DNA of 64,000 bases, taken from NCBI GenBank assembly GCA_038064855.1, contig JBBTSE010000002.1, positions 8,530-72,529 on the forward strand. Reading direction: 5' to 3'. The DNA comes from Patescibacteria group bacterium. GTDB taxonomy: Bacteria; Patescibacteriota; Minisyncoccia; Ryanbacterales; GWA2-47-10b. The number at the start of each line of letters is the position of its first letter. The stretch's first letter is position 1. This document shows positions 1 to 64,000 of this stretch, in pieces. The position numbers were made by a program, and so were the translations under genes. Under the pieces are notes generated by a model that was not told the origin of the DNA, searched no databases, and saw only the letters and a program-made list of their open reading frames with translations.

Positions 1-1892
1 AGGCCCGGGGCGAGAGTCCCGAGCACCACGAGCGCCGAGCCCACGCCTACGCCGAGGCCAAGGGCTGGCAGGTCCGCGAGGTCTACCACCTCGAAGCGGT
101 GAGCGGGAAGTCGGTCCTCGGGCACCCGGAGGCCGAACGGATGCTCAAAGACGTCCGGGAAGGCCGGATCACCGGGCTCATCTTCTCGAAGCTCGCGCGC
201 AACACCCGAGAACTCCTTGATCTCGCCGATCGCTTCCGCGAGTACGAGGCCGATCTCATCTCGCTCCAGGAGTCGATCGACACCTCGAGCCCCGCGGGCC
301 GGCTCTTCTACACGATGATCGCGGCCATGGCGCAGTGGGAGCGGGAGGAGATCGCAGAACGCGTCGCGGCCTCGGTTCCGATCCGGGCCAAGCTCGGCAA
401 GCCGCTCGGAGGAGCGGCTCCGTTCGGCTACCGCTGGGAGGCCCGAGAACTCGTCCCGGCCCCGAACGAGGCTCCAATCAGGAAGCTCCTCTACGACCTC
501 TTCCTTGAGCATCGGCGGAAGAAGACGGTCGCTCGGCTGTTGAACGACGCCGGCCACCGAACCCGCAACGGATCGAAGTGGACGGACACGACCGTCGACC
601 GTCTGTTGCGTGATCCCACGGCCAAGGGTCTTCGAAAAGCCAACTACACCCGCAGCACCGGCGACAAGAAGCACTGGGTGCTCAAGCCCGAGGCGGACTG
701 GGTCTTCTCCGAGGTGGAGGCGATCGTCTCGGAGGAGATCTGGGAGCGGGCGAACGCCATCCTCGATGCGCGGCGAAAGACCGGAAAGGGACCTGCTCGG
801 CGAACCGTCCACCTCTTCGCGGGTCTCGTCTTCTGCCACTGCGGCGGGAAGATGTCCGTTCCCTCTAACTCCCCCAAGTACATCTGCCCGAAGTGCCGCA
901 ACAAGATCCCAACCGACGACCTCGAAGCCGTCTTCCGGGAGCAGCTCAAGGCGTTCGTCTTCTCGCCCGGCGACATTGCCGAGTACCTCACCCAGGCCGA
1001 TGAGGAGATGAAGAAGAAGGAGGATCTCCTGGGAGTCCTGGAGGGTGAGCGCGGCAAGCTCACCCGAGAGATGGACCGGGTGATGCAGCTCTACCTCTCG
1101 GACCAGATCTCGAAGGATGGCTTCGGCCGGGAATACCGTCCGATGGAGGAGCGCCTTAAGCAACTCGAAGACCAGATCCCGGCTCTCCAGGGCGAGCTCG
1201 ACTTCTTCCGCATCCAGCACCTCTCTCGGGACGAGGTGGTTGTCGAATCCCAAGACCTCGCCTCGCGCTGGTCAGACCTGACGCAGGACGAGAAGCGGGA
1301 GCTGGTCGAGAACATCACCGAACGGATCACGGTCGGCACCAACGAGGTCCAGATCGAGGTGTTCCACCTCCCTTTCGTCGGTAAGACCGTGGCAGAAAGG
1401 CAACGCAGTGCCATGGCAGCGTTGCCTTCTTGCCATTGGCTCCTCAGGGGCTCGAAACCACGAGGAAAAAACTACCCCCAGACTCCCAAATCCCTCGGCG
1501 ACCACCTCAAGCGGTGCCGGCTCGATCTCGGCCTCCGGCAAGAGGATGTTGCCGCCCAGATCAGGGTGACGGCGGAGACGATCTGCCATTGGGAGCTGGG
1601 CCAGCACGAGCCACCTGTCCGCCTCATCCCGGCAATCCACACCTTCCTCGGCTTCTGTCCCATCAATCCCGCCTGGACCCTTGGCGAGCGCCTTCGGGCT
1701 GCTCGGGAGGCCCGGGGGCTTTCTCGAAGACGAGTTGCCGGGCTGGTCGGTCTCGATGAGGGGACGGTCGCGCGGGCGGAGCAGGGCATCCCAAGGATGG
1801 CGCGGCGATCGGTCACGGCCGCCAGCGCCATCTTCACCGTTGGCGGCGTAGTCAAGCTGTCCACCAAAGCGGGGGAGGATCAGAATCACTGA
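1..1892 (+). CDS. Large serine recombinase (5'-partial; resolvase catalytic domain + recombinase domain + zinc ribbon + coiled coil) fused to two C-terminal XRE-type HTH domains
   Basis: The frame is open from nt 3 with no upstream start, so the gene begins before the window. GLIFSKLARN...SLQESIDTSS...MIAAMAQWERE matches the resolvase catalytic core. CHCGG...CPKCRNKI is a zinc ribbon. The tail (LGDHLKRCRLDLGLRQEDVAAQIRVTAETICHWELG and GERLRAAREARGLSRRRVAGLVGLDEGTVARAEQG) looks like two Cro/C1-type HTH modules. Confidence 0.8.
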   Translation, partial: ARGESPEHHERRAHAYAEAKGWQVREVYHLEAVSGKSVLGHPEAERMLKDVREGRITGLIFSKLARNTRELLDLADRFREYEADLISLQESIDTSSPAGRLFYTMIAAMAQWEREEIAERVAASVPIRAKLGKPLGGAAPFGYRWEARELVPAPNEAPIRKLLYDLFLEHRRKKTVARLLNDAGHRTRNGSKWTDTTVDRLLRDPTAKGLRKANYTRSTGDKKHWVLKPEADWVFSEVEAIVSEEIWERANAILDARRKTGKGPARRTVHLFAGLVFCHCGGKMSVPSNSPKYICPKCRNKIPTDDLEAVFREQLKAFVFSPGDIAEYLTQADEEMKKKEDLLGVLEGERGKLTREMDRVMQLYLSDQISKDGFGREYRPMEERLKQLEDQIPALQGELDFFRIQHLSRDEVVVESQDLASRWSDLTQDEKRELVENITERITVGTNEVQIEVFHLPFVGKTVAERQRSAMAALPSCHWLLRGSKPRGKNYPQTPKSLGDHLKRCRLDLGLRQEDVAAQIRVTAETICHWELGQHEPPVRLIPAIHTFLGFCPINPAWTLGERLRAAREARGLSRRRVAGLVGLDEGTVARAEQGIPRMARRSVTAASAIFTVGGVVKLSTKAGEDQNH

Positions 1893-2153
1893 TCGGCATG
1901 GGCCGGATTACGCACTCGAGGGAGGGGTAGCCCCACGGCACCTCCCATGGCCAAAAGGAGGTCCTGGCGCCTCCCAGGCGTTTTCTGCCCACTCGAAAGA
2001 ACCGCGAGGACCCGTCCGTCTATCTGGCGAGTTGGCTGCCGACGGGGCAGCCTCACATGGCCGTGCGTTTGCGATGCCCTCCTGATCGGGATAGTTGCCC
2101 GTGGTCGCACGTGACAGCCTGTGCGTAGGCGGCGACGTCTCTAGGGAGGGGGC

Positions 2154-2830
2154 TCAGTGCAGATTCGTTCGCTGCCAAGCAGCTTCTTCGGTCTCCGACG
2201 GAGTTCCCCCAAAAACCACCCTCCCCTCAGCTCGGCACTCGCAAGAAAGTCTGTTGACTGCCCAAAACCCACCCTGGCACCGTTGGCGTTCACAGACGAC
2301 TGCGCGCCCCCAACCATCATGGTCGCTCACTACCCGCACAAGCCCATGCGACCTCGCGCCGGCCATGGAATCGCCAGCGTCCTCGACGCACAGATTCAGA
2401 CCCGCGAGGGGGCGGGACAGGAGCTCGCGCAGCTTCTCGGCCGAGAGAGCGACGAAGCGCCGGGAGACGGTCGAGTGCGACACCGAACGCTCCGCCTCGC
2501 TCTTGGGCAGGACCTCGAGGGTGTCGGCGTAGCCCCGGGCGGACACGCCGCGCGAGACGGCGGCCAGGGGGTGGCGATCGAGGGGATCGCGCGAGGCGGC
2601 GAAGGCGAAGCTCGGCAGGGCGAGTTCGTGGCCGTCGACGGAGCGAGCCCGGAGCCGGCGCAGTGGGATCCGGCGGCCACCGAGAGTGACCTCGCTCGTC
2701 TTCGTACCGGCGCGGATGGCCGTGCAGCCGGGGTTGGGCAGCCACTTGGGGCCGCACAACTCGGGCGCTCGCCCTCCATCATCGCCGAGATGACCTGGCG
2801 ACCCGTCTTCCCGGACGTCCTCAGTATGTG
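2154..2830 (-). pseudogene. IS256/mutator-family transposase N-terminal fragment (degraded; DDE domain missing)
   Basis: The minus-strand translation ...IPLRRLRARS...GVSARGYADTLEVLPKSEAERSVSHSTVSRRFVALSAEKLRELLSRPLAGL... parallels the mutator-transposase N-region (IPKLRQGSYFPDW...GVSTRR...LSKSQVS...RPLD). Similarity then decays and the ORF stops after about 200 aa. Confidence 0.4.
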
Positions 2831-2962
2831 ATATCCTATGATTGACGGTTCCTTGACTACCCCGCCACCCATGGCGATCCCCATTCGGGGAGCCATGTGC
2901 TTTGCCTTGTACTGTGTCCCTCAAGCGAATCGCCGAAATTGCCGACGAGAAGGAGAGAGGTA

Positions 2963-3493
2963 ATGGGATCTTTGGCACTCCTCGCGCTACTTGCCTTCAT
3001 CCTCGCTGTCTACACGATCATTCGATATTGGGTTCTTGTGTACGCTCCCTCAGTTAAACATCTCGACTATGAGGATGCGTCGGATCATGTAAGGGACTTG
3101 ATCAAGGATATTGACGCCGCAAAATCCTCCATAACGATTCGTTGCCGTCGGTGTGACGTCGGAAACGCCAGCGCTGACCTTCAGGAGGAGTTTGTTAACG
3201 CAGCGCGACGCGCCGCAAAGAAAGGCGTCAAGAAGATCACCGTAGTTTGCGAGCAATTCCCCGAGTCGGAAGACCACATCATCAACCGGCTCGCTGCCGA
3301 AGGGATCGTCAAGCTAGAACAAGGGAACGTTCTAGTCTATGCGCGAGTTGTTGATGAGCGCACCGTAGTGACTGAGACCAATGCCAATTCTACCAACGCG
3401 CAACAGACGAGAGCTCTTGCGCCAGCTGGTTCCTGGGTCCGCGTTCGCCATGCGAGCAAGGCTCTCTTGGCAGACCTCCAGAAGGCCGCATAG
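2963..3493 (+). CDS. Hypothetical membrane-anchored protein
   Basis: ATG preceded by RBS gaaggagagagg. The N-terminal helix is MGSLALLALLAFILAVYTIIRYWVLVY. Local GC is lower (about 50%). Confidence 0.5.
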   Translation: MGSLALLALLAFILAVYTIIRYWVLVYAPSVKHLDYEDASDHVRDLIKDIDAAKSSITIRCRRCDVGNASADLQEEFVNAARRAAKKGVKKITVVCEQFPESEDHIINRLAAEGIVKLEQGNVLVYARVVDERTVVTETNANSTNAQQTRALAPAGSWVRVRHASKALLADLQKAA

Positions 3494-3560
3494 CGCGTCT
3501 CTGACTTTGGAAGTTCCTTCTGGATCCTGCTAGGTTCTCTGAGAAGGAGACCACCGGGAC

Positions 3561-4355
3561 GTGTCCACTGCTTGCGAAACCCATACGCTCTCTTGGGCGT
3601 ACTATTGTGTTTTCCCCGCGAAAGCAGCGACCGCGAGTGACTGTTTGCTTGGCGTAAATCCCCATCCCGGAATCACCTCAGCTGGATTCATCGATATTCG
3701 CACATGTCCCGATATCGAAACACAGTACTTCCTGCTGATAGCTCTTAGCATTGCGGCACTGAGCTATTTTCAGAGCATCATCAACGCACTCCCCGGCACG
3801 GTTGCAGGCATCGAAGAACGCGACGCTCTAACACCTGTATATACGAGTTTCGCGTTCGTAGGTACTGCGCCTCTTGTGCTGTTCGGGCTTGCGGGGATCT
3901 TTGCTGTCGTACCGTGGTGGTGGCATTTCGTCTGGGGGCTGTGGCTAGTGTTACTGCCCCTCTTTTTTTTGCGGGCGCAGGTTTTTGTGCGACGAGCGGT
4001 AGGGTCGCTTCGTGTCAGAGAGAGCTTGAGTCAGCTGAGAGCGCGACGAATTGCAAATCATGGCAACGCCGCAATTTGCCAAGCGATCGCCCGCCGCGCG
4101 GTCGTTGAGTTTACCTATGACGGGGCAACGCGAATCGTCGAACCTCACGCCCACGGCAGAAGTATCGAGGGAAACGAGGTCATGCGAGGTTTTCAGACAT
4201 CTGACCCAAGTCAGTCGGACGGGTCGATCGCTTGGGGACTCTACGAAGTGTCGAAAATCTCCGGCCTACGGGAGACCGGGGCAACATTTTCCAGTAATCG
4301 CTCCAATTACAATCCGAACGAGGAAGGAATGGGTGTCATCCATTGTCACGTCTAA
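3561..4355 (+). CDS. Hypothetical polytopic membrane protein with possible C-terminal WYL-like beta-barrel domain
   Basis: Several hydrophobic helices are present. The C-terminal segment VEFTYDGATRIVEPHAHGRSIEGNEVMRGFQ...WGLYEVSKISGLRET resembles the WYL pattern. The start codon within the ORF is uncertain. Confidence 0.45.
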   Translation: MSTACETHTLSWAYYCVFPAKAATASDCLLGVNPHPGITSAGFIDIRTCPDIETQYFLLIALSIAALSYFQSIINALPGTVAGIEERDALTPVYTSFAFVGTAPLVLFGLAGIFAVVPWWWHFVWGLWLVLLPLFFLRAQVFVRRAVGSLRVRESLSQLRARRIANHGNAAICQAIARRAVVEFTYDGATRIVEPHAHGRSIEGNEVMRGFQTSDPSQSDGSIAWGLYEVSKISGLRETGATFSSNRSNYNPNEEGMGVIHCHV

Positions 4356-4382
4356 CAGCGACCGCAACGGTCTTCTCTCGCG

Positions 4383-4478
4383 AATAGAATAGAGCCAGCT
4401 CCAAGTGGAGCTGGCTCGTGGCATTTCAGAGCTATCCCGATTCCACGAACGAGAAACGAGATGTAGCGGCCGCTGTTG
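4383..4478. repeat. Direct repeat copy A: hairpin GAGCCAGCTCCAAGTGGAGCTGGCTC plus a frameshifted remnant of the radC 3' end
   Basis: About 75% identical to 17990-18080. Both contain gagccagctcc...ggagctggctcgt...tttcaga.c..tcccg.ttccacgaacgaga...tagcgg. Confidence 0.7.
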
Positions 4479-4977
4479 GTGCCAGGCAACGCCTCCACAG
4501 CTACACGGGCTCCACTACCAGTGGACGCGCAAGGTCCAGGGCAAGACCGTCGCGCTCCGCATCACGCCTGTCGATGATCTCCTGAATCCGGAGGATCGAT
4601 GCACCGAGGGACGAAGCAAGCGGCTCCGAGTCGAACCAATCCCGGGGATCCAGGCGAGCCGGTCGTTCGAGGTGTCGCGATACCACCGCACACGCATAGT
4701 GGGATCACGAGTAACAGCTGCTCGGATGTGCGGTGGGTCGATGACAATAGCGGCGGATCAGACCACTACGTGTGCGGTGCGAGCCATACTCATGCGGTTG
4801 CCGTCGGTCCGGCGAGCGTTGGGGCGATCACCGGAGCCACGTCCTCTGCCGACAGCCGCCCGGAATTCGTGACCATCGCGCTCTGCCGAAAGAACTGACG
4901 GAGGAGTAGAGAGCAGGGTCACAACCCTGCTCTCTACTCCTCGCAGCCGCGAATGGAACAACGTCGGTGAGATCCAG

Positions 4978-7900
4978 CTACAGAACGTCCGTGGCCCTGC
5001 GGACACGTCGAGCGCCCTTTGCAAGTATGCGCGACACGGCCTCTACCCTGGCGCGGGAGTCGCTCGCGGTGGGTGCCCGGTAGTTGACGCGCACTTTGTA
5101 GCCGCGAACGGTCGCTGGTGTACCGGCTTCCGCCTCCTCGGTGTCGAGATGCACTATCAGCCCTTCCGGCGAGCAGACGGTGACGCGGGCTAGGCTCTCT
5201 GACGCAAGCGACGACTGGACTGCTCGTGAAAGGTCACGCAGCGCCGACTTCTCTCGCGCGACGGCGATCACTCGGTCGAAGCCGGCGGCAAGGCACTTCT
5301 GGATGTTCGCAAGCTCATGCTCGGGGTTGGTCGAGATTGAGATCTCGCAGGCGATGCGCTTTCCGTCACGCGAGAGCGCTACGTCGACTCGGCCCGCGCC
5401 ATCGAGGACGTCTTTCTCGATGGTCGCCTTCCAGCCGCGGTCCTCGGCAAGTCGCTTGATGAGGTGTTGGAGGTACTTGTGTTCGGCTCCGCCTCTGCCG
5501 GACGCCGGTGCGGCGGGTGACGTCGTCGCTGCAGGCGGACGTCGCGATGGCGGCGGTGTTGCCCTTGGCGGTAGGCAAGAGGTTGCAGGGACGGGGTGCT
5601 CCGCCACTACTGGCTCCATAGCCGCGATCGGGGTGTCGATCGTCGTTGGCCGCGGCTGCTCAACGTCGGTAGCCGCACGTTTGACTCCGAGCCCCGGCTC
5701 GACCGCTTCTCGCGGCCTCGCGTAGCTCTCGCGCGAAAGCCGGACAATCTCGTCCACCCGGGACCGAGCCTCGGAGGGATCGACCGCCTCGATCGGGAAC
5801 GTTCGCAAGTTGAAGTCCTGGTCACTGCGCTCAAGCCGGCAAATCGCCTCGCCCACGGCGAGGGACTGGAGATCGTTGGCATCGAACGAAGAGAATCCGT
5901 GCGCAAGCAGCCGCGCGTCCTGATCGCCGACGCGAAAGCAGATCCGGGTGGCGGGGTTGGTGAGCACAGCACTCGAAAGCCGTCCGTCCTGGTCTTGGAG
6001 TTGCCGCGTGTCTTGGTGCGCGAGCACCAGACCGAGATGGTACTTGCGAGCTTCGGCAAGGAGAGCGGCTACCGACGGGGTGGCAAAGTTCTGGAACTCG
6101 TCGATATAGAGGTGGAAGTCGGGCCGCTCGCTCTCGGCGAGCTGCTGGCGCGAGAGCGCAGCCTGATGGAATTTGGAGACAAGAAGCGCACCCAAGAGGT
6201 GCGCGTTTTCGTGTCCGATGATGCCCTGCGAGAGCTTGGCGAGGAAGATCTTCCGGCTGTCCATGAGTGACCGGAGGTCGAGCGTGCCTCGGCGCTGACC
6301 GACCATGAGCCGGATGAGCTTCGGGCGCAGGAACGCATCGAGTCGCGTCAAGATCGAGGCCGACGGATTGCCTTTGAGGAGCGGGTACTCCTTTTCGAAG
6401 TAGTAGACGACCTCCGCGTCCCGGACGCTCGCAAGGAACTCCTTCCGGAATGCCGGATCGACGAGGAACTTCCGGAGATCGAGGAGCGACCCGCCGGCGT
6501 CACTCTCGAGGAACGCGAGGATCGCGTTCCCCAAGATGGACGTCATCTGGTCCCCCCAGGATGTCGCGAATCTCCGGAAGATCGCGACGAGATCAGAGGA
6601 CAAAAGGTTCTTCTCGACCTCGGAGTGCGCTTCGAGCACGTTGAACCCGACCGGGTACTCCTCATCGGACGGATCGAGGATCGCAACGTCCGAGAACCGT
6701 TTCTCGGGAATCCGAGCAAGCACTTCGTCGATGAGGTCTCCGTGCGGGTCGAGCACCCCGACGCCGTCGCCGTTCTCGATGTCCTGCAGGATCATCCGGA
6801 GGAGCAGCGTGGATTTTCCGGTCCCTGATGCCCCGACCACGTAGGTGTGGCGCATCCGGAGATCAGGATCGATCGTGACCGTCCTGGTCTTCCCGCGATG
6901 CGTGTTCTCGCCAAGGACAACGCCCTTCCGCGAAGCTCCGGCCGCCGCTCTCGTGGTCCGTGCTTCCCGAGCGAGGCTCTCGGAGCGCACGGACACCGAC
7001 GGAAGGTGGACGAGCGAGACGACTTCATCACTCGAAAGGAGCATGCCTGACCGGTGCGTGCGCCGAGCGAGGAGATCTTCCTCGTGAAGGTCGTCCGGAT
7101 AGTCGTCGTTGGAAAGCGGGATCAGCTCATTGCCGCCGGGGTTCGCAAACTGCCCAAGGCTTCCGCCGAGCGTCCTGACCAATGACCATGCGCGTTCACG
7201 ATCGGGGCAGCGTGCGGCGACACGCACCACAGCAGCGAAGAAAGGATGCGCGATTTTCTCGGCTGCCTGCGATAAAATCTCGGGAGCGTCGGCAAAGAAG
7301 CTATCCCCATCACCATCCGTGACCGCGCGAAGAACGCTCGGCGCCCACGGGTTGCGTGTCGCCTGCGAGAGCACCTGTACGAGACCGACCTCATTGTCGC
7401 GAAGGTCCCCGAGTGCTGCCACCACCGAGATCAGAGGATCGACGTCGAAGTCCTTGGCAATCTTGAGCGGGAGCATGAACTCACGCGACAGCCCGAAGTC
7501 GACCACGAGGCCGTGCCCGTCATCCGCGCAGCTCCAGAGATCGCGAAGCGACTCGGTCGCTGGAACGATGCCCGTCTCGGGGAAGTAGGCACCGAGCGCA
7601 CGCCGGATATCCGCGGAGTCGGACGCACGACACGCGAGCGTGACTCGCACCTCGCCCGATCGGCCAGTTAGCTCGAAGGAGACCGGGTGCTCGACCGGCG
7701 AGAGCGCCAACAGAAACCGCTCGGCGCGCTCCTTGGTGACCTTCAGATCGCCGGGCAGCGTGATCGTGTGCTCGACGATCTCATCACCGAGCCGATCTTC
7801 GAGGGGAAGCGGTTCGTCATCGACCTCGCTTTGGAGGTGCCCGGCCTCGTTCGCCCGAGCGCTCGACCCGCGAAGGCGCTCCACCCAGCGGCTCAAGCGC

Positions 7901-8067
7901 GTGTGCTTGCGTCCATCGTCGCGCTGGCCCTGTCGTGGAGGCAGCGTGTGGCCGAAGAACGGCCGGAACGGAGGCTCGACGACGACCGGCGCATCCCACA
8001 CCTGCCAACCCCGACCGCGGATCTCCCAGCGGTAGAACTCCTGGGTGAGATGCTCCTCGACCGTCAC
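4978..8067 (-). CDS. Giant TraD/TrwB/VirD4-like (FtsK-HerA superfamily) P-loop ATPase with long N-terminal extension and a C-terminal restriction-endonuclease-like domain
   Basis: Walker A YVVGASGTGKSTLLL followed by DPHGDL; Walker B HLYIDEFQNFA; LVLAHQ motif. Pro/Ser-rich linker, then a C-terminal region (HKYLQHLIKRL...GRVDVALSRDGKRIACEISIS...FDRVIAV) with a PD-(D/E)xK-like pattern. It is the last gene of a five-gene operon. Confidence 0.8.
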   Translation of the reverse strand: MTVEEHLTQEFYRWEIRGRGWQVWDAPVVVEPPFRPFFGHTLPPRQGQRDDGRKHTRLSRWVERLRGSSARANEAGHLQSEVDDEPLPLEDRLGDEIVEHTITLPGDLKVTKERAERFLLALSPVEHPVSFELTGRSGEVRVTLACRASDSADIRRALGAYFPETGIVPATESLRDLWSCADDGHGLVVDFGLSREFMLPLKIAKDFDVDPLISVVAALGDLRDNEVGLVQVLSQATRNPWAPSVLRAVTDGDGDSFFADAPEILSQAAEKIAHPFFAAVVRVAARCPDRERAWSLVRTLGGSLGQFANPGGNELIPLSNDDYPDDLHEEDLLARRTHRSGMLLSSDEVVSLVHLPSVSVRSESLAREARTTRAAAGASRKGVVLGENTHRGKTRTVTIDPDLRMRHTYVVGASGTGKSTLLLRMILQDIENGDGVGVLDPHGDLIDEVLARIPEKRFSDVAILDPSDEEYPVGFNVLEAHSEVEKNLLSSDLVAIFRRFATSWGDQMTSILGNAILAFLESDAGGSLLDLRKFLVDPAFRKEFLASVRDAEVVYYFEKEYPLLKGNPSASILTRLDAFLRPKLIRLMVGQRRGTLDLRSLMDSRKIFLAKLSQGIIGHENAHLLGALLVSKFHQAALSRQQLAESERPDFHLYIDEFQNFATPSVAALLAEARKYHLGLVLAHQDTRQLQDQDGRLSSAVLTNPATRICFRVGDQDARLLAHGFSSFDANDLQSLAVGEAICRLERSDQDFNLRTFPIEAVDPSEARSRVDEIVRLSRESYARPREAVEPGLGVKRAATDVEQPRPTTIDTPIAAMEPVVAEHPVPATSCLPPRATPPPSRRPPAATTSPAAPASGRGGAEHKYLQHLIKRLAEDRGWKATIEKDVLDGAGRVDVALSRDGKRIACEISISTNPEHELANIQKCLAAGFDRVIAVAREKSALRDLSRAVQSSLASESLARVTVCSPEGLIVHLDTEEAEAGTPATVRGYKVRVNYRAPTASDSRARVEAVSRILAKGARRVRRATDVL

Positions 8068-8106
8068 GGCGAAGTCGATCTCACAGCGTGCTGGTGATCG
8101 GCAAGG

Positions 8107-8763
8107 CTACTTGTAGAACTCCCGCAAGACGGGCTTGCGTTCGAGCTCGGAGAGCGGCCGGAGACCCTTGGCCTGGGTTAAAGCGTCGATCACTTCCAAG
8201 ACGGCGCCATGCACCGCCTCCTGGAACATGAGCGTGGTGTCGATGCGAAAGTAGGTGAGCGGCCGGAAGAGGCGTTCGAACACCCAGCCGACCACCGGGA
8301 TCACGACGATGTAGACTTCCTTGCCGCTCTCGGAGAGCAGAACACCGACGATTCCCAGGCCGATCACGACAGCCAGAACTGAGACGAGCAGTCCCACGCC
8401 CATGCCGAGCTGAGAGCCGATCAGATTCCAGGCCACCATGAAGCCGATGACGGCTGCTGCGGTGGGCAGAACCGGCGACGGCCGCGGTTCCCCCAACCAC
8501 GTCGAGACGAAGAAGCTGTTGCCGAACGGTGCCGCGCAGATGTCAAAGCTGTGCCTGCCACGCGAAACCCGCAGGTACTCGCGCTTCGCGGACAGCAGAC
8601 CACCCTCTTGCCAGTCGATACGCGAAGGCTTTCCGTCGGGAACCTGACGCTTCTCGATCGCCTTCTCGACCGCGGTGTAGAACTCGAGCGACGAGGTCTC
8701 GAGATTCTCAATGAGCCGATGCCAATGGGAGATGATTGCAGCGGTGGGTATGGATCTCGGCAT
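8107..8763 (-). CDS. Hypothetical membrane protein (operon partner of the ATPase)
   Basis: Two central transmembrane helices (AAVIGFMVAWNLIG..., GLLVSVLAVVIGLGIVGVLL). Six-bp gap to the upstream gene and 40 bp to the ATPase gene. Start could be 8790 or 8763 (GGGGTGA RBS). Confidence 0.55.
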   Translation of the reverse strand: MPRSIPTAAIISHWHRLIENLETSSLEFYTAVEKAIEKRQVPDGKPSRIDWQEGGLLSAKREYLRVSRGRHSFDICAAPFGNSFFVSTWLGEPRPSPVLPTAAAVIGFMVAWNLIGSQLGMGVGLLVSVLAVVIGLGIVGVLLSESGKEVYIVVIPVVGWVFERLFRPLTYFRIDTTLMFQEAVHGAVLEVIDALTQAKGLRPLSELERKPVLREFYK

Positions 8764-8795
8764 GGCTTCACCCCTTGCTCCGGGGGTCACTCACA

Positions 8796-9359
8796 TCAAG
8801 GCTCTTGGTCCTTGTGCCGCGCGACACCCTCGTTGTGGTAGGCGAAGCCGGAGTAGGAGCCGTAGGGCGAGGAAAGCGTTCCAGTCCCGTCGGTGGACTC
8901 GGTTCGCGAATGGTCCTCGGTGAGCATACCGGCGAGAGTCCGGTCACGCCGGTGGTAGTTGGTCAGACCACGACGCTCGATGGTGTACTCGTAGACAAAG
9001 CGGTTGGTTGTGAAGCGAATCACCTTGCCGGCGTGGACCACTGCGTCATCCGTAAACTCGCCGCAATCTTTCGTATCTTGACTACACGGACCGCTCGGTG
9101 TGACGCAGGTCGTGATGGTCAAGCAGTAGCCCGCGATGATTGACTCTACGATCTCTGGCTTGCCGCCATCGCGCTCGACGGTTCTCCTCTTCGTTTTCCA
9201 AACCGAGAACGACATCCCCGTGTCCGCGTCGATGAGCTGGAACATGTTCGCGTTGAAGAACACGGTTCTTGAGGAGAAGCTCGAGGCCAGGGCAGGTGAT
9301 GCGATACCCGTAGCGACCGCTCCAATAAGTACAACTGTCGCTGCGGTCTTGTTCACCAT
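8796..9359 (-). CDS. Secreted hypothetical protein (signal peptide)
   Basis: The N-terminus MVNKTAATVVLIGAVATGIASPALA looks like a Sec signal. The gene is tightly packed in the operon. Confidence 0.55.
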   Translation of the reverse strand: MVNKTAATVVLIGAVATGIASPALASSFSSRTVFFNANMFQLIDADTGMSFSVWKTKRRTVERDGGKPEIVESIIAGYCLTITTCVTPSGPCSQDTKDCGEFTDDAVVHAGKVIRFTTNRFVYEYTIERRGLTNYHRRDRTLAGMLTEDHSRTESTDGTGTLSSPYGSYSGFAYHNEGVARHKDQEP

Positions 9360-9378
9360 ACGAGCGTCCAGCCCAGAG

Positions 9379-12300
9379 TTACGGCACGACGGTCAGCGGG
9401 CCGCTGGCGCAGACTGTCCCCGATGCCGTGCGGTAGTTGCAAACGCGGAGGGTGTACGTCCCCGCGGTCACGATCACGGAACCGCCAACGGTCAACTGGC
9501 CGATCGTACCGACGGGGCGTGTGTTCAGATCGGGTCGCGGTATCGGTGTGCCGTTCACATCCCACTGCAGGCTTAAGGCACCCTGGTTGTCCGAGTCTCC
9601 GAATACGAACCCGCTCCCGTTCACGCGGACATCATAGCCATTGAAGAGATTGCATGTCTGGCCGGCACGGCAGGTACCCGTGATCGATGAGATGACGGGC
9701 GATGGTTGATAGACCGCGAACTGGACGGTGTTGCTCCGCTGGCCGTTGGAGAAACTGGGCACGGGGTTATAGAGCTGGACAAAGTAGGTTCCTGGCCTCT
9801 CCGGGAATCCGACGCCGGAGCCCTCACCGAACGAATCGACATGGTAGGTCGCGAGTGTGCTGCTCGCAGGTGTTGCTCGAAGGCTCCCAAGCCCTGGCGG
9901 ATCAGAAGCACCCCACAAGAGATACAGGATCCCGGTACTGAAGTTCTGACCCGTGAATGAAAGATCGACAGCCCCCGTATTGAGCGTCACAGATGAAGGC
10001 GTGAAGTTATTGATTGCTGGCACGGGGAGCGCGGCGGTCGGTGTCGGTGAAGGGGTCGCTGTTGGGCTTGGAGTGATGCAGGCGAATTTCTGGATCCGAT
10101 CGATATCTGCGACATAGACATTGCTGGCAGAGTCAACGGCCACGCCGGTCGGTCCCCTGAACTCACCGCCGCCAGAGCCAGACATCCCCCATTGACCGAT
10201 GAATGTGCCGCTCTGGCTGAACTTCTGGATGCGACGGTTGGTAGTGTCGGCGACGTACACGTTACCACCATCGATCCGTACATCCTCCGGCCCCATGAGT
10301 TCGCCGACACCACTGCCCCCAGGTCCTCCCCACTTCGTGAGAAAAAATCCACCTGAACTAAATTTCTGGATGCGATTGTTCCCCGTATCGGCAACGTACA
10401 GGTTGCCTGTTGCATCCACCGCTACGGCGCGTGGTTGCAACAGCTCGCCGTCGAGACTTCCGACAGTCCCGATCTTCCCCACGAAGCCGCCGTTACCATC
10501 AAATATTTGGATTCTATGATTGTTTCGATCAGCTACATAGACCTTACCGCTAGTATCGAGAGCGACACCCGTGGGCTGATCGAATTGCCCATCGCCGGTA
10601 CCCCGCGTACCCCATACGAGCACGAATGTACCGGCAGTCGTGAACTTGTGAATGCGGTGATTCAGCCTATCGGTGACATACACATGCGTGCCATCAGTAG
10701 CGACGCCCGAAGGCGTGTCGAACTGTCCGTCACCCGCGCCGTAGCTTCCCCAACTACCAAGAAAGACCCCGTCGCTCGTGAATTTCTGTACGCGAAAGTT
10801 CTCCCTCTCGGTGACATACACGTTGTCGGCGGCGTCAACGGCGAGATGGTAGGCGCCGTTGAGCTGCCCATCCCCAGAACCAAGAGTTCCCCACTTGGTC
10901 ACAAATGTGTACTGGCACCCAGCGGTCGCTGTTGGGGTCGGCGTCGGAGAAGGAGGAGGTGTCGTGTAGAAGACCCGTGCCTGCACATAGTCCGCACGGC
11001 AGGTGTTGGTAGGCGTCGTGCCACGAGCCCAGCACCACATCCGTACGCGGAAGTTCAAGTCCGAAATCTCTCCCGGCGACCAGCTTCGTCCCCAGGTGTC
11101 GGTTGACCCACCGATCGTCCAGGTGCCACGACCACCAGAGAGACCACTCCCTCGGCAGTTGGGCGTCCCAGGTGTGGTGCTCACACATTCGCCGCCGCCT
11201 TCCGGATCAGGATTCACCATGTAAGCCGGAATGAACGAGCTACCGCCGTCGTACGACAGATCAGTGAAGATGTCGTCGAAGTAGTTACCTACGCCTACGT
11301 GTCCTTCAATCTGAACCTCGATACCGGTGACGGTTGCATCAGAGGGGAGTGAGAAGCCGAATCCGCCTACTTGGTGAGTTGGCCGCACGCTGCCAACCTT
11401 CATGCCGACTGCATCGAGATCATCGTCGGCGAAGAGGTTCTGGCCGTCGACCCAACCACCCGTCTGACTGCCGCCCAAGAGAAAACCCGTGTCAGTTGAG
11501 ACCGGGCTTGGCGTGTTTGTTGGAACTGGCGTTGGGCTGGGACTGGCGAGAGCGGGAGGTAGGCACACAAGGACGATGGTGTCCGTATCCTTCTGGCCAT
11601 CAATCCCAACCGTGCGGAGCTTGAAGGCCCGCGATGCTTTCTTGGGACCGTTCCGGCTCGACTTCAAGCGTACCCGAAGATCGACATCGCTCGTGTAGAG
11701 TGAGCCGATGAAGGGCAGGGCACCAACACCTGCAAGAGCATCGAGGAGCCCCATCCGGTTCATGGCGTCGTCCGCGTTCTTCTCCGAATCCTTCTCGCTT
11801 GGTTTCAAGAGTTCGTAGGACGCGATGCCCGGAGACACGCATGCGGGTAGCCGTAGGTCCTGGTGGTTGAAGATCAGCCGCGTGTTGAAGGTGCAGGCGC
11901 CATCAGCCGCGCCATCGAGATCGCACGCGGCACCGTCAGTGCAGGGCTGCTTCGACTTTGGCACACACTTGCGTGAGTCGAGTAGTAGCTCACCCGCAAG
12001 AGAAAACTCGCCGAAGCAGTCGGTCTTGGCAGAGCCGCCGCCCATCACGAGTGACTTGTCAGAGGCAGAACCGCACGAAAGGAGTCCTTTCAAGACATCA
12101 ATGTCGCCCTTGTCGATGACGCCGTTGCCGTTCAAGTCTCGCGGATCTTCGGGGTTTGCAGGGCGGCCGAGGGCGTCGCGGATGATTTTCTCATCTTTCG
12201 CATCAATACGGGTATCATCGGTCAAGTCACCACGGAACCGCGGCAGGCCGACTTCCAGCCGAATAATTCGTTGAGTACCACCCGGGAGATATACGAGGAG

Positions 12301-12897
12301 GCTGGCGACCCCGTAATCAATACCTGTAATTACAAACCGGGTCTTGCCTTGGCTTTCCTCACGTCGCACTGTGGCAACGCTCGGGTGAGCGGTCTCGATG
12401 AGGCTTTCCTGTAGGCCAGTTACATCAATGTCGACACCTTCGACGTAGGCATGAAGGGAAAGACTCTCTTCCTCGGCTGGGCGGACCGCCATCAGCTCCG
12501 GCACCTCAATTGCAGACCCATAGTCGAAATCGGGAAGCACTAATATCTCGACGCTATCGCGTAACACCGTCGTGCCAACTCGTCCGGCAATCCTCAGTGT
12601 AACGGGCCCGACGACGTCTGCAGGTAGCGGGAGCTGGATCATTCCGGAACCACCTGAGGCCCGGCCCGCCCCGCCGGGTACCGTCGCGACTAGCCCATCG
12701 AAGGTCACCCCGTGCGTATCTACCAGCACACTCACAATGTCGCCCCGCTGGAATTGCTCGCCAGGTGCGGGGCTAGTGATTTCGAGCATTGGGTCAGCCG
12801 CGGCTCGCCCAATCACGAGGAGCAAGACCGCAACCGTAACCACGACGATCGCAGTCGCTAGTAATGCCAACCGATTCATATACCAGGACATTATCAT
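9379..12897 (-). CDS. Large cell-surface protein with NHL-repeat beta-propeller, dockerin-like motif, Pro/Thr linkers and Ig-like C-terminal domains
   Basis: There is an N-terminal transmembrane/signal segment. Six NHL-type blades are visible (NFRVQKF, NHRIHKF, NHRIQIF, NNRIQKF, NRRIQKF, IDRIQKF). DLNGNGVIDKGDIDVL is dockerin-like. [21 protein letters not shown] are linkers. Confidence 0.75.
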   Translation of the reverse strand: MIMSWYMNRLALLATAIVVVTVAVLLLVIGRAAADPMLEITSPAPGEQFQRGDIVSVLVDTHGVTFDGLVATVPGGAGRASGGSGMIQLPLPADVVGPVTLRIAGRVGTTVLRDSVEILVLPDFDYGSAIEVPELMAVRPAEEESLSLHAYVEGVDIDVTGLQESLIETAHPSVATVRREESQGKTRFVITGIDYGVASLLVYLPGGTQRIIRLEVGLPRFRGDLTDDTRIDAKDEKIIRDALGRPANPEDPRDLNGNGVIDKGDIDVLKGLLSCGSASDKSLVMGGGSAKTDCFGEFSLAGELLLDSRKCVPKSKQPCTDGAACDLDGAADGACTFNTRLIFNHQDLRLPACVSPGIASYELLKPSEKDSEKNADDAMNRMGLLDALAGVGALPFIGSLYTSDVDLRVRLKSSRNGPKKASRAFKLRTVGIDGQKDTDTIVLVCLPPALASPSPTPVPTNTPSPVSTDTGFLLGGSQTGGWVDGQNLFADDDLDAVGMKVGSVRPTHQVGGFGFSLPSDATVTGIEVQIEGHVGVGNYFDDIFTDLSYDGGSSFIPAYMVNPDPEGGGECVSTTPGTPNCRGSGLSGGRGTWTIGGSTDTWGRSWSPGEISDLNFRVRMWCWARGTTPTNTCRADYVQARVFYTTPPPSPTPTPTATAGCQYTFVTKWGTLGSGDGQLNGAYHLAVDAADNVYVTERENFRVQKFTSDGVFLGSWGSYGAGDGQFDTPSGVATDGTHVYVTDRLNHRIHKFTTAGTFVLVWGTRGTGDGQFDQPTGVALDTSGKVYVADRNNHRIQIFDGNGGFVGKIGTVGSLDGELLQPRAVAVDATGNLYVADTGNNRIQKFSSGGFFLTKWGGPGGSGVGELMGPEDVRIDGGNVYVADTTNRRIQKFSQSGTFIGQWGMSGSGGGEFRGPTGVAVDSASNVYVADIDRIQKFACITPSPTATPSPTPTAALPVPAINNFTPSSVTLNTGAVDLSFTGQNFSTGILYLLWGASDPPGLGSLRATPASSTLATYHVDSFGEGSGVGFPERPGTYFVQLYNPVPSFSNGQRSNTVQFAVYQPSPVISSITGTCRAGQTCNLFNGYDVRVNGSGFVFGDSDNQGALSLQWDVNGTPIPRPDLNTRPVGTIGQLTVGGSVIVTAGTYTLRVCNYRTASGTVCASGPLTVVP

Positions 12898-12923
12898 GTT
12901 AATATTCTAGCACGATACTTTGC

Positions 12924-15900
12924 CTAGGGTTGTGGACTACTCGGGGGCACTCTAACAAACTGATCGACTACACCATCGAGCAAGTTAGCGATCTCGGCCG
13001 GAAGTTGCGGTCGCGAAAGGATTGATCGTGATGGAAATGGGGCATCCGGTATCCCGCAGTAGCCGACGGTGCCAGAGTAAACCTCCTGGATATCTCGCTG
13101 GAGTCTAAGATATCTCGCCAAAACAGTCGCGTCTGTGTGCAGATAGGGGCCGACTCCGGTCACCTGAGAGCCGGCTTGTGATAGCGTCTGACTCTGAATC
13201 GGCGACACGAGGTCCGTCAGGACCGCGGGGGAGCCCAAGAGCTGCGCCCCACCACTCGGCGGGCTCCATGCCACCGTACAGAAGGGCGGGGTCACAGGGA
13301 GATCCTGCAAATAGTCGGCGAGATGACAGAGGGCAGCATCCAGGCTGTTGGCATCATCCGCTGACGATGATGCAGAAACAAAATGCGTAGGTATCGAACC
13401 CGGCCGTGAGTTAAGCGTACGGAGGGCATCATTGGATGGGCAATCCGAAACCGGGCAGAGGTTCGCGACAGCTCCGTGGTGAGCCTGCCGAAGGTAGTTA
13501 CGCAGATCGTCATCGTCGTCAGAGAACCGAAGAACCGTGTCAACGATGCCGGCGACATCCGTCGAATACTCGAAGGGACAGGATACTATTGCGGACGCGA
13601 AGTCGAGGCCGACGGTGGCCCAGCGTGTGCCCTCGTGCGGTGTGTCGATGCTGACGAGCCTACGAACATCGCCCGCGAGAAAGTTCGACGGTCGCCTATA
13701 GAGGCCTCCAAGATGTTGATTTAATGCTTCAACACAGTCCTGAAAAAGGCCTGGAACCGGTTGGCAGAGTGGAAGAGTCCGAGTAGCCAGGGCACCCATA
13801 CTGTGTGCGACGACGTCGAGTTGGATCGCGACCGCATCGTTGTCGACTCCGAATCGATTGAGGCAGCCTCGAAGATCGCGAGCGATCTCGCCGGCGACAG
13901 TGGCGAAGGACGCGAATTGACTACCGGTGTAATCAGCTACGCAGTAGTAGTGCTTGTGAGGAGGCCGAATCGCAGGGGGAAAAGTCAGGTGAACGCTCGA
14001 ATCTGGGGGCGAGGCGGAGTTCAGGAATGACCGCCAAGTGTTTCTGCTGCCGCCGAAGCCATGCACGAGAAGAACAGGCGGCCGTAGAAGTCGCACGACT
14101 CGTTCAGGTGAGCTGCAAGGTTGATGAGGTGAAGACGGTGGATCTGGAGTAAACTGAATTGTATAGGGATAGGAACGGTCTCGAGTGGTGTCGTCCCCAA
14201 AATGATCGGGACTCTTGACGATGAAGTAGCCCAGGTGGCGAGTGACCGAGGCAGCGTTCTTTACTTCGGTCGTGCGTACCGATTGGCTGCAGGGATTTTG
14301 TGAAACAGCGCCCGCAAGGGTGTGGATGGATGGATTAAGGGAATTGGCAGGACAGTCGATTGAGAAGGTGATATCGCCCGGTTGCTGGGTCTCAAAAACA
14401 AAAAGGAGACGAGATACTCCGTCGCTGGCAAGCGCAGTTGGGTGCCATGCATAGTACGGAAGTCTAGAGGTAATTGAGGAGATATCTGAATTGACGAGTC
14501 CGGCGGAAGTCGCAAAGGATGAAGCGTCGTAGGTTATTACTTGCACAGAGTTGCAGGTAGATGTGGACGGTGAGCAACGGGGATCTAGGTCGTCGATAAA
14601 GTCGTTGCAGTCGTCGTCAGCGCCATTGGTGCAGGTGGGGTCACCCACGGGACCTTCAATGCCCGGTGGTGCGGGATAGTAACGGCAGGAATCGCCGACG
14701 CAGCGGTCGAGCGTGCATCCGTCCGCATCCTCGCAGTCGCCATTCAGCGCGCAGTCAGCAGAACCACCAATGCAGGCACAGGATGCGTTGCAGGTTTGGC
14801 CGGTTGAGCAATCGGACGGGGAGCCGTCACATTCTTCGTTGCAGCCGGCCTGGATGACATCGTCGCCGCAGTGAGGACCGCCCGCGCACACGCCGGCGGT
14901 GCAGCGGTCGTTGATCGTGCACGGGTCGGGGTCGGTGCAGCTGGTGTTGTTGGGGCGGGACTGTCTTTGGCAAGCGTGTGTAATGAGATTACAGACACCC
15001 GTGTTGCAGTCGTTGGCTAAGCTGGTGCACTGGGTATCGCTGGTGCAGCCGAGTATTTCGCACGCACCGCAGTCGCTTGCGCGGCACGTCTGGCCGCCGG
15101 CACAGCTTGACGGCAATCCGGTGTCACAGGCCTCCGTACCACAGACCCTTCCGTCGCCACACGAGACGGGACGGGGCTGTTGGACACATTGGTCGTTCGA
15201 TTCATTGCAGACACCCGTGTTGCATAGATCAGTCTGAGCGCTGCAATCTCTGGCCGTTCCGCCGACGCAGGTGCCGGCACCGTTGCACGCGTCGTTGATC
15301 GTACAGAACTGTGTATCGTCGCATGAGACGGTGTTGTTCGCTGTGACGCATTGCGCAGTGCTCGGGTTACAGGAGTCATTCGTGCAGGAGTTACCATCGT
15401 TGCAGCTCGTATGGCCGGGATCACTGCACGAACAACCGGCCGAATCGACAACCTGACCAGAGGAAGTCCCCGGACACGAGTCGCTCGCATCCGGAACACT
15501 GTCGCCATCGGCATCCGGAGGTACCCCACCTTGGCAGGTGCATGAAGCGGTGCAGGTCTGGCCGGCCGAGCAGCCGACTGGTGATCCATCACACTGCTCG
15601 CTACCTTCCTTGGTGTTGTTCCCGCAGGTTGTGATTAGCCAGTGTCCGTTGGTGCTCCAACCGGTCCCAGGGGACCCGGAGAGTTGCCACCAGAGGTTCT
15701 GCCCGATGTTCGTTCCCGCGTCGGCGCAGGTCGGTCCGCCGACAACGGTCATCTGTGTACCCGACGGCATCGTCGCCACGAGTGTTCCGGTGACACCTGC
15801 CGGATTGCGCAACCGTAAGTTGTGGCCATCGGCTGTGACGCTTACTGTGATCCCGATCGAGGGAAATGGTGTGAGCCATTCGGCGACCGCACTCCAGCCC

Positions 15901-16205
15901 TCGCGGTTCTGGTCGTCGCGCACCTGCCACCACCGAAAACCATCTGGCGTTACCGTGACGCCGTCACCGATTACCTGGAGGAAGTCGAGTGGTGGGTTTG
16001 TCCCGATCTCTGAGGAGGCAACCCCGGGCCCGTTCCTGAGTTTCAGGCCCGTCCCGCAGGTGTTGACGATCTGGACCTGCTGTCCGACCGAGATGGCAAG
16101 TGCCGGTGTCGCGTGAGCGAGAACCACTGCCGAAAGGAGAATGCTGGCTCCGCGGCACGCTCTCCGTGCCCACAGTCTGGACCAAGTCGCAGGCGTCTCC
16201 GCCAT
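12924..16205 (-). CDS. Secreted multidomain protein: tandem SH3b-like modules, Myxococcus-type cysteine-rich repeats, C-terminal alpha/beta-hydrolase (lipase-like)
   Basis: RBS GGAGGGGAG precedes ATG (MAETPATW...). Signal sequence with RR (WARRACRGASILLSAVVLAHATPALA). Repeats such as CGDGRVCGTEACD...C, and later PVLLVHGFGGSRN plus VVAHSMGALA (GxSxG). The alternative upstream start at 16286 is less likely. Confidence 0.7.
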   Translation of the reverse strand: MAETPATWSRLWARRACRGASILLSAVVLAHATPALAISVGQQVQIVNTCGTGLKLRNGPGVASSEIGTNPPLDFLQVIGDGVTVTPDGFRWWQVRDDQNREGWSAVAEWLTPFPSIGITVSVTADGHNLRLRNPAGVTGTLVATMPSGTQMTVVGGPTCADAGTNIGQNLWWQLSGSPGTGWSTNGHWLITTCGNNTKEGSEQCDGSPVGCSAGQTCTASCTCQGGVPPDADGDSVPDASDSCPGTSSGQVVDSAGCSCSDPGHTSCNDGNSCTNDSCNPSTAQCVTANNTVSCDDTQFCTINDACNGAGTCVGGTARDCSAQTDLCNTGVCNESNDQCVQQPRPVSCGDGRVCGTEACDTGLPSSCAGGQTCRASDCGACEILGCTSDTQCTSLANDCNTGVCNLITHACQRQSRPNNTSCTDPDPCTINDRCTAGVCAGGPHCGDDVIQAGCNEECDGSPSDCSTGQTCNASCACIGGSADCALNGDCEDADGCTLDRCVGDSCRYYPAPPGIEGPVGDPTCTNGADDDCNDFIDDLDPRCSPSTSTCNSVQVITYDASSFATSAGLVNSDISSITSRLPYYAWHPTALASDGVSRLLFVFETQQPGDITFSIDCPANSLNPSIHTLAGAVSQNPCSQSVRTTEVKNAASVTRHLGYFIVKSPDHFGDDTTRDRSYPYTIQFTPDPPSSPHQPCSSPERVVRLLRPPVLLVHGFGGSRNTWRSFLNSASPPDSSVHLTFPPAIRPPHKHYYCVADYTGSQFASFATVAGEIARDLRGCLNRFGVDNDAVAIQLDVVAHSMGALATRTLPLCQPVPGLFQDCVEALNQHLGGLYRRPSNFLAGDVRRLVSIDTPHEGTRWATVGLDFASAIVSCPFEYSTDVAGIVDTVLRFSDDDDDLRNYLRQAHHGAVANLCPVSDCPSNDALRTLNSRPGSIPTHFVSASSSADDANSLDAALCHLADYLQDLPVTPPFCTVAWSPPSGGAQLLGSPAVLTDLVSPIQSQTLSQAGSQVTGVGPYLHTDATVLARYLRLQRDIQEVYSGTVGYCGIPDAPFPSRSILSRPQLPAEIANLLDGVVDQFVRVPPSSPQP

Positions 16206-16314
16206 CTCCCCTCCGTCAGGTTGTCCCCGGTGCCGAGCACCAAGAGCTAGACCGGCCGGAACGCAAAAGTCAACCAGTACCGTCACCTACACCAAATGGT
16301 GTATCTCGCTCGGG

Positions 16315-17538
16315 GTGGCGGAACCGAAAGACGAACGGTCAGCCAGGCGGCGCTCTCATGCGCCGCACCCTCGCGATCTTCACCTGACCGATCTGGTCGG
16401 TCAGATCTACGAGGCCGTGGGAACCAGCGATGGCTGGGGTGTCTTCTTGGGCGGCCTTGCCGGAAGGATGCGCAGCGTAGCCCCGGCCCTCAACCTGACC
16501 GGCAAGGAACGTGACGCCGGTACGCTCTGGATCGCCCCTGGTCAGGACGACGAAGAGACGCGGCGCGTCTACGACACCTACTACCTCGCCCGTGATCCGA
16601 GGCGCCCCAAAATCCAGGAGACACCTGCCGGCGGAACCTTCATCGGCAACAGGGTCTTCCTCGATCGCGAGCTTGTCCGAAGCGAGTTTTTCAACGACTT
16701 CCTCCGGCCCCGAGACTTCTTCCACATCATGGGAGGAGTTCCCATCAAAGAGCCCGAACGGATGGCGGTGATCCGCCTCATTCGGCCGAGGAAGGCGCCA
16801 CCTTTCGGGAATCAAGAGCTTCGGCTCCTCAGAGTCGTCATGCCGCACCTCACCCGAGCCCTCCACCTCCACTGCGAGATTGCTCGCGTCGCGGACGCGC
16901 GAGACAGCGCTCACGAGGTGCTCGACCGGTTTCGGACGGGAGTCATCCTGCTCGATCGTGAGGGCAAGGTCATCACCGCAAACCTCCAGGCCCGTGCGAT
17001 CCTCGATCGCAGCGATGGTCTGTTGGTGAAGGACGCCACTCTCACTGCGGAGAGCACCGCTGCGAGAAGCGAGCTTGCCTCGACGGTCGCAGGGGTGCAG
17101 GCGCCCGACGGCAACGAGTCTGCGTCGCTTCGCATCCCGCGCTCCTCGGGGAAGAGACCGCTCGGGCTCCTCATCGCGCGGCTTCGAGGCAGACTTCTCG
17201 GCGACATCTCGAATCGAGCAGCGGTCGTTGTCTTCGTGAGCGATCCCGACGAGCAACGAGTGGCGCCGATCGACTTCGTCCGGCAGTCGCTCGGTCTCAC
17301 CAAGGCCCAGGCTCGTCTCGTTGTTTCGCTCGCTGCCGGCGGACGCCTGAAGGACATCGCCGAGAAGCTCGGCATCACCTATGCGACTGCACGCAGGGAG
17401 CTCTTCGACGCGTTCAAGAGAACCGGGGTGCACCGGCAGAAAGATCTGATCGGGCTCGTGGTATCGAGCGTCGGCTCGGTCATGCAACATGCGGACCTCG
17501 AGGTCGTCGGTGGTAGCGGCCATCGCCGATCTTCGTGA
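16315..17538 (+). CDS. LuxR-family transcriptional regulator (C-terminal GerE/LuxR HTH)
   Basis: C-terminal LTKAQARLVVSLAAGGRLKDIAEKLGITYATARRELFDAFKRTGVHRQKDLIGLV. The N-terminal DLVGQIYEAVGTSDGWGVFLGGLA is typical of large LuxR regulators. The start (GTG 16315) is uncertain; the gene is divergent from the 16205 operon. Confidence 0.65.
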   Translation: MAEPKDERSARRRSHAPHPRDLHLTDLVGQIYEAVGTSDGWGVFLGGLAGRMRSVAPALNLTGKERDAGTLWIAPGQDDEETRRVYDTYYLARDPRRPKIQETPAGGTFIGNRVFLDRELVRSEFFNDFLRPRDFFHIMGGVPIKEPERMAVIRLIRPRKAPPFGNQELRLLRVVMPHLTRALHLHCEIARVADARDSAHEVLDRFRTGVILLDREGKVITANLQARAILDRSDGLLVKDATLTAESTAARSELASTVAGVQAPDGNESASLRIPRSSGKRPLGLLIARLRGRLLGDISNRAAVVVFVSDPDEQRVAPIDFVRQSLGLTKAQARLVVSLAAGGRLKDIAEKLGITYATARRELFDAFKRTGVHRQKDLIGLVVSSVGSVMQHADLEVVGGSGHRRSS

Positions 17539-17920
17539 TCGCCTTCCCGCGAGACCAGCGCGCGACGGCCATGACCGCGGCTCTCGGATTGCGCGAGAGG
17601 GCAGGGATCCTCTTCTGGATTTCTGCGAGCGTGAACTCGTTCGGCAGTCCCGCGAGCACCTTGTCCCAGTCGATGCCGGAGGGCTGATTCCGCTTGCGGA
17701 CGACCTTCCTCGTTCGGGAGGACCGAGCCGGAGACCGAACGCGCACGCCCTGGGGCTGCCCTCGGCCAATACCGGAGAGTGCCGCGGTCCACTTCAGAGC
17801 TTCTTGTCGGAGACCCGAGAGGTGATTCTCCACGTCGGCGATCTCTCGGCGTATCAGGTCGAGCGTACGGTCGACCTGTCTGCGCAGGTTCCCGAAGATG
17901 TCGCGCTGTCTCGGCATGTC
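17480..17920 (-). CDS. Hypothetical protein
   Basis: ATG preceded by GGAGGGG RBS (MPRQRDIFGN...). Convergent with, and overlapping, the 3' end of the LuxR gene. No recognisable domain. Confidence 0.35.
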   Translation of the reverse strand, partial: DMPRQRDIFGNLRRQVDRTLDLIRREIADVENHLSGLRQEALKWTAALSGIGRGQPQGVRVRSPARSSRTRKVVRKRNQPSGIDWDKVLAGLPNEFTLAEIQKRIPALSRNPRAAVMAVARWSRGKAITKIGDGRYHRRPRGPHVA

Positions 17921-17989
17921 CCCTCCTGTTTGGCAGGCGAGAAGAACTGAAACGGGCGGCAACGTCAACGACAGCGCGGGTTGGATGCC

Positions 17990-18080
17990 GAAAAGAAAAG
18001 AGCCAGCTCCCTTTGGAAGCTGGCTCGTATCGTTTCAGAACCTTCCCGTGTCCACGAACGAGACATAGCGGTCATCGCCG
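17990..18080. repeat. Direct repeat copy B (hairpin GAGCCAGCTCCCTTTGGAAGCTGGCTC + intact radC 3' end)
   Basis: Matches 4383-4478. Here the radC reading frame is intact through the repeat. Confidence 0.7.
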
Positions 18081-18469
18081 ATCACGACATGGTCGAGAAT
18101 GCGGATGCCGAGGAGGTCTCCGGCCTCTTTGAGGCGGCGGGTGAGCGCAACGTCCTCGGCGGACGGCTCGGGATCTCCCGACGGGTGATTGTGAACGAGG
18201 ATGAGGGTGGCAGCATTCGCGATGATCGCCGCCTTGAACACCTCGCGCGGATGGACGAGCGACGCGGTCAGCGACCCGACCGACACCGTGTTGAAGCCCA
18301 TCACGCGACCCTTGCCGTCGAGGAGCACGGCGATGAACTCCTCGCGGTCGAGCTTCAGGAAGCGGTCACGGAAGGTGCGGAAGATCTGCTCGGAGCCGGC
18401 AACCGGCGAGCCGGCCAGACCGTAGCCGCCTCGCCGCTCTCGGACGACCTTGAGCTCCCACATGGTCAA
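18035..18469 (-). CDS. radC: RadC-like JAB/MPN domain protein
   Basis: HNHPSGDPEPSAEDVALTRRL (JAMM HxHPSG...S..D motif) and C-terminal DDRYVSFVDTGRF. Confidence 0.85.
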   Translation of the reverse strand: MTMWELKVVRERRGGYGLAGSPVAGSEQIFRTFRDRFLKLDREEFIAVLLDGKGRVMGFNTVSVGSLTASLVHPREVFKAAIIANAATLILVHNHPSGDPEPSAEDVALTRRLKEAGDLLGIRILDHVVIGDDRYVSFVDTGRF

Positions 18470-18846
18470 TCCTCCCCGGGGAGCATGATCGTGGCGACCG
18501 GTTCGCCTTCATCGCCAGGTCCGACATGGAGGATCATCTCCACAACCTCGGCGTCGATGAGGACCGAGAACGAGACAGAGCTGTCGTCGGGCCGTTTGCG
18601 GGCGGCGAGTGAGGACATCCACAGAACGTCGTGGGCTCTGCCGCGGGTGTCCTCGTGACTGTCCGCGGGCGCTTGGACGAGAGCCCAGACGGCGGCCGTC
18701 ATGGCGACCGGAATCCGGAATCCACCCATCATCTCGCGGGTGCTTGCCCACTCGGTCATGTCGACGAGCACGCCATCCTCGATCGCCTGACCGCGCGTGT
18801 AGCGGTGGACGACATCGGCGTCCGAAAAGAACTTTTCCATGGTCAC
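18466..18846 (-). CDS. Hypothetical protein (translationally coupled upstream of radC)
   Basis: ATGA overlap with the radC start. No recognisable motif. Confidence 0.5.
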   Translation of the reverse strand: MTMEKFFSDADVVHRYTRGQAIEDGVLVDMTEWASTREMMGGFRIPVAMTAAVWALVQAPADSHEDTRGRAHDVLWMSSLAARKRPDDSSVSFSVLIDAEVVEMILHVGPGDEGEPVATIMLPGED

Positions 18847-18998
18847 CCCTCGGGTGACTGTTCAGAGAGAGGAATCTCCCCCCGGGAGGTCTCGTCAAAG
18901 AACTCCCCGGGAGAGGTCTGCGAAAATGCAGACCGGATCGGGTGAAAGGTGATAGCGACAGTCGCGTCTCTTCCATCAACACAGAGGAGGACTCGCCG

Positions 18999-19211
18999 AT
19001 GCGCAGGTTTCTTGTTGGATCGATCGTGACTGTCGTTCTCGGATATTCAGCCTTCCCGCTGCAGGGGAGCACGCAAGCGGAGATCGCACCCGTCGTTCCT
19101 GATATCGTCGAGAGGAGCGGCTGCTGCTCATGGCACGGCGGCGTCTGCGGTTGCGACTCTGGGCGCGCCGTGTGTTGCGACGGTATGCTCAGCCCGTCGT
19201 GCGGCTGCTGA
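18999..19211 (+). CDS. Small secreted cysteine-rich peptide (about 70 aa, at least 9 Cys)
   Basis: RBS GAGGAGG precedes ATG. Signal-like MRRFLVGSIVTVVLGYSAFPLQGSTQA, then SGCCSWHGGVCGCDSGRAVCCDGMLSPSCGC. Confidence 0.45.
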   Translation: MRRFLVGSIVTVVLGYSAFPLQGSTQAEIAPVVPDIVERSGCCSWHGGVCGCDSGRAVCCDGMLSPSCGC

Positions 19212-19238
19212 TGGCGCGGTGACCGGCCATCTCGGAAT

Positions 19239-20456
19239 TCAAGCGATGTCGCGAGGTGCCAGCGTCTCCGCGCTGAATGGGTGCGTCTGGATGCCGAGGG
19301 TCATGAGCTTCAGGTAGATCTCGTGGTTCGGCAGGTAGACGAGATCGCCCTCCGAGATCTCGGGGTAGAACTCGCGCGCGACGATCTCGGCATCGGCCAA
19401 GCCGATCCGAAACGAGATGATCGTGCCGACGTTGCCGATGATCGCGTCGCGGATCTCCGGTGCCAACTGCGAGAGGTACTGGTGCGCGAGCACCAACCCC
19501 ACGCGGTACTTGCGGAGCTCCGAGAGCATGTTCGCGAGCGAGAGGGTCGTGAAGTTCTGGAACTCGTCGAGGTAGACCCAGAAGTGTCGCCGCTCGGTCT
19601 CCGGGATCTCCGCTCGGCCGAAGGCGGCGTTGCCGATCGACGAGACAAGTAGCGATCCCAAGAGGTTCGCGGTGTCCTCGCCGATCTTCCCCTTGGCGAG
19701 GTTGACCAGCAGGATCTTGCCCTCGTCCATGACGCGCCGAAGATCGAGGCCTTCTCCCTTGCCGTTCAAGATCCCGTAGAGGAGGGGGTTGGCAAGGAAC
19801 GCCCCCACCTTGTTTTGGATTGGTGCGATCGCCTCGGCGCGAAACCGATCCGGATACCCCGGAAATTCCCGCAGCCAGAAGGACCGGACCTGCGGGTTCT
19901 CGACTCGTTGTCCGACGCCTCGCCGGTAGTCGTCGTCCGAGAGCAGGCGAAGGACATCCGCGAGCACCGGCTTCTCCTGGTCGAGAAGCGCCAAGAGCGC
20001 ATTCCGCAGGATGTGCTCGAGGCGCGGTCCCCAGGAGTCAGCCCACAGCTTTCGGAACACCTCGAGCATCGCGGAGGCGGCAAGTGACCTCTTCTCGAAG
20101 GGAACCCCGCCGAGCGGGTTGAAGGAGAGGGTCCGCGATCGGTCAGGCACGTCGAAGTAGATGACATCGCCCTTGCGCTCGTCGGGGACCGCGCCGAGCA
20201 CGCGCTCGACCAGATCTCCGTGGGGATCGACCAGGGCGAAGCCGTAGCCTGCACGAAGATCATCCCGCATCAAGGTTTCAAGGAGCGTCGACTTTCCGGT
20301 TCCCGTCTTGCCAAGCATATATATATGGAAGAGCCGATCGGTGGTCCGAATCCCGAAGGGCCTGTGTTCTGTGCGAAAGTTCGTCCGGGCGAAGACGGCA
20401 AGGTGGTTCTGGGTGTGGTGCATCCTCACCCATGATCGAGCCCATCGCTCCAGCAC
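19239..20456 (-). CDS. TraD/TrwB-like P-loop ATPase (short paralog of the 4978-8067 product, ATPase core only)
   Basis: Walker A MLGKTGTGKSTLLETL, DPHGDL, Walker B VYLDEFQNF, LVLAHQ. About 40% identity with the giant ATPase is apparent by eye. Confidence 0.8.
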   Translation of the reverse strand: MLERWARSWVRMHHTQNHLAVFARTNFRTEHRPFGIRTTDRLFHIYMLGKTGTGKSTLLETLMRDDLRAGYGFALVDPHGDLVERVLGAVPDERKGDVIYFDVPDRSRTLSFNPLGGVPFEKRSLAASAMLEVFRKLWADSWGPRLEHILRNALLALLDQEKPVLADVLRLLSDDDYRRGVGQRVENPQVRSFWLREFPGYPDRFRAEAIAPIQNKVGAFLANPLLYGILNGKGEGLDLRRVMDEGKILLVNLAKGKIGEDTANLLGSLLVSSIGNAAFGRAEIPETERRHFWVYLDEFQNFTTLSLANMLSELRKYRVGLVLAHQYLSQLAPEIRDAIIGNVGTIISFRIGLADAEIVAREFYPEISEGDLVYLPNHEIYLKLMTLGIQTHPFSAETLAPRDIA

Positions 20457-20560
20457 ACGAGACGGGAGGACTTGCCGTTCGCGGCAACATGCCCCGTCTA
20501 CTCGGCCCGCTCCATCCTCCTACGCTGAAGGCAGACGCTCTTTGGACAAAGGAGGATACG

Positions 20561-21100
20561 ATGAGCCAGGAGCAGAACGGTCGGACGCGATCGGCCGCAA
20601 GAGGTCCGGTCGCCCAGATGCGGGTGAAGCGAAGCGTGAGCCCCGACGGCAGGATCGACTCGCTCTCGGTCGAGATCACCTCGCCCCTCGAGAGTCTTGC
20701 GCCAGATGAACTCACGCGATGCGCGAAAGAGATCATCGCCAGCGAGGCCGAGGTCGTCGAGGTCTTTCTCGGGAAGCAGCAGGCGGAAACCCTCCCTCGG
20801 TCGAAGTCGCGAGCGAACGGCAACGGAGCCAAGGGAACCCCGGCCCAGATGCTGTCAGTCGGCGGCATGGACACCGAGTGGGGTAGGCGCCTCTTCATCA
20901 CCTTCAAGGTGAATGGGGAGACCGCCCGCGTGTTCGGCTCGACGCGGAAGGTTGCGGGCCTGCTCGCCTCGGCCGGCACGCCCCTCGAGGAGTCGGCGAT
21001 CGAAGAGGGTCTTGATCTGAACATCCCGTGCAGGGTCCTCACGGGCAAGACCAAGGACGGCCGCTACCTCTCGATCGAGAAGGTGCTGCCGGCGACCTAA
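20561..21100 (+). CDS. Hypothetical protein
   Basis: RBS aaggagga precedes ATG (MSQEQNGRT...). Divergent from the ATPase paralog. Confidence 0.45.
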   Translation: MSQEQNGRTRSAARGPVAQMRVKRSVSPDGRIDSLSVEITSPLESLAPDELTRCAKEIIASEAEVVEVFLGKQQAETLPRSKSRANGNGAKGTPAQMLSVGGMDTEWGRRLFITFKVNGETARVFGSTRKVAGLLASAGTPLEESAIEEGLDLNIPCRVLTGKTKDGRYLSIEKVLPAT

Positions 21101-21212
21101 CCCACAAGGCCAGACGTTCCTCGGAGCGTCTGGCCTCTTTTTCAAGCTGGTTCCGGAAGGCAAAGAAAAAGCCGATTGGTTGGTCCAGTCGGCGGGGCGT
21201 ACCCGATTCGGG

Positions 21213-21461
21213 TCAGGAAAGGAGCGAGAGACGCCTGAGGTCGTCCTCCGTCCAGCGGGCTTGGAGTTCGATCATGCTCCGGAGAGTCTTTGGCGGGAAA
21301 GTGTCGCCAGAGTGGTGGAAGGTCACGGTGACGCGGCGCCCGTCAGCATGCGTGTAGTGGCGGTGGCTGCCGCGCTGGCGATCGAGAGTGAACCCGTCGG
21401 CGAGAAGAGCTCGAACGAGTTCGCGGGCTGTGAGGGAGCGGAGTCGGCTGTAGTCGATCAT
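21213..21461 (-). CDS. hicA: HicA-family mRNA interferase toxin
   Basis: RELVRALLADGFTLDRQRGSHRHYTHADGRRVTVTFHHSGDTFPPKTLRSMIEL matches the YcfA/HicA GSH...H motif pattern. Confidence 0.8.
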   Translation of the reverse strand: MIDYSRLRSLTARELVRALLADGFTLDRQRGSHRHYTHADGRRVTVTFHHSGDTFPPKTLRSMIELQARWTEDDLRRLSLLS

Positions 21462-21739
21462 CCGATGGTGACGGCCACCACGGGTTCATCCAGTACCTTG
21501 ACGTCTGCTGGCAAGGCCTCGCCGTCCTCGAGAAGGCTCTCGAGAACCATCTGGGCAACCTCCTCGATATTGCGGAGCGCCTCGTCCTTGGTCTTGCCCC
21601 ACGTGGCGGCACCCCTCGCCTCGAGGGCGGGGACGTAGGCGCGCCAAGCGTCAGCGTCCGGCTCAACGACGACCGGGAAGACATACGACTTCACGATTCC
21701 ACCTCCTTTCTTGAGGATCTGGGTTGATTCCATACCCAA
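21458..21739 (-). CDS. hicB: HicB-family antitoxin
   Basis: YVFPVVVEPDADAWRAYVPALEARGAATWGKTKDEALRNIEEVAQMVLESLLEDGEALP is the UPF0150/HicB fold signature. There is a 4-nt overlap with hicA. Confidence 0.75.
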   Translation of the reverse strand: MGMESTQILKKGGGIVKSYVFPVVVEPDADAWRAYVPALEARGAATWGKTKDEALRNIEEVAQMVLESLLEDGEALPADVKVLDEPVVAVTIG

Positions 21740-21909
21740 GTGTAGGGAGACCGGCCAACAGTGTCAACCTATGTTTAGTAGCTTGTAAAGAACGCCGCGC
21801 TCTTCTCCTGATTGTCCACGTGACGATGAAGCCCTGCATGCTCGTAGTGTTGTTTGTAAGGAGTACGAGGTCGCCGATTTGGCGATTCACTTCCGAGCCG
21901 GAACGTCTC

Positions 21910-22593
21910 CTACTTGTGGCGGGTATCGGTCGATCGGGAGGGTTGGACGAAGCCGACAGGACTCTTCTCGACGCGGGCTGGTGGCAGTTTTGTCGTCCCG
22001 AGATCTTCGCCAACGCGGTCGAGGACTTCCTTGATCCCGGGAATCCATGGGACGCTTTGACGGAGCGGGAGATCGAACCAACGGAAGGACGAGAACTCTC
22101 GGAAATTTAGCTTCACTGCTCCCTTGTTGGCGAGGCAGAGAAAGCGGATGCCGGGGATGACTCGCTGTTCGGTAGGCACGTGGATTGAGTACGCCTCGAG
22201 AATCTGTCTCGGCTCAATGGCGAGTCCGAGTTCTTCGAAGATCTGCCGCTTGATGGCAGCTTCGAAGCTCTCTCCGGGGAGCACCGAACCACCGCCACAT
22301 TCCCAGTGGCCCGGAAAGAGAGATCGTTCCCGTGAGCGTTTCGCCCCGAGTACCTTCCAGCGTCCCGCATCCTGGCGAACGCAGACGCCCGCGACGTGTA
22401 CCTCGATGAGGGGTGGGCCATCCTCGCGGATGGGAAAGTGTGCGTGCTCAAGCTTCACATTCTCATTATACACCGCCCGTGAAGAATCCAAGCGATCCGA
22501 TATCGGGCGGTCATAGCCTCGGAGCGGGAAGCATCGAGACGGCTCTTGTAGATGTCGCGGATCAGCTTCTTCGCGTCGACGAGTCCTTTCCAT
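21910..22593 (-). CDS. NUDIX hydrolase
   Basis: Nudix box GSVLPGESFEAAIKRQIFEELGL (G-x5-E-x7-R[E/Q]UxEExGU). The start is uncertain (ATG 22593 versus GTG 22458). Confidence 0.55.
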   Translation of the reverse strand: MERTRRREEADPRHLQEPSRCFPLRGYDRPISDRLDSSRAVYNENVKLEHAHFPIREDGPPLIEVHVAGVCVRQDAGRWKVLGAKRSRERSLFPGHWECGGGSVLPGESFEAAIKRQIFEELGLAIEPRQILEAYSIHVPTEQRVIPGIRFLCLANKGAVKLNFREFSSFRWFDLPLRQSVPWIPGIKEVLDRVGEDLGTTKLPPARVEKSPVGFVQPSRSTDTRHK

Positions 22594-23115
22594 CCTCCCG
22601 CATGGCGGGGGAGGTTGCCACGAAGGGAACACCACCCCTCTTGGTTCCTGATCGAGCCAGGGTCATACTTGGGCAGCATCACGCGGCGATGCTGCGGCCA
22701 TCGTGTGCTTGAGTGTCGGTGAGTTCTCGTATCTTCGCGAGCGTCGCAAGAGCGGAGGCATCAGCGCTCAGGGCAAGGGTTCGAACGTCCTCTACGTAGG
22801 TCCACATCTCAATAAAGAATCGAACTCCGGACTGCTGGGGGCAGTCCGCGGGCGAGCTGTGGGAGCGAGCAAGATTCTCCCCAGGTCCACCACTTCGCTT
22901 CGGTGTTATGATAATTGTATAGAATCGAAAAAAAATAAAGTTAATCGTCTTGTCTATCGAAGTTAAATTGTGACCATTAAAATAGCTTAGTTTATATGAT
23001 TCCCCTCTTAAATATGGCATTTCACGTGAAATATTGGACATTTCTGTGTATATCTATTGGACATTGTGGATAAAGGACATTAAAATCATGTCTTTTATGT
23101 CCTTTTGCCTTATGT

Positions 23116-23625
23116 ATGCCTCAATATAGCGAAAAGCGTCGTATAGGGAACATTGCCGAAGACGTATCGGTGGTGTTTCTTGTGAAAAGCGGTCATATGG
23201 TTTTAGATAGAAACTATCTAAAGAAGTGGGGCGAACTCGATATTGTATCGGTTGACCGATCCGATACTATCCATTTTATAGAGGTTAAGTCTAAAACTAT
23301 CGGCTTTTCACGTGAAATGAATATAGATAATACTCAAAATTTAGTTTCACGACAAGTTTCACAAAAAAGTTTCACAGCAAATACATTTAAAATAGAGCTT
23401 TCACGTGAAAGCATTGATGAGGAAAGTGATGGATATCGACCAGAAGATAATGTCCATTACTTTAAGCAGAAGCGCATGATGCGGGCGATCGAGTCATATA
23501 TAATGGAAAACGAAAGTAAGATGGGGGATAGAGAGTGGCAGATTGATGTTTTGGCCGTAGCCCTCGATTTTTCACGGGAAACGGCTATAATGAGGCATAT
23601 TGAAAATGTGATTTTTGATATATAG
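23116..23625 (+). CDS. yraN: YraN/UPF0102 family endonuclease-like protein with about 60-aa internal insertion
   Basis: RRIGNIAEDVSVVFLVKSGHMVLDRNYLKKWGELDIVSVD...IHFIEVKSK and C-terminal REWQIDVLAVALD match UPF0102. The insertion is encoded by TTTCAC/GTGAAA repeats. Confidence 0.55.
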   Translation: MPQYSEKRRIGNIAEDVSVVFLVKSGHMVLDRNYLKKWGELDIVSVDRSDTIHFIEVKSKTIGFSREMNIDNTQNLVSRQVSQKSFTANTFKIELSRESIDEESDGYRPEDNVHYFKQKRMMRAIESYIMENESKMGDREWQIDVLAVALDFSRETAIMRHIENVIFDI

Positions 23626-23660
23626 TCGTGTGAGACTATTTTTCACGTGAAAGCATGATT

Positions 23661-23734
23661 CGGAGTGTAGTATACCGGTAGTACGTCTGCTTTGGGAGCA
23701 GATAGACTGGGTTCGATTCCCAGCACTCCGACAA
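23661..23734 (+). tRNA. tRNA-Pro (anticodon TGG)
   Basis: Acceptor CGGAGTG/CACTCCG, anticodon arm TCTGC-TTTGGGA-GCAGA, T-arm CTGGG-TTCGATT-CCCAG, discriminator A. CCA is not encoded. Confidence 0.7.
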
Positions 23735-23988
23735 TTCATAATAAAAGGGAATCGAAGGGAAGTCTGGGAGACTTCCCCAGCTCCGCACTAAGCGAAGCGC
23801 AGAAGGAGGATTCCCAGCCCGCCCAGGGCGAGGCAGGCACTCCGACAGTCTCTATGGGGCTTGCAAATAAGTTGTTTTTGTGATATAGTTTTTTCGACAC
23901 TTTAGGCCCTTGAGAACTGAATAATATAGGATTAACGCATTCAGAGAGAATCTCGGATGCTTACAGAGAAGAGAAAAGGAAGGAGAGA

Positions 23989-25353
23989 ATGGTTATGAAG
24001 CGTTCACTGTTCGGATTTTTGGTGGTTCTCATGTTCGTGCCGCACTTTGCTGGCGCGAGTGAGATGCCCCGTAACCTCGAAGACTACTGTGTCTTCGCGA
24101 ACAAGAAGTTGCTGCTTGGCACCAACGCCGCCATCATCGGTGGTAGTGCTGGCGTCAATCGCGTGATAGAACGAGCGTCGCGGTTTTCGATGGTGATGCA
24201 ATCGCACTCCATCGTCGACCCCAGCTTCCCAGTCGCCGCCTCGTCGATCAAGATGGTCGACTACGCGACGGTAGGGGGTCTGTTTAGGGATTTCCTCACG
24301 AGAGTGGGGATCGTCAACGTCAACTGGGAGTTCGATGGTGATTTCCCTGTCCTTACCTTGCCCGACCTCCCATTCTTCTTGCCGGAGGACATTCACATCA
24401 TCCCGCAAGAAGGGACGACATGGCTCGGACCCGGCCGGTATGGAATCCTCGAAGTAGGACCCGGCGCGACCGTCGTTCTGACGGGCGGCGAGTATCACTT
24501 TCTGCAGACCTGGTTTCGTGCCGGTTCGCAGTTCTACTACGAGAATCCAGTCGAGGTCAGGGTGCAGGGAAAATTCATGGGCGACGAAGGCATCGTCGTC
24601 CGCTCTGCGCCTTGGGCTGATGTACTACCACACGATGCAAACTTCGTGGTAGGTGGTGCGATGGCGACCTTTGGACCCTATGGTTCATACGATGGGATGT
24701 TCTATGCCCCGCGCAGTAGCATTCGAGTCCAGAGGCAGACTACGATCACGGGTCAGGTGGTTGGTAACAAGGTTCGGTTCTCCGATAACGTTCGGTGCAT
24801 TTGGGCGGCGGGAATCGTACCAACACCAACACCGAGCCCAACTCCAACTCCTATGGCGACCCCGACACGGACTCCCACACCCACTCCTACTCTCACGCCG
24901 ACACCAACTCGTACGCCCACACCGACGGCAACACAGGTTCCAACTCCTACTCCGGCGCCTACGGCGACACCCACTCCGACCCCGACTCCCACACGCACGC
25001 CAAGTCCGACTGTAGCGCCTACGGCGACTCCCAGTCCCACGCCAGTACCTACTGCAACCCCGACAGGAACTCCTACGCCGACCGCGGTACCAACACAAAC
25101 GCCGCCAGTATGCATCCCAAGCGCAGAAGTGTGCAACGGGCGTGACGATGACTGCGATACCAAGATCGACGAGGGTAATCCTGGTGGTGGCATCTCGTGT
25201 AGTACCGGGAACCTCGGTGTGTGCGCGGCGGGTGTGACCAAGTGCCACCAAGGCAATGTGATCTGCACACAGAACACGGGCGCCTTCCCCGAGATCTGTA
25301 CCGATCAGCTCGACAACGACTGCGATGGTACGGTCAACGACGGATGCCCGTAA
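23989..25353 (+). CDS. Secreted protein with about 100-aa Pro/Thr-rich linker and C-terminal MopE-like putative metal-binding Cys motif
   Basis: RBS aaggaaggagaga. Signal [21 protein letters not shown]. (TPTP)n linker. C-terminal [15 protein letters not shown]...[18 protein letters not shown]. Confidence 0.7.
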
Positions 25354-25414
25354 CCGCTCTTCGAAACCAGAAACCAAACCATAGAAGGGCAAACCCTTCG
25401 AATCACAGCCCAGT

Positions 25415-25452
25415 GCGCTCCAATGCGTGCTGGGCTTTTTCATTGCTGGGGA
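25415..25452 (+). terminator. Rho-independent terminator
   Basis: cagcccagtgcgctccaatgcgtgctgggctttttc: GC-rich stem followed by a T run. Confidence 0.5.
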
Positions 25453-25596
25453 GTATTGACTTTTTCGTTAAAAAATGTTAAAGTTTCTCCGTTATATCGG
25501 CTCCTTAAAAACTTCATAGCGACGAGCAAGATACTCAATTTCAGCAAATAAACTTATTACTGGATTCGAAAAAAAATAAACTAGAAACAATATCTT

Positions 25597-27861
25597 ATGA
25601 AGAAGGGAATACTTTCCGTATTCTTTTCTCTTGCATTGGTATTTTTCCCAGTACTCGCACACGCAGAAGATATTAGTGAAAATAATCTTCCGCAGTGGTT
25701 TGGGCTCTCATCTACCTCTGTAGGGGTAGGAGATCCAGTGGAGTTCACAATTGGCGTAAATGATTTGGATGGCGATCCTCTCACTGTTACGACCGAACTT
25801 CCTGATGGTGCATCGTACGACTTGCCGACGGGTATCTTTTCATGGACGCCAAGCGCGGCTGGTATTTACACTGCTAACTTTTCAGCGAATGACGGTCATG
25901 GTGTAGGCTCACATCTTGTAACAATCGAAGTTAATGCAGTAAACAACCTTCCTGTTTGGTCAGGTCCTCGTAGTGCAACGACAACCGTCGGCACTCTCAT
26001 CAATTATGTAATTGGCGTGAATGATCTCGATGGTGACGCGTTGACTATTACGACGACATTGCCTGATGGCGCGTCGTACGATCAATCAACGGGCGTCTTT
26101 TCATGGACACCTACTGCAATTGGTATGTACACTGCGCGCTTCTCAGCTTCAGATGGAAAAGGTGTCGGGGAGCATACACTTACTGTTGAGGTGGTTGAAA
26201 GCTTAAATCATCTCCCTGTTTGGTCAGGTCCTCGTAGTGCAACGACAACTGTCGGCACTCTCATCAATTATACATTTGGTGTGAATGATCTTGACGGCGA
26301 TCCACTTACACTCGAAATCATGCGTCCCGCAGGCGCCACCTATGCCACAAGCACGGGGGCGTTTATCTGGACACCGACAACTCAAGGGCTCTTCGTTGCC
26401 ACATTCATCGCTTCTGATGGTGTTGGTAGCGCAACGCATACATTTACTATTGAGGTCAATGAAGTAACGAGTGGCAATCGCCCTCCGTACTTTGTAAATT
26501 TCAATCCCGGTATTTTTGCGACAGCACTTGAGAAATACGAATATGACGCGAATGCCGAAGATCCCGATGGGGATACTTTGAGCTATTTGCTTACAAAGCG
26601 CCATGTTGGTATGGTGATTGCCACATCAACAGGTGTTATCACATGGACTCCAGAAATAGCACAGGTATCGTCAACGCCATATGACGTTATCGTCGCGGTT
26701 ACAGATGGTACCTATACGGTCACTGAAGATTTTAAAATCACAGTTACCCAAAACCATCTTCCTGTTTGGTCAGGTCCTCGTAGTGCAACGACAACCATAG
26801 ATACTCTGGTCATGTTCACCATCGGAGTAAATGATCTCGATGGCGATCCGCTCAAGCTTTCACTTGTGCGGCCCGTAGGATCAGTATATGCCACGAGCAC
26901 AGGCGTCTTTATGTGGACGCCAACCATGATCGGTACCACTGATGTTTTATTCAGTGCGTACGATGGCACGGGTACATCAACACACAAAACTACTATTGAA
27001 GTAGTAAGTGGCAATCACCCGCCCATCTGGTCAGGTCCTCGTAGTGCAACGACAACCGTCGGCACTCTCATCAATTATACATTTGGTGTGAATGATCTTG
27101 ACGGCGATCCACTTACACTCGAAATCATGCGTCCAGCAGGCGCCACCTATGCCACAAGCACAGGGGTGTTCTCATGGACGCCGGGTGCAACTGGCACTTT
27201 TATCGCAAAGTTCACTGCAAGCGATGATAAATTTGCTACCAGCACCCACACATTTACTATCGAAGTGAATCCCAAGCCAGTAGATCCTCCACCACCACCC
27301 CCACCGCCACCCGGCGGAGGGGGAGGCGGAGGCGGTGGAGGAGGCGGAGGCAATGGGCCTCCATGCCTCATCAATAATAGTTGTAACACTCCACCAGCAC
27401 CCGCACTTCCACCCCCACCTGCACCGAGTACTCCCGTAAATAATCCAGTTCCTTCACAACCAAACCCCAGCCCACGACCCGTGCAGCCAACGCCAGCCAT
27501 ACGGCCGGCACCTGCACCAGATCTTGCTCTCGTATCAAACCTGATTGCGACGACGACGCCCGCTGAAGGCCCGTCGCTTGCGTCTGTATTACTTGCGGGA
27601 TTATTCAACTTCTTAGGTTGGCTCCGCTCAAATTGGTGCATCCTTGGTTGGTTGCTCTGGCTTCTCACGCTTCTCGCGTTTATCCTCTATGTGATCTTTA
27701 CGAACACAGACGAAGATGACGAGGAAGTAAAAGAGTCAACGCCACCTAACGGATTGCCAATCATGCCGTTCGATGATGAATCGAATGAGCCGATAAAAGA
27801 AGCTGTATCGGAGAATACGCTCAGCGAATACTGGGAAACAACTCCACAAGAGAATAAGTAA
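25597..27861 (+). CDS. Surface protein with 7 cadherin-like/putative-Ig (He_PIG-type) repeats, poly-Pro/poly-Gly tract and C-terminal membrane anchor
   Basis: Signal MKKGILSVFFSLALVFFPVLAHA. Repeated unit LPVWSGPRSATTTVGTLINY..GVNDLDGDPLT...TG.FSWTP...G.Y.A.F.ASDG. PPPPPPPPPGGGGGGGGGGGGG, then a C-terminal hydrophobic anchor and an acidic tail. Confidence 0.75.
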   Translation: MKKGILSVFFSLALVFFPVLAHAEDISENNLPQWFGLSSTSVGVGDPVEFTIGVNDLDGDPLTVTTELPDGASYDLPTGIFSWTPSAAGIYTANFSANDGHGVGSHLVTIEVNAVNNLPVWSGPRSATTTVGTLINYVIGVNDLDGDALTITTTLPDGASYDQSTGVFSWTPTAIGMYTARFSASDGKGVGEHTLTVEVVESLNHLPVWSGPRSATTTVGTLINYTFGVNDLDGDPLTLEIMRPAGATYATSTGAFIWTPTTQGLFVATFIASDGVGSATHTFTIEVNEVTSGNRPPYFVNFNPGIFATALEKYEYDANAEDPDGDTLSYLLTKRHVGMVIATSTGVITWTPEIAQVSSTPYDVIVAVTDGTYTVTEDFKITVTQNHLPVWSGPRSATTTIDTLVMFTIGVNDLDGDPLKLSLVRPVGSVYATSTGVFMWTPTMIGTTDVLFSAYDGTGTSTHKTTIEVVSGNHPPIWSGPRSATTTVGTLINYTFGVNDLDGDPLTLEIMRPAGATYATSTGVFSWTPGATGTFIAKFTASDDKFATSTHTFTIEVNPKPVDPPPPPPPPPGGGGGGGGGGGGGNGPPCLINNSCNTPPAPALPPPPAPSTPVNNPVPSQPNPSPRPVQPTPAIRPAPAPDLALVSNLIATTTPAEGPSLASVLLAGLFNFLGWLRSNWCILGWLLWLLTLLAFILYVIFTNTDEDDEEVKESTPPNGLPIMPFDDESNEPIKEAVSENTLSEYWETTPQENK

Positions 27862-27871
27862 TACTCTATCA

Positions 27872-27905
27872 AAAACCACCCTCTCGGGTGGTTTTTGGTT
27901 TTTAT
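27872..27905 (+). terminator. Rho-independent terminator
   Basis: aaaaaccaccctctcgggtggtttttggttttt. Confidence 0.6.
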
Positions 27906-27958
27906 GCGTGGTGCTAGAATGTTTATAGAGAGGTTTTATCAGCTTAAATGTAATTTTT

Positions 27959-28276
27959 ATGACAAATTTTGAAGGTGGGCCGAAAGAAGAGTCCGAGAAG
28001 GTTGATCTCGTAGAAGTAATGGAGCGATTAAAAGATCCCGCAGAGATAAAAGCATTTTACGATGAATATGTTGAAAGTGTTCGAGCCCAGGACCCGGGAG
28101 GAGACGCTGAGGGTCTGGTAAAACAAAATATAGGGTTTGTACTTGATCGTCTCGCAGATCAAGAGGTAGCACAGCGCTGGCGAGACGCTTTGCCCGGCAC
28201 AGAATATGCGGGGTATATGGAAGTTAAGAGGTCGGAAATACCTAAGAACTCAGAAATTAAGGGAAAGAAAAAATAA
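27959..28276 (+). CDS. Hypothetical small acidic protein
   Basis: ORF followed by a strong terminator. No recognised domain. Confidence 0.4.
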   Translation: MTNFEGGPKEESEKVDLVEVMERLKDPAEIKAFYDEYVESVRAQDPGGDAEGLVKQNIGFVLDRLADQEVAQRWRDALPGTEYAGYMEVKRSEIPKNSEIKGKKK

Positions 28277-28336
28277 AGAAGCATCAAGGGTGATAGGTTC
28301 CCCAGGTACTCTTGGCTATAAAACTTAAAAAAACAA

Positions 28337-28367
28337 AAAAGCGCCGCAAGGCGCTTTTTTGTTTTAT
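28337..28367 (+). terminator. Rho-independent terminator
   Basis: aaaaaagcgccgcaaggcgcttttttgtttt. Confidence 0.7.
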
Positions 28368-28505
28368 GTGCGGTCGGCGGGAGTCGCTTTGCCTCCACAG
28401 CAAAGCCACGGATTTTTGCTCGAACCAGTGGCGCAAAAATCCGGTTCGACCCCCTTTCATCCAAAACAAATAAAAATAACCCCGCACTACGTGGGGTTAT
28501 TTTTA
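28368..28505. repeat. 135-bp direct repeat copy 1 (begins with a reverse-complemented tRNA 3'-end-like GTGCGGTCGGCGGGAGTCG; contains three hairpins)
   Basis: About 95% identical to 30055-30190. Hairpins: GCTTTGC...GCAAAGC, GGATTTTTGC...GCAAAAATCC, CCCCGC...GTGGGG + T run. Confidence 0.75.
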
Positions 28506-28517
28506 TATGCAAATTTA

Positions 28518-30011
28518 TTAATCCAAATGAGGTGGGAAAAGGGTCGCGCAATCAGGATTTTTACTTGCTTCCGATAAGTATGTACGAATAGTAGACAATC
28601 CATAAGTCGCATCATTCCACAGTTTTGGATAATCATAATTGACTGCCTGACATATGTCGCGCGCACTTTTATTTGATGTTGTCTGCTCAGGGTATTTCAT
28701 AAAAATGAATGCTACTTTGAAGTCCTTAACAAATTCCTTCCCATTGTCGTGAGAGTTTAAAATACGACTTCCATCTCCCGTATAGTAAATCCTATTACTA
28801 AACTGAGGATTATTATAAGGATTATATTGAGGATCTTTCATGCAGGCTGTTAGTTGTTTTAGCATTGTTTTGAAGTTGTCTAAAGTGATATTTTTGCGGA
28901 CGCCGTAAAATGTATCCCCTTCAGAGCCTTTCCTTTCAAGGTCATAGGCAATAAACATATCTTTAGTTGCAAGTTCTTCTTCAGTCATCAAACCCATCGC
29001 GTAGAGGTCAATATAATTAAATCTAGGGGTGGTGTTCGTTATGCCTTCCATGCCAGTAGTGGTGAATGTACCGTCCTTATTGTCTATGATTCTGCTGAGA
29101 CGAGGTTGAAGGTATGTGCCATTTTTAGCTTGCAATGCCCCTCCAACTATTACGCTCAGCGGGCCAGCCTCAAAATTTGATGACCAATGTCCCGATGGAA
29201 AGTCGTACACATATGAGGCCCACGAATCAAAGCATTGAGGTGCCCCCTGAACACCCCAGCCGACCCCCCAGTAATGCCCGAGTTCATGAACAAATACATA
29301 GCCGGAAAGAGTGGTATCATCCCACATTTTAAATTGTTGTATATATCTTAGGCGTGTAGGGTATCCGCTACAGTTCATATTCTCTACCGTAGAGCACTCG
29401 TTAATCTGCCCAATATTCGAAGGTACATAGCGTCTCATAAAACCATTGCTCCACCCATTGTATTTGTTATTTTGTTTGCCAACATCAAATGTTACCAACA
29501 TATCAAATTCATCAGGATATATTTCATAGAATTTTTGAACCACTGCATTCATAGACATGACACCATTTTCGTATCGACTCGGATCATTTTCTGGAACTTC
29601 TAAGATTAAAACATTTGGTATGGGTTTTGTTAGGGTTTGCGGTGGCGGGAGAAGTTTTTTGACGGTAGGAGGTAGAGGTTGAGCGACAGGAGGCATGACC
29701 ACGACCGGTGTCGGTATTGGTTGTTGAGGCGGCGTCGACTTCTGTGGGAGCTGTCTTTGCTCAGGTTTTTTCTCTAAGATTTTTGTATTCGTTGTTTCCT
29801 GTTGGTCTTCTTTTTTAATCACAGAAGAGTTTTCGGTAGTATCTACTACCTTTTGGTTTTCCAGCTCTTCGGATGTTTTGGTTGGTATGGTTGCGCGCTC
29901 CTTGTCTTCAGAAGTTTCTAATTCATAAAAATAAACTCCGCCTCCAACAGCTATGACACTAACAATTACAAGCAAAAAAACCACTGGTGCGAATCCTGTT
30001 CGATGATTCAT
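28518..30011 (-). CDS. Membrane-anchored secreted zinc metalloprotease (HExxH)
   Basis: N-terminal transmembrane segment FAPVVFLLVIVSVIAVGGGVYFY. Pro-rich linker, then a catalytic domain with VFVHELGHYWGVGWG. Confidence 0.7.
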   Translation of the reverse strand: MNHRTGFAPVVFLLVIVSVIAVGGGVYFYELETSEDKERATIPTKTSEELENQKVVDTTENSSVIKKEDQQETTNTKILEKKPEQRQLPQKSTPPQQPIPTPVVVMPPVAQPLPPTVKKLLPPPQTLTKPIPNVLILEVPENDPSRYENGVMSMNAVVQKFYEIYPDEFDMLVTFDVGKQNNKYNGWSNGFMRRYVPSNIGQINECSTVENMNCSGYPTRLRYIQQFKMWDDTTLSGYVFVHELGHYWGVGWGVQGAPQCFDSWASYVYDFPSGHWSSNFEAGPLSVIVGGALQAKNGTYLQPRLSRIIDNKDGTFTTTGMEGITNTTPRFNYIDLYAMGLMTEEELATKDMFIAYDLERKGSEGDTFYGVRKNITLDNFKTMLKQLTACMKDPQYNPYNNPQFSNRIYYTGDGSRILNSHDNGKEFVKDFKVAFIFMKYPEQTTSNKSARDICQAVNYDYPKLWNDATYGLSTIRTYLSEASKNPDCATLFPPHLD

Positions 30012-30054
30012 ACCCTCATACTATCTTTGTTATTAGAGATGTACAATTAGTTCC

Positions 30055-30190
30055 TTGTGCGGTCGGCGGGAGTCCCTTTGCTTCCACAGCAAAGCCACGG
30101 ATTTTTGCTCGAACCAGTGGCGCAAAAATCCGGTTCGACCCCCTTTCATCCAAAACAAATAAAAATAACCCCGCATAGCGCGGAGTCATT
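30055..30190. repeat. 135-bp direct repeat copy 2
   Basis: Matches 28368-28505. A third, truncated copy (30195-30216) continues into a tRNA 3'-half-like sequence. Confidence 0.75.
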
Positions 30191-30296
30191 TTTACTTGTG
30201 CGGTCGGCGGGAGTCGAACCCGCGTCTGCTGCTTGTCCCGCAAAATACAGAGCGCAGCGACAATATTTTGTGAGGATCCCGTGACAAGGGTGATTC

Positions 30297-30370
30297 TGGT
30301 GCGAGCGGCGAGAATCGAACTCGCGCCCTCTGCTTGGAAGGCAGACGTTCTACCATTAAACTACGCTCGC
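30297..30370 (-). tRNA. tRNA-Gly (anticodon TCC)
   Basis: The reverse complement GCGAGCGTAGTTTAATGGTAGAACGTCTGCCTTCCAAGCAGAGGGCGCGAGTTCGATTCTCGCCGCTCGCACCA forms a canonical cloverleaf. CCA is encoded. Confidence 0.85.
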
Positions 30371-30549
30371 GTTTTTATATGGATTGACGCTCTGTATAAC
30401 GGGATCTTCGCAGAACATAGTCGTTTCACTCCTTGTTCTGCGGGAGAAGGCAGCCATAATAGCCGTTATACGACGACCGCTTTTTAAAAATGCCGCTTTC
30501 ATCCCCTTCCGGAGAAGGGTTTACAGCGGCATCGGTATCGTAGCATACG

Positions 30550-30807
30550 CTAGCGAATTTCAAAAGACGAAAATTCACCGCTATACTCACCCCATGCAGT
30601 TTCACAATGATCAACCGTTGAGAACTCGGGGCCTTTGCCGGTCCAGTCTGCGAGTTTTTGGAGTGCCGCGTGATCACCCTCGGCGACAATGTCTACTGAC
30701 TCGTCAGGATTATTTTTCACGAAGCCGCAAAGGTCAAGCTCGTCAGCTTTTTGTTTTGTGTAAAATCGAAACGACACTCCCTGCACGCGGCCGGTTATCT
30801 TGATCAT
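30550..30807 (-). CDS. acyP: Acylphosphatase
   Basis: MIKITGRVQGVSFRFYTKQKADELDLCGFVKNNPDESVDIVAEGD matches the acylphosphatase signature (V.G.VQGV.FR). AAGGA RBS precedes ATG. Confidence 0.75.
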   Translation of the reverse strand: MIKITGRVQGVSFRFYTKQKADELDLCGFVKNNPDESVDIVAEGDHAALQKLADWTGKGPEFSTVDHCETAWGEYSGEFSSFEIR

Positions 30808-30847
30808 GATGCGTCCTTGTGGTTTCATTGGTTTCATTAAAACAAAA

Positions 30848-30878
30848 ATACCTCGCGGGTGCGAGGTATTTTTGTATA
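30848..30878. terminator. Bidirectional rho-independent terminator (perfect palindrome)
   Basis: aaaaatacctcgcgggtgcgaggtatttttg lies between hup and acyP. Confidence 0.7.
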
Positions 30879-30889
30879 GTGGCAGATTC

Positions 30890-31162
30890 TTACTTAACTG
30901 CGTCTTTGAGGCCTTTGCCTGCGCGAAACTTTGGAACTTGCATTGCAGGTACTTGTACTGCAGCGCCCGTGCGCGGGTTGCGTGCGGTGCGAGCTTGGCG
31001 CTTTTTGGTAAGAAAGGTGCCAAAGCCAGATACCGCTACCTCGTCTCCCTTTGAGAGAGTTTTTGTGATTGAATCGAATACGGTGTCAACTGCTTCTTCA
31101 GCACCTTTTTTGGTACCGCCGATTTTGTTGAAGACTGCTTCGATTAAGTCGCCTTTGTTCAT
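30890..31162 (-). CDS. hup: DNA-binding protein HU
   Basis: MNKGDLIEAV...GFGTF...RTGRNP-like arm (RTARNPRTGAAVQVPA). Confidence 0.9.
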   Translation of the reverse strand: MNKGDLIEAVFNKIGGTKKGAEEAVDTVFDSITKTLSKGDEVAVSGFGTFLTKKRQARTARNPRTGAAVQVPAMQVPKFRAGKGLKDAVK

Positions 31163-31281
31163 GTGAGAAAAAAATTATTTTGAGTTACGACCTTTTTCGT
31201 TTTGCATGAAATGCTACAGACATAGTATCACAAATCCTTTGTTTGCAACACATTTTGCACTTTCATTATGCACAGCCCACT

Positions 31282-32811
31282 TTAGCGGGCGTATTCGATG
31301 GACCTGGACTCGCGGATGACATTTACCTTGATCTCGCCCGGATACTTGAGCTCTTGCTCGATACGGTCGGCGATGTCACGAGCAAGCTTCTTGGCCTCCA
31401 AGTCACCAATCTTCTCGGGGGTGACAAATACGCGGATTTCACGGCCTGCCTGAATGGCATATGACTTTTCGATACCTGGGAAAGATCCCGCGATACGCTC
31501 AAGATCTTCTAAGCGTTTGAGATAGTTTTCTACTGAATCACGCCGTGCTCCAGGGCGTGATGCAGATATTGCATCGGCGGTCTGGACGATGATCGATTCG
31601 AGCGTTTCATACGGGTATTCTTCGTGGTGTGACTGCATCGCCTGGATAACGGCAGTATCAACCCCAAATTTTTGTAGAATGCGGCGACCAATCTCGACAT
31701 GCGTTCCCTGTACTTCGTGATCGACTGCTTTGCCGATGTCATGCAAGAGTGCGCCTTTTTTGGCGATAGCAATATCAGCGCCAAGTTCGGATGCAAGCAT
31801 ACCCGAGATGTGCGTCATCTCAACCGAGTGTTGAAGGACATTTTGCCCGTAGCTGGTGCGAAAGCGCAAGCGACCAAGTAGCTGCATAAGGCGGGGGTCA
31901 AGGTCAAAGATGCCGACCTCGTACGCGGCGGCGTCTGCCGCGTCTTTCATTATTTTTTCAATTTGTGATTTTGCTTTATCGACTGATTCTTCAATGCGCG
32001 CGGGCTGGATACGCCCGTCAGAGATCAAGTCTTCGAGTGCCATCTTGGCTATATGCCGACGCACGGGGTCAAAGCCGGAAATGGTGATCATGCCCGGTGT
32101 ATCATCGACGATGATTTCAACGCCAGCCGCGCGCTCAAGGGTGCGAATATTGCGACCTTCGCGTCCAATAATTTTACCTTTGAGTTCTTCGGATGGGATG
32201 ACGACGCTGGTGGTAGTCACCTCAGACGCGGTCGAGGTAGCGACGCGTTGGATGATAGCCGCTAAAATATCGCGTGCTTTTTTGCCAAGGCGTTCTTCGC
32301 CCTGCAGTTCGAGCTTATGGAGACGACCTAAAAAGTCTGACTCGTATTTTTTCTCAATGGCGCCAAAAAGTTGCTCGCGGGCATCTTCTTGTGAGAGTTG
32401 CGCTACGCGCTCGAGAGCTGCGCGCTGTTCTTCTTCTTTGTTTTTAAGCGTTTCTTGTGCTTGGCGGATTCTCTCCACTTTGTCGCGGAGGCCCGTTTTT
32501 TCGTCTTCGAGTTCTTGCGACTTTTTTTCGAGTGTTTCTTCTTTGCGTGTGTTACGGTCTTCCCATTTGTGAATTTCAGCTTCGCGTTCTTTGATTTCCT
32601 TTTGAGCTCCTTCGAGGACGCTTGTTGCTTTTGTTTGTGCCTCGAGGATTAATTGTTGGCCTCCAGTCTTAGCTTCGAGAAGTTTTTTCTGAATCTCGAG
32701 CTCGATCGAGTTTTTTTGTTGTTGAGCAATAAATTTGCGCAAGACATACCCGATGCCAACGCCCGCCAGAAGCACCAAAGCCACAACGCCGAGTTGTGAG
32801 GTGAGGTACAT
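31282..32811 (-). CDS. rny: Ribonuclease Y
   Basis: N-terminal transmembrane segment, coiled coil, KH domain (IGREGRNIRTLERAAGV) and HD domain (LLHDIGKAVDHE). Confidence 0.9.
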   Translation of the reverse strand: MYLTSQLGVVALVLLAGVGIGYVLRKFIAQQQKNSIELEIQKKLLEAKTGGQQLILEAQTKATSVLEGAQKEIKEREAEIHKWEDRNTRKEETLEKKSQELEDEKTGLRDKVERIRQAQETLKNKEEEQRAALERVAQLSQEDAREQLFGAIEKKYESDFLGRLHKLELQGEERLGKKARDILAAIIQRVATSTASEVTTTSVVIPSEELKGKIIGREGRNIRTLERAAGVEIIVDDTPGMITISGFDPVRRHIAKMALEDLISDGRIQPARIEESVDKAKSQIEKIMKDAADAAAYEVGIFDLDPRLMQLLGRLRFRTSYGQNVLQHSVEMTHISGMLASELGADIAIAKKGALLHDIGKAVDHEVQGTHVEIGRRILQKFGVDTAVIQAMQSHHEEYPYETLESIIVQTADAISASRPGARRDSVENYLKRLEDLERIAGSFPGIEKSYAIQAGREIRVFVTPEKIGDLEAKKLARDIADRIEQELKYPGEIKVNVIRESRSIEYAR

Positions 32812-32910
32812 AGAGGTGAATTAATACTTGGTTCATAAATAACGACAATAGTTAAGGTAGCTTTACTATATGATTTTTCAGCGCTTTCGTCAATGTGATA
32901 CACTGGAGAC

Positions 32911-34488
32911 ATGAACTTCAAACCGATAGTGCTCGCGGTGCTCGATGGCTTTGGTATCAACACATTGCCGGGCGAGTCGCCTTTGCAGATGGCAAAAAAA
33001 CCTACCTTCGATGACATTCATCAGTTCTATCCGTTTACTACCTTGCAGGCATCGGGTCTTGCGGTGGGTTTACCGTGGGGCGAGGAAGGAAACTCTGAAG
33101 TAGGCCACCTGACCATCGGTTCAGGGCGCGTACTCTATCATCATTTGCCACGCATCATTGTCTCAATTCAAGATGGTACTTTTTTTGAAAATCCCGCGTT
33201 TGTTGACGCGCTTGCACACGCACGATCAAACAAGGGCACGCTGCATATCGTGGGACTTTGCTCGTCTGGATCCGTGCACGCGTATGTCGATCATCTTTAT
33301 GCGCTGCTCAATTTTGCGCGTCGTGAAAATGCTGAGCGGGTCGCGGTACATATTTTTGGTGATGGGCGAGATGCGGCAGTGCGCGAACTCAAAACTTTTT
33401 TACCGCAGCTCGAAGAGCGTATGCGTACCGAGTGCCCCAATGCGTTTATCGCCTCGATCATCGGGCGACATTTTACGATGGATAGAGAAGAGCAATGGGC
33501 GTTAACCCAACAAGCATATGATTGTCTCATTGGCAAAAAGGGCGCGGCCTTTGAATTTCCAAAAAAATATATTGATGATCAGTATACTGCCGGTATCACT
33601 GATGAATTTTTTACGCCCGCATGGCGTGTCAACGAAAAGGGGGAGCCACAGGGACGCATTCGCGAGGGTGATGCGGTGATCTTTATGAATTTTCGTGAAG
33701 ATAGTGAGCGGCAGATGGCGCACTCGTTTGTCGATCATGATTTTACCAAGTTTGATCGCGCGTTTATCCAAAATTTGTTTTTTGTAACGATGACCGAATA
33801 TGAAAAGGGCTTGCCCGCACATGTGGCATTTCCCCCGCTCAATCTTGAGTGGCCGCTCTCACGCGTGATCTCGTATGCGGGGCGCAAACAATTTCATATC
33901 GCCGAGACCGAAAAGTACGCGCATGTGACCTATTTTTTTAACGGTGGCAAAGAGCAGCCGTTTCCGGCCGAAGATCGTAAGCTCATGCCATCTGCACGCG
34001 TGCCATTTGATCAAAAACCGGAAATGTCCGCACGCGAGATTACTGACTCGGTACTCGAGATTATGCCTCAGTATGATTTTATACTGATCAATTTTGCCAA
34101 TGCTGATATGGTGGGGCACACAGGTAATTTTGACGCAACCGTAAAAGCAATCGAGACGCTCGATGAATGCTTGGGTAAGCTCAAGAAAAAGCTTGATGAG
34201 ATGGGCGGCGCGCTTGTCATCACCGCTGATCATGGCAATGCCGAGGAAAAACGCTACCGGCTAACCGGTGAGCCACGCACGAAGCACTCGGCAAACCCCG
34301 TGCCGTTCTATCTCGTAGCAGGTCAATTTCGTAGAAAAGAAGCTCGATCACAGCAAGAAATCGATGCGCGTCTCAATCAGATCGAGGGTGTACTCTCGGA
34401 TGTAGCACCCACCGTACTCGACCTCATGGGTCTTTCCGTACCCGCTGAGATGACGGGGATTAATCTACTCCCGCGTTTGCTCGTATAA
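32911..34488 (+). CDS. gpmI: 2,3-bisphosphoglycerate-independent phosphoglycerate mutase
   Basis: VLAVLDGFG...NSEVGHLTIGSGRV and C-terminal ADHGNAE metalloenzyme motifs. Confidence 0.9.
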   Translation: MNFKPIVLAVLDGFGINTLPGESPLQMAKKPTFDDIHQFYPFTTLQASGLAVGLPWGEEGNSEVGHLTIGSGRVLYHHLPRIIVSIQDGTFFENPAFVDALAHARSNKGTLHIVGLCSSGSVHAYVDHLYALLNFARRENAERVAVHIFGDGRDAAVRELKTFLPQLEERMRTECPNAFIASIIGRHFTMDREEQWALTQQAYDCLIGKKGAAFEFPKKYIDDQYTAGITDEFFTPAWRVNEKGEPQGRIREGDAVIFMNFREDSERQMAHSFVDHDFTKFDRAFIQNLFFVTMTEYEKGLPAHVAFPPLNLEWPLSRVISYAGRKQFHIAETEKYAHVTYFFNGGKEQPFPAEDRKLMPSARVPFDQKPEMSAREITDSVLEIMPQYDFILINFANADMVGHTGNFDATVKAIETLDECLGKLKKKLDEMGGALVITADHGNAEEKRYRLTGEPRTKHSANPVPFYLVAGQFRRKEARSQQEIDARLNQIEGVLSDVAPTVLDLMGLSVPAEMTGINLLPRLLV

Positions 34489-34738
34489 CCTTTCCTTGCT
34501 ACTCTCAGTGGAGTCTTCCTTTTTTACTCCAGCGAGTAAGCAGTGTGCTTGCTGGGGGCCGTAGGTCGCTCGGTTTGTTCCGCCTCTCACCGTTTGAGTT
34601 GCTACCCCGACCCGAGCAATGAGGTGTCTGAGGAGTTCGGACGCGCTACTGGGGAGTCAGCCAGTCTCTCATCAGTAAACGACCAACTGGCGTTTTTACC
34701 CACTCTCGATATCATCGAGAGTGTTTTTATTTTATAAA

Positions 34739-34770
34739 CAAAAAAGCCCCTGCGGGGGCTTTTTTGTTTT
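34739..34770. terminator. Rho-independent terminator (serves clpP on minus strand; bidirectional)
   Basis: aaaaaagcccctgcgggggcttttttgtttt. Confidence 0.7.
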
Positions 34771-34774
34771 GAGT

Positions 34775-35359
34775 TTATTTTGTTTTAGATTTGATGACCT
34801 CGTCGATGATGCCATATTTTTTAGCTTCTTCTGGATCCATATAGAAGTCGCGATCAGCATCTTTTTCAATTCTATCGAGCGATTGCCCCGTGTGCTTTGC
34901 CAAAATTTTATTGAGGCGATCTTTGACTTTGAGGATGTGGCGCGCGTTGATCTCAATGTCAGATGCTTGACCCTCTGCGGCACCCAATACTTGGTGGATC
35001 ATGATATCAGCGTTGGGGAGTGAATAGCGTTTGCCCTTTTGACCAGCACCGAGCAAGATAGCACCACCCGAGGCTGCCATGCCTACGCAGATGGTAGCGA
35101 CATCAGGCTTGATGTGCTGCATAGTGTCATAGATAGCGAGTGTTGAGGTTACTGATCCGCCCGGCGAGTTGATATAAAATGAAATGTCTTCTTTGGGGCT
35201 TTGGAGCTCCAAGAACAAAAGTTGAGCGATAATCGCGTTTGCTACCTGATCATTGATCTGGCTACCCAAGAAAATAATGCGGTCTTTGAGAAGACGCGAG
35301 TAAATATCATAGGCGCGTTCGCCGTAGCTTGATTTTTCGATAACAGTTGGGATAAGCAT
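34775..35359 (-). CDS. clpP: ATP-dependent Clp protease proteolytic subunit
   Basis: [20 protein letters not shown]...[14 protein letters not shown]...MIHQ catalytic-triad context. Confidence 0.9.
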
Positions 35360-35360
35360 A

Positions 35361-36374
35361 TTATTGGATCTCTAAGAGTTCTATTACTTTTTCGTTTCGT
35401 AAGACGCCTTTAGCGTACTCCTCTACGCGACCTCGGTCAATCTGTGCTCGGTCTTTTTCTTCGTAGGGGCGGAGCATGACTTCTACGCGTTTGGTGACTT
35501 CGTCGGTGGTTGCTTCGGTCGATTCCTTGTGCGCAATTTCGCGAAGGGTGAGCGATACGCATACACGGCGCGCCGCATCTTCTTTAAATCCTGCGCGGAT
35601 TTCAGTCTCAGGTTTTTTTAGATGCGCCAAGTATTCGCTCCAGACAAGACCCATCTCCTCAATGCTGTGACGCAACTCGTCCACCATCTTGGTCTGCTCG
35701 GCGTCGATCATGATCTCTGGGATTTCAACCGTAGCAGCTTTGGCGATTTCTTCGATAAGGCGCATGCGATGCGCGTCGCGTGCTTTACTATTTTTTTCTT
35801 CTAAAATGCCTTGCTTGATATTATCTTGTAACGCTGCAAGTGTTGAAAAGCTCCCGAGTGTTTGTGCATAGGCGTCATCAATTGGTGGGGGAGTCGTGCC
35901 TTCAGGCGTGCGCACGCGCTGGATGTAGGTAAGTGTATCGGTTATTTCTTTTTCAGTTACCTCGAGTGTCGGTGTCTCTTTTTTGCTATTTACTTCGTGT
36001 GCGATACCTCTCCAGTCGGGCAGGGTAATATCAGGCATGACTGCTACGCGCGCCGTCCATTCAAGGGGGTTGCCGCGCGCAATTTTAGTTATGTGAAATT
36101 CGGCAGGACCAATAGCTTCAATTTTTTGCTCCGCCAAAACTTTCGGCCATTCATGTTGCAGGGCGGCTTCTGCCGATTCTTGCAAGATTTTATCTTCGCC
36201 AACTTTGTCGACTACCATTTTTTCGGGCGCTTTACCTTTTCGAAAGCCATCGAGCTCCGCATCGGCTACAACGCGCGTGGTTGTCTTCAATATATATGAG
36301 TCAAAGACATGCGTGTCGATAGCGCCCTTGATCTCAACACGCGAGTTCTCAATTTTTATGATCTCTACACTCAT
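35361..36374 (-). CDS. tig: Trigger factor (short form)
   Basis: N-terminal ribosome-binding domain with GFRKGKAP. Located immediately upstream of clpP. Confidence 0.8.
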
Positions 36375-38348
36375 TTAGTTCAAAAACGGGATGATAAGAA
36401 GTGCTACGATATTGACGACTTTGATCATAGGGTTGATGGCGGGGCCGGCCGTGTCTTTGTATGGGTCGCCAACGGTATCGCCGGTGATGGCTGCTTGATG
36501 GGCAAATGATTTTTTGCCTCCATGGTGGCCGTCCTCAATATATTTTTTCGCGTTGTCCCACGCAGCTCCCCCCGCGGTCATCGAGAGACCGACAAAAAGT
36601 CCTGTGGTGATAACGCCGATGAGAAGGCCGCCCAATGCTTCGGCGCCAAGTGCGAACCCGACGATAAGGGTGACGAGGATTGGTAAGAGAGCTGGTACTA
36701 TCATCTCGCGGAGTGCCGCTTGGGTTACGATATCTACCGTGCGCGCATAGTCAGGTTTTGCGGTACCTTCCGCAATACCCTTGGTGGTGGTCCACTGTCT
36801 GCGTACTTCGTGTACGACAGCGCCCGCCGTGTTACCTACTGCACGCATAGCGATTGAAGCAAAGATGTATGGGAGTGCGCCGCCGATAAAGAGACCGGCG
36901 AGTACCACGGGATCTGCCATATTGAGAAATACTGTTTTTCCGAGATGGGCTGCTTCATCGAGATACGCCGAGAACAAAACGATAGCGGCAAGACCTGCTG
37001 ACGCGATAGCATATCCTTTGGTGACTGCTTTGGTGGTGTTGCCCACCGCGTCGAGAGGGTTGGTGTTCGCGCGCACTGACGCCGGAAGATTCGCCATCTC
37101 GGCGATGCCACCCGCGTTGTCAGTGATAGGACCGAACGCGTCGATGGTGATGATGATGCCAGCGAGTGAGACCATGCTAAACGCCGCGATCGCTATACCA
37201 TAGAGATCTGCAAGCGCGTAGGCGCCGAGCATGCCAGTGACAATAATAAGAATCGGCACAAAAGTTGCCTCAAGTCCCACCGAAAGTCCGATGATGACAT
37301 TGGTGCCGTGTCCCGACTCAGACGCTTTTGCGATTGATTTAACAGGGCGGAATTTTTTTGATGTGTAATATTCAGTAATGAGGACCATTGCGAGCGCTAC
37401 AGCGATACCAATGGCTGCTGACAAAAACATCGCCATAGCGTCGCGCACAAAAAACATGCGCGTGACGGGGATGAAGAATACCGCGGCAAGGATAGAGGTC
37501 GCGACAAGCGACCTGTAGAGTCCTTGCATGATGGTTGCTTCACCTTTTATCTTGGCAAAGAAAAAGCCAATGATCGATGCGATGAGTGCCGCGCCACCCA
37601 ATACAAGCGGGTAGAGCTGTAAAGTTTCTTGGCCTGACGCAAGAAGCAATACGGCGACAAGCGTGACAGCATAGGTCTCAAAAAGATCAGCTGCCATACC
37701 CGCACAATCACCTACATTGTCGCCAACATTGTCAGCGATGACTGCGGGATTTCGTGGATCATCTTCGGGGATGCCGAGCTCGATTTTGCCTACGAGATCT
37801 GCGCCCACATCAGCACCCTTGGTATAAATACCGCCGCCGAGGCGCGCAAATACCGAGATGAGTGATCCACCAAACCCAAGGCCGATCAGCGCGTCTACTA
37901 GATGCGCGGTGCCTGCGTATGCGGCATAAAAGAGTGTAACCGCCAAAAGAGCGAGGCCTGCTACCAAAAATCCAGTAACCGCACCTCCTTTGAATGCGAC
38001 ATCGAATGCTTGTTTGATGCCTGTTCGCGCGGCCTCAGCAGTGCGGACATTTGCCATGACCGCTGTTTGCATGCCGATAAAGCCGGCAAATGCGGAGAAG
38101 ACCGCGCCTATCAAAAATCCGAGAGCTAAATGCATCGAATAAGCGACAGCGAGTACTACAAAGAGTACGGCAGCTACGATACCTACGGTACGGTATTGGC
38201 GCTTGAGGAATGCGTATGAACCTTCGCGGATTGCGGTTGCGATTTCTTGCATGCGCTCGTTGCCTTCGGGGAGTTTGATGATCGCGAGGCGAAGCCAAAA
38301 GGCGAACGCGATAGAGATGAGACTGGTGATAATTGCGAATGTAATCAT
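36375..38348 (-). CDS. hppA: Membrane-bound proton-translocating pyrophosphatase
   Basis: [22 protein letters not shown] and [21 protein letters not shown] signatures. Polytopic membrane protein. Confidence 0.9.
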
Positions 38349-38377
38349 AGGAGTGTGATCAGTAGGCTAATAATCTT

Positions 38378-39589
38378 TTATGATTTCTCTTCAGTTGAGG
38401 TTTCCTCGGTTTTTTCAGATTCGCTCGGTGTTTCTTCAGAATCAGTATCATGAGCTTCTCTACCTTCGCGGGTTACGATATCAATCTTCCAACTGGTGAG
38501 TTTGGCGGCCAAACGAACATTTTGACCATTGCGGCCGATAGCGAGCGAAAGTTGAGAATCGTCAACAAGTACGGTTGCCGTATGGGTATCTTCATCGGTA
38601 GTGACATCGAGTACTTTGGCAGGCGAGAGAGCGTTCGCGATAAACTTGGTAGGGTCGTCTGACCATTCGATGATGTCGATTTTCTCGCCACCAAGCTCGG
38701 CGATGACGGTGCCAACACGCACACCCTTTTGACCGACGAGCGATCCTACCGGATCAATACTTTGGTCGTGTGAAATGACGGCAATCTTTGTGCGAGAGCC
38801 AGCTTCGCGGGCAAGACCCTTGGTCTCCACAATGCCTTGGCCGATTTCCGGTACTTCTATCTCAAAGAGTTTACTGACAAAGCGCGGGTGTGAGCGAGAG
38901 AGATACATGAGTGGGACGCGTGCTTGCCGTTCGCTCATCAGCAAAAGCCCTTTGATGCGCTCACCAATGCGATAGCGTTCGTGTTGTACCTGTTCTTCGG
39001 CGGGCAAGAGGGCGGTGGTGCGTCCGAGATCAAGATACACATTGCGTCCTTCTACGCGCTGGACAATACCGCTGACGACTTCCCCCTGCTTTTCTTTAAA
39101 TTCTTCGTAGATAGCTTCGCGTTCTGCCTCGCGAATACGCTGGATGATGACCTGTTTTGCGGTTTGCGCGGCGATTCGACCATAGTCGGCGTGAGTCTCG
39201 AGTGGGAAGATGAGTTCTTCACTCAATACGGCATCTTTTTTGATTTTATGTGCTTCGTCTACCATTATATGGCGCTCAGGATTGAACCGAACACGCTTTT
39301 GCTCACCCCCCATTTCCTCGTCTCGTTCGGAGTGACCCGAAGAGTCTTCGGCGGCCACTTCTTCTTCTGACTTGAGCATTGACTGGTCGACGACGATTTT
39401 GACCTGCGAAAAGGATATCCCACCTGAATCAAGGTCAAAAGTTGCTCGTATAATCTGTCCACGCTTGCCGTAGTCGCGTTTATAGGCGGCAGCGAGCGCC
39501 ATATCAATGGTCTCGAGGACCTTGTCTTTTGATATTCCCTTTTCTTCGGCGAGCTCTTCGAGCGTTGCTTTGATTATTTTGAGATCCAT
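38378..39589 (-). CDS. nusA: Transcription termination/antitermination factor NusA
   Basis: N-terminal domain, S1 and two KH domains (GRNGQNVRLAAKLTSWKIDI). The start is assigned to MDLKIIKATLEEL. Confidence 0.85.
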   Translation of the reverse strand: MDLKIIKATLEELAEEKGISKDKVLETIDMALAAAYKRDYGKRGQIIRATFDLDSGGISFSQVKIVVDQSMLKSEEEVAAEDSSGHSERDEEMGGEQKRVRFNPERHIMVDEAHKIKKDAVLSEELIFPLETHADYGRIAAQTAKQVIIQRIREAEREAIYEEFKEKQGEVVSGIVQRVEGRNVYLDLGRTTALLPAEEQVQHERYRIGERIKGLLLMSERQARVPLMYLSRSHPRFVSKLFEIEVPEIGQGIVETKGLAREAGSRTKIAVISHDQSIDPVGSLVGQKGVRVGTVIAELGGEKIDIIEWSDDPTKFIANALSPAKVLDVTTDEDTHTATVLVDDSQLSLAIGRNGQNVRLAAKLTSWKIDIVTREGREAHDTDSEETPSESEKTEETSTEEKS

Positions 39590-39743
39590 GAGTGTATAGT
39601 TGTTTTTTGGATAAAAAATGGCCCGTTTCAGACGGACCATCAGAACAATCACAATGACTCTTCTATTATAGCAGTATTCTTTTCACAGTCAAGCACCCTC
39701 CCCGTAGTGGCTTACAGGGTGTATACTAAAGGCATCAGTTCTT

Positions 39744-40697
39744 ATGAATACTTTCCATGTCGTCTCACAATGTCGTAAGTATAATGTTTCGTTATGGACT
39801 TGTCCGCCCTTTCTCTTTATTGTCATGGGCGGAGTCAATGTAGCGGGTATGGTTACGACCGCGATTGCGGCACAGCGTTTTTCTGATGATCCGGCGGTTG
39901 TTATCATCTCGGTGTCGATGATGGCGGCGTTTCTCTTTGTGGTTGGCAATGCCGTTGTCTCATCGTTTCAGCGTTTGGCTGACGCATCGCGCATCAAATC
40001 CGAGTTCGTCAATATTGTCTCGCATCAGCTTCGCTCGCCGCTCTCGGCTATCAAGTGGCAGTTAGAGCTTATGCTTGACCAGATGAAGACGGTGACAGGA
40101 GATGTCGCCGCCACTATGGGCACGATTAGACGACAGAACGAACGCATGATCGCGCTCGTCAATGACCTGCTCGAGGTTAACCGTATTGAGGACGACCGTG
40201 TCATTTTGCGGCCAACAGCGATTACAATCGACAATTTTGTCGAGCAAATCGCCAACGGCTACAAGCCACTCGCGGAGCAGGCAGACGAAAAGCTTGTGTT
40301 TGTGGGTGAGGCAAGGCCTTTGGTGGTATTTGCTGATGAAGTAAAGCTTCGTTGGGTGACAGAAAACCTCATCGACAATGCCGTACGCTACACTAAGAAA
40401 GGCGGCGAGGTGACGGTAAAAGTATTGCGTGCTAAAAATACGGCACGCGTCGAGGTGACTGATTCGGGTATTGGTATTCCGGTAGCCGATCAGGCGATGA
40501 TTTTCCAGAAGTTCTTTCGATCGGAAAATGCCCTGCGGATGCGCGCCGAGGGCACGGGGCTCGGCCTCTATCTGGTGCGGTCACTGGTAGGTGCTATGGG
40601 TGGCAAGGCAGGTTTCGCTTCCATGGAAGGTAAAGGGTCGACATTTTGGTATACGCTCCCGCTCGTTTCGGGCGAGGCGATGGTCCAGAAAAAGTAA
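39744..40697 (+). CDS. Sensor histidine kinase (membrane, HisKA + HATPase_c)
   Basis: IVSHQLRSPLSAIKWQLELM is the H-box. DSGIGIPVADQAMIFQKFFR and GTGLGLYLVRSL are the G-boxes. Confidence 0.8.
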   Translation: MNTFHVVSQCRKYNVSLWTCPPFLFIVMGGVNVAGMVTTAIAAQRFSDDPAVVIISVSMMAAFLFVVGNAVVSSFQRLADASRIKSEFVNIVSHQLRSPLSAIKWQLELMLDQMKTVTGDVAATMGTIRRQNERMIALVNDLLEVNRIEDDRVILRPTAITIDNFVEQIANGYKPLAEQADEKLVFVGEARPLVVFADEVKLRWVTENLIDNAVRYTKKGGEVTVKVLRAKNTARVEVTDSGIGIPVADQAMIFQKFFRSENALRMRAEGTGLGLYLVRSLVGAMGGKAGFASMEGKGSTFWYTLPLVSGEAMVQKK

Positions 40698-40728
40698 TTA
40701 CAAAAATTAAAAATATATAGTATAGAGT

Positions 40729-41094
40729 ATGAAAAAACTTCTTATTATCGAAGACGAAGCGGCACTCCAAGACGCACTTCAAAAAGCGTTTGCCGCCGAT
40801 GGATATGAGATATTCCAAGCGTTTGATGGCGAAGAGGGTATCAAGCTCGCGAAAGAAAAGAAGCCAGATATGATTTTGCTCGATCTCATTTTACCGAAAA
40901 AACACGGATTTGAGGTTTTACAGGAAATCAAACAGGACGAGACAATCAAGGAGGTACCCGTGTTGGTGCTGACCAATCTTGAAGAAAGTACCGAGGTGAT
41001 GAAGGCGATTGAGCTTGGCGCGCGCGGATATTTGGTCAAGGCAAACTACGCACTCAAGGAAGTTCTTGCAAAGGTAAAAGATATTCTCGGATAA
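40729..41094 (+). CDS. Single-domain response regulator (CheY-like receiver)
   Basis: LLIIEDE...DMILLDLILP...VPVLVLTNL...GARGYLVKA. Confidence 0.85.
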   Translation: MKKLLIIEDEAALQDALQKAFAADGYEIFQAFDGEEGIKLAKEKKPDMILLDLILPKKHGFEVLQEIKQDETIKEVPVLVLTNLEESTEVMKAIELGARGYLVKANYALKEVLAKVKDILG

Positions 41095-41108
41095 AGTACT
41101 ATCCTCGG

Positions 41109-42863
41109 ATGAGAATCGATTCAGGGCAACTCAAAGCGTTTCTTCTTGATTCGGGGCTTGTCTCCGAAAAAGATATTGACGCCGCAGTTAAAAAGGCCAA
41201 AGAGCAGGATTTGCGTCCTGGAGATATTCTCGTCGCCCAAGGGAAAATAACCCAAAAAGATATTGAGCGCGTGTATGGGTACATCCTCGGGATTCCATTT
41301 GTAAATCTTGAAGGTGAAAAGATTGACCCCGAAGTGCTTCATGCGGTGCCCGAACCTATTGCGCGAGCGCACAATATCATCGCTTATAAAAAGATGGGTA
41401 AGGATTTGGAGGTAGCGATGCTCGATCCGGAGGATCTCGAGACTATTGAGTTCATCCACAAAAAATCGGGGCTTACTATCAAGCCACGCATGACTAACGA
41501 AAAATCGATGAAGTATCTCCTTTCTCTCTATCAGAAGAGTCTGGAGGCGGAGTTCGGTGAGATTATCAAGGGCGAGTCGGACGGGCTTGTTATGAGTGCC
41601 GCGTCAGTTGGTGAGGCGGGTGAGAGTGGCGAGGATCTCGAGAAGGTGGCGCAAGAGTTGCCCATCATCAAGATCGTCGATACTCTTATCCGCCACGCGA
41701 TTTTGCAAAAAGCATCTGACATTCATATCGAGCCCCTCGAAAACGAGCTTTTGGTACGGTACCGCATCGATGGTATATTGCGTGATGCGATGGTGTTGCC
41801 CAAGAAAATCGCATCAGCTGTTATCGCGCGCGTCAAAGTGCTCTCGAGCTTAAAGCTTGATGAAAAACGATTGCCACAAGACGGTCGTTTCAAGATCGAA
41901 TCGCCCGAATATAAGTTTTCAACTCGTGTCTCGGTATTGCCAGTGTATGACGGTGAAAAGATCGTCATGCGTTTGTTGCCGGAGAATGCGCGTGGCTTCA
42001 CGCTCGAATCACTCGGGTTTCATGGTGAAGGACTTGAACTGTTACATCAAAATATTAAAAAATCTGTCGGTATGATTTTAGCCACTGGTCCTACCGGATC
42101 AGGTAAGACGACGACGCTCTATACGATGATGGATTTGGTGAATACTCCCGATGTCAATATTTCTACCATTGAAGATCCGATTGAATACCGTATGCCTCGC
42201 ATTAATCAGACACAGGTGCGTCCCGATATCGGGTTTACCTTTGCCAACGGTTTGCGCAGTCTGTTGCGTCAAGATCCTGATATCTTGATGGTAGGTGAGG
42301 TTCGTGACTCGGAGACCGCTGGTCTCGCTATCAATGCCGCGCTCACTGGTCACTTGGTACTGACGACATTGCATACCAACTCTGCGGCAGGCGCGTTGCC
42401 GCGTCTCATTGATCTTGGCGTCGAGCCCTTTTTGATCGCGTCAACGGTCAATGTGATTATCGCTCAACGATTGGTGCGCACACTCTACAAATCAAGAGAG
42501 GAGTATCGTTTGACAAAAGATCAAATCGCCCAGCTCGCAAAGATTGTTGATATCGATCGTATACTTGGGTTTTTACGCGCGGAAAAAATTATCGCGCCAA
42601 AAGCAAAGATCGAAGATGTGCCATTTTATAAACCGGTACCCGCATCTGATGTGCCCGATGGCTACCAAGGGCGTATCGGTGTGCATGAGGTTATGACGGT
42701 GACGCCCGCGATGCGTGAGATGGTAATGAAAAACACGAATCCATCGGAGATTGATGCGATCGCGCGTAAGTCAGGCATGATGAGTATGCTCGAAGACGGT
42801 ATTTTTAAAGCGGCGCAGGGGATTACTACGGTCGAAGAAGTATTGCGCGTGACACAAGAATAA
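41109..42863 (+). CDS. pilB: Type IV pilus assembly ATPase PilB (GspE family)
   Basis: N-terminal GSPII_N domains, then Walker A LATGPTGSGKTTTLY and the His box. Confidence 0.9.
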   Translation: MRIDSGQLKAFLLDSGLVSEKDIDAAVKKAKEQDLRPGDILVAQGKITQKDIERVYGYILGIPFVNLEGEKIDPEVLHAVPEPIARAHNIIAYKKMGKDLEVAMLDPEDLETIEFIHKKSGLTIKPRMTNEKSMKYLLSLYQKSLEAEFGEIIKGESDGLVMSAASVGEAGESGEDLEKVAQELPIIKIVDTLIRHAILQKASDIHIEPLENELLVRYRIDGILRDAMVLPKKIASAVIARVKVLSSLKLDEKRLPQDGRFKIESPEYKFSTRVSVLPVYDGEKIVMRLLPENARGFTLESLGFHGEGLELLHQNIKKSVGMILATGPTGSGKTTTLYTMMDLVNTPDVNISTIEDPIEYRMPRINQTQVRPDIGFTFANGLRSLLRQDPDILMVGEVRDSETAGLAINAALTGHLVLTTLHTNSAAGALPRLIDLGVEPFLIASTVNVIIAQRLVRTLYKSREEYRLTKDQIAQLAKIVDIDRILGFLRAEKIIAPKAKIEDVPFYKPVPASDVPDGYQGRIGVHEVMTVTPAMREMVMKNTNPSEIDAIARKSGMMSMLEDGIFKAAQGITTVEEVLRVTQE

Positions 42864-42866
42864 TCT

Positions 42867-44111
42867 ATGGCGCGTTTTCAATTTCGGGCGCGTGACCGGC
42901 AGAGTGTTGAGCAGTCGGGTCTTCGTGATGCAGGTGATCGTTTTGAGCTCGCGCGCTTTTTGCGTACCGAGGGCCTCCTGTTGCTTGAAGCGCACGAGAT
43001 CAGCGCCTTACCCGGTGTGAATATGCCTGGCGGGCTCAAAAAAAATGTTTCCATCGATCTTAGTACCTATTTACGGCGCGTCACGCTTTCTGACAAAATC
43101 GTATTTTCAAAAAACTTGGGAGTGATGATTGGCGCAGGTCTCCCACTCACGCGCGCACTCGACGCGCTTTCCAGGGAGTCACATAACCCAAAGTTTAAAG
43201 TTACGATCTTAGCTATCGAAGATCAGATTCGGCAGGGTAAGACATTTGCTGAATCGCTCGGCAAGCATCCAAAAATTTTCCCTTCCCTCTATATTGCTAT
43301 GGTTGATGCAGGCGAGAAGTCAGGTAAGCTCAAAGAATCGCTCACACTTCTAGCTTCCCAGATGCAGGCGGATTACGATCTCGTGCGCAAGGTGAGGGGA
43401 GCGATGATGTACCCATCGATTATTTTAGCGGCGATGGTGCTCATCGGTGCGCTCATGATTGTGTATGTAGTACCAACACTCTCCGCGGTGTTTAAAGAGC
43501 TCGATGTCGAGCTACCAGCTTCCACACAATTCATCATCGACTTCTCCGACTTTTTTACTAACCACTTTATGCTGGTCATCCTCGGTTTTTTTGGGTTTAT
43601 TTTTAGTGTCATCGCATTTTTTCGTACAACCTTCGGCAAGCATTTGGCGGACAATGTTGTTATTCGTCTACCAGTGATCGGCCCGCTCGCCAAAAAGTTC
43701 AACGCCGCACGCGCTTCGCGCACGCTCTCGTCACTCTTATCGGCAGGAGTGCAGGTGATGGAAGCGCTCGAGATTACCGCGCGTGTGGTGCAGAATCATT
43801 TGTATTCACAGACGCTCTCGGACGCAAAAAAATCGATCCAAAAAGGCGATACGATTTCAAAAGTATTTTTAGCAAACGAACATCTCTATCCATCACTGGT
43901 AGGCGAGATGCTCTCGGTAGGTGAAGAGACGGGCGAGAGCTCAAAGATGCTCGGCGAGGTCGCGTCGTTTTATGAACAGCAAGTTGCCGATGCTACCAAA
44001 GATCTCTCGACCATTATCGAGCCGGTGCTCATGCTTATCATTGGTGCGGTCGTAGGTTTTTTTGCTGTCTCGATGATCACACCGATGTATTCATTGGTAG
44101 GTGCCATTTAA
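42867..44111 (+). CDS. pilC: Type IV pilus platform protein PilC (GspF family)
   Basis: Two GspF repeats and polytopic membrane helices. Confidence 0.9.
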   Translation: MARFQFRARDRQSVEQSGLRDAGDRFELARFLRTEGLLLLEAHEISALPGVNMPGGLKKNVSIDLSTYLRRVTLSDKIVFSKNLGVMIGAGLPLTRALDALSRESHNPKFKVTILAIEDQIRQGKTFAESLGKHPKIFPSLYIAMVDAGEKSGKLKESLTLLASQMQADYDLVRKVRGAMMYPSIILAAMVLIGALMIVYVVPTLSAVFKELDVELPASTQFIIDFSDFFTNHFMLVILGFFGFIFSVIAFFRTTFGKHLADNVVIRLPVIGPLAKKFNAARASRTLSSLLSAGVQVMEALEITARVVQNHLYSQTLSDAKKSIQKGDTISKVFLANEHLYPSLVGEMLSVGEETGESSKMLGEVASFYEQQVADATKDLSTIIEPVLMLIIGAVVGFFAVSMITPMYSLVGAI

Positions 44112-44112
44112 T

Positions 44113-44706
44113 ATGCGCAGAGCATTTACCATGATTGAGCTCATTATCGTGATAGGCGTCATTGGTCTTTTGGCAGCACTCATCATACCGAGCTTTGGTA
44201 CATGGCGTGAGCGGACAGTGGTCAGGTCCGCGGCGCGTGATGTTGAGAGTATTTTGAAACTTGCGCGGTCAAAGTCTCTCGCGTCAGAAGATGGAGCCAA
44301 GTACGGCGTGCTTTTTTATGATGGGGCGACAACTTTTTCTCTTTGTAAAAATCCAGATGCTATACGATTGGGCGATAGTGGCTACTATATATATACCTGT
44401 CCCACGCTTGTAAATAGCTACTCTTTGCCAAACTCGCTTTCTTTTTGTACTCCGTATACTTCGAGTATCGAACTTCAAAGTATCAGTCCAGGGTGGACTA
44501 TCATACCCGGCGTTATATTCTCAAAACTGACTGGTGAATATGAAGATATTACGCCATCCGCTACCGAAGGAGTGATATACTTTTATAATAAGAATAAGAT
44601 CGCGAGTCCCTGTGGTAGTGGTGAGGCGGCACTGACAATTTGTCGTAACAACAAAACTTGCGGTGGAGTCGTGATCACAAAATCTGGTGTGATTTATGAA
44701 AAATAA
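44113..44706 (+). CDS. Prepilin-type N-terminal cleavage/methylation domain protein (type IV pilin)
   Basis: MRRAFTMIELIIVIGVIGLLAALIIP is a class III signal. Confidence 0.75.
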   Translation: MRRAFTMIELIIVIGVIGLLAALIIPSFGTWRERTVVRSAARDVESILKLARSKSLASEDGAKYGVLFYDGATTFSLCKNPDAIRLGDSGYYIYTCPTLVNSYSLPNSLSFCTPYTSSIELQSISPGWTIIPGVIFSKLTGEYEDITPSATEGVIYFYNKNKIASPCGSGEAALTICRNNKTCGGVVITKSGVIYEK

Positions 44707-45187
44707 TAAAAAAGCCTTTTTACTCCTCGAGCTTCTTGTAGCGATAGCGCTTATCTCTACGGTGTTTGTCACACTTTTTTTCTTGCAGTCAAAACTTTTA
44801 CAGATCAAACAAGACGGCATCATGAAAGTACGCGCAACCTATTATGCACAAGAGGCGTTTGAGGCGCTACGGTATTTGCGCGCGACTGGCGGGTGGTCAA
44901 CGATCTCGTCACCAACTACTGGTGCTACAGATTATTATGCGACATTTGCCAGTAACACATGGTCGCTGAGTACTACGCCTCCCGCAGCGCTCGATGGTAT
45001 TTTCACGCGCAGTATTCGGTTTTCCCCCGTTTATCGTCAGGGCGACCAGCAGGGGGTTATTATTACAGGCCCCTCTGGATATGATGACCCCGGCACACGC
45101 AAAGTGACGGTGATGGTGAGCTGGGATAATGGATCGAAAAACATAGTACTCGATACGTATCTTACTGATTGGACTTCAAATCTATGA
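44696..45187 (+). CDS. Pseudopilin/minor pilin (prepilin-type N-terminus)
   Basis: KKAFLLLELLVAIALIS. Confidence 0.65.
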   Translation: MKNNKKAFLLLELLVAIALISTVFVTLFFLQSKLLQIKQDGIMKVRATYYAQEAFEALRYLRATGGWSTISSPTTGATDYYATFASNTWSLSTTPPAALDGIFTRSIRFSPVYRQGDQQGVIITGPSGYDDPGTRKVTVMVSWDNGSKNIVLDTYLTDWTSNL

Positions 45188-45702
45188 GACGGCGCGCCTT
45201 TACTCTTATTGAACTCTTGGTGTATGTGGGTGTGCTGGTAATAGTACTCGGCGCCATTTTCTTTTTTATGGTCAATATTATTACCAATGAACGCTCAATC
45301 GGCGACCGTGTGCGCATGATGGACGAAGCAGACTTCGCGATGCGCCAAGTACTGGACCATGCGCGTGGTGCAAAAAATTTAGAATCGACAGATTTTGCTT
45401 TTAGTAATGATGGCGAACTTACACTCACAAAGACAGATGCCGTAGTCACTATTAAGGTTGATAAATCTGATCCTACCAAGCCAAAGCTTATTATGACGAA
45501 AAATGACGGCATCAATCCTGTTTCCACGCGCATACTTACATCACCGCGTGTGGCAGTTGATATTTTTACTCTCGAGTGTGCGGGTACTATAAGCCCGTGT
45601 AGTAGTAATGCCAAAGGTGTGCGTATTAAGCTCGGTCTTCGTGATCTGGTGACGTATCAAACTATTACTATTACCACGGGCGCTACCCCGCGTGGTTATT
45701 GA
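45184..45702 (+). CDS. Pseudopilin/minor pilin (prepilin-type N-terminus)
   Basis: MRRRAFTLIELLVYVGVLVIVLGAIFFF. Confidence 0.65.
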   Translation: MRRRAFTLIELLVYVGVLVIVLGAIFFFMVNIITNERSIGDRVRMMDEADFAMRQVLDHARGAKNLESTDFAFSNDGELTLTKTDAVVTIKVDKSDPTKPKLIMTKNDGINPVSTRILTSPRVAVDIFTLECAGTISPCSSNAKGVRIKLGLRDLVTYQTITITTGATPRGY

Positions 45703-48589
45703 TATGAAATACGCAGGATACAACAGGGGGCTCGCAGCACTCACGACGATGATTATCGTACTTGTGATACTTGTGATACTGATCGCGAGCTATGGGCTTA
45801 TCACTGCGAGCTCTGCGCGGCAATTTTCCAATGTGTACCAGTCGGCGCGCGCATACTATGTGTCCGAAGCGGGTACAGAAGATGGTATCGCGCGGTATTT
45901 GCGCTCAGGGGGTGTAGTTACTGGCAGTTGGACGGTCGCCGGCCTCGTATCTGGTACGACCGATGTTGTCGCCCCTACACCAACTAACAACAATTTGATC
46001 AGTACGAGTAATGTTGGTGGGCGTAAGCGCGCTTTAAAGATAACGCTACAACTCAATCCTATCTATACCTACGCGGGTTTTATCGGCGACGGCGGTCTCT
46101 GGATGTCTGATAGTACGGATATCAAATGTGTGAGCGGTACTGGCTGTAAGGGCGAAGATGAAGCTGGTGATGCAGGTACAGTCTGGGTCAATGGTCCTGT
46201 ATGGGCAAATGGATCTGATGGTGGCGGAAAGCTTGGCAAAAGTGCGACTGATGCACGCGTGGTAGGGCATGTATATACAACCGGCAAAGTTGATATCAGG
46301 CCATCAGAGAGAAAAGAACCCGATCCCGTTAGCTCAAATCATAAGTTTGTGTGTCTGACGGACAATCCTGTCGCATTAACTGAACTGGTGTCTCCCGAAT
46401 GCAATGAAGTAGGAGCTATCAAGGCGACAGCAATCGCGCAAAGAGTGCGGATTCATGAAGGAGGTAAAAACTCAAAACGCTACGCATTTCGTGTTGCATA
46501 TCACGGAAGCGCTGATAAGTTGCCCACCGTGAAGTCATATCCCGTGCGTGAAGTGGGTAGTACGGGAGTTTGGGATACACCACAAAGAATTTTGCTCGAA
46601 AAAGATATTGGTATCGGTGCGAATGACGAACGGCTTTTTGCAAAATATAAAATTGACACTGATCATGATGGTTTAACAAATAGTCCGGGTGAAGTACTCA
46701 CTGCGGATACGCCCGAGTGGGTGTATTTCAATATTCCTGGTTCGAGCGGCCTTCAATCTGTCGATGACGATGACGGCGTTTATATCGTACTGCAGGCGGA
46801 AGGCTCTGGCGGCGATGTAAATAGTTATTACAAGGTTTATTATGATGAGAGTGCGACGCCGTGTAAGAACGATGTTTGTGGTCTTGTTCACACGGGCGGG
46901 TACGGGCAATATATTACCTCGAACCTTTTTTGCTCGAAGGACGCGAGTACGCCTTTTACCTGCAATGCAAATCTCACCAATGGCACCGCACCTCTTCTCC
47001 CGGCGGACGCTTTTAATAAACCGCGTACCGATTTTCATTTTCGTGTGTATTCACAAGGTACCGAAGATGATAACTATGAAAACTCGCTACAAGTATTCGG
47101 CGAGCTTCACGCCGATGAAGCCATTGGCGCGAGCGTCATAGGTGAAGGGTCATCCGCCAACAAAGATATTGCGTTTGTGGGCAGACGCTTTGCCTCGGCG
47201 TTTTGGAAAGATCGCCAAGCGCATGCGCGACTCTGGGGGTATAGTTTCGTTCAGCAGCTTGATAATTGCGATCTTGGAGGTTCGGGTACGGAGACGGTAG
47301 GTGATGATATTGAATCGCGCCGAGGGTGGCGGCCATTTTGTGATTCACAGGTACGCGACGTGCGAAAAACAACAAATGGGACTAATTTTAGCAGGGTAAA
47401 TTATGGCGTTTCTGAGCGCAGATATTCAGTAAATTCCACACTCTATCCGGTCAATACGGATGTTGCCACGCGCTTTTACTGCAATCCTTATAAAAACGCA
47501 GGCAATGTGACGCACGGTGGTACTGCGGCATCATGTACACAGGATTCACCGTTCAATACTTACACTCCGTATGAGTTTAATACCATGTCACAATCGAGCG
47601 GGCGCGGATGTTACTTTGGTTGTGGATCGGGCGAGAACACTAGCTGCGGCTCGGATGTATATAAGACGCACTATATTTATCCCGCGCCTGATATAAGCGC
47701 ATACGGACAGTATCCATATAATTTCTGTAAATACGCAGGCGGTGCGGAAGATATAGCATATGTCGACGAGGCAGCACTTAAAACTATACTTACTGCTCCA
47801 GCGCCCACCGGTTATGGTATTGATTCGGCAGTGCAAGATCTCTATCTACCCAAAGCACCACCAGAAAAAGGTCCATGGCCTATTTCTGAATCAAAAATCA
47901 ATGGGTGGGTAAGTTCGATTTTTACAAGTACGTGCCTTCCTGGCCCGCACATTATCACTGCATCACAGTCATGGCCTCCACTAGGACAGGCAGGCGCACC
48001 AACCTGCATAAACGGTGACCTTGTCGTACGCAACGGGGCAAAACTTACTCTCAACAGTGGTGCACATATGCACGTTAAAGGCAATTTACATCTTGTAAAA
48101 GACCCAGGCAAGCAAGGCGGCAAGATTGAGATGAACAATAGTAGCGGTGCGTTAGGATGGCCTGCTAACACTGCAGGGATTGTGATCGTCGATGGGTTTG
48201 TAGACACCGAAAATGATACTCAACTTTTAGGTGGCAACAAAGCGCAGGATGAATATATGCTTGTTATTTCACGCTCGTACAATCAAGGCGATTATGATCC
48301 CTTTAACTACCAGAATCCAACTGATCTGACTTCGGAAAACGACAAAGCGGCGATTTATAGTTTGAGCCGTCAAGACGGAGGGGCAACGGTATCGTTTTAT
48401 GCTCCCAATGGTTCCGTAGTGCTCGGGCGAGATCCTTCCAATCCCAACGCTATGCAGGTGGCGGCATATAAGTTGGTAATGCGCCGCAATACCCAAGTAA
48501 GCTATGATTATGGTGTGCTCGATATGATCTTCCCAGGTGGGCCCGCAAGCGCGTCTGGGGTCAGTGACTATGATGAAATTGCACCATAA
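45692..48589 (+). CDS. Giant pilus-associated protein with PilX-like N-terminal domain (965 aa)
   Basis: N-terminus GLAALTTMIIVLVILVILIASYGLITASSARQFSNVYQSARAYYVSEAGTEDGI matches the PilX_N pattern. A large Cys-containing extracellular region follows. Confidence 0.6.
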   Translation: MVIDMKYAGYNRGLAALTTMIIVLVILVILIASYGLITASSARQFSNVYQSARAYYVSEAGTEDGIARYLRSGGVVTGSWTVAGLVSGTTDVVAPTPTNNNLISTSNVGGRKRALKITLQLNPIYTYAGFIGDGGLWMSDSTDIKCVSGTGCKGEDEAGDAGTVWVNGPVWANGSDGGGKLGKSATDARVVGHVYTTGKVDIRPSERKEPDPVSSNHKFVCLTDNPVALTELVSPECNEVGAIKATAIAQRVRIHEGGKNSKRYAFRVAYHGSADKLPTVKSYPVREVGSTGVWDTPQRILLEKDIGIGANDERLFAKYKIDTDHDGLTNSPGEVLTADTPEWVYFNIPGSSGLQSVDDDDGVYIVLQAEGSGGDVNSYYKVYYDESATPCKNDVCGLVHTGGYGQYITSNLFCSKDASTPFTCNANLTNGTAPLLPADAFNKPRTDFHFRVYSQGTEDDNYENSLQVFGELHADEAIGASVIGEGSSANKDIAFVGRRFASAFWKDRQAHARLWGYSFVQQLDNCDLGGSGTETVGDDIESRRGWRPFCDSQVRDVRKTTNGTNFSRVNYGVSERRYSVNSTLYPVNTDVATRFYCNPYKNAGNVTHGGTAASCTQDSPFNTYTPYEFNTMSQSSGRGCYFGCGSGENTSCGSDVYKTHYIYPAPDISAYGQYPYNFCKYAGGAEDIAYVDEAALKTILTAPAPTGYGIDSAVQDLYLPKAPPEKGPWPISESKINGWVSSIFTSTCLPGPHIITASQSWPPLGQAGAPTCINGDLVVRNGAKLTLNSGAHMHVKGNLHLVKDPGKQGGKIEMNNSSGALGWPANTAGIVIVDGFVDTENDTQLLGGNKAQDEYMLVISRSYNQGDYDPFNYQNPTDLTSENDKAAIYSLSRQDGGATVSFYAPNGSVVLGRDPSNPNAMQVAAYKLVMRRNTQVSYDYGVLDMIFPGGPASASGVSDYDEIAP

Positions 48590-49106
48590 CAAAGGCATGA
48601 GTATTCTCGAGCTTCTCATCGTTATCGGCGTGATGGGTATGCTCGCGGCGATGTCATTTGTGGCCTTTCGATCATTTTTTAACAACCAAGAACTCAACGC
48701 GGCTACCGAGCAGGTAGTAGCAATATTGCGTAGCGCCCGAACCTATACTCTGTCTTCACGCAATGATAGTGCTGGGGCTACGACCAGCACATGTTATGGG
48801 GTAGCTGTTACTCCAAGTAACATAACGCTTATGTTTGACGATAGTTGTAACTGCTCACTTGATAGCGTGGTGAGCACCACGCAGTCATTGCCGGGGGGCA
48901 CATATATATCCATTGAGACATTTCCCACATATGGAGGATATGACGGCCTCTCTTTTCAACGAATAACCGGAAATGCGCAGGATATTGGCTCAAGTTGCGC
49001 GTCACTACCGGCTGGGGGCCGTATCCTTATCCTCACCTCCCGCCGCAACATCAGCATGGCGAAAGTTATAAAGATAACACCTTTGGGCAATATTGAGGTA
49101 CAATGA
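48570..49106 (+). CDS. Pseudopilin (prepilin-type N-terminus)
   Basis: MMKLHHNKGMSILELLIVIGVMGMLAAMS. Confidence 0.7.
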   Translation: MMKLHHNKGMSILELLIVIGVMGMLAAMSFVAFRSFFNNQELNAATEQVVAILRSARTYTLSSRNDSAGATTSTCYGVAVTPSNITLMFDDSCNCSLDSVVSTTQSLPGGTYISIETFPTYGGYDGLSFQRITGNAQDIGSSCASLPAGGRILILTSRRNISMAKVIKITPLGNIEVQ

Positions 49107-49621
49107 ATATAATGCATAAAGGTTTTACGCTCGTAGAGGCGCTCGTAGCCCTTGCGGTGATAGTTACTGCAGCTCTTACGGTGTATGGCGGCGTGGCGCT
49201 CTCGCACCGTGCCACAGTGCGGGGTGGCGAGCGCGCGCAGGCCGCCTTTTTGCTCGAAGAAGGGTACGAGGCGCTTTTGTATCTGCGGGATGTACACTTT
49301 GCTGATCGGTTGGGCGGCCTTACCGCTAATGGCAGCCAAATATACTGTCTAAATGATATATCTGCTGGCGGATCAATCGGGCTCATGGCTGTCCCTACAG
49401 TTGATTTGTGTACTCCGTTCGACGGTTTTACACGATCGGTGACATTTAAAAATGCTTGTCGTGATAATACTAGTCATAATATTATGGGGCAAACTACTAC
49501 CGTCTCTTGTCCTGTCGGACAAAATTTGGATACTGATACCAAGTACGCACTCATAAAAGTCACTTGGGGTACCAAAAGCGAGCAGGTCGAGGCCTATATT
49601 GCAAACCTCTTTTTGAGATGA
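49103..49621 (+). CDS. Pseudopilin (prepilin-type N-terminus)
   Basis: MHKGFTLVEALVALAVIVTAALT. Confidence 0.7.
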   Translation: MNIMHKGFTLVEALVALAVIVTAALTVYGGVALSHRATVRGGERAQAAFLLEEGYEALLYLRDVHFADRLGGLTANGSQIYCLNDISAGGSIGLMAVPTVDLCTPFDGFTRSVTFKNACRDNTSHNIMGQTTTVSCPVGQNLDTDTKYALIKVTWGTKSEQVEAYIANLFLR

Positions 49622-50169
49622 TGGCCAAGCCAATGTACAAACGGGGTGTGGGTTTAGCCGAGCTTGTAATTTATGTCGCGGTGTTCTCTATTATTGTTAC
49701 GGTTGTAGTCTCCGGCATGATTCAAGAGGCCAAACTTTTACGCCGGGCGCGCGCCGAGCGCGCAGTGGCCACCGCGGCCGAGACTATTTTGGAGCGCATC
49801 GTGCGGGAGCTCAGGCTCGCCTGCAGTACCCCGACCCCACTGACAACGCCGAGCAATACTATTTCGCTTGCCACTTTTGCGGATCTTTCTTCGCCGAGTG
49901 CCGCGGATTGTACTACAGCTTTATCAACGCGCACAATTAGTCTTTCTGGGCAGGATGTTTTATTGGGTAGCGCGCAGTTAGATCCTTCCGGTATTACAGT
50001 TAGCGGCCTTACATTTATAAAGGTGACGACTCCGGTTTCAACGGTTTCGGACGCAATTGCCGTCAAACTGACACTCTCATCTGGAGCCGCAGGCAGCTAT
50101 CAAGTTACGCGCACATATCACACGACTGCTATAATGAGGGGAAGCTATGATGCCAAAAATCCTAACTAA
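49618..50169 (+). CDS. Pseudopilin-like protein
   Basis: MMAKPMYKRGVGLAELVIYVAVFSIIVTVVVSGM. Confidence 0.6.
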   Translation: MMAKPMYKRGVGLAELVIYVAVFSIIVTVVVSGMIQEAKLLRRARAERAVATAAETILERIVRELRLACSTPTPLTTPSNTISLATFADLSSPSAADCTTALSTRTISLSGQDVLLGSAQLDPSGITVSGLTFIKVTTPVSTVSDAIAVKLTLSSGAAGSYQVTRTYHTTAIMRGSYDAKNPN

Positions 50170-52258
50170 CCGAAAAGGCTTTGCCGCGCTGGCGGTATCC
50201 ATATATATAGTGGTCATTACAGTAGTGGTGGCGGGCACATTCGGGGCGCTGGCAGTCTCCCAATTGCGTGCGGCCCGCGAGCTTATGCTTGGCAAAAAAA
50301 GTTTTGTGACTGCCCAATCGGGGCTCGAAGATATCATCCGCCGCATAAATACGGGAAAAAATTATACTACCGGTCTTGCGTTTCCCACTACCAATGGTGG
50401 TAGCGCTAGTTTTGATATACAAAATGCCACAACGCTTACCCCAAGTATCACAGCTAAGGCCAATATTTCCAATCACTTTCGCTCGGTGAAGGTAGTTTTT
50501 ACCAAAGTGGTTAGCGAGGGCGTCTCTTTTAAGTCAGGCGTACAGGCGGGGTTTCTGGGGGTGTTGATAGAAGATACTAATTTTATTGGTCATACCAGTC
50601 CAAGCAAGAGCGGAGGGGATATTTTTTCAAACGGTTCTGTCAGAGATAAAATGGCATATGGCCCCAACGATTTTGTTACGGGTAGCACTACAGTGGCCAG
50701 GACTATTGCTCATGACGCCTCCGAACCCCCGCTCTATAGAAGTGAAAATAAGCTTCCCAGTGATTTACCAAACTGCCCAAATATAATACTAAATAACTCC
50801 AGTGCGCATCAAGACGCTGCACAAAGTTTTGTAGTGCCTAAAAATGTTACTGCCTATCCGCTTAGCGTAAAGCTTGCTGTAAGGAAGTTCGGCAGTCCCC
50901 CTGGAGATATGACCATCAGAGTGGTGCCAAACAACGACAATGGGACCCCCGATCCTGCAGACGATCGACCCAGAGACACGCCAGTTTTTGGGTCCAAGAG
51001 TTTTTCGAAAGAACTTTTTGGTACCACTTTTACGCCGCAGGAGTATGTTTTGAGCCCCGCGGCCTTTCCGGTCTACGAGGGAGAAAAGTATTGGATTATA
51101 TTTGATAATAGTAACTTTTCGGCTTCTGCTTATTACGAACTATGCAAGGGGACCAATATAAATGGTACTGATTCGCAGTTCAAGTATGTTACAAATTATA
51201 CCGTTGGTTCGGACTGGAGTGCAGATGCCACTAGTGACGCCGCCTTCACTGTATATTTTGGAGATAACGATACCGATGTCTTTGGCAATTTCACCACGAT
51301 GATCGAAGGTGTGCATGCGGGCGGTAATCTTACGGCCATGACTATTATAAACTCCAAAGCTACCACAACTCTCATAGGGCCGCCTCCGAGCAATTTGCCA
51401 CAAACACCAAGCAAAATATTTTACGAGAATCTAACCGCGCCCGTGACATCCAGAGGGACGGCCTGCGCCGATGATGTCATTCCCCCCGGCCATGAATGTG
51501 TAGATTACTATCCTACAATCCCATCCTTTCCGTATGCCCCCGCGCCAGAGCCCGCGGCCCTTATCACTATTAGCAACTGCGAGTGGCAGGAGTGTGTTAA
51601 TATATGGAAGGAAACCGCAGCGGATCCAGTAAAATATGCGGGATTACCAATAGCGGACGACTATAATGTTAGCGGAGTCGACGCACTCGAGGGCCCACAG
51701 GTGATTAACGGAGCTTTAAATATAAATGGTTCCAATGGATGTGTTTTGACCCTGACTGCAGATGCGGGTTCTTCTCGCATATACCACATTAAAGGTATGA
51801 ACGGCCTAGGCTTTGGGGGTAATTTTGGCAACAACTGCAAAGTTGTGGTTGACGGTGCAAATGCGGATGGTTCTGGGGCCAGCGCGTTTTTGATATTTGA
51901 CCATAAAGTATCAGTGGAAAATCGATTCACCTTAGAGGCTACATGTACAGTTGGATGTGACGTCACTAAACCCAAAGGACATATTTATATAATCAGTCTT
52001 GAAAAAAAACCCGCGGATAGTTCGGAGCCCCTAGATACTATTAGAATCCAAGACCACGCGACTGGCGGTGTATATTTTGCCCCGTATGGCCAAATTACGA
52101 TCCAGAATCAGGCCACAGGTGTCGCGGTGAGTGCGGCAGAGGTGCGGCTGCTCGACGGAGCTGAAGTGCACTATGATGATTCGGTGGCGATCGGGGCCTC
52201 GCCGGGGACGAGCTATGAGTATATCCCGCAATTTTCCTCATTTTACGAATCGCCGTAA
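50147..52258 (+). CDS. Giant pilus-associated protein with PilX-like N-terminal domain (703 aa)
   Basis: KGFAALAVSIYIVVITVVVAGTFGALAVSQLRAARELMLGKKSFVTAQSGLEDII, then a large extracellular region. Confidence 0.6.
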   Translation: MMPKILTNRKGFAALAVSIYIVVITVVVAGTFGALAVSQLRAARELMLGKKSFVTAQSGLEDIIRRINTGKNYTTGLAFPTTNGGSASFDIQNATTLTPSITAKANISNHFRSVKVVFTKVVSEGVSFKSGVQAGFLGVLIEDTNFIGHTSPSKSGGDIFSNGSVRDKMAYGPNDFVTGSTTVARTIAHDASEPPLYRSENKLPSDLPNCPNIILNNSSAHQDAAQSFVVPKNVTAYPLSVKLAVRKFGSPPGDMTIRVVPNNDNGTPDPADDRPRDTPVFGSKSFSKELFGTTFTPQEYVLSPAAFPVYEGEKYWIIFDNSNFSASAYYELCKGTNINGTDSQFKYVTNYTVGSDWSADATSDAAFTVYFGDNDTDVFGNFTTMIEGVHAGGNLTAMTIINSKATTTLIGPPPSNLPQTPSKIFYENLTAPVTSRGTACADDVIPPGHECVDYYPTIPSFPYAPAPEPAALITISNCEWQECVNIWKETAADPVKYAGLPIADDYNVSGVDALEGPQVINGALNINGSNGCVLTLTADAGSSRIYHIKGMNGLGFGGNFGNNCKVVVDGANADGSGASAFLIFDHKVSVENRFTLEATCTVGCDVTKPKGHIYIISLEKKPADSSEPLDTIRIQDHATGGVYFAPYGQITIQNQATGVAVSAAEVRLLDGAEVHYDDSVAIGASPGTSYEYIPQFSSFYESP

Positions 52259-52275
52259 AATTTCTCATCCTTCCA

Positions 52276-52391
52276 GTACAAAGGCAGCTTTTGTACTTGG
52301 GGTGGTTGTGGTAGAATAGAGTCATGGAAAGAAAAATCGTGTTTTCTGTCGGCGAGTACTATCATGTGTATAATCGTGGCGTTGATATCTT
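52276..52391. repeat. REP hairpin (GTACAAAGGCAGCTTTTGTAC) plus truncated duplicate of the RAYT promoter/5' end (first 20 codons)
   Basis: Nearly identical to 52878-52993. The truncated ORF MERKIVFSVGEYYHVYNRGV stops shortly after. Confidence 0.75.
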
Positions 52392-52925
52392 TGAGTTATT
52401 GTTGTAATATAAATCCATGGTTAATGTTTCAGTAAAAATAAAAAAACGCTCTGGCGAAGTAGCGTTGAAAGAAGTCTTAGAAGAAGTCCAGAAACTTCGT
52501 CGGGAGGTTTCCCTCTTTTTTCCGCAAGAGGATATCGGAGGATATGCCAACCAAAAACGCATTCGAGAATCTTTTCTGCGCGCGCAACATAAGTATCCTG
52601 TGCGATCTCGCCAATAAATGTTATTGAGACGCAAGATTTCGCAGTGTCTCTTGGCAAATTGCCGCCTAGCATAAGGCGGCTTTTTGCTAGGCAGAAAACA
52701 CTTTTTCTGGATGATCCTCGCGATCAGCGGCTTCATGTAAAGCTTGTCAAAGGACTTTCATCAGTTTTTTCTTTTCGGGTGACGAGGCGGTATCGTACAC
52801 TTTTTTATTTTCATGGCGTTCACACAGCAGTCTTTTTCGAAATTGATCACCGTAAGGATATCTATCGATAAATCATAGTACAAAGGCTGCCTTTGTACTT
52901 GGGGTGGTTGTGGTAGAATAGAGTC

Positions 52926-53582
52926 ATGGAAAGAAAAATCGTGTTTTCTGTCGGCGAGTACTATCATGTGTATAATCGTGGCGTGGAAAAACGAAGAATT
53001 TTTCTCGACAGAAATGACAAAGAACGCTTTCTTCGCCTGCTCTATATAGCAAACAGCGATATACCCGTTGTCTTTCGCCTTAGCCAAAAGAAACCGCTTG
53101 CCGATATTCCTGTCGGCAAAAAAGCAGTAGCAATCGGTGCTTATACGCTGATGCCCAATCATATACATTTACTTATCAAAGAGGTTGTAGACGGTGGATT
53201 GTCTTTGTTTATGGAAAAACTGATGACAGCGTATGCCAAGTATTTCAACAAGAAATATGATCGCGTCGGATCTCTGTTCCAAAGTAGATTTAAGGCCGAG
53301 CATATTGATCGGGATGAATATCTAAAGTATATATATGCCTATATACATCTGAATCCCATAAAACTCATTGAGCCAACCTGGAAGGAAAAGGGTATTGGTG
53401 ATATGAAGCGTGCAAAAAAATTTCTGGATACATATCGATATTCAAGCTATCAAGACTACGCTGGTCTACATCGGCCGGAGAAGATTATCCTTGCGCCAAA
53501 GGGATTTCCCGCGTATTTCGAAGACAGATATGCCTTTGCCGACGCGCATCAAGATTGGTTAGATTTCAAACCAACCACCTAA
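52926..53582 (+). CDS. REP-associated tyrosine transposase (IS200/IS605-like Y1 HUH transposase, RAYT)
   Basis: HUH motif PNHIHLLI and catalytic Tyr region YIYAYIHLNP. REP-like hairpins at 52880-52902 and 53578-53600 flank the gene. Confidence 0.75.
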   Translation: MERKIVFSVGEYYHVYNRGVEKRRIFLDRNDKERFLRLLYIANSDIPVVFRLSQKKPLADIPVGKKAVAIGAYTLMPNHIHLLIKEVVDGGLSLFMEKLMTAYAKYFNKKYDRVGSLFQSRFKAEHIDRDEYLKYIYAYIHLNPIKLIEPTWKEKGIGDMKRAKKFLDTYRYSSYQDYAGLHRPEKIILAPKGFPAYFEDRYAFADAHQDWLDFKPTT

Positions 53583-53594
53583 GGCTGCCTTTGT

Positions 53595-53623
53595 ACTACT
53601 TATCTACTTCGAAGGACAGTAAG
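53595..53623 (+). promoter_or_regulatory. Putative sigma70-like promoter for pilM (TTCGAA-17-TATACT)
   Basis: ttcgaaggacagtaagagtggtgtatact. The same GGTGTATACTAAA element occurs upstream of the histidine kinase gene at 39717-39729. Confidence 0.3.
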
Positions 53624-53643
53624 AGTGGTGTATACTAAAAGCA

Positions 53644-54708
53644 ATGAAGCCGTTTTCCTTCCCGGCCATTGGCGTTGATATATCTGACGAATCGTTTAAA
53701 TACATGCGATTTGGTATGGAGCAAGGTCGCCGTACGATCGCATTTTTTGGCGATCACGATTTGCCGAGCGGTTTGATTGAAGCAGGAGAGATTCAAGATG
53801 TGGCGGGTGTGGCCAAGGTGATTAAAGAGGTTTTGCATCCATATCATCACCACACACCGTACCTTACCTGCTCGTTACCAGAGGAAAAAGGGTTTTTGCG
53901 TCTTGTGCGTATGCAAAAATTGCCCGCATCCGAGGTGCGTCAAGCGCTCGAGTTTCAGCTCGAAGAGCATGTCCCGTATCCACCGGGGGATCTCTATTTT
54001 GATTACCAGGTTTTGCCGCAGGGGAGCATACCCAAAGCCGATATGCAGGTGGTGGTGACCGCGTATCCCAAGGCACTCATTGAGTCATACATCCAAGTAT
54101 TTGAGCAGGCCGGATTTATCCCTGTAGTCTTTGAGCTCGAATCGCAGGCAGTCGCGCGCGCAGTATCGCCTCGCGGGAGCGCGGAGGCGATACTGGTGGG
54201 TGATATTGGCCGTACGCGCACGACTTTTTCCATCGTCTACCATGGCAATGTCCTTTTTACCTCTACCGTAAAGATGGGCGGACGCGATCTTGACGCGACA
54301 CTTCGTGATTCGCTCCATGTCACCGAAGCGCAGGCGCGCGAGATCAAAATCGGCCGCGGTATCGATTTTTCTTCCGAAGAAATAATCAAATCAATGTCAC
54401 CCGCGTTAGCAGTTCTCAAGGCGGAGGCAGAGCGACAGATTCATTTTTGGGAGCGAAGGCGTGAGGAGGGGGAGCCCGCGATCACGACTGCGTATTTGTG
54501 CGGAGGCGACGCGCATCTCAAGGGGTTGCCTGAGTTTCTTTCGCGCGATCTTGGTGTGGCAGTCACGCGCGCAAAGATTTGGGAAAATCTTTTTGATCTC
54601 ACTCACTATGTGCCACCTATGCGCGCGCACGCTACCATGCGGTACGCAACCGCGTTTGGGCTTGCGATGCGCGGTGACGACGATTTATTTTCCGATATAC
54701 ATATATAG
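53644..54708 (+). CDS. pilM: Type IV pilus assembly protein PilM (actin-like ATPase fold)
   Basis: AIGVDISDESFKYMRF and later ASKHA-fold motifs (LVGDIGRTRTTF). Confidence 0.8.
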   Translation: MKPFSFPAIGVDISDESFKYMRFGMEQGRRTIAFFGDHDLPSGLIEAGEIQDVAGVAKVIKEVLHPYHHHTPYLTCSLPEEKGFLRLVRMQKLPASEVRQALEFQLEEHVPYPPGDLYFDYQVLPQGSIPKADMQVVVTAYPKALIESYIQVFEQAGFIPVVFELESQAVARAVSPRGSAEAILVGDIGRTRTTFSIVYHGNVLFTSTVKMGGRDLDATLRDSLHVTEAQAREIKIGRGIDFSSEEIIKSMSPALAVLKAEAERQIHFWERRREEGEPAITTAYLCGGDAHLKGLPEFLSRDLGVAVTRAKIWENLFDLTHYVPPMRAHATMRYATAFGLAMRGDDDLFSDIHI

Positions 54709-54710
54709 AT

Positions 54711-55259
54711 ATGAATTTATTGCCCCCGCATTATAAAGCAGGATTGAGGCTTGAGGCGTGGAGGCGATTTTTGGTATTTTTCGGCATCTATATGTCAGTT
54801 ATCGGTGTGGCTGCAGTAGCCTTATTGCTACCCTCGTATTTCTTTTTACAGTTTCAGATAGATGAGCTCAAATCATTCGAAGAGACTACCAAGGGTTCTC
54901 CCGACTATAGAAACACAGAAGATGGCAAAAAAACTGTGAGCAGAGTCGGGCAGCTTCTTACCACTACCAACCAATTTTTTCAAAGTGACGCAAAAGCCAC
55001 CCCGCTTATCGAAGATATTGTCTCACGCATGCCCATATCGGTATCATTATCAGACTTTTCGTATGCGCGCACAGAAGGAGAGCTCGGGACACTCAAACTC
55101 TCTGGTATCGCGGGGCATCGCGATGACTTAACACGATTTGCCGAGATACTTCAGAAAAGTCCCTATGTAAAGGAAAAAATATCAGTACCCGAATCGAGCT
55201 ATCTACGCGAGCTCAATACTTCGTTTACTCTGTCCTTGGTTATTGGCCCTGCAAACTAA
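54711..55259 (+). CDS. pilN: PilN-like bitopic membrane protein
   Basis: Short cytoplasmic N-terminus, single transmembrane helix (FLVFFGIYMSVIGVAAVALLL), periplasmic domain. Sits directly after pilM. Confidence 0.65.
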   Translation: MNLLPPHYKAGLRLEAWRRFLVFFGIYMSVIGVAAVALLLPSYFFLQFQIDELKSFEETTKGSPDYRNTEDGKKTVSRVGQLLTTTNQFFQSDAKATPLIEDIVSRMPISVSLSDFSYARTEGELGTLKLSGIAGHRDDLTRFAEILQKSPYVKEKISVPESSYLRELNTSFTLSLVIGPAN

Positions 55260-55783
55260 TGAGTGGTTTTCGTAAAAACTTTTTTATAACAGTGGGAACG
55301 ATTATCGTAGCATTCGGTGTGTTGTTTGGCGCATTTTTATACCTTTTCGCAGGTATCATCTCGCCGCTTTCATCTGAGTTTCGTTTGGTGCAGGAAAATA
55401 TTAAAATCGCGGAAGAACGCATTGCGGATTTCAAGGGCCGCGTCGCGCCCTCACTCGAGCGTGAAGAGGCTGATATGATAAAGATTGAAAAATCATTTTT
55501 TGTCTACTCCCCCGATACCGCCAAGGAGTTCATCGTGTTTCTTGAAACCGCCGCCCGCCGCAATAATTTGATAGGTGAGATAGGCAGTCTCCCCCAGGCG
55601 ATTTCTCCTACCGCATCTATGAATATTACTGGTAGCTTTGACGATATTATTGTTTTTCTACGCGAGATTGAAAATGGGCCGCTTTTACTGGCCATTGATA
55701 GCGTAGCACTCCGTGGTACGGGTAAGTCGATCTCGCTTGCCATACAAATGCGTTTACCCGTGCCGCCTCAAAGCTCGCAATAA
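55259..55783 (+). CDS. pilO: PilO-like bitopic membrane protein
   Basis: Transmembrane helix FFITVGTIIVAFGVLFGAFLYLF, then a coiled-coil segment. Translationally coupled to pilN. Confidence 0.55.
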   Translation: MSGFRKNFFITVGTIIVAFGVLFGAFLYLFAGIISPLSSEFRLVQENIKIAEERIADFKGRVAPSLEREEADMIKIEKSFFVYSPDTAKEFIVFLETAARRNNLIGEIGSLPQAISPTASMNITGSFDDIIVFLREIENGPLLLAIDSVALRGTGKSISLAIQMRLPVPPQSSQ

Positions 55784-55790
55784 TATTTTT

Positions 55791-56135
55791 ATGGCAATCA
55801 ACTGGAATATGAATATAGAATCGCTCGGGGCTCTCTTCAAAAAAAGGAAGACATCTTCTCGTGTTTCGGGCGCATTGATACCGGCCACAAAAAAAGTATG
55901 GCGTTTTTCTATCATGTTTCTCGCTATTTTCGCAGTACTTGTTGTAGCTTGTGATGCTTATATTTTTTGGGAATATGTTATCAACCAACAGGATGTAGAC
56001 ATTGGCGAGCGAGGTACCGTTGTAGGGATCAACCGCGCGCTTTTTGATAATGTTTCAAACTTAATTGATGAGCGCGCGACGCGTTTTGGACAAGCGAAAA
56101 CAGTAGAACCGATCAGGAATCCATTTGATAAATAG
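55791..56135 (+). CDS. Hypothetical membrane protein (possible PilP-like accessory)
   Basis: Transmembrane helix VWRFSIMFLAIFAVLVVA. Last gene of the pilMNO block. Confidence 0.4.
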   Translation: MAINWNMNIESLGALFKKRKTSSRVSGALIPATKKVWRFSIMFLAIFAVLVVACDAYIFWEYVINQQDVDIGERGTVVGINRALFDNVSNLIDERATRFGQAKTVEPIRNPFDK

Positions 56136-56139
56136 TTTG

Positions 56140-56213
56140 TGCCCCGGGAGGGAATCGAACCCCCATCAACGGCTTAGAAGTCCGCTGCACTATCCATTGT
56201 GCTACCGGGGCTT
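56140..56213 (-). tRNA. tRNA-Arg (anticodon TCT)
   Basis: Reverse complement GCCCCGGTAGCACAATGGATAGTGCAGCGGACTTCTAAGCCGTTGATGGGGGTTCGATTCCCTCCCGGGGCA. One A-G mismatch at 31-39. Confidence 0.65.
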
Positions 56214-56227
56214 ACCTCTAGTCTATC

Positions 56228-56752
56228 CTAGAGTGCTCTCAATTTTTTGTATACCTCGTACGCGGTACGCGCTCCGTTGATGGCGCGGTGTGGCATTGGT
56301 TCTTTTTCAATGGCAAGTCGTTTGCATATAGCGGTGAGCTTGATTGAAAAGTCCGGCTCGAGGCGCAATTTTTCATATGCGACGCTGGCGACATCAAGAC
56401 TGTGATAATCGAGAGGGTTTTTGATACCGTTTTGACGATAGGCCTCCACCAGAAATGTCCAATCATATGGCGTATTCCATGCGGCGAAGAGTGCGCCGCG
56501 CGCGAGCGCGCTGTACTCTTCGAGTGCCTCGCGTATCGATATAGCGTCTTTCCATAGTTCGTCACGATATCCCAAAAATACGAGCGACTCGGGGTCGGCA
56601 CTCTCGGGCCTTTCCATCCGTACTTTTTTATCCATCTCGCCTATAATCTCGAGGGTATCAGCATCAGCGACAACCACACCAAACTCAACGATCTCATGAC
56701 GCAACGAATCAAGGCCTGACATTTCAAAATCTGTAAATGCTATGTTGCTCAT
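56228..56752 (-). CDS. DEDD-family 3'-5' exonuclease (DnaQ-like)
   Basis: Exo I motif FTDFEMSGLD...EIVEFG and Exo III motif YHSLDVASVAYE. Confidence 0.7.
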   Translation of the reverse strand: MSNIAFTDFEMSGLDSLRHEIVEFGVVVADADTLEIIGEMDKKVRMERPESADPESLVFLGYRDELWKDAISIREALEEYSALARGALFAAWNTPYDWTFLVEAYRQNGIKNPLDYHSLDVASVAYEKLRLEPDFSIKLTAICKRLAIEKEPMPHRAINGARTAYEVYKKLRAL

Positions 56753-57360
56753 ATGCCGATGATTAGTCTGATGATATATTCGCTCACGGTGCTCACGACG
56801 GGAGATAAAAAGAAGATAAAGACCAAAAGAAGCACGAAGCCATATTGTTCAAGCAACGCCTCATACCGATGCCAATAGTAGGGAAAGAAGCTAAAGAGTA
56901 CCTTGGAACCATCGAGCGGGGGGATCGGTACCATGTTGAATACCGCGAGGATCACATTGACCATCGTGATCATAAGGCAAATTTGTAAAAATGCCGACGG
57001 TAGCAGGTCGCCACCAAACCGAAAGATGAGCCCAAACGAAAGAGCGAGCAATATGTTTGAGAGTGGGCCCGCGACTCCTACGATAGCCGAGCCCCACTTT
57101 TGGTTGCGTAGGTTATACGGGTTATATGGTACGGGTTTGGCCCAGCCGATCATAAAAGGACTCCCCGTCACTACTAATAGAAGGGGAAGTGCGATAGAGC
57201 CGATAGGATCGAGGTGCGGCAGGGGGTTAAGTGTGAGGCGGCCGGCATATTGTGCCGTCTTGTCACCCTGCGCGTAGGCAGCAATCCCGTGAGAAACCTC
57301 GTGGATGACTACCGACATCACGAGAATGGCTATTTGAAAGAGAATATCTATTGCGTCCAT
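56749..57360 (-). CDS. Site-2 protease family (peptidase M50) membrane metalloprotease
   Basis: HEVSHG (HExxH) in a transmembrane helix and downstream NMVPIPPLDGSKV motif. Confidence 0.7.
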   Translation of the reverse strand: MDAIDILFQIAILVMSVVIHEVSHGIAAYAQGDKTAQYAGRLTLNPLPHLDPIGSIALPLLLVVTGSPFMIGWAKPVPYNPYNLRNQKWGSAIVGVAGPLSNILLALSFGLIFRFGGDLLPSAFLQICLMITMVNVILAVFNMVPIPPLDGSKVLFSFFPYYWHRYEALLEQYGFVLLLVFIFFLSPVVSTVSEYIIRLIIGI

Positions 57361-57400
57361 AAGGAGAATATGATATACATAATATGTTTTCCGATGACTT

Positions 57401-57589
57401 ATGGCAACTAAAACTTGTACAATCTGTGGCAAAGGATCAGTGATGGGCGGCAAGCGCAAGCTTCTTCGCGGTCACTACAATCCTGTAAAATGGGAGCGCA
57501 AACACCCAAATCTCCAATGGCTTCGCGTAGGTAAGACTCCGCGCGTTTTGGCGTGTACGACCTGCATTCGCAAACGCAAGAGCGCGTAA
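57401..57589 (+). CDS. rpmB: 50S ribosomal protein L28
   Basis: MATKTCTICGKGSVMGGKRKLLRGHYNPVKWERKHPNLQWLRV fits the L28 pattern. Confidence 0.8.
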   Translation: MATKTCTICGKGSVMGGKRKLLRGHYNPVKWERKHPNLQWLRVGKTPRVLACTTCIRKRKSA

Positions 57590-57598
57590 CACGCTTTC

Positions 57599-57672
57599 CG
57601 GAGTGTAGTATACCGGCAGTACGCATGCATGGGGTGCATGTAGACCGGGTTCAATTCCCGGCACTCCGACCA
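57599..57672 (+). tRNA. tRNA-Pro (anticodon GGG)
   Basis: Acceptor, D- and T-arms are identical to tRNA-Pro(TGG) at 23661. Anticodon arm CATGC-ATGGGGT-GCATG. CCA is encoded. Confidence 0.75.
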
Positions 57673-58040
57673 TGAAAAAGAAACTTTGGTTTCGGGCAAA
57701 AGACTATGGGTGGGGTTGGCAGCCGTCTTCGTGGGAGGGTTGGCTGGTTATCGTTGCATATATCGCTGGCATGTTTTTTATTTTTTCTCGCGTAGATGCG
57801 GATTCACATTCAGCGAGTGATACGCTCATCAATTTTATACCGCAGTCGATTATTTTGACTGCAATTCTCATTTGGATTGCCTCGGCATTTGGTGAGCGTC
57901 CCGAATGGCGTTGGGCAGGCAAGCGTATACCCGCACGCATAGTGCTTTTTAAATCTGTGATCTTGGTAGTAGTTTTTACCGTTCTCATAGTAGGCGTCAT
58001 GCTGACGCTCAACTCACTGGGATTGGTAGTTTCAAAATAA
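57672..58040 (+). CDS. Hypothetical membrane protein
   Basis: Three predicted transmembrane helices. Starts at the last base of the tRNA CCA. Confidence 0.45.
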   Translation: MKKKLWFRAKDYGWGWQPSSWEGWLVIVAYIAGMFFIFSRVDADSHSASDTLINFIPQSIILTAILIWIASAFGERPEWRWAGKRIPARIVLFKSVILVVVFTVLIVGVMLTLNSLGLVVSK

Positions 58041-58107
58041 TATTTATCGAGCTAATTGCATAAAGATACGAGGTAGGGCATAGTATTTATGGAAAAGGAG
58101 GAAGGTC

Positions 58108-58536
58108 ATGAGTACCATACCAAAGCCCTTTGAACTCAAGCCAGAGGACATCAGCTATGCGACGACGCCTGATGGTAAGCGCGTACGCGCGACACTCACG
58201 CTCATCCGTGATGGGTGTGCGGCTCAAGCATCGGCCGAGCAAGATGATTTAGTGTCTGCTGTGATTGCCGCCGTCAATCGTGCCCTCGAACGCTGGTTTG
58301 ATGCGGGGCGCGTGAATGCCGCGCCAAATGGCAGTATACTCTCAACACCCGATGGTTGGCTGTGCTGCGCTTTCGCGTATTGCATGGGAGGCCGCCTCGA
58401 GAGGGGCGAAGCTACGCATGTGGATGTCGCCAAGGCCGCAGCATTGGCCTATGTCACGGCCGTCAATAAGCTCGTCGCCGTTCTCGGCATCGAGGCGCTT
58501 TTCACCTCAGACCCAAAAGCCACCCAATCCGCCTAG
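58108..58536 (+). CDS. Hypothetical protein (locally GC-rich gene)
   Basis: RBS aaaaggaggaagg. Followed by terminator gcctagagcaaccctctaggcgatttt. Confidence 0.45.
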   Translation: MSTIPKPFELKPEDISYATTPDGKRVRATLTLIRDGCAAQASAEQDDLVSAVIAAVNRALERWFDAGRVNAAPNGSILSTPDGWLCCAFAYCMGGRLERGEATHVDVAKAAALAYVTAVNKLVAVLGIEALFTSDPKATQSA

Positions 58537-58560
58537 AGCAACCCTCTAGGCGATTTTCTT
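58528..58560 (+). terminator. Rho-independent terminator (GCCTAGAG-caaccc-TCTAGGCG + T run)
   Basis: An identical hairpin recurs at 61404-61440. Confidence 0.6.
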
Positions 58561-58593
58561 TTTCATTTATCAGTAATATGTTTTAATAGAGGT

Positions 58594-58884
58594 ATGGATA
58601 AGATCTTTTTAAGACGGCAAATTATCTCGCTCGGTTTTCTGGTGTTTCCGTGGTTGGTGGTTTTATTTTTGTTTGGTATAAAACCAGGATTTCTCGCCGG
58701 CATGTTTTTTATCTCATTTAGTTTTTTTCTTAGTTTGGTTGCATTATTTCGTATTGCGAAAGATTGTTATGCACGACCAAGGCCGCTTTCTTTTGTGTTG
58801 CTTATTTTAGCTATCGGTAATGCCAGTTTATTTAGTCTTTGGATATTTGGTTTTTTTGCTTTTTTCGGGCTCAACCCTGCTTAG
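58594..58884 (+). CDS. Hypothetical small membrane protein
   Basis: Three hydrophobic helices. AT-rich codon usage consistent with its neighbours. Confidence 0.35.
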   Translation: MDKIFLRRQIISLGFLVFPWLVVLFLFGIKPGFLAGMFFISFSFFLSLVALFRIAKDCYARPRPLSFVLLILAIGNASLFSLWIFGFFAFFGLNPA

Positions 58885-58964
58885 TTGACTAATTTATAAT
58901 AACGGGTTATTCTTTCTTCGGAAGTTCGTTTCAATCTTTCACCAACCGAAGAAGGAGATGAAAA

Positions 58965-61397
58965 ATGCACTCGAAGAAAAGTGGCCTCATCACCGTGGCG
59001 ACGATTTTCGTCACCGTTCTACTTTCTGCAACAGCTGATGCGTATCAGACTATCGCGCACCGCTACATCACCTGCAAGGCGCTCGAGGGCTTGCGTGACC
59101 CTTTGCCCGAAGCTCATACGGAGTTTCGTCAGTACGCCCATTGCGACGACTGCACTATCTTCAAAGGGGACTACTGCATTGGTCTTTCTCTTTTACCCCC
59201 TGCCCCTTCTCAGTCGCTAATTCACGCCATTCGAACGCCAGAGTGGCAGGAGGTAGAGTTTTGCGGCGGTCTGAATGGACCAACCTATCAACCTCCTGGG
59301 CATATTACTATCGCAGAACTAGAGGTTCTATACGACGGCGATGATCTAGTTACGGGGTCGTCAGTTGAAGATGCTTTGAATGCAGTTGATCCACGAAGTA
59401 ATCTTTTTACGCCAGCCTTCGCCAGTCACTTTTGGGATCCTGATATCTATCACTCTTCATTTGTAGGTGACTTTGATGGAGGGCTAGCTGTCGCCGTTCG
59501 ACCAATAACCCGTTTTCTCTTCTGCGATTCTGGTATCTCAAATAAGTGTCGTGTTCGTCAGTCTTCGTATCATCGAGCTCAGGCACTTTGGGCGACTGCC
59601 GTCTCGCTTTATCGCGAAGGCAAGACCCGAGAGTCGTACTATGCTCTAGGTCGCGTCGCTCATCTACTTGAAGATCTCACGAGTCCTGCGCACGTGCATG
59701 GTGATAACCATAATGGGGATAAGAGATCTAGACCATTCTTGCATACTTGCTGTGGAGGCGGTCGTCACCCCGACTCTCGTCCAGACACCCTCGAAACCTA
59801 CACGGCGAGCAAAGAGGTACTCCAGCGAATGAATCGCAAGAAGATCCGTCCATACAAAGACGAGCAACTTTTGAGTGATGACATTTGGGATTCGCTCGAT
59901 GCTGACCAAAAAGGGCGTCTCTTCAAACTCTTTTGGTTTACCGCTCAGAAGACACAATACTGGGCGAGCAATGGTGATCAAAATCCAAACGGGCCGCTTC
60001 CCGGTGATCAGCAATGTAGCGAGGATATCCCTGATACTTCAACCATCTGCGACGAGTATGCGTTTGGTACGCTCGGCGAGCCGAACATTTACTTCGATAA
60101 AGATGGCAATACAGGATTTCTCCCGCTCGATCTCTGGTCAGCAAGCAACTCGCCGCTCACACTTCCGTGCAGAATCAATACTTCACTGCCGGGAGAGCAG
60201 AAGCGAATGGCGAAAGCTCTCTTGGGGCACAGCCTTTCCGCCGTCTCCGGTCTGTACCGCCTATTCTGGGATCAGACGCACGATCAAGACGGCGATGGAT
60301 ACGGCGTAGTCACTGACTGCGACGATGCCAATCAGTCGCGCTTTCCCGGCAACGCCGAGATCTGCACTGACCAGTTCGACAACAACTGCGACGGCACGGT
60401 CAACGAAAACTGCCCGTCGTTCACCATCACGCACAACCCGTGGAATGGTGACGGGCACCCGCACAACCTTGCCGATATTCAAGTTATTCGATCGGGACTC
60501 CTCTCTTCGTTGACAAGGCTTACTATAAATCCGGTGGGTGGATTCAATGAAGATGTGGAATTGCGTCTTGTGGGTGTTGCTCCCGACGAAGAACCGACAG
60601 GTCTTCCTGACGGTCTCGATGATGACTCTCTCCCTGATATTGGTGACGGCATACCTGATAGTGCGTATTCTCTCACCAGTCCTCCATGCTTGCCTCAATG
60701 TATAGGCGCGCGGTTCGGTGTCGGCGCAGGCATTCCCATCGACACAGTGAGCGCGAGCAACTACTCTATAGACTTCAGGGTAAAGACTCTCCCAGCGTTG
60801 CCGGTAGGGCGCTATATGGTCAAAGTTGAGGGCACAGCGGCTACCCCAGATGGCCCCGTGACTGGCTTTACTGAACTCGTGCTTGTGGTCGGTGACAGTA
60901 CATCAGTACCCTCCTTTACCATCACGCACAATCCCCGACCCGATTCTCACCCGCACCATCTGGCAGACATGACGATGGGTAGCTCTCAGCTCTCCTCCGA
61001 AGTCATCATTGGTGTGCAAGGCGTCGACGGGTTCGATGGTATGGTGACATTGACCGTCGTCGGTATGTCTCTCGACTATGAGCCCGTCAGAGTGCCCGAT
61101 GGCCCCGATAGTAATTCTTTGCCAGACGATCAGGGTGACGGTATTCCCGACGATTCAACCTATAGTACCGCAGTAGCTCAAAAGCTTACGCCCGTATTAG
61201 ATGGCGTCAACCGCTACTCAATCAATGTTTTGGCGGGGAGTAGTGTCGCGTTCAAGATTAGGAGAGTCAATCTCCCTCCTAATCGATACATGATCAAAAT
61301 CGTGGGTACCGCGACCGTCGGCAGTGATATCATCACAAATTCCAGTGAGATCTTGGTGGCAGTCGGCGAAGGTACATCCGGCTACATCGAGCAGTAG
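58965..61397 (+). CDS. Secreted multidomain protein: zinc-dependent phospholipase C/P1-nuclease-like N-domain, MopE-like Cys motif, two Ig-like repeats
   Basis: Signal peptide. ALGRVAHLLEDLTSPAHVHGDNHNG resembles the PLC/S1-P1 zinc-site motif. CTDQFDNNCDGTVNENCP is present. Two repeats SFTITHNP...H.LAD. Confidence 0.6.
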   Translation: MHSKKSGLITVATIFVTVLLSATADAYQTIAHRYITCKALEGLRDPLPEAHTEFRQYAHCDDCTIFKGDYCIGLSLLPPAPSQSLIHAIRTPEWQEVEFCGGLNGPTYQPPGHITIAELEVLYDGDDLVTGSSVEDALNAVDPRSNLFTPAFASHFWDPDIYHSSFVGDFDGGLAVAVRPITRFLFCDSGISNKCRVRQSSYHRAQALWATAVSLYREGKTRESYYALGRVAHLLEDLTSPAHVHGDNHNGDKRSRPFLHTCCGGGRHPDSRPDTLETYTASKEVLQRMNRKKIRPYKDEQLLSDDIWDSLDADQKGRLFKLFWFTAQKTQYWASNGDQNPNGPLPGDQQCSEDIPDTSTICDEYAFGTLGEPNIYFDKDGNTGFLPLDLWSASNSPLTLPCRINTSLPGEQKRMAKALLGHSLSAVSGLYRLFWDQTHDQDGDGYGVVTDCDDANQSRFPGNAEICTDQFDNNCDGTVNENCPSFTITHNPWNGDGHPHNLADIQVIRSGLLSSLTRLTINPVGGFNEDVELRLVGVAPDEEPTGLPDGLDDDSLPDIGDGIPDSAYSLTSPPCLPQCIGARFGVGAGIPIDTVSASNYSIDFRVKTLPALPVGRYMVKVEGTAATPDGPVTGFTELVLVVGDSTSVPSFTITHNPRPDSHPHHLADMTMGSSQLSSEVIIGVQGVDGFDGMVTLTVVGMSLDYEPVRVPDGPDSNSLPDDQGDGIPDDSTYSTAVAQKLTPVLDGVNRYSINVLAGSSVAFKIRRVNLPPNRYMIKIVGTATVGSDIITNSSEILVAVGEGTSGYIEQ

Positions 61398-61403
61398 CTC
61401 AAC

Positions 61404-61440
61404 CCGCCTAGAGCAACCCTCTAGGCGATTTTTTTTTGGT
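61404..61440 (+). terminator. Rho-independent terminator (same hairpin as 58528)
   Basis: aacccgcctagagcaaccctctaggcgattttttttt. Confidence 0.65.
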
Positions 61441-61463
61441 GTGGTAACAGCTACACTATATAC

Positions 61464-62096
61464 ATGAAATTAAATCTTTCTCGCGGTTCTTCGCCTCTCA
61501 TTATTGTCGCTCTCACTATTGTCGTAATCATCGTCATCGGTGGGGGGTACTATTATTTTACTCAGTCTCCAAAAGGTGAGATGGCCTGCTCTGCCGAGGC
61601 AAAGCTTTGCCCTGACGGTAGTGCCGTGGGCCGCACGGGTCCCAACTGCGAATTTGCCCCGTGTCCCAATGCGGATATGCCAAAAGATGCGTTGCCGCCT
61701 CCGGCGAAAGAAACACAACCCATCACTTTCACTGGCACGGTGCTAGCAGGATCAAAGTCACCGCTCATTGATTACAACAAAGCTGATTATGACAAGGCGC
61801 TTGCGTCAGACAAATTGGTAGTGTTGTATTTCTATGCAAATTGGTGCCCTATTTGCCGTGTAGAATTCCCTGAAGCACAAAAAGCATTCAATGAACTTAA
61901 CGATGATCGCGTGGTGGGCTTCCGTATCAACTACGAAGATAGTGATGTCACGCCTGATGAAAAAGTACTCGCGCGCGAGTTCAATATTACCTACCAGCAC
62001 ACCAAGGTGTTGATCAAAAATGGCAAGCGTATTCTTAAAGCGCCCGAGACTTGGAATAAAGATCGTTATCTTTCAAAGATTAAAGAGAATCTCTAA
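61464..62096 (+). CDS. Membrane-anchored thioredoxin-fold thiol-disulfide oxidoreductase (TlpA/ResA-like)
   Basis: N-terminal transmembrane segment. LVVLYFYANWCPICR carries the CxxC motif. Confidence 0.75.
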   Translation: MKLNLSRGSSPLIIVALTIVVIIVIGGGYYYFTQSPKGEMACSAEAKLCPDGSAVGRTGPNCEFAPCPNADMPKDALPPPAKETQPITFTGTVLAGSKSPLIDYNKADYDKALASDKLVVLYFYANWCPICRVEFPEAQKAFNELNDDRVVGFRINYEDSDVTPDEKVLAREFNITYQHTKVLIKNGKRILKAPETWNKDRYLSKIKENL

Positions 62097-62099
62097 GGT

Positions 62100-62864
62100 A
62101 TGAAACCAAAGCGCGATTGGAATATATTTTTCTCGGCAGTATTCTTTGTCCTTGGGTTTTCTCTCGTTTTCTCATTGTTGGGTGTGCTCTTGCAAACAGT
62201 TCTCTCAAATCTTGCATATGACGCGCAGATATGGGCACAGCGGATTGGCGGTGCCGTTGTCATTCTTTTCGGTCTGTATCTGACGGGTCTGGTCCGCATT
62301 CCGTTTCTTGAACGCGAATACAAAGTAAAAGTGCGCGGGCATTTTCGCTCGCACTTTATTACTTCGTTTTTGTTTGGCGCCGCGTTTGCTGCTGGCTGGA
62401 CGCCGTGCGTGTCAGCGGCGCTCGGTGCTATCTTGGCGCTTGCGAGTACCAACCCATCGTCAGCATTTGTGTTGCTCTTTGCCTACACGCTCGGCATTGG
62501 CATTCCGTTTTTACTCGTCGGGCTTTTTACCACACAAGCGCAAGAGCTTATCGGTCGCGCAGGAAAAAAACTTTTGTATTTCCAATATTTTTTCGGCGCC
62601 ATACTCATCGCCATCGGCGTTTTGATGTTTGTGGGCGATTTGAGCCGAGTCGCTAACCTCGAGATTTTGACGACCATTCTTCTCAAGTTTGGAGTTGGCA
62701 CAAGCGCGGGCGATGGCATCATGGCGCTCAGCCCCATCACCTTTGGCATCGCGCTCTTTGCTGGGTTTGCGTCATTTCTGAGTCCGTGCATATTACCTAT
62801 CGTGCCCGGATTTTTGACATATCTTGCGTCAACCGCAGCAAAAGAAAACGAAACTCATGGATAA
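62100..62864 (+). CDS. ccdA: Cytochrome c-type biogenesis/thiol-disulfide transporter CcdA (DsbD beta-domain family)
   Basis: Conserved Cys in transmembrane helices: AGWTPCVSAALG and SFLSPCILPIVPGFL. Confidence 0.85.
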   Translation: MKPKRDWNIFFSAVFFVLGFSLVFSLLGVLLQTVLSNLAYDAQIWAQRIGGAVVILFGLYLTGLVRIPFLEREYKVKVRGHFRSHFITSFLFGAAFAAGWTPCVSAALGAILALASTNPSSAFVLLFAYTLGIGIPFLLVGLFTTQAQELIGRAGKKLLYFQYFFGAILIAIGVLMFVGDLSRVANLEILTTILLKFGVGTSAGDGIMALSPITFGIALFAGFASFLSPCILPIVPGFLTYLASTAAKENETHG

Positions 62865-64000
62865 TACTTTACGCACGAGTATCCTTGTCGTTGTACTCGC
62901 ACTCATCGGCGGCAGTATTTATTATTTTGAATCGCAAAAAGTAAAACCAAATATTTCGATGCCGGAAAGTACTCAGGCAGATATCGCCCCGCGCGTCGTT
63001 GATGCCGATATGTTGCCGCCAGCACCTGGTGAAGGAAAGCCAGCCACTGCACCTGCTGGCATAAAAAAATCGGAGATGTATGGGCTCGCCAAAGAAATCG
63101 CCTCACCGTCAGGGTTCGTCAACACCAAACCATTTCGCATTCAGGATTTGATTGGCAAAAAAGTTATCTTAGTAGATTTTTGGACATATTCGTGTATCAA
63201 CTGTCAGCGTACTCAACCGTATCTCAACGCGTGGTATGACAAATATCACGACCAAGGTCTTGAGATTGTAGGTGTGCATACGCCCGAGTTTGGCTTCGAG
63301 AAAATATTGGCAAATGTGGAAAAGGCATCGCGCGATGCGAACATAAAGTATCCGGTAGTGCTCGATAATGATTATGCGACATGGAACGCGTACAAAAATC
63401 GTTTTTGGCCGCGCAAATATTTAATCGATATCGATGGCTATATCATCTACGATCATATCGGTGAGGGCGGGTACGCCGAGACCGAAAAGAAGATTCAAAC
63501 GGCACTCAGCGAGCGCATGGTAGTTTTAAATGAACGAGGGAGTGTTGCTGGCGGTACGGTGACACCTAGCGCTGATACGCCGAGTTTCAATCAGCAAATG
63601 TCGCGAGAGACTTATTTTGGCGCGTGGCGCAATACCAACTTTGGCAATGGTACACCGAGCACAGAAGGTGAGAAAACATTTGCGGTACCCGATGCAAAAA
63701 ATATTGATGCAGAAAAGTTTTATCTTGATGGTGCGTGGCAGATAGCGCGCGAGTATGCGAAAAACACTGAGAAGGGCGCGCGGCTCGTATTTCGATTTCG
63801 AGCCAAAGATGTCCATATGGTAGCGGGAGCGCCCAATGGCGCCAAAATCCGTATACTGCAAGATGGTAAGCCAGTCTCGGGAGGGGATGTCAAAAATGGC
63901 GAGCTCCAGATCCATGACTCAAAGCGCTACCATCTCATAGAAAATAGCTCATTTGGCGAGCATGTACTCGAGATATATATAGAAGACGCAGGACTTGAGG
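62857..64000 (+). CDS. Redoxin/TlpA-like thioredoxin-domain protein with C-terminal extension (3'-partial)
   Basis: Transmembrane anchor, then ILVDFWTYSCINCQRTQPYLNAWYDKY (CxxC). The ORF runs off the window end. Confidence 0.7.
   Translation, partial: MDNTLRTSILVVVLALIGGSIYYFESQKVKPNISMPESTQADIAPRVVDADMLPPAPGEGKPATAPAGIKKSEMYGLAKEIASPSGFVNTKPFRIQDLIGKKVILVDFWTYSCINCQRTQPYLNAWYDKYHDQGLEIVGVHTPEFGFEKILANVEKASRDANIKYPVVLDNDYATWNAYKNRFWPRKYLIDIDGYIIYDHIGEGGYAETEKKIQTALSERMVVLNERGSVAGGTVTPSADTPSFNQQMSRETYFGAWRNTNFGNGTPSTEGEKTFAVPDAKNIDAEKFYLDGAWQIAREYAKNTEKGARLVFRFRAKDVHMVAGAPNGAKIRILQDGKPVSGGDVKNGELQIHDSKRYHLIENSSFGEHVLEIYIEDAGLE

Follow-up and report, generated by a model that had tools for sequence, protein, structure and literature searches.

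At positions 39744-56135 of the window (the whole stretch of 64,000 nucleotides analysed, 64 kb) a Patescibacterium (Parcubacteria-type) carries an operon for type IV pilus (T4P) assembly and, judged from sequence, the eight proteins with class-III-type leaders encoded there form two paralogous four-gene modules, each with an H-, an I-, a J-like and a K/PilX-like subunit, the last without Glu5. Taken as a whole, the locus probably provides one machine with two alternative pilus tips, module 2 being the partner-specific one, and the response regulator might act on the motor. The DNA comes from a Patescibacteria MAG from Hainich groundwater and the organism is uncultivated; since it is a Patescibacterium, an episymbiont context is reasonable.

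All open reading frames of the cluster were found where the original prediction had placed them, on the plus strand, in the order histidine kinase, receiver-only response regulator, pilB, pilC, two minor-pilin modules, an insertion, pilM, pilN, a pilO-like gene and the gene of a small membrane protein (Table 1). Within each of the tandem modules the order is GspH-like, GspI-like, J-like and a giant GspK/PilX-like gene without Glu5. Neighbouring genes are spaced by -23 to +31 bp from the histidine kinase gene to giant 2 and by -1 to +7 bp in the stretch that starts with pilM, and because of this tight spacing both stretches are read as one operon. Dozens of independent genomes share this gene order, which argues that the clustering is more than chance, and the layout of kinase, regulator, B, C, h, i, j, X, M, N and O was found across about 40 species.

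Table 1. Features of the pilus locus, with positions in the window and the evidence for each assignment; an arrow in a leader marks the predicted cleavage site.
Feature	Position	Strand	Evidence
Small histidine kinase, 317 aa	39744..40697	+	Pfam HisKA 1.5e-13, HATPase_c 9.7e-28
Receiver-only (CheY-like) response regulator, 121 aa	40729..41094	+	Pfam Response_reg 3.7e-24, residues 5-111/121
PilB-type extension ATPase, N-terminal MshEN	41109..42863	+	Pfam T2SSE 6.6e-121, MshEN 2.4e-13
PilC platform protein	42867..44111	+	Pfam T2SSF 4.4e-54, two stretches
mp1, module 1, GspH/FimU-like pilin, leader MRRA↓FTMIEL	44113..44706	+	TIGR02532 22.7 bits (cut-off 16.3)
mp2, module 1, GspI/PilV-like pilin, leader MKNNKKA↓FLLLEL	44696..45187	+	N_methyl, ComGE, PilV, GspI weak, all below cut-off
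mp3, module 1, third pilin, J-like by position, leader MRRRA↓FTLIEL	45184..45702	+	Pfam N_methyl 25.0 bits (cut-off 21.2)
Giant 1, PilX/GspK-type minor pilin without Glu5 (NRG↓LAALT)	45704..48589	+	Profile-search relatives
mp4, module 2, GspH-like pilin, leader MMKLHHNKG↓MSILEL	48570..49106	+	N_methyl 21.5 bits, above cut-off; GspH 4.8e-4
mp5, module 2, GspI-like pilin, leader MNIMHKG↓FTLVEA	49103..49621	+	N_methyl 24.4 bits; TIGR02532 21.2 bits; GspI 5.4e-5
mp6, module 2, third pilin, J-like by position, leader MAKPMYKRG↓VGLAEL	49621..50169	+	N_methyl 16.3 bits, below cut-off
Giant 2, 703 aa, PilX/GspK-type minor pilin without Glu5 (RKG↓FAALA)	50147..52258	+	hhalign, AF2 model
Mobile insertion, 1385 bp	52259..53643	.	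Not in relatives, where the giant 2-pilM distance is only 38-49 bp
111-nt direct repeat in insertion	52275-52385 and 52877-52987		Hairpin and first 20 codons of transposase gene
Two small ORFs between direct repeats	52417-52617, 52644-52871		
Terminator-like hairpin in insertion	52661-52680		
HUH/Y1 transposase gene, intact	52926-53582		Pfam Y1_Tnp 1.5e-9
Half hairpin at insertion end	53581-53597		
PilM, actin-like ATPase fold	53644..54708	+	Pfam PilM_2 2e-35, full length
PilN	54711..55259	+	Pfam PilN 23.4 bits (cut-off 22.8), marginal
PilO/GspM-like bitopic membrane protein	55259..55783	+	NCBIfam GspM 9.4e-5, below cut-off; position, topology
Small single-pass membrane protein, 114 aa, last gene of operon	55791..56135	+	No family match
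tRNA-Arg	56139-56211	-	3' of small membrane protein gene

Domain matches identify the products of the core genes as a predicted PilB motor, a PilC platform and PilM, PilN and PilO-like alignment proteins. Of the pilM, pilN, pilO and membrane protein genes proposed from the sequence, PilM was clear and PilN marginal (it is 80-82% identical in relatives), while the PilO-like protein, without a Pfam match, was assigned by its weak GspM match, topology and position after pilN, the latter conserved in related loci. The 114-aa membrane protein is 70% identical in the related loci L004 and L006 and is found in the same place in several others. When the window was searched by tblastn pilB was the sole T2SSE-family gene, with no PilB/PilT paralogue, and none of the scanned ORFs of the window gave a Pfam match to a prepilin peptidase, PilT or secretin, in agreement with the original prediction that pilT, pilD and a secretin gene are missing from the window; nor was any major pilin, prepilin peptidase or PilT found within the 64 kb.

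The prepilin-like genes, earlier counted as seven, are in fact eight consecutive ones, three small and one of 961/965 aa followed by three small and one of 703 aa. By eye the motif [G/A]↓[F/M/V]xxxE is visible in all six small pilins, with Ala instead of Gly at position -1 in module 1, and four of the six reached a curated threshold, mp3, mp4 and mp5 for N_methyl and mp1 and mp5 for TIGR02532. The H and I assignments follow the best NCBIfam families, GspH and GspI, both below cut-off (GspH for mp1 at 4.6e-8), whereas the third pilins gave weak matches to other families, HpsC and ComGF only for mp3 (NCBIfam) and Verru_Chthon cassette protein C for mp6. The start of mp4 was taken from the sequence, since the public call begins at 48597 and removes the leader. 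Between the modules mp1 and mp4 are full-length paralogues (25% identity, E 6e-10), as are mp2 and mp5 (26% identity, E 3e-10).

The N-termini of the two giants had been expected to match the PilX N-domain, which the direct search did not bear out, PF14341 giving E = 0.59 and 10.6 bits (cut-off 25.5) for the 965-aa protein and nothing for the 703-aa protein. Profile searches, profile-profile comparison and an AF2 model of giant 2 place the giants in the PilX_N-type family only indirectly, via intermediates. An exhaustive profile search with giant 1 yielded 556 representatives at E<=1e-3, typically with a length of 410-620 aa and for the most part aligning at profile positions 1-190 and 690-929 only, and PF14341 was recognised in 12 of 40 of these relatives (best 1.7e-10). 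For giant 2 a word-indexed sequence search returned nothing besides giant 2 itself, but hhalign matched it to the broad PilX-like family with probability 100 (E 6.4e-51) and to the giant 1 family with probability 96 (E 2e-9) over the N-terminal 190 residues. This N-terminal match, together with the full-length paralogy of mp1 with mp4 and of mp2 with mp5, is the ground for regarding the two modules as paralogous.

Giant 1 (961 aa from ATG, 965 aa from an upstream GTG) consists of an N-domain (~1-190), an insert (~200-690) and a beta-rich C-domain (~690-961), with 18 Cys in total. Its cysteine-containing insert of ~490 aa is present only in this clade and in P0011-P0013 and has no sequence relative in PDB, and the protein as a whole gave no Pfam or NCBIfam match above threshold. 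In giant 2 a pilin helix and sheet are followed by a beta-sandwich insert (~212-334), a Pro-rich linker (419-462) and a beta-rich C-domain (506-701). The structure predictions suggested earlier as a check were informative for one giant only, the AF2 model of giant 1 being poor (pLDDT 37) and that of giant 2 confident (pLDDT 78.8, pTM 0.78), with a 60-residue N-terminal helix (10-69), a four-strand sheet and then beta-rich domains. Foldseek matches of giant 2 to phage baseplate and minor tail proteins and to carbohydrate-binding modules were local and weak (TM ~0.1-0.2). No vWA or lectin Pfam domain was found in either giant, and PDB searches retrieved no GspK structure, the sole minor-pilin chain being ComZ (6qvi) at a non-significant E of 0.77 over 18 residues.

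Lack of a direct pilin match in Pfam or NCBIfam and of Glu5 could also mean that the giants are not pilus subunits but membrane-anchored surface proteins or adhesins with an uncleaved N-terminal helix as anchor, and a PilD signal is likewise not predicted in the PilX proteins of TM7x (PMC11623550). It is however the rule for GspK and PilX to be without Glu5, and homology through intermediates links the giants to PF14341 proteins. A missing class III site or a lack of co-transcription with pilins had been named beforehand as a sign of possibly unrelated surface proteins, and the observations speak against both: 90% or more of 40 family members have Gly at the predicted cleavage site (with no Glu at +5), the giant genes overlap or abut the small pilin genes in a tight string (gaps -23 to +7 bp), being the fourth gene after the H-, I- and J-like ones in both modules and in ~30 other loci, and the giant 2 model has a pilin-like helix and sheet. 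Such an anchored surface protein is considered very unlikely.

When PilX-like genes were counted over related loci with enough downstream DNA, one was found in 27 loci and two in five, four of these five belonging to this clade, so the locus is indeed expanded, as had been proposed, and related loci normally have just one minor-pilin module. In other loci the I-like genes resemble module 1 and the J-like genes module 2, so that either module may correspond to the single ancestral one. The two modules have diverged unequally: relatives whose PilB is 92% identical show 62-88% identity in module 1 but only 28-36% in module 2 (mp6 33-35% to its L004 and L006 orthologues), and the domain content of module 2 differs among these relatives. 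The mp5 orthologues carry a Laminin_G_3 insert of ~200 aa (9e-20, 2e-22) that is absent from mp5 here; the orthologues are 390 and 421 aa long, and their two ends are matched by residues 7-70 and 59-170 of mp5. The length of giant 2 ranges from 703 to 955 aa across this clade.

Following the paradigm of GspH-I-J-K and FimU-PilV-PilW-PilX, each module would form a priming complex on the PilC/PilMNO platform, and this complex would start the polymerisation of a major pilin whose gene lies elsewhere and would then sit at the pilus tip. The Glu5-less giant would be at the very top displaying its inserted modules, in giant 1 the ~490-aa cysteine-containing module and in giant 2 the beta-sandwich and beta-rich stalk, and by analogy with known minor-pilin complexes the giants may be tip adhesins. 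One machine could then make pili with two alternative tips, of which the conserved module 1 would have a constant function or ligand and the hypervariable module 2 would be a partner/host-specific adhesin, or a target of phage or host pressure; module 2 is read as the host-recognition part because its sequence and domains differ sharply between close relatives. The same unequal identity, as well as the gain or loss of lectin-type domains in module 2 only, would also fit a division of labour where module 1 is the essential priming complex of every pilus, for instance for DNA uptake or housekeeping, and module 2 an exchangeable adhesin cassette, or where two filaments with different major pilins are formed, as TM7x has two filament types with separate PilX proteins (PMC11623550). 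We regard this as unlikely, with one PilB and one PilC here, no major pilin gene in the window and a single module sufficing in most related genomes, and two alternative tips on one machine is the preferred reading.

The transposase insertion that separates giant 2 from pilM arose recently and is confined to this genome. It had been described as a RAYT insertion, and a Y1_Tnp gene, with local hairpins on its flanks, is indeed present, but the RAYT label is doubtful because NCBIfam REP_Tyr_transpos scored 42.7 bits against a cut-off of 80 and the insertion hairpin occurs at this site only within 64 kb. The second small ORF of the insertion matched ParE_like only at E 0.018. The terminator-like hairpin may uncouple pilMNO from the genes upstream, which raises the alternative that the locus is decaying in this genome, with pilMNO cut off from its promoter, module 2 eroding and the expansion functionally irrelevant here. 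The shorter giant 2 (703 aa against 883-955 aa in relatives) and mp5 (172 aa against 390-421 aa) could likewise reflect decay instead of adaptation, yet domain gain in the relatives is equally likely as loss here. Furthermore, each of the 16 pilus genes is an uninterrupted ORF with a plausible start, PilM, PilN and PilO are 68-92% identical to their orthologues, the identical locus sequence was assembled independently from three samples and the insertion can supply its own promoter, so that decay seems highly improbable.

Upstream of pilB the expected histidine kinase and CheY-like receiver were confirmed by their domains, with a gap of 14 bp between the regulator gene and pilB. The N-terminus of the kinase, as read from its residues, has two hydrophobic segments with a loop of ~8 residues in between, followed by HisKA and HATPase_c without a separate sensor domain; it is 91-93% identical to its L004 and L006 counterparts, and a kinase of ~315 aa occupies the same position in 37 related loci. 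In the regulator, where Pfam shows no domain besides Response_reg, an acidic pocket (E8, D9) plus D52, T82 and K104 can be identified, and receiver ORFs of 120-134 aa are found at this position in most related loci. Of 55 related loci 35 have the pair immediately upstream of pilB, a synteny that supports a functional link to the pilus but does not indicate the mechanism. More tentatively, the sensor-less membrane kinase would phosphorylate the regulator, which might switch extension on or off by contact with PilB, PilM or PilC, protein contact being proposed because the regulator has no DNA-binding output. This might amount to CheY-like control of the pilus motor, although receiver-only regulators can alternatively be phosphate sinks or feed unknown partners. 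A response regulator and a membrane kinase are associated with pilus genes also in the Pil-Chp and PilS-PilR systems of Pseudomonas, but unlike the chemosensory kinase ChpA the kinase here is small and of HisKA type, and unlike PilR, which has AAA+ and DNA-binding domains, the regulator here lacks an output domain. The Pil-Chp response regulators PilG and PilH influence PilB localisation, while direct contact between PilG and PilB is not known even in Pseudomonas (PMC11656802).

Among known systems, type II secretion shares with the modules the order H, I, J, K, the first two genes having GspH and GspI as best NCBIfam families, and the last subunit of each module is, like GspK, the largest and without Glu5. 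In contrast to type II secretion all scores here are below curated cut-offs, no GspG adjoins the modules and neither secretin nor GspL is present, and GspK is ~330 aa with an alpha-domain insert whereas the giants are 703-965 aa and beta-rich. Thermus ComZ carries a beta-solenoid. Together with Streptococcus sanguinis PilB and PilC it represents the modular minor pilins of monoderms, a pilin module plus a bulky binding module, to which the resemblance is architectural only, and the S. sanguinis PilB pilin is bimodular with a direct role in adhesion (PMC8179133).

Nanosynbacter lyticus TM7x (Saccharibacteria) is also one of the Patescibacteria. In each of its loci the largest minor pilin has additional domains at the C-terminus, PilX1 and PilX2 being large minor pilins with lectin-like (jelly roll) and beta-propeller domains; no canonical PilD signal is predicted in it and it has been proposed as the tip adhesin, and PilX2 is required for efficient host binding (PMC11623550). 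The TM7x study mentions neither a histidine kinase nor a response regulator (PMC11623550). TM7x has two separate T4P systems, each having dedicated ATPases and major pilins, while one PilB and one PilC serve both modules here, and its accessory domains differ from the beta-rich stalk, the beta-sandwich and the novel ~490-aa insert of the giants.

In Myxococcus xanthus three minor-pilin/PilY1 sets (clusters 1-3, FimU-PilV-PilW-PilX plus PilY1) exist for one machine and one major pilin, paralogous four-pilin sets as in this locus, and PilX (PF14341), their fourth subunit, is uppermost in the priming/tip complex and, like the giants, is without Glu5 (PMC7541494). The sets here, unlike the separate M. 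xanthus loci, form a tandem within the assembly operon of a Patescibacterium, where pilC precedes and pilM follows them, and no secretin gene is in the window; PilY1 is absent and instead the PilX-like subunit is itself very large, 703-965 aa, and one set is hypervariable between near-identical machines. For M. xanthus it has been proposed that tips made from the alternative sets differ in their binding properties (PMC7541494).

All open reading frames of the pilus locus lie as one string on one strand, exactly where the original prediction had placed them, and the locus has the gene content of a type IV pilus assembly system. PilB is an extension ATPase of the PilB/GspE family (Pfam T2SSE, 6.6e-121, with an N-terminal MshEN domain, 2.4e-13) and PilC a platform protein of the PilC/GspF type with two T2SSF repeats (4.4e-54), while the alignment proteins PilM, PilN and PilO are represented by a PilM_2 match (2e-35), a marginal PilN match (23.4 bits against a cut-off of 22.8) and a PilO-like protein with no match in the Pfam scan, a weak GspM match (9.4e-5), one N-terminal membrane helix and a conserved position after PilN. 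Because the spacings between the genes are so tight, -23 to +31 bp from the kinase gene to the gene of the 703-aa protein and -1 to +7 bp among the genes from pilM onwards, the genes are arranged as one or two operons; a scan for promoters and terminators gave promoter-like sites at chance level (29 against 27.5 expected). The absence of pilT, pilD and a secretin gene from the window, noticed earlier, held up: among the scanned ORFs of the 64 kb there was no match to a prepilin peptidase (PilD, Peptidase_A24) and no secretin in Pfam, and a tblastn search of the window with PilB for the retraction ATPase PilT (T4aP only) returned PilB alone. No pilin motif was found in the window beyond eight genes, none of which stands out as the major subunit, and the major pilin is probably encoded elsewhere. 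A type II secretion system was rejected, since PilM and PilN are present and a secretin, GspL and GspG are absent from the locus.

Identical proteins are encoded by a MAG named "Patescibacteria group bacterium" (locus tags AAB417_00670 and AAB417_00690), the 0.1-µm fraction from groundwater well H51 at Hainich has yielded an assembly of the same DNA, and in public records the genes of the locus are labelled hypothetical proteins. The flanking genes for NusA, an H+-pyrophosphatase, a trigger factor lacking the PPIase domain, ClpP and RNase Y fit a Patescibacterial chromosome with ~48% GC.

Features of the window and of two related loci (positions in the window unless a locus is named; a slash marks the predicted cleavage site)
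Feature	Position	Strand	Remarks
Serine recombinase	99-1892		high-GC part
Two VirD4/TraG-like coupling proteins	4978-8067 and 19239-20456	- (both)	high-GC part
tRNA-Pro	23661-23732		~860 bp past the GC break
454-aa protein	23989-25353		DUF7305, long Pro/Thr linker, MopE metal-binding motif
754-aa protein	25597-27861		five He_PIG/Big_9 Ig repeats, poly-Pro/poly-Gly runs
Membrane H+-pyrophosphatase	36375-38348	-	657 aa
Histidine kinase	39744-40697	+	
Response regulator	40729-41094	+	121 aa
PilB	41109-42863	+	
PilC	42867-44111	+	
mp1 (module 1)	from 44113	+	MRRA/FTMIEL
mp2 (module 1)	from 44696	+	KKA/FLLLEL
mp3 (module 1)	from 45184	+	RRRA/FTLIEL
965-aa protein (module 1)	45704-48589	+	NRG/LAALT; 961 aa from this ATG, 965 aa from a GTG upstream
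mp4 (module 2)	from 48570	+	NKG/MSILEL
mp5 (module 2)	from 49103	+	HKG/FTLVEA
mp6 (module 2)	from 49621	+	KRG/VGLAEL
703-aa protein (module 2)	50147-52258	+	RKG/FAALA
111-nt direct repeat	within 52275-52987		two copies, 97% identical
Terminator-like hairpin	52661-52680		inside the insertion
PilM	53644-54708	+	
PilN	54711-55259	+	
PilO-like protein	55259-55783	+	
Small single-pass membrane protein	55791-56135	+	114 aa; last gene of the string, tRNA-Arg directly after
810-aa protein	58965-61397		MopE motif
Thioredoxin and DsbD-type protein	61464-62864		5 kb downstream
Relatives' I-like pilin of module 2	L004:13471-14643, L006:13421-14686		390-421 aa; Laminin_G_3, a concanavalin-A-like lectin domain
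Soluble inorganic pyrophosphatase	L004:2151-2678	-	175 aa

Eight prepilin-like genes were counted downstream of pilC, in two sets of four, rather than the seven originally proposed. The six small proteins, three in each set, have class III leaders with Gly or Ala at -1, a hydrophobic residue at +1 and Glu at +5, and four of the six pass the curated thresholds for the N-methylation motif (N_methyl or TIGR02532). The first genes of the two sets encode full-length paralogues (25% identity, E 6e-10), as do the second genes (26% identity, E 3e-10), and the locus contains two paralogous modules of the H-I-J-K type. In NCBIfam, the first gene of each set scored best with GspH (33.2 and 20.2 bits; cut-off 80) and the second gene of set 2 with GspI (23.6 bits; cut-off 44.35), while the J-like genes matched at the level of the N-terminal helix only. 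Equivalog-level membership of GspH, GspI or GspJ was thus not reached at the NCBIfam cut-offs, and the small pilins, which judged by order and size would act like H, I and J, are not members at the curated level. The public gene call of mp4 begins at 48597 (MSILELL...) and drops the leader MMKLHHNKG; the true start must be the ATG at 48570 or 48573, overlapping the end of the gene of the 965-aa protein.

The two giant proteins occupy the fourth and last place of the H-I-J-K-type set, as is the case in ~30 other loci, and their leaders are similar to those of the small pilins but have no Glu at +5. The original prediction that their N-termini match the PilX N-domain was not significant on its own terms, because the alignment of PF14341 (PilX_N) to the N-terminus of the 965-aa protein, although covering the whole domain, gave only E 0.59 (10.6 bits against a cut-off of 25.5), and the 703-aa protein had no match at all. 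Searches with Pfam and NCBIfam, using the whole giants, N- and C-terminal fragments and close homologues, gave nothing significant. A profile built from the 965-aa protein and eight close homologues returned, in an exhaustive search, 556 cluster representatives at E <= 1e-3, 144 of them at E <= 1e-10, nearly all of 410–620 aa and aligned to profile positions ~1–190 and ~690–929 only. PF14341 is present in 12 of 40 such relatives (E <= 1e-17), with a best value of 1.7e-10, and Bactofilin, DUF7305, DUF4082 or DUF5649 in a few of the 40. In profile-profile comparisons the 703-aa protein together with two orthologues matched the broad family (probability 100, E 6.4e-51), and the families of the two giants matched each other over the first 190 residues (probability 96, E 2e-9). 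At least 90% of the family sequences have Gly at the predicted cleavage site, followed by F-A-A and without Glu5. By this profile evidence the giants belong to a PilX_N-type family, homologous to bona fide PF14341 proteins.

Since the relatives cover the N- and C-terminal domains only, the 965-aa protein, which contains 18 Cys, can be described as a common two-domain protein with an insert of ~490 residues in between. Apart from the small clade of this protein, the insert is present only in three proteins at greater distance, of which one comes from a Candidatus Ryanbacteria MAG, and it has no sequence relative in PDB. PDB profile searches with the broad family, the insert and the family of the 703-aa protein gave no significant match (ComZ, E 0.77 over 18 residues). 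PilX-like proteins of 897–980 aa without this insert are found in four single-module loci (L023, L030, L047 and L060), and giant size therefore evolved more than once, through different insertions separating the same two domains, N- and C-terminal.

An AlphaFold2 model was unusable for the 965-aa protein (mean pLDDT 37, alignment of nine sequences) and usable for the 703-aa protein (pLDDT 78.8, pTM 0.78, alignment of 124 sequences), for which word-indexed homologue searches with the single sequence and with a three-sequence profile retrieved the query itself only. In the model the N-terminus is pilin-like, with a 60-residue helix from the cleavage site and a four-stranded sheet forming the head, followed by beta-rich rungs, a beta-sandwich (~212–334), a disordered Pro-rich linker (419–462) and a beta-rich C-terminal domain (506–701). 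Foldseek against PDB and BFVD gave local matches of low TM over ~200 residues, to a baseplate protein of phage phi812 (6e-4) and to beta-helix and minor tail proteins of phages (4e-7 at best), and weaker ones to carbohydrate-binding modules and a furin chain (1p8j). The predicted fold would fit a binding-type beta architecture, which is a hint and no assignment.

The loci of the two closest relatives, the ENA metagenome contig L004 and L006 from Hainich well H41, have the same gene order: kinase, regulator, PilB, PilC, module 1, module 2, PilM, PilN, PilO and the small protein. The modules are conserved very unequally. Identities to L004 and L006, respectively, are 93% and 91% for the kinase, 90% in both cases for the regulator, 92% in both for PilB, 87% and 85% for PilC, 91% and 92% for PilM, and 66–88% and 62–73% for the four proteins of module 1, whereas three of the four proteins of module 2 are only 28–36% identical to their orthologues. 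In the I-like pilin of module 2 the ends alone align, with 43–50% identity over ~60 N-terminal residues; the relatives' copies contain a Laminin_G_3 domain (9e-20 and 2e-22) that the copy in the window lacks, and a small core minor pilin can therefore carry a binding module too. The second giant comprises 883–955 aa in the relatives against 703 aa in the window. A weak match to the receptor-binding domain of clostridial neurotoxin was also seen in the I-like pilin of L006.

When eighty PilB-anchored loci from species-representative genomes were classified with local HMMs, a general layout appeared: kinase, regulator, PilB, PilC, H-, I-, J- and PilX-like genes, PilM, PilN and PilO. At least 7 kb of downstream sequence were available for 58 loci, 27 of which have one PilX-like gene and five two; these five are the window, three other members of its clade and L044. 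As to which module is ancestral, the E-values against single-module loci are contradictory between gene positions. L044 (CAYGDD010000003.1) is the sole two-PilX locus outside the clade and differs in its order (h X i j X, in one-letter terms for the H-, I-, J- and PilX-like genes), suggesting an independent duplication.

In the window a stretch of 1385 bp, absent from the relatives, where the gap is 38–49 bp, separates the gene of the 703-aa protein from pilM. It holds an intact gene for an HUH/Y1 transposase (Y1_Tnp, 1.5e-9 in Pfam) with the HUH and Tyr motifs NHIHLLI and YAYIHLNP in its translation. A perfect hairpin, GTACAAAGGCTGCCTTTGTAC, is situated 27 bp upstream of this gene, with a half copy at its stop codon; the hairpin GTACAAAGGCNGCCTTTGTAC is present in two full copies and one half copy, all beside the transposase gene, and no other occurrence of the insertion hairpin was found in the 64 kb. 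The label RAYT, originally given to the insertion, is not established, because the transposase scored 42.7 bits against a cut-off of 80 for the NCBIfam model REP_Tyr_transpos and the hairpin is found nowhere else in the 64 kb. Through the direct repeat (Table) there is a second copy of the hairpin and of the opening 20 codons of the transposase gene. The repeat copies are ~490 bp apart, and this interval contains two small ORFs, of 66 and 75 aa; the latter, which lies second, has a ParE_like match of only E 0.018. It could belong to a toxin-antitoxin pair, either inserted into the transposase element or picked up by it. The one strong terminator-like hairpin of the scan lies inside the insertion.

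The surroundings of the locus show several further features. GC content is 58–65% in the first ~22.8 kb of the window and drops sharply at ~22800 to the ~48% of the remainder. The high-GC part encodes, besides the recombinase and coupling proteins, a 1172-aa NHL-repeat protein and a 1120-aa SH3 protein. By coordinate arithmetic, an ENA assembly of the same organism begins only at ~26784 of the window. For the high-GC part there are two explanations, an integrated island of the conjugative type or a chimeric join in the MAG. The pilus region is flanked by three large proteins that are secreted or at the surface (454, 754 and 810 aa), the first with a G-x-FYAP...V motif resembling the C-termini of the giant pilins. 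The membrane-anchored thioredoxin and DsbD-type transmembrane protein may be relevant to disulfide handling for nearby Cys-containing extracellular proteins. Between trigger factor and NusA, the membrane H+-pyrophosphatase in the window and L006 is replaced in L004 by a soluble pyrophosphatase, which looks like an in-place swap of non-homologous enzymes for the same reaction.

Upstream of pilB the predicted histidine kinase and CheY-like receiver were both recovered, as a HisKA kinase with HATPase_c and the H-box SHQLRSPL and, adjacent to it, a single-domain response regulator of 121 aa in which Response_reg covers residues 5–111 with no other domain in Pfam and the phospho-acceptor D52 lies within LLDLILP. 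A kinase of ~315 aa and a receiver-only protein of ~122 aa are located directly upstream of pilB in 35 of 55 loci with PilB at least ~50% identical and in none of 18 loci with more distant PilB; within the former the pair is kept in synteny with the pilus locus. Membership of PilS-PilR or Pil-Chp was rejected in view of a regulator without output domain and a kinase of the small HisKA type. Having only two membrane helices, with a loop of ~8 residues, the kinase would sense any signal within or at the membrane. PilS senses the pilin pool, and the same is one possibility here. Since it lacks an output domain, the regulator would have to act by protein contact or as a phosphate sink, and the mode of action of the pair is what we infer more weakly. 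In Pseudomonas, PilG and PilH affect the localisation of PilB, direct contact not being known there (PMC11656802). No description of the kinase-receiver-pilB synteny was found in full-text literature searches.

Patescibacteria make up a large share of bacterial diversity and, to our knowledge, all cultivated members live attached to other cells, a determinant of host specificity being known to us only for one oral Saccharibacterium. For attachment, type IV pili are the best-supported device (PMC11623550). Within the Parcubacteria branch, which is much larger, the locus provides three concrete starting points for tests: a putative tip module, possibly a determinant of specificity, that varies drastically across strains with 92%-identical pilus motors; a new domain without known relative in a conserved giant protein predicted at the tip; and a regulatory pair beside pilB across dozens of species. 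Even should the inferences be wrong, it gives a well-defined reference layout for annotating these genes. Type IV pilus loci in Patescibacteria, large PilX-type minor pilins as candidate adhesins and several minor-pilin sets per machine were already known; what appears to be new is the tandem arrangement of two modules inside the operon, the extreme divergence of one of them between strains with near-identical machinery, the insert of the 965-aa protein without assigned fold and the widespread synteny of kinase, receiver and pilB.

A joint reading, which we consider rather unlikely as a whole, would be that Parcubacteria-type Patescibacteria have a minimal pilus signalling pair, a sensor-less two-helix membrane kinase and a CheY-like protein, dedicated to gating the pilus motor directly and perhaps responding, inside the membrane, to the pilin pool or to contact with the envelope. 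In this clade, by the same reading, the tip would have become a two-cassette system. One tip would be constant, with the previously unseen ~490-aa cysteine-containing domain; the second module would be exchanged or diversified from one near-identical strain to another, much as receptor-binding proteins of phages are, and would set which host cell the episymbiont can attach to.

The hypervariable module 2, with lectin-type domains in the relatives and a beta-sandwich here, is a better candidate for partner specificity than module 1. A role of the giants as adhesins is supported by analogy, since TM7x requires a large PilX that has accessory domains in order to bind its host efficiently (PMC11623550).

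By the paradigm of GspHIJK, FimU-PilV-PilW-PilX and M. xanthus, whose minor-pilin sets are one basis of the model (PMC7541494), each module would form a priming complex that nucleates the filament and then stays at its tip, with the Glu5-less giant on top, and two modules sharing one machine may give two kinds of tip. In both the T2SS pseudopilus tip and FimU-PilV-PilW-PilX the last subunit lacks Glu5 (PMC7541494), and the order of both modules, H-, I- and J-like pilins followed by a large Glu5-less subunit, is that of these two systems.

Follow-up and report, generated by a model that had tools for sequence, protein, structure and literature searches.

The stretch of Patescibacteria DNA analysed here (64,000 nucleotides, below called the window) carries two pilus operons, and in the spacer between them lies a gene for a RAYT-like Y1 HUH protein together with hairpins, a direct repeat and a small two-gene cassette. 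The features of the locus are the following, with positions given in the window.

50147 to 52258, plus strand: 703-aa gene without a Pfam family, ending the upstream pilus operon behind PilB, PilC and five N-methyl pilin-like genes
52275 to 52297: hairpin A, 23-nt palindrome AGTACAAAGGCAGCTTTTGTACT with one G-T mismatch; single-stranded DNA fold -6.1 kcal/mol, z -2.6
52275 to 52385, plus strand: left repeat copy with hairpin A, extended -10 TGGTAGAAT at 52309-52317 and RAYT codons 1-20; 97% identical to 52877-52987 by self-comparison
52324 to 52407, plus strand: truncated pseudo-start, ORF of 27 aa (MERKIVFSVGEYYHVYNRGV followed by DIFELLL); tblastn match 52324-52404, query residues 1-27
52382 to 52410, plus strand: sigma-70-like promoter TTGATA-17-TAATAT, 9 of 12 consensus matches; the regional match count does not exceed the shuffle expectation
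52417 to 52617, plus strand: antitoxin-like gene, 66 aa; 39-49% identity (E 1e-12 to 1e-14) to ORFs preceding toxin homologues at the loci L087 and L088
52614 to 52871, plus strand: ParE-like toxin gene of an 85-aa family; 11 homologues with 53-59% identity over the full length, all invariant residues kept
52877 to 52899: hairpin B, AGTACAAAGGCTGCCTTTGTACT, perfect 10-bp stem and 3-nt loop; single-stranded DNA fold -8.3 kcal/mol, z -5.0
52877 to 52987, plus strand: right repeat copy (self-comparison) with hairpin B, extended -10 TGGTAGAAT at 52911-52919 and the start of the intact RAYT gene
52926 to 53582, plus strand: RAYT-like Y1 HUH gene, 218 aa, intact; Pfam Y1_Tnp 1.5e-9
53581 to 53597: downstream hairpin remnant, AAGGCTGCCTTTGTACT, loop and right arm only; -1.0 kcal/mol, z +0.45, no fold
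53644 to 54708, plus strand: pilM, first gene of the downstream pilMNO operon; Pfam PilM_2 2e-35

The HUH protein and its place in the pilus locus

The 218-aa protein carries the HUH motif H79-I-H81, the tyrosine motif Y139-IHL-N143-P144 and S173-S174. In an alignment with 20 homologues H79, H81, Y135, Y139, N143, P144 and S173-S174 are invariant. Y1_Tnp is the sole Pfam family found in the protein and scores above its cut-off. Among the NCBIfam models, the equivalog REP_Tyr_transpos (NF047646) is matched with E 4.8e-11 and 42.7 bits, below its cut-off of 80, and no IS200 model is matched at E ≤ 1. Sequence searches of the PDB (phmmer with the single protein, hmmsearch with a profile) gave no relevant match; the link to the RAYTs comes from the fold search and from hhalign. 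With the AF2 model (pLDDT 85, pTM 0.86) Foldseek retrieved as top PDB match 4ER8, a RAYT bound to REP (E 5.5e-6), followed by the TnpA proteins of IS608 and ISDra2 at about 1e-3. With hhalign (probability 51%), the catalytic residues H59, H61, Y115 and N119 of E. coli RayT (PMC3479197) are aligned to H79, H81, Y139 and N143. The Pfam match, the Y-x3-NP motif, the top fold match and the aligned catalytic residues together support the assignment to the Y1 HUH tyrosine enzymes of the RAYT class (class 2) rather than of the IS200 class. The preliminary description had called the gene IS200-like and a RAYT; the HUH tyrosine and RAYT parts of this are retained, the IS200 part is not, and the catalytic Tyr which it named is present as Y139. 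There is one full copy of the gene within the 64 kb. Between its -10 box and the ATG at 52926 lie only 6 nt, which implies a leaderless mRNA.

The insertion lies between two operons which each retain their own promoter, and its effect on the genome itself is small. PilM has a -10 box (TATACT) 7 nt before its ATG; PilN was identified in the same operon. In three related lineages (L091, L096/L097 and L098/L099) a homologue of the 703-aa gene directly abuts pilM. This uninterrupted junction in relatives without the insertion bears out the earlier view that the element has split the pilin genes from pilMNO. Other relatives have different occupants at the site: a solo hairpin in L090, a non-orthologous RAYT in L089 (59.5% identity, as against 84% for PilM), and in L095 a non-orthologous RAYT together with a PemK toxin cassette. 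Judged from this range of empty, solo-hairpin and occupied sites, the pilus spacer is an insertion hotspot. The closest homologue of the window protein adjoins recA in another genome. Together with the non-orthologous occupants this has the look of mobility, and it is doubtful that the RAYT is domesticated, as had been assumed.

The direct repeat and the toxin-antitoxin cassette

The two copies of the 111-nt direct repeat are spaced 602 nt from start to start and bracket 491 nt of unrelated DNA; effectively the repeat consists of 109 nt and a 2-nt microhomology. Each copy holds the 23-nt palindrome, whose outermost base pair forms the left edge of the repeat, and then the extended -10 promoter and the first 20 RAYT codons. 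The three mismatches between the copies are at 52286, 52289 and 52384. The preliminary description had reported a 115-bp tandem duplication with hairpin, promoter and first 20 codons repeated 602 bp upstream, creating a truncated pseudo-start. The repeat, its spacing and the pseudo-start, which reads as a 27-aa stub, are all found; the length is 111 nt, however, the copies are not in tandem, and the coordinates given were 2-3 nt off. A duplicated 5′ end is present at no other locus among the 84 family loci. An Rfam search of the region returned no known RNA family, and in the phage collection there was only one weak match with 29% identity, thus no sign of phage carriage. Separately, 52377-52409 resembles the 5′ region of pilM over 33 nt (76%). 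It was considered as a recombination trace, but the similarity goes no further than these 33 nt and is much weaker than that between the two repeat copies, and it was put down to chance.

The two small ORFs between the repeat copies had been regarded as orphans. By sequence comparison they are instead a conserved pair of a putative antitoxin and a putative ParE-like toxin, found together also in L087 and L088. As in the ParE/RelE type II systems the two small genes are co-oriented with the antitoxin first, stop and start codons overlap, and the toxin ends in a C-terminal ...FFEIDHRKDIY motif and has a Pfam ParE_like signal. In contrast to these systems the Pfam signal of the window toxin stays below its cut-off (E 0.023, 15.2 bits against 24.4), the start codon is ATA, and the cassette sits between duplicated RAYT left ends. 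The toxin homologue P0127 has a precomputed match to PF24732. At the conserved start position ATA replaces ATG, and the next in-frame start is a GTG at 52644; the same G>A change turned the antitoxin stop codon from TGA to TAA. The candidate promoter of the cassette has its -10 ending 6 nt before the antitoxin ATG and its -35 straddling the junction of repeat and insert. The cassette as a regular passenger of the RAYT element is ruled out, since beside the homologues in L087 and L088 there is neither a RAYT fragment nor an AGG-N5-CCT hairpin.

Hairpins of the locus and of the Patescibacteria family

Hairpin A begins 16 nt past the stop codon of the 703-aa gene and hairpin B 5 nt past that of the toxin; the loop of hairpin A (CAG) is flipped relative to hairpin B. 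The remnant overlaps the RAYT stop codon, and comparison with the locus L085 (TAA followed by GTACAAGGGATGCCCTTGTAC) suggests that about 7 nt (GTACAAA) have been lost from it. Thus, of three flanking REPs noted before (52278, 52880, 53578), two are palindromes and the third is a right half which does not fold. Allowing up to 3 mismatches, we find the 21-nt palindrome twice in the window (expected 0.00 in 100 shuffles); within the 64 kb there are no further copies at this threshold and no half-sites, so all 2.5 copies are at the locus. We also scanned 185,579 reference genomes, a collection which evidently does not include the source species. Only 2 matches were found, both on one contig of an unrelated Poribacteria MAG with no RAYT nearby, and no genome of the collection carries the palindrome repeatedly. 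The hairpin is therefore not shown to be the REP that it had been taken for. Within 64 kb it is local to the unit, and as a REP in the strict sense it is unproven because there is no dispersal in the 64 kb and none that matters in the reference genomes.

The family comparison comprised more than 80 Patescibacteria loci (83 for the hairpin count, 84 for the in-frame and 5′-end checks). The family is large, with 340 clusters at 50% identity (E ≤ 1e-30), and the identity is 57-71% among the 120 best-scoring of 3,182 matches. A flanking hairpin is present at 79 of 83 loci and on both sides at 59 of them, with the same arm in 42 of these 59. The hallmark of these hairpins is an invariant apical AGG-N5-CCT, with a covarying outer stem and variable feet. 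Within about 100 nt of the gene ends their density is 6.2 per kb, compared with 0.09 per kb over the 357 kb of flanking DNA. The most similar protein (71%) also has the most similar hairpin, GTACAAGGG-ATG-CCCTTGTAC, and at four loci second paralogues of 39-46% identity have different hairpins. From these comparisons each member of the subfamily is seen to co-evolve with its own near-perfect palindrome. Extra copies of the cognate hairpin are few and local in the relatives; solo or extra copies were found at L037, L080, L089 and L090, and solo hairpins are present in other intergenic regions as well. Inside 17 of the 84 genes there is an in-frame copy of the gene's own hairpin, preferentially at aa 48-55, before the HUH motif; the gene of the window has none. 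At 27 of 49 loci exactly 6 nt separate the end of a TANNNT box from the ATG.

How does the family compare with known systems? With RAYT/TnpA-REP (E. coli RayT b0228, 4ER8) the window protein shares the HUH motif, the single Tyr in a Y-x3-NP helix and the SS motif after it, and this class gives the best fold match for its AF2 model. At the family level, copies of one cognate palindrome, in some cases as inverted doublets, stand on either side of the gene; the palindrome covaries with the protein, and low copy number goes with divergent paralogues. There are differences, however. The E. coli TnpA-REP needs a GT[AG]G head at the hairpin (PMC3479197), whereas the foot of the locus hairpin reads AGTACAAAGG... 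without such a head and the Patescibacteria hairpins have the invariant apical AGG-N5-CCT instead. There is no sign in the 64 kb of tens to hundreds of dispersed copies, the protein is below the NCBIfam equivalog cut-off, it has a 70-residue helical C-terminal extension and its promoter is leaderless, and the Patescibacteria units are apparently mobile between sites and genomes. By motif the protein resembles subclass 2.1 (= Bertels group 1, 'TIRYT'-like), with the signature NH[YF]H, FQ, Y[IV]HLNP and SS (Table 1, Quentin et al. 2018). The window protein has NHIH, where most relatives have NHFH, as well as LFQ, YIHLNP and YSSY, and with 218 aa it is close to the median of 238. Members of subclass 2.1 are described as lacking REP-like hairpins in their vicinity and as carrying an HTH-like domain at the C-terminus (Quentin et al. 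2018), whereas in the Patescibacteria family cognate hairpins are the rule and Pfam detects no HTH family. Subclass 2.4 carries REPs in-frame in its own genes (Quentin et al. 2018), as do the 17 family genes; there, however, the copies lie between HUH and Tyr rather than before HUH.

Interpretation of the locus

We suggest, with a probability of roughly 0.7, that a hairpin-RAYT unit was inserted in the pilus spacer, that a secondary rearrangement enclosed the toxin-antitoxin cassette between two copies of the left end, and that the unit is now partly disabled. The core unit would consist of a hairpin, a leaderless promoter, the Y1 HUH tyrosine nuclease gene and a second hairpin, and would belong to a large Patescibacteria-wide subfamily of class 2 (RAYT/TnpA-REP-like). 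By analogy to the E. coli TnpA-REP and the TnpA of IS200/IS608, the protein would bind the hairpin extruded on single-stranded DNA, and one strand would be cut and rejoined near the hairpin foot by Tyr139 and the H79/H81 metal site. Through such activity the hairpins, along with the gene that they enclose, could be moved or copied. The unit would have been inserted between the pilin/large-protein operon and pilMNO, in a spacer that has been a target repeatedly in related genomes. A later rearrangement may then have put the 491-nt ParE-like cassette between two left ends, each with hairpin, promoter and 20 codons. A nuclease break at the hairpin foot, with subsequent fill-in or illegitimate joining inside codon 20-21, could explain this, as read from one junction; such a break fits the duplication, whose left edge coincides exactly with the foot. 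A tandem duplication of the unit with subsequent replacement, or a Campbell-type integration of a circle, would leave the same arrangement behind. The unit looks partly disabled because the downstream hairpin lacks its left arm and the toxin its ATG.

The unit could also be an ordinary autonomous insertion sequence of the IS200 type which copies itself rather than a RAYT servicing its repeats. Size and layout are those of IS200 (IS200/IS605 family, subclass 1.1), about 0.7 kb (here about 720 bp) with one Y1 HUH gene between subterminal hairpins, and the single-strand 'peel and paste' chemistry of IS200 is by analogy the likely mode of action. The confinement of the hairpin to the borders of the gene, both in the window and across most of the 357 kb of related flanking DNA, the presence/absence polymorphism and non-orthologous occupants at the pilus site, the different genomic context of the closest homologue, and the signature of subclass 2.1, the more IS-like RAYT group, would all agree with this. 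However, the IS200 protein has Y-x3-Q and consists of the core alone, about 150 aa, whereas here we find YIHLNP and 218 aa with a C-terminal extension; the NCBIfam match and the best fold match are to RAYTs. The ends of IS200 are a distinct left and right one, whereas across the family the same palindrome generally stands at both ends. IS200 is present in many near-identical copies per genome, whereas no near-identical second full copy is found in the 64 kb or the related flanks, and co-resident copies elsewhere are 39-46% and not about 99% identical. Finally, solo hairpins in other intergenic regions and in-frame copies within genes are a REP-like behaviour. We thus regard an IS200-type element as improbable, although it is the most serious competitor.

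Still less probable, in our view, is that the palindromes are terminators or operators of the host, the protein a domesticated, non-mobile DNA- or RNA-binding factor, and the repeat a product of replication slippage or recombination. The hairpins do lie at gene boundaries, the upstream one abutting a promoter, hairpin B scores terminator-like on the minus strand, the family is strongly conserved, and 13 loci have a common synteny. On the coding strand, however, no T-run follows the hairpin, and the true terminators of the window look different. Even where the chromosomal site is the same, the hairpin type changes along with the lineage of the protein; relatives have empty sites, hairpins occur as doublets (REPIN-like) and in-frame within genes, and the full catalytic set is invariant. 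An assembly artefact, namely a chimeric join of two population variants, might be suspected in a short-read metagenome assembly, the more so as the contigs of L089 and L090 break exactly at this site, but it is rejected as hardly credible since two independent assemblies of replicate samples agree in this arrangement without a single mismatch over 20.6 and 14.7 kb, the repeat copies differ at three positions and the two genes of the insert form a coherent cassette that has homologues elsewhere.

Returning to the hairpin-RAYT unit, a much wider and rather speculative proposal would be that the Patescibacteria harbour a large undescribed RAYT-like subclass which is active and site-seeking, uses its own AGG-N5-CCT hairpin without the GTAG head, spreads hairpins locally and in-frame, and captures cassettes through nicking at the hairpin foot. 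If so, the 111-nt duplication extending from the hairpin foot around the toxin-antitoxin pair would be a natural capture scar, and the RAYT with a different toxin cassette at the pilus site of L095 would be no coincidence.

The locus itself is of modest novelty and not a new kind of system. To our knowledge, work on RAYTs and their palindromes has been confined almost entirely to Proteobacteria, Cyanobacteria and Bacteroidetes, and has used complete genomes. The locus opens onto a RAYT-like family of ultra-small groundwater bacteria which has the signature of a subclass reported to be hairpin-free, yet almost all family members are flanked by a new type of hairpin that co-evolves with them. 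The occupied, solo-hairpin and empty states of one chromosomal site form a natural series bearing on whether and how such units move, and the exact boundary of the duplication at the hairpin foot points to a concrete and testable cleavage site.

The unit and its enzyme

The unit comprises a hairpin, a promoter, a RAYT-like Y1 HUH gene and a downstream hairpin.

Features of the unit and its surroundings (window positions)
50147-52258 (+): large gene, 703 aa
52275-52385: left repeat copy, beginning with hairpin A (52275-52297)
52324-52407: reading frame of the left copy, ending after 27 codons
52417-52617 (+): antitoxin-like ORF, 66 aa
52614-52871 (+): ParE-like toxin ORF
52877-52987: right repeat copy, beginning with hairpin B (52877-52899) and running on into the intact ORF
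52926-53582: RAYT-like gene, 218 aa
53644-54708 (+): pilM

The direct repeat measures 111 nt, with 97% identity and a spacing of 602 nt. Either copy starts with a 23-nt palindrome, followed by TGGTAGAAT, 6 bases, ATG and 20 codons. The preliminary description was right in seeing the hairpin, promoter and 20 codons copied 602 nt upstream; the length of 115 nt given there has to be corrected. The region is identical in two separate assemblies from replicate Hainich groundwater samples, so a one-off assembly error does not account for the arrangement of repeat and insert.

In the window the 21-nt palindrome is present at two sites (up to three mismatches; 0.00 expected). As single-stranded DNA, the fold energy is -8.3 kcal/mol for copy B (z -5.0) and -6.1 kcal/mol for copy A (z -2.6). 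A third REP had been proposed downstream, but 53581-53597 holds the loop and right arm alone and does not fold; compared with locus L085, the left arm appears to have been lost with about 7 nt. Between hairpins A and B one stem base is changed and a loop base is flipped, the following 86 nt being identical, and loop orientation varies freely over the RAYT-like family. Together this points to frequent switching within the hairpin.

The 218-aa protein exceeds the Pfam cut-off for Y1_Tnp, and its sole NCBIfam match is the RAYT model, under the cut-off. With word indexing, 3,182 homologues were retrieved, of which the best 120 have 57-71% identity, and an exhaustive search gave 340 clusters (50% identity level) at E<=1e-30; homologues with a name, among the matches listed, bear those of Ryan-, Lloyd-, Kaiser- and Yanofskybacteria. 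Over 20 aligned homologues H79, H81, Y135, Y139, N143, P144 and S173-S174 are invariant. Sequence searches of the PDB gave no relevant match. The AlphaFold model (pLDDT 85) is structurally closest to 4ER8, the E. coli RAYT with its REP, and the IS608 and ISDra2 transposases rank lower. In the profile alignment H79, H81, Y139 and N143 correspond to E. coli H59, H61, Y115 and N119, which are active-site residues (PMC3479197). Motif, fold and flanking palindromes agree that the enzyme is of the RAYT class, as first proposed. Its NHIH / FQ / YIHLNP / SS signature is that of subclass 2.1 (Quentin et al. 2018); that subclass, however, was reported without hairpins, whereas the present family has them. 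In the literature searched we found no description of RAYTs in Patescibacteria.

Hairpins and promoters of the family

On present evidence the hairpin does not qualify as a REP, although it had been labeled as such. The window contains no further palindrome copies or half-sites beyond the unit locus. Among 185,579 reference genomes the palindrome was matched exactly just twice, both times in one unrelated MAG of Poribacteria (CBDBMC010000001.1, one 5-Mb contig; L003 3418-3438 and L004 7067-7087), and the 8-kb stretch around each match encodes no RAYT homologue. The unit's hairpin also lacks the canonical REP head, GT[AG]G. Additional cognate hairpins do occur in related loci, but in small numbers and for the most part at distances within 1-4 kb (L037, L080; L089 at +4.2 kb). 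The unit resembles a RAYT in its protein class, in the hairpin type shared by both sides, of which the downstream one is a half here, and in its divergent paralogues, but differs from a canonical one by the missing GTAG head, the missing dispersed copies and the NCBIfam score. In keeping its hairpins near the gene it resembles a minimal IS.

For the family we surveyed 80 metagenome loci encoding homologues and further loci found by exact look-up. In 79 of 83 loci the gene has a hairpin no farther than about 75 nt away; hairpins flank both sides in 59, with the same arm in 42 of these. At the apex the three pairs G-C, G-C and A-T (AGG-N5-CCT) hardly vary, and the outer pairs comprise all four Watson-Crick types. 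Such hairpins reach a density of 6.2 per kb beside gene ends versus 0.09 per kb over the remaining 357 kb. The nearest protein relative (71%) also bears the nearest hairpin, and two family genes that share a locus (39-46% identical) bear different hairpin types. Some flanks carry inverted hairpin doublets.

The gene's own hairpin also recurs in-frame within 17 of 84 family genes, in 12 of them at residues 48-55 (L008, L010, L014, L017, L019, L028, L036, L038, L050, L057, L058, L078) and elsewhere in L009, L027, L031, L063 and L074. It mostly codes for an x-Q/E-G-L-x-L loop ahead of the HUH motif; the window's own RAYT gene contains none. Previously, in-frame REPs were known from RAYT subclass 2.4 only.

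Five loci (L020, L036, L038, L014, L045) share the order PG-binding-like large protein, TPR protein, RAYT homologue, and in L020 and L038 cognate hairpins bracket the TPR gene. The arrangement reflects synteny conserved within a single clade, or else the TPR gene is a passenger bounded by hairpins.

The proposed promoter is supported by a TANNNT box ending exactly 6 nt ahead of the ATG in 27 of 49 loci, frequently with an upstream TG. Transcripts of the RAYT-like genes are therefore probably leaderless. Several genes, the RAYT among them, have a -10-like box 6-8 nt ahead of the ATG without Shine-Dalgarno sequence (window 53620-53646, 52405-52419 and 52911-52928; upstream of pilM in L089-L091), which suggests that leaderless transcripts are widespread in the lineage.

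A separate 38-nt element occurs twice (95%; 58525-58562 and 61400-61437), once past a 142-aa ORF and once past an 810-aa MopE-like ORF. It consists of the palindrome CGCCTAGAGCAACCCTCTAGGCG and a T-run, is not of the AGG-N5-CCT type and looks like a duplicated intrinsic terminator.

The pilus junction and the toxin–antitoxin cassette

Upstream of the unit lie PilB, PilC, five N-methyl pilin-like proteins and two large proteins, downstream PilM, PilN and a PilO-like protein. The insertion into the pilus locus noted earlier is supported by relatives in which the same junction is empty, holds a solo hairpin or is occupied by a RAYT.

States of the large gene/pilM junction (PilM identity to the window)
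L091, L096/L097, L098/L099: 64-69%; empty, large gene and pilM 20-53 nt apart
L090: 82%; solo hairpin TTACCAAGGGTTACCCTTGGTAA
L089: 84%; RAYT with flanks of hairpin type TTACCAAGGGTTACCCTTGGTAA
L095 2253-3700: 68%; solo hairpin of a third (CACTTGG) type, PemK cassette and RAYT with a fourth type

The window, L090 and L095 each have a hairpin that starts 13-16 nt past the large-gene stop codon. Identity between the RAYTs of L089 and the window is only 59.5%, and the L089 protein has 71% relatives elsewhere. Judged from these loci, the junction is an insertion hotspot. In the window and all compared site loci pilM retains its own -10 box, thus insertion is between transcription units. In L096 (PilM 64%) a large serine recombinase (Resolvase/Recombinase/Zn_ribbon_recom; 6565-8025) follows pilMNO; the window has RNase T and an M50 peptidase there.

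The two ORFs between the repeat copies had been taken for orphans. Instead they are an antitoxin-like and ParE-like toxin pair with homologous pairs in two other genomes, where relatives of the 66-aa ORF precede the toxin homologues. The toxin ORF has 11 full-length homologues (85 aa, 53-59% identity) and retains all their invariant residues; Pfam ParE_like matches it weakly and is recorded for one homologue. In the two other genomes antitoxin TGA and toxin ATG overlap, whereas in the window a single G>A change has turned these into TAA and ATA, so that the canonical toxin start is lost and the antitoxin intact. A terminator-like hairpin, GCCGCCTAGCATAAGGCGGC with TTTTTGC, lies in the 5′ part of the toxin frame (52661-52680). 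Public gene calls place an 83-aa minus-strand ORF at 52421-52672 and miss the plus-strand pair. Hairpins are not associated with the cassette homologues. In L095 the PemK toxin and its 68-aa partner lie on the minus strand, opposite to the other genes; the combination of RAYT and toxin cassette therefore recurs at the pilus site with unrelated cassettes.

Origin of the repeat and insert

The left repeat edge is the outermost palindrome base pair, the right edge falls inside codon 20-21 with a 2-nt microhomology, and 5 nt separate the cassette end from hairpin B. These edges and the cassette position would fit a single event. In it, one strand would be broken at the hairpin foot, the region where a RAYT or IS200-type enzyme is expected to cleave. 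The opposite strand would be broken about 110 nt downstream, and the cassette would be inserted and the gaps filled in. The same picture would result from tandem duplication of the unit with later replacement of the first gene body, or from integration of a 602-nt circle by single crossover. A 33-nt similarity (76%, exact 12-mer TGGCGTTGATAT) between the left-copy junction (52377-52409) and the pilM 5′ region (53670-53702) was judged to be chance.

In summary, the locus is a fairly ordinary small island of mobile DNA, and its main interest lies in the family which it exposes and in the junction at the hairpin foot.
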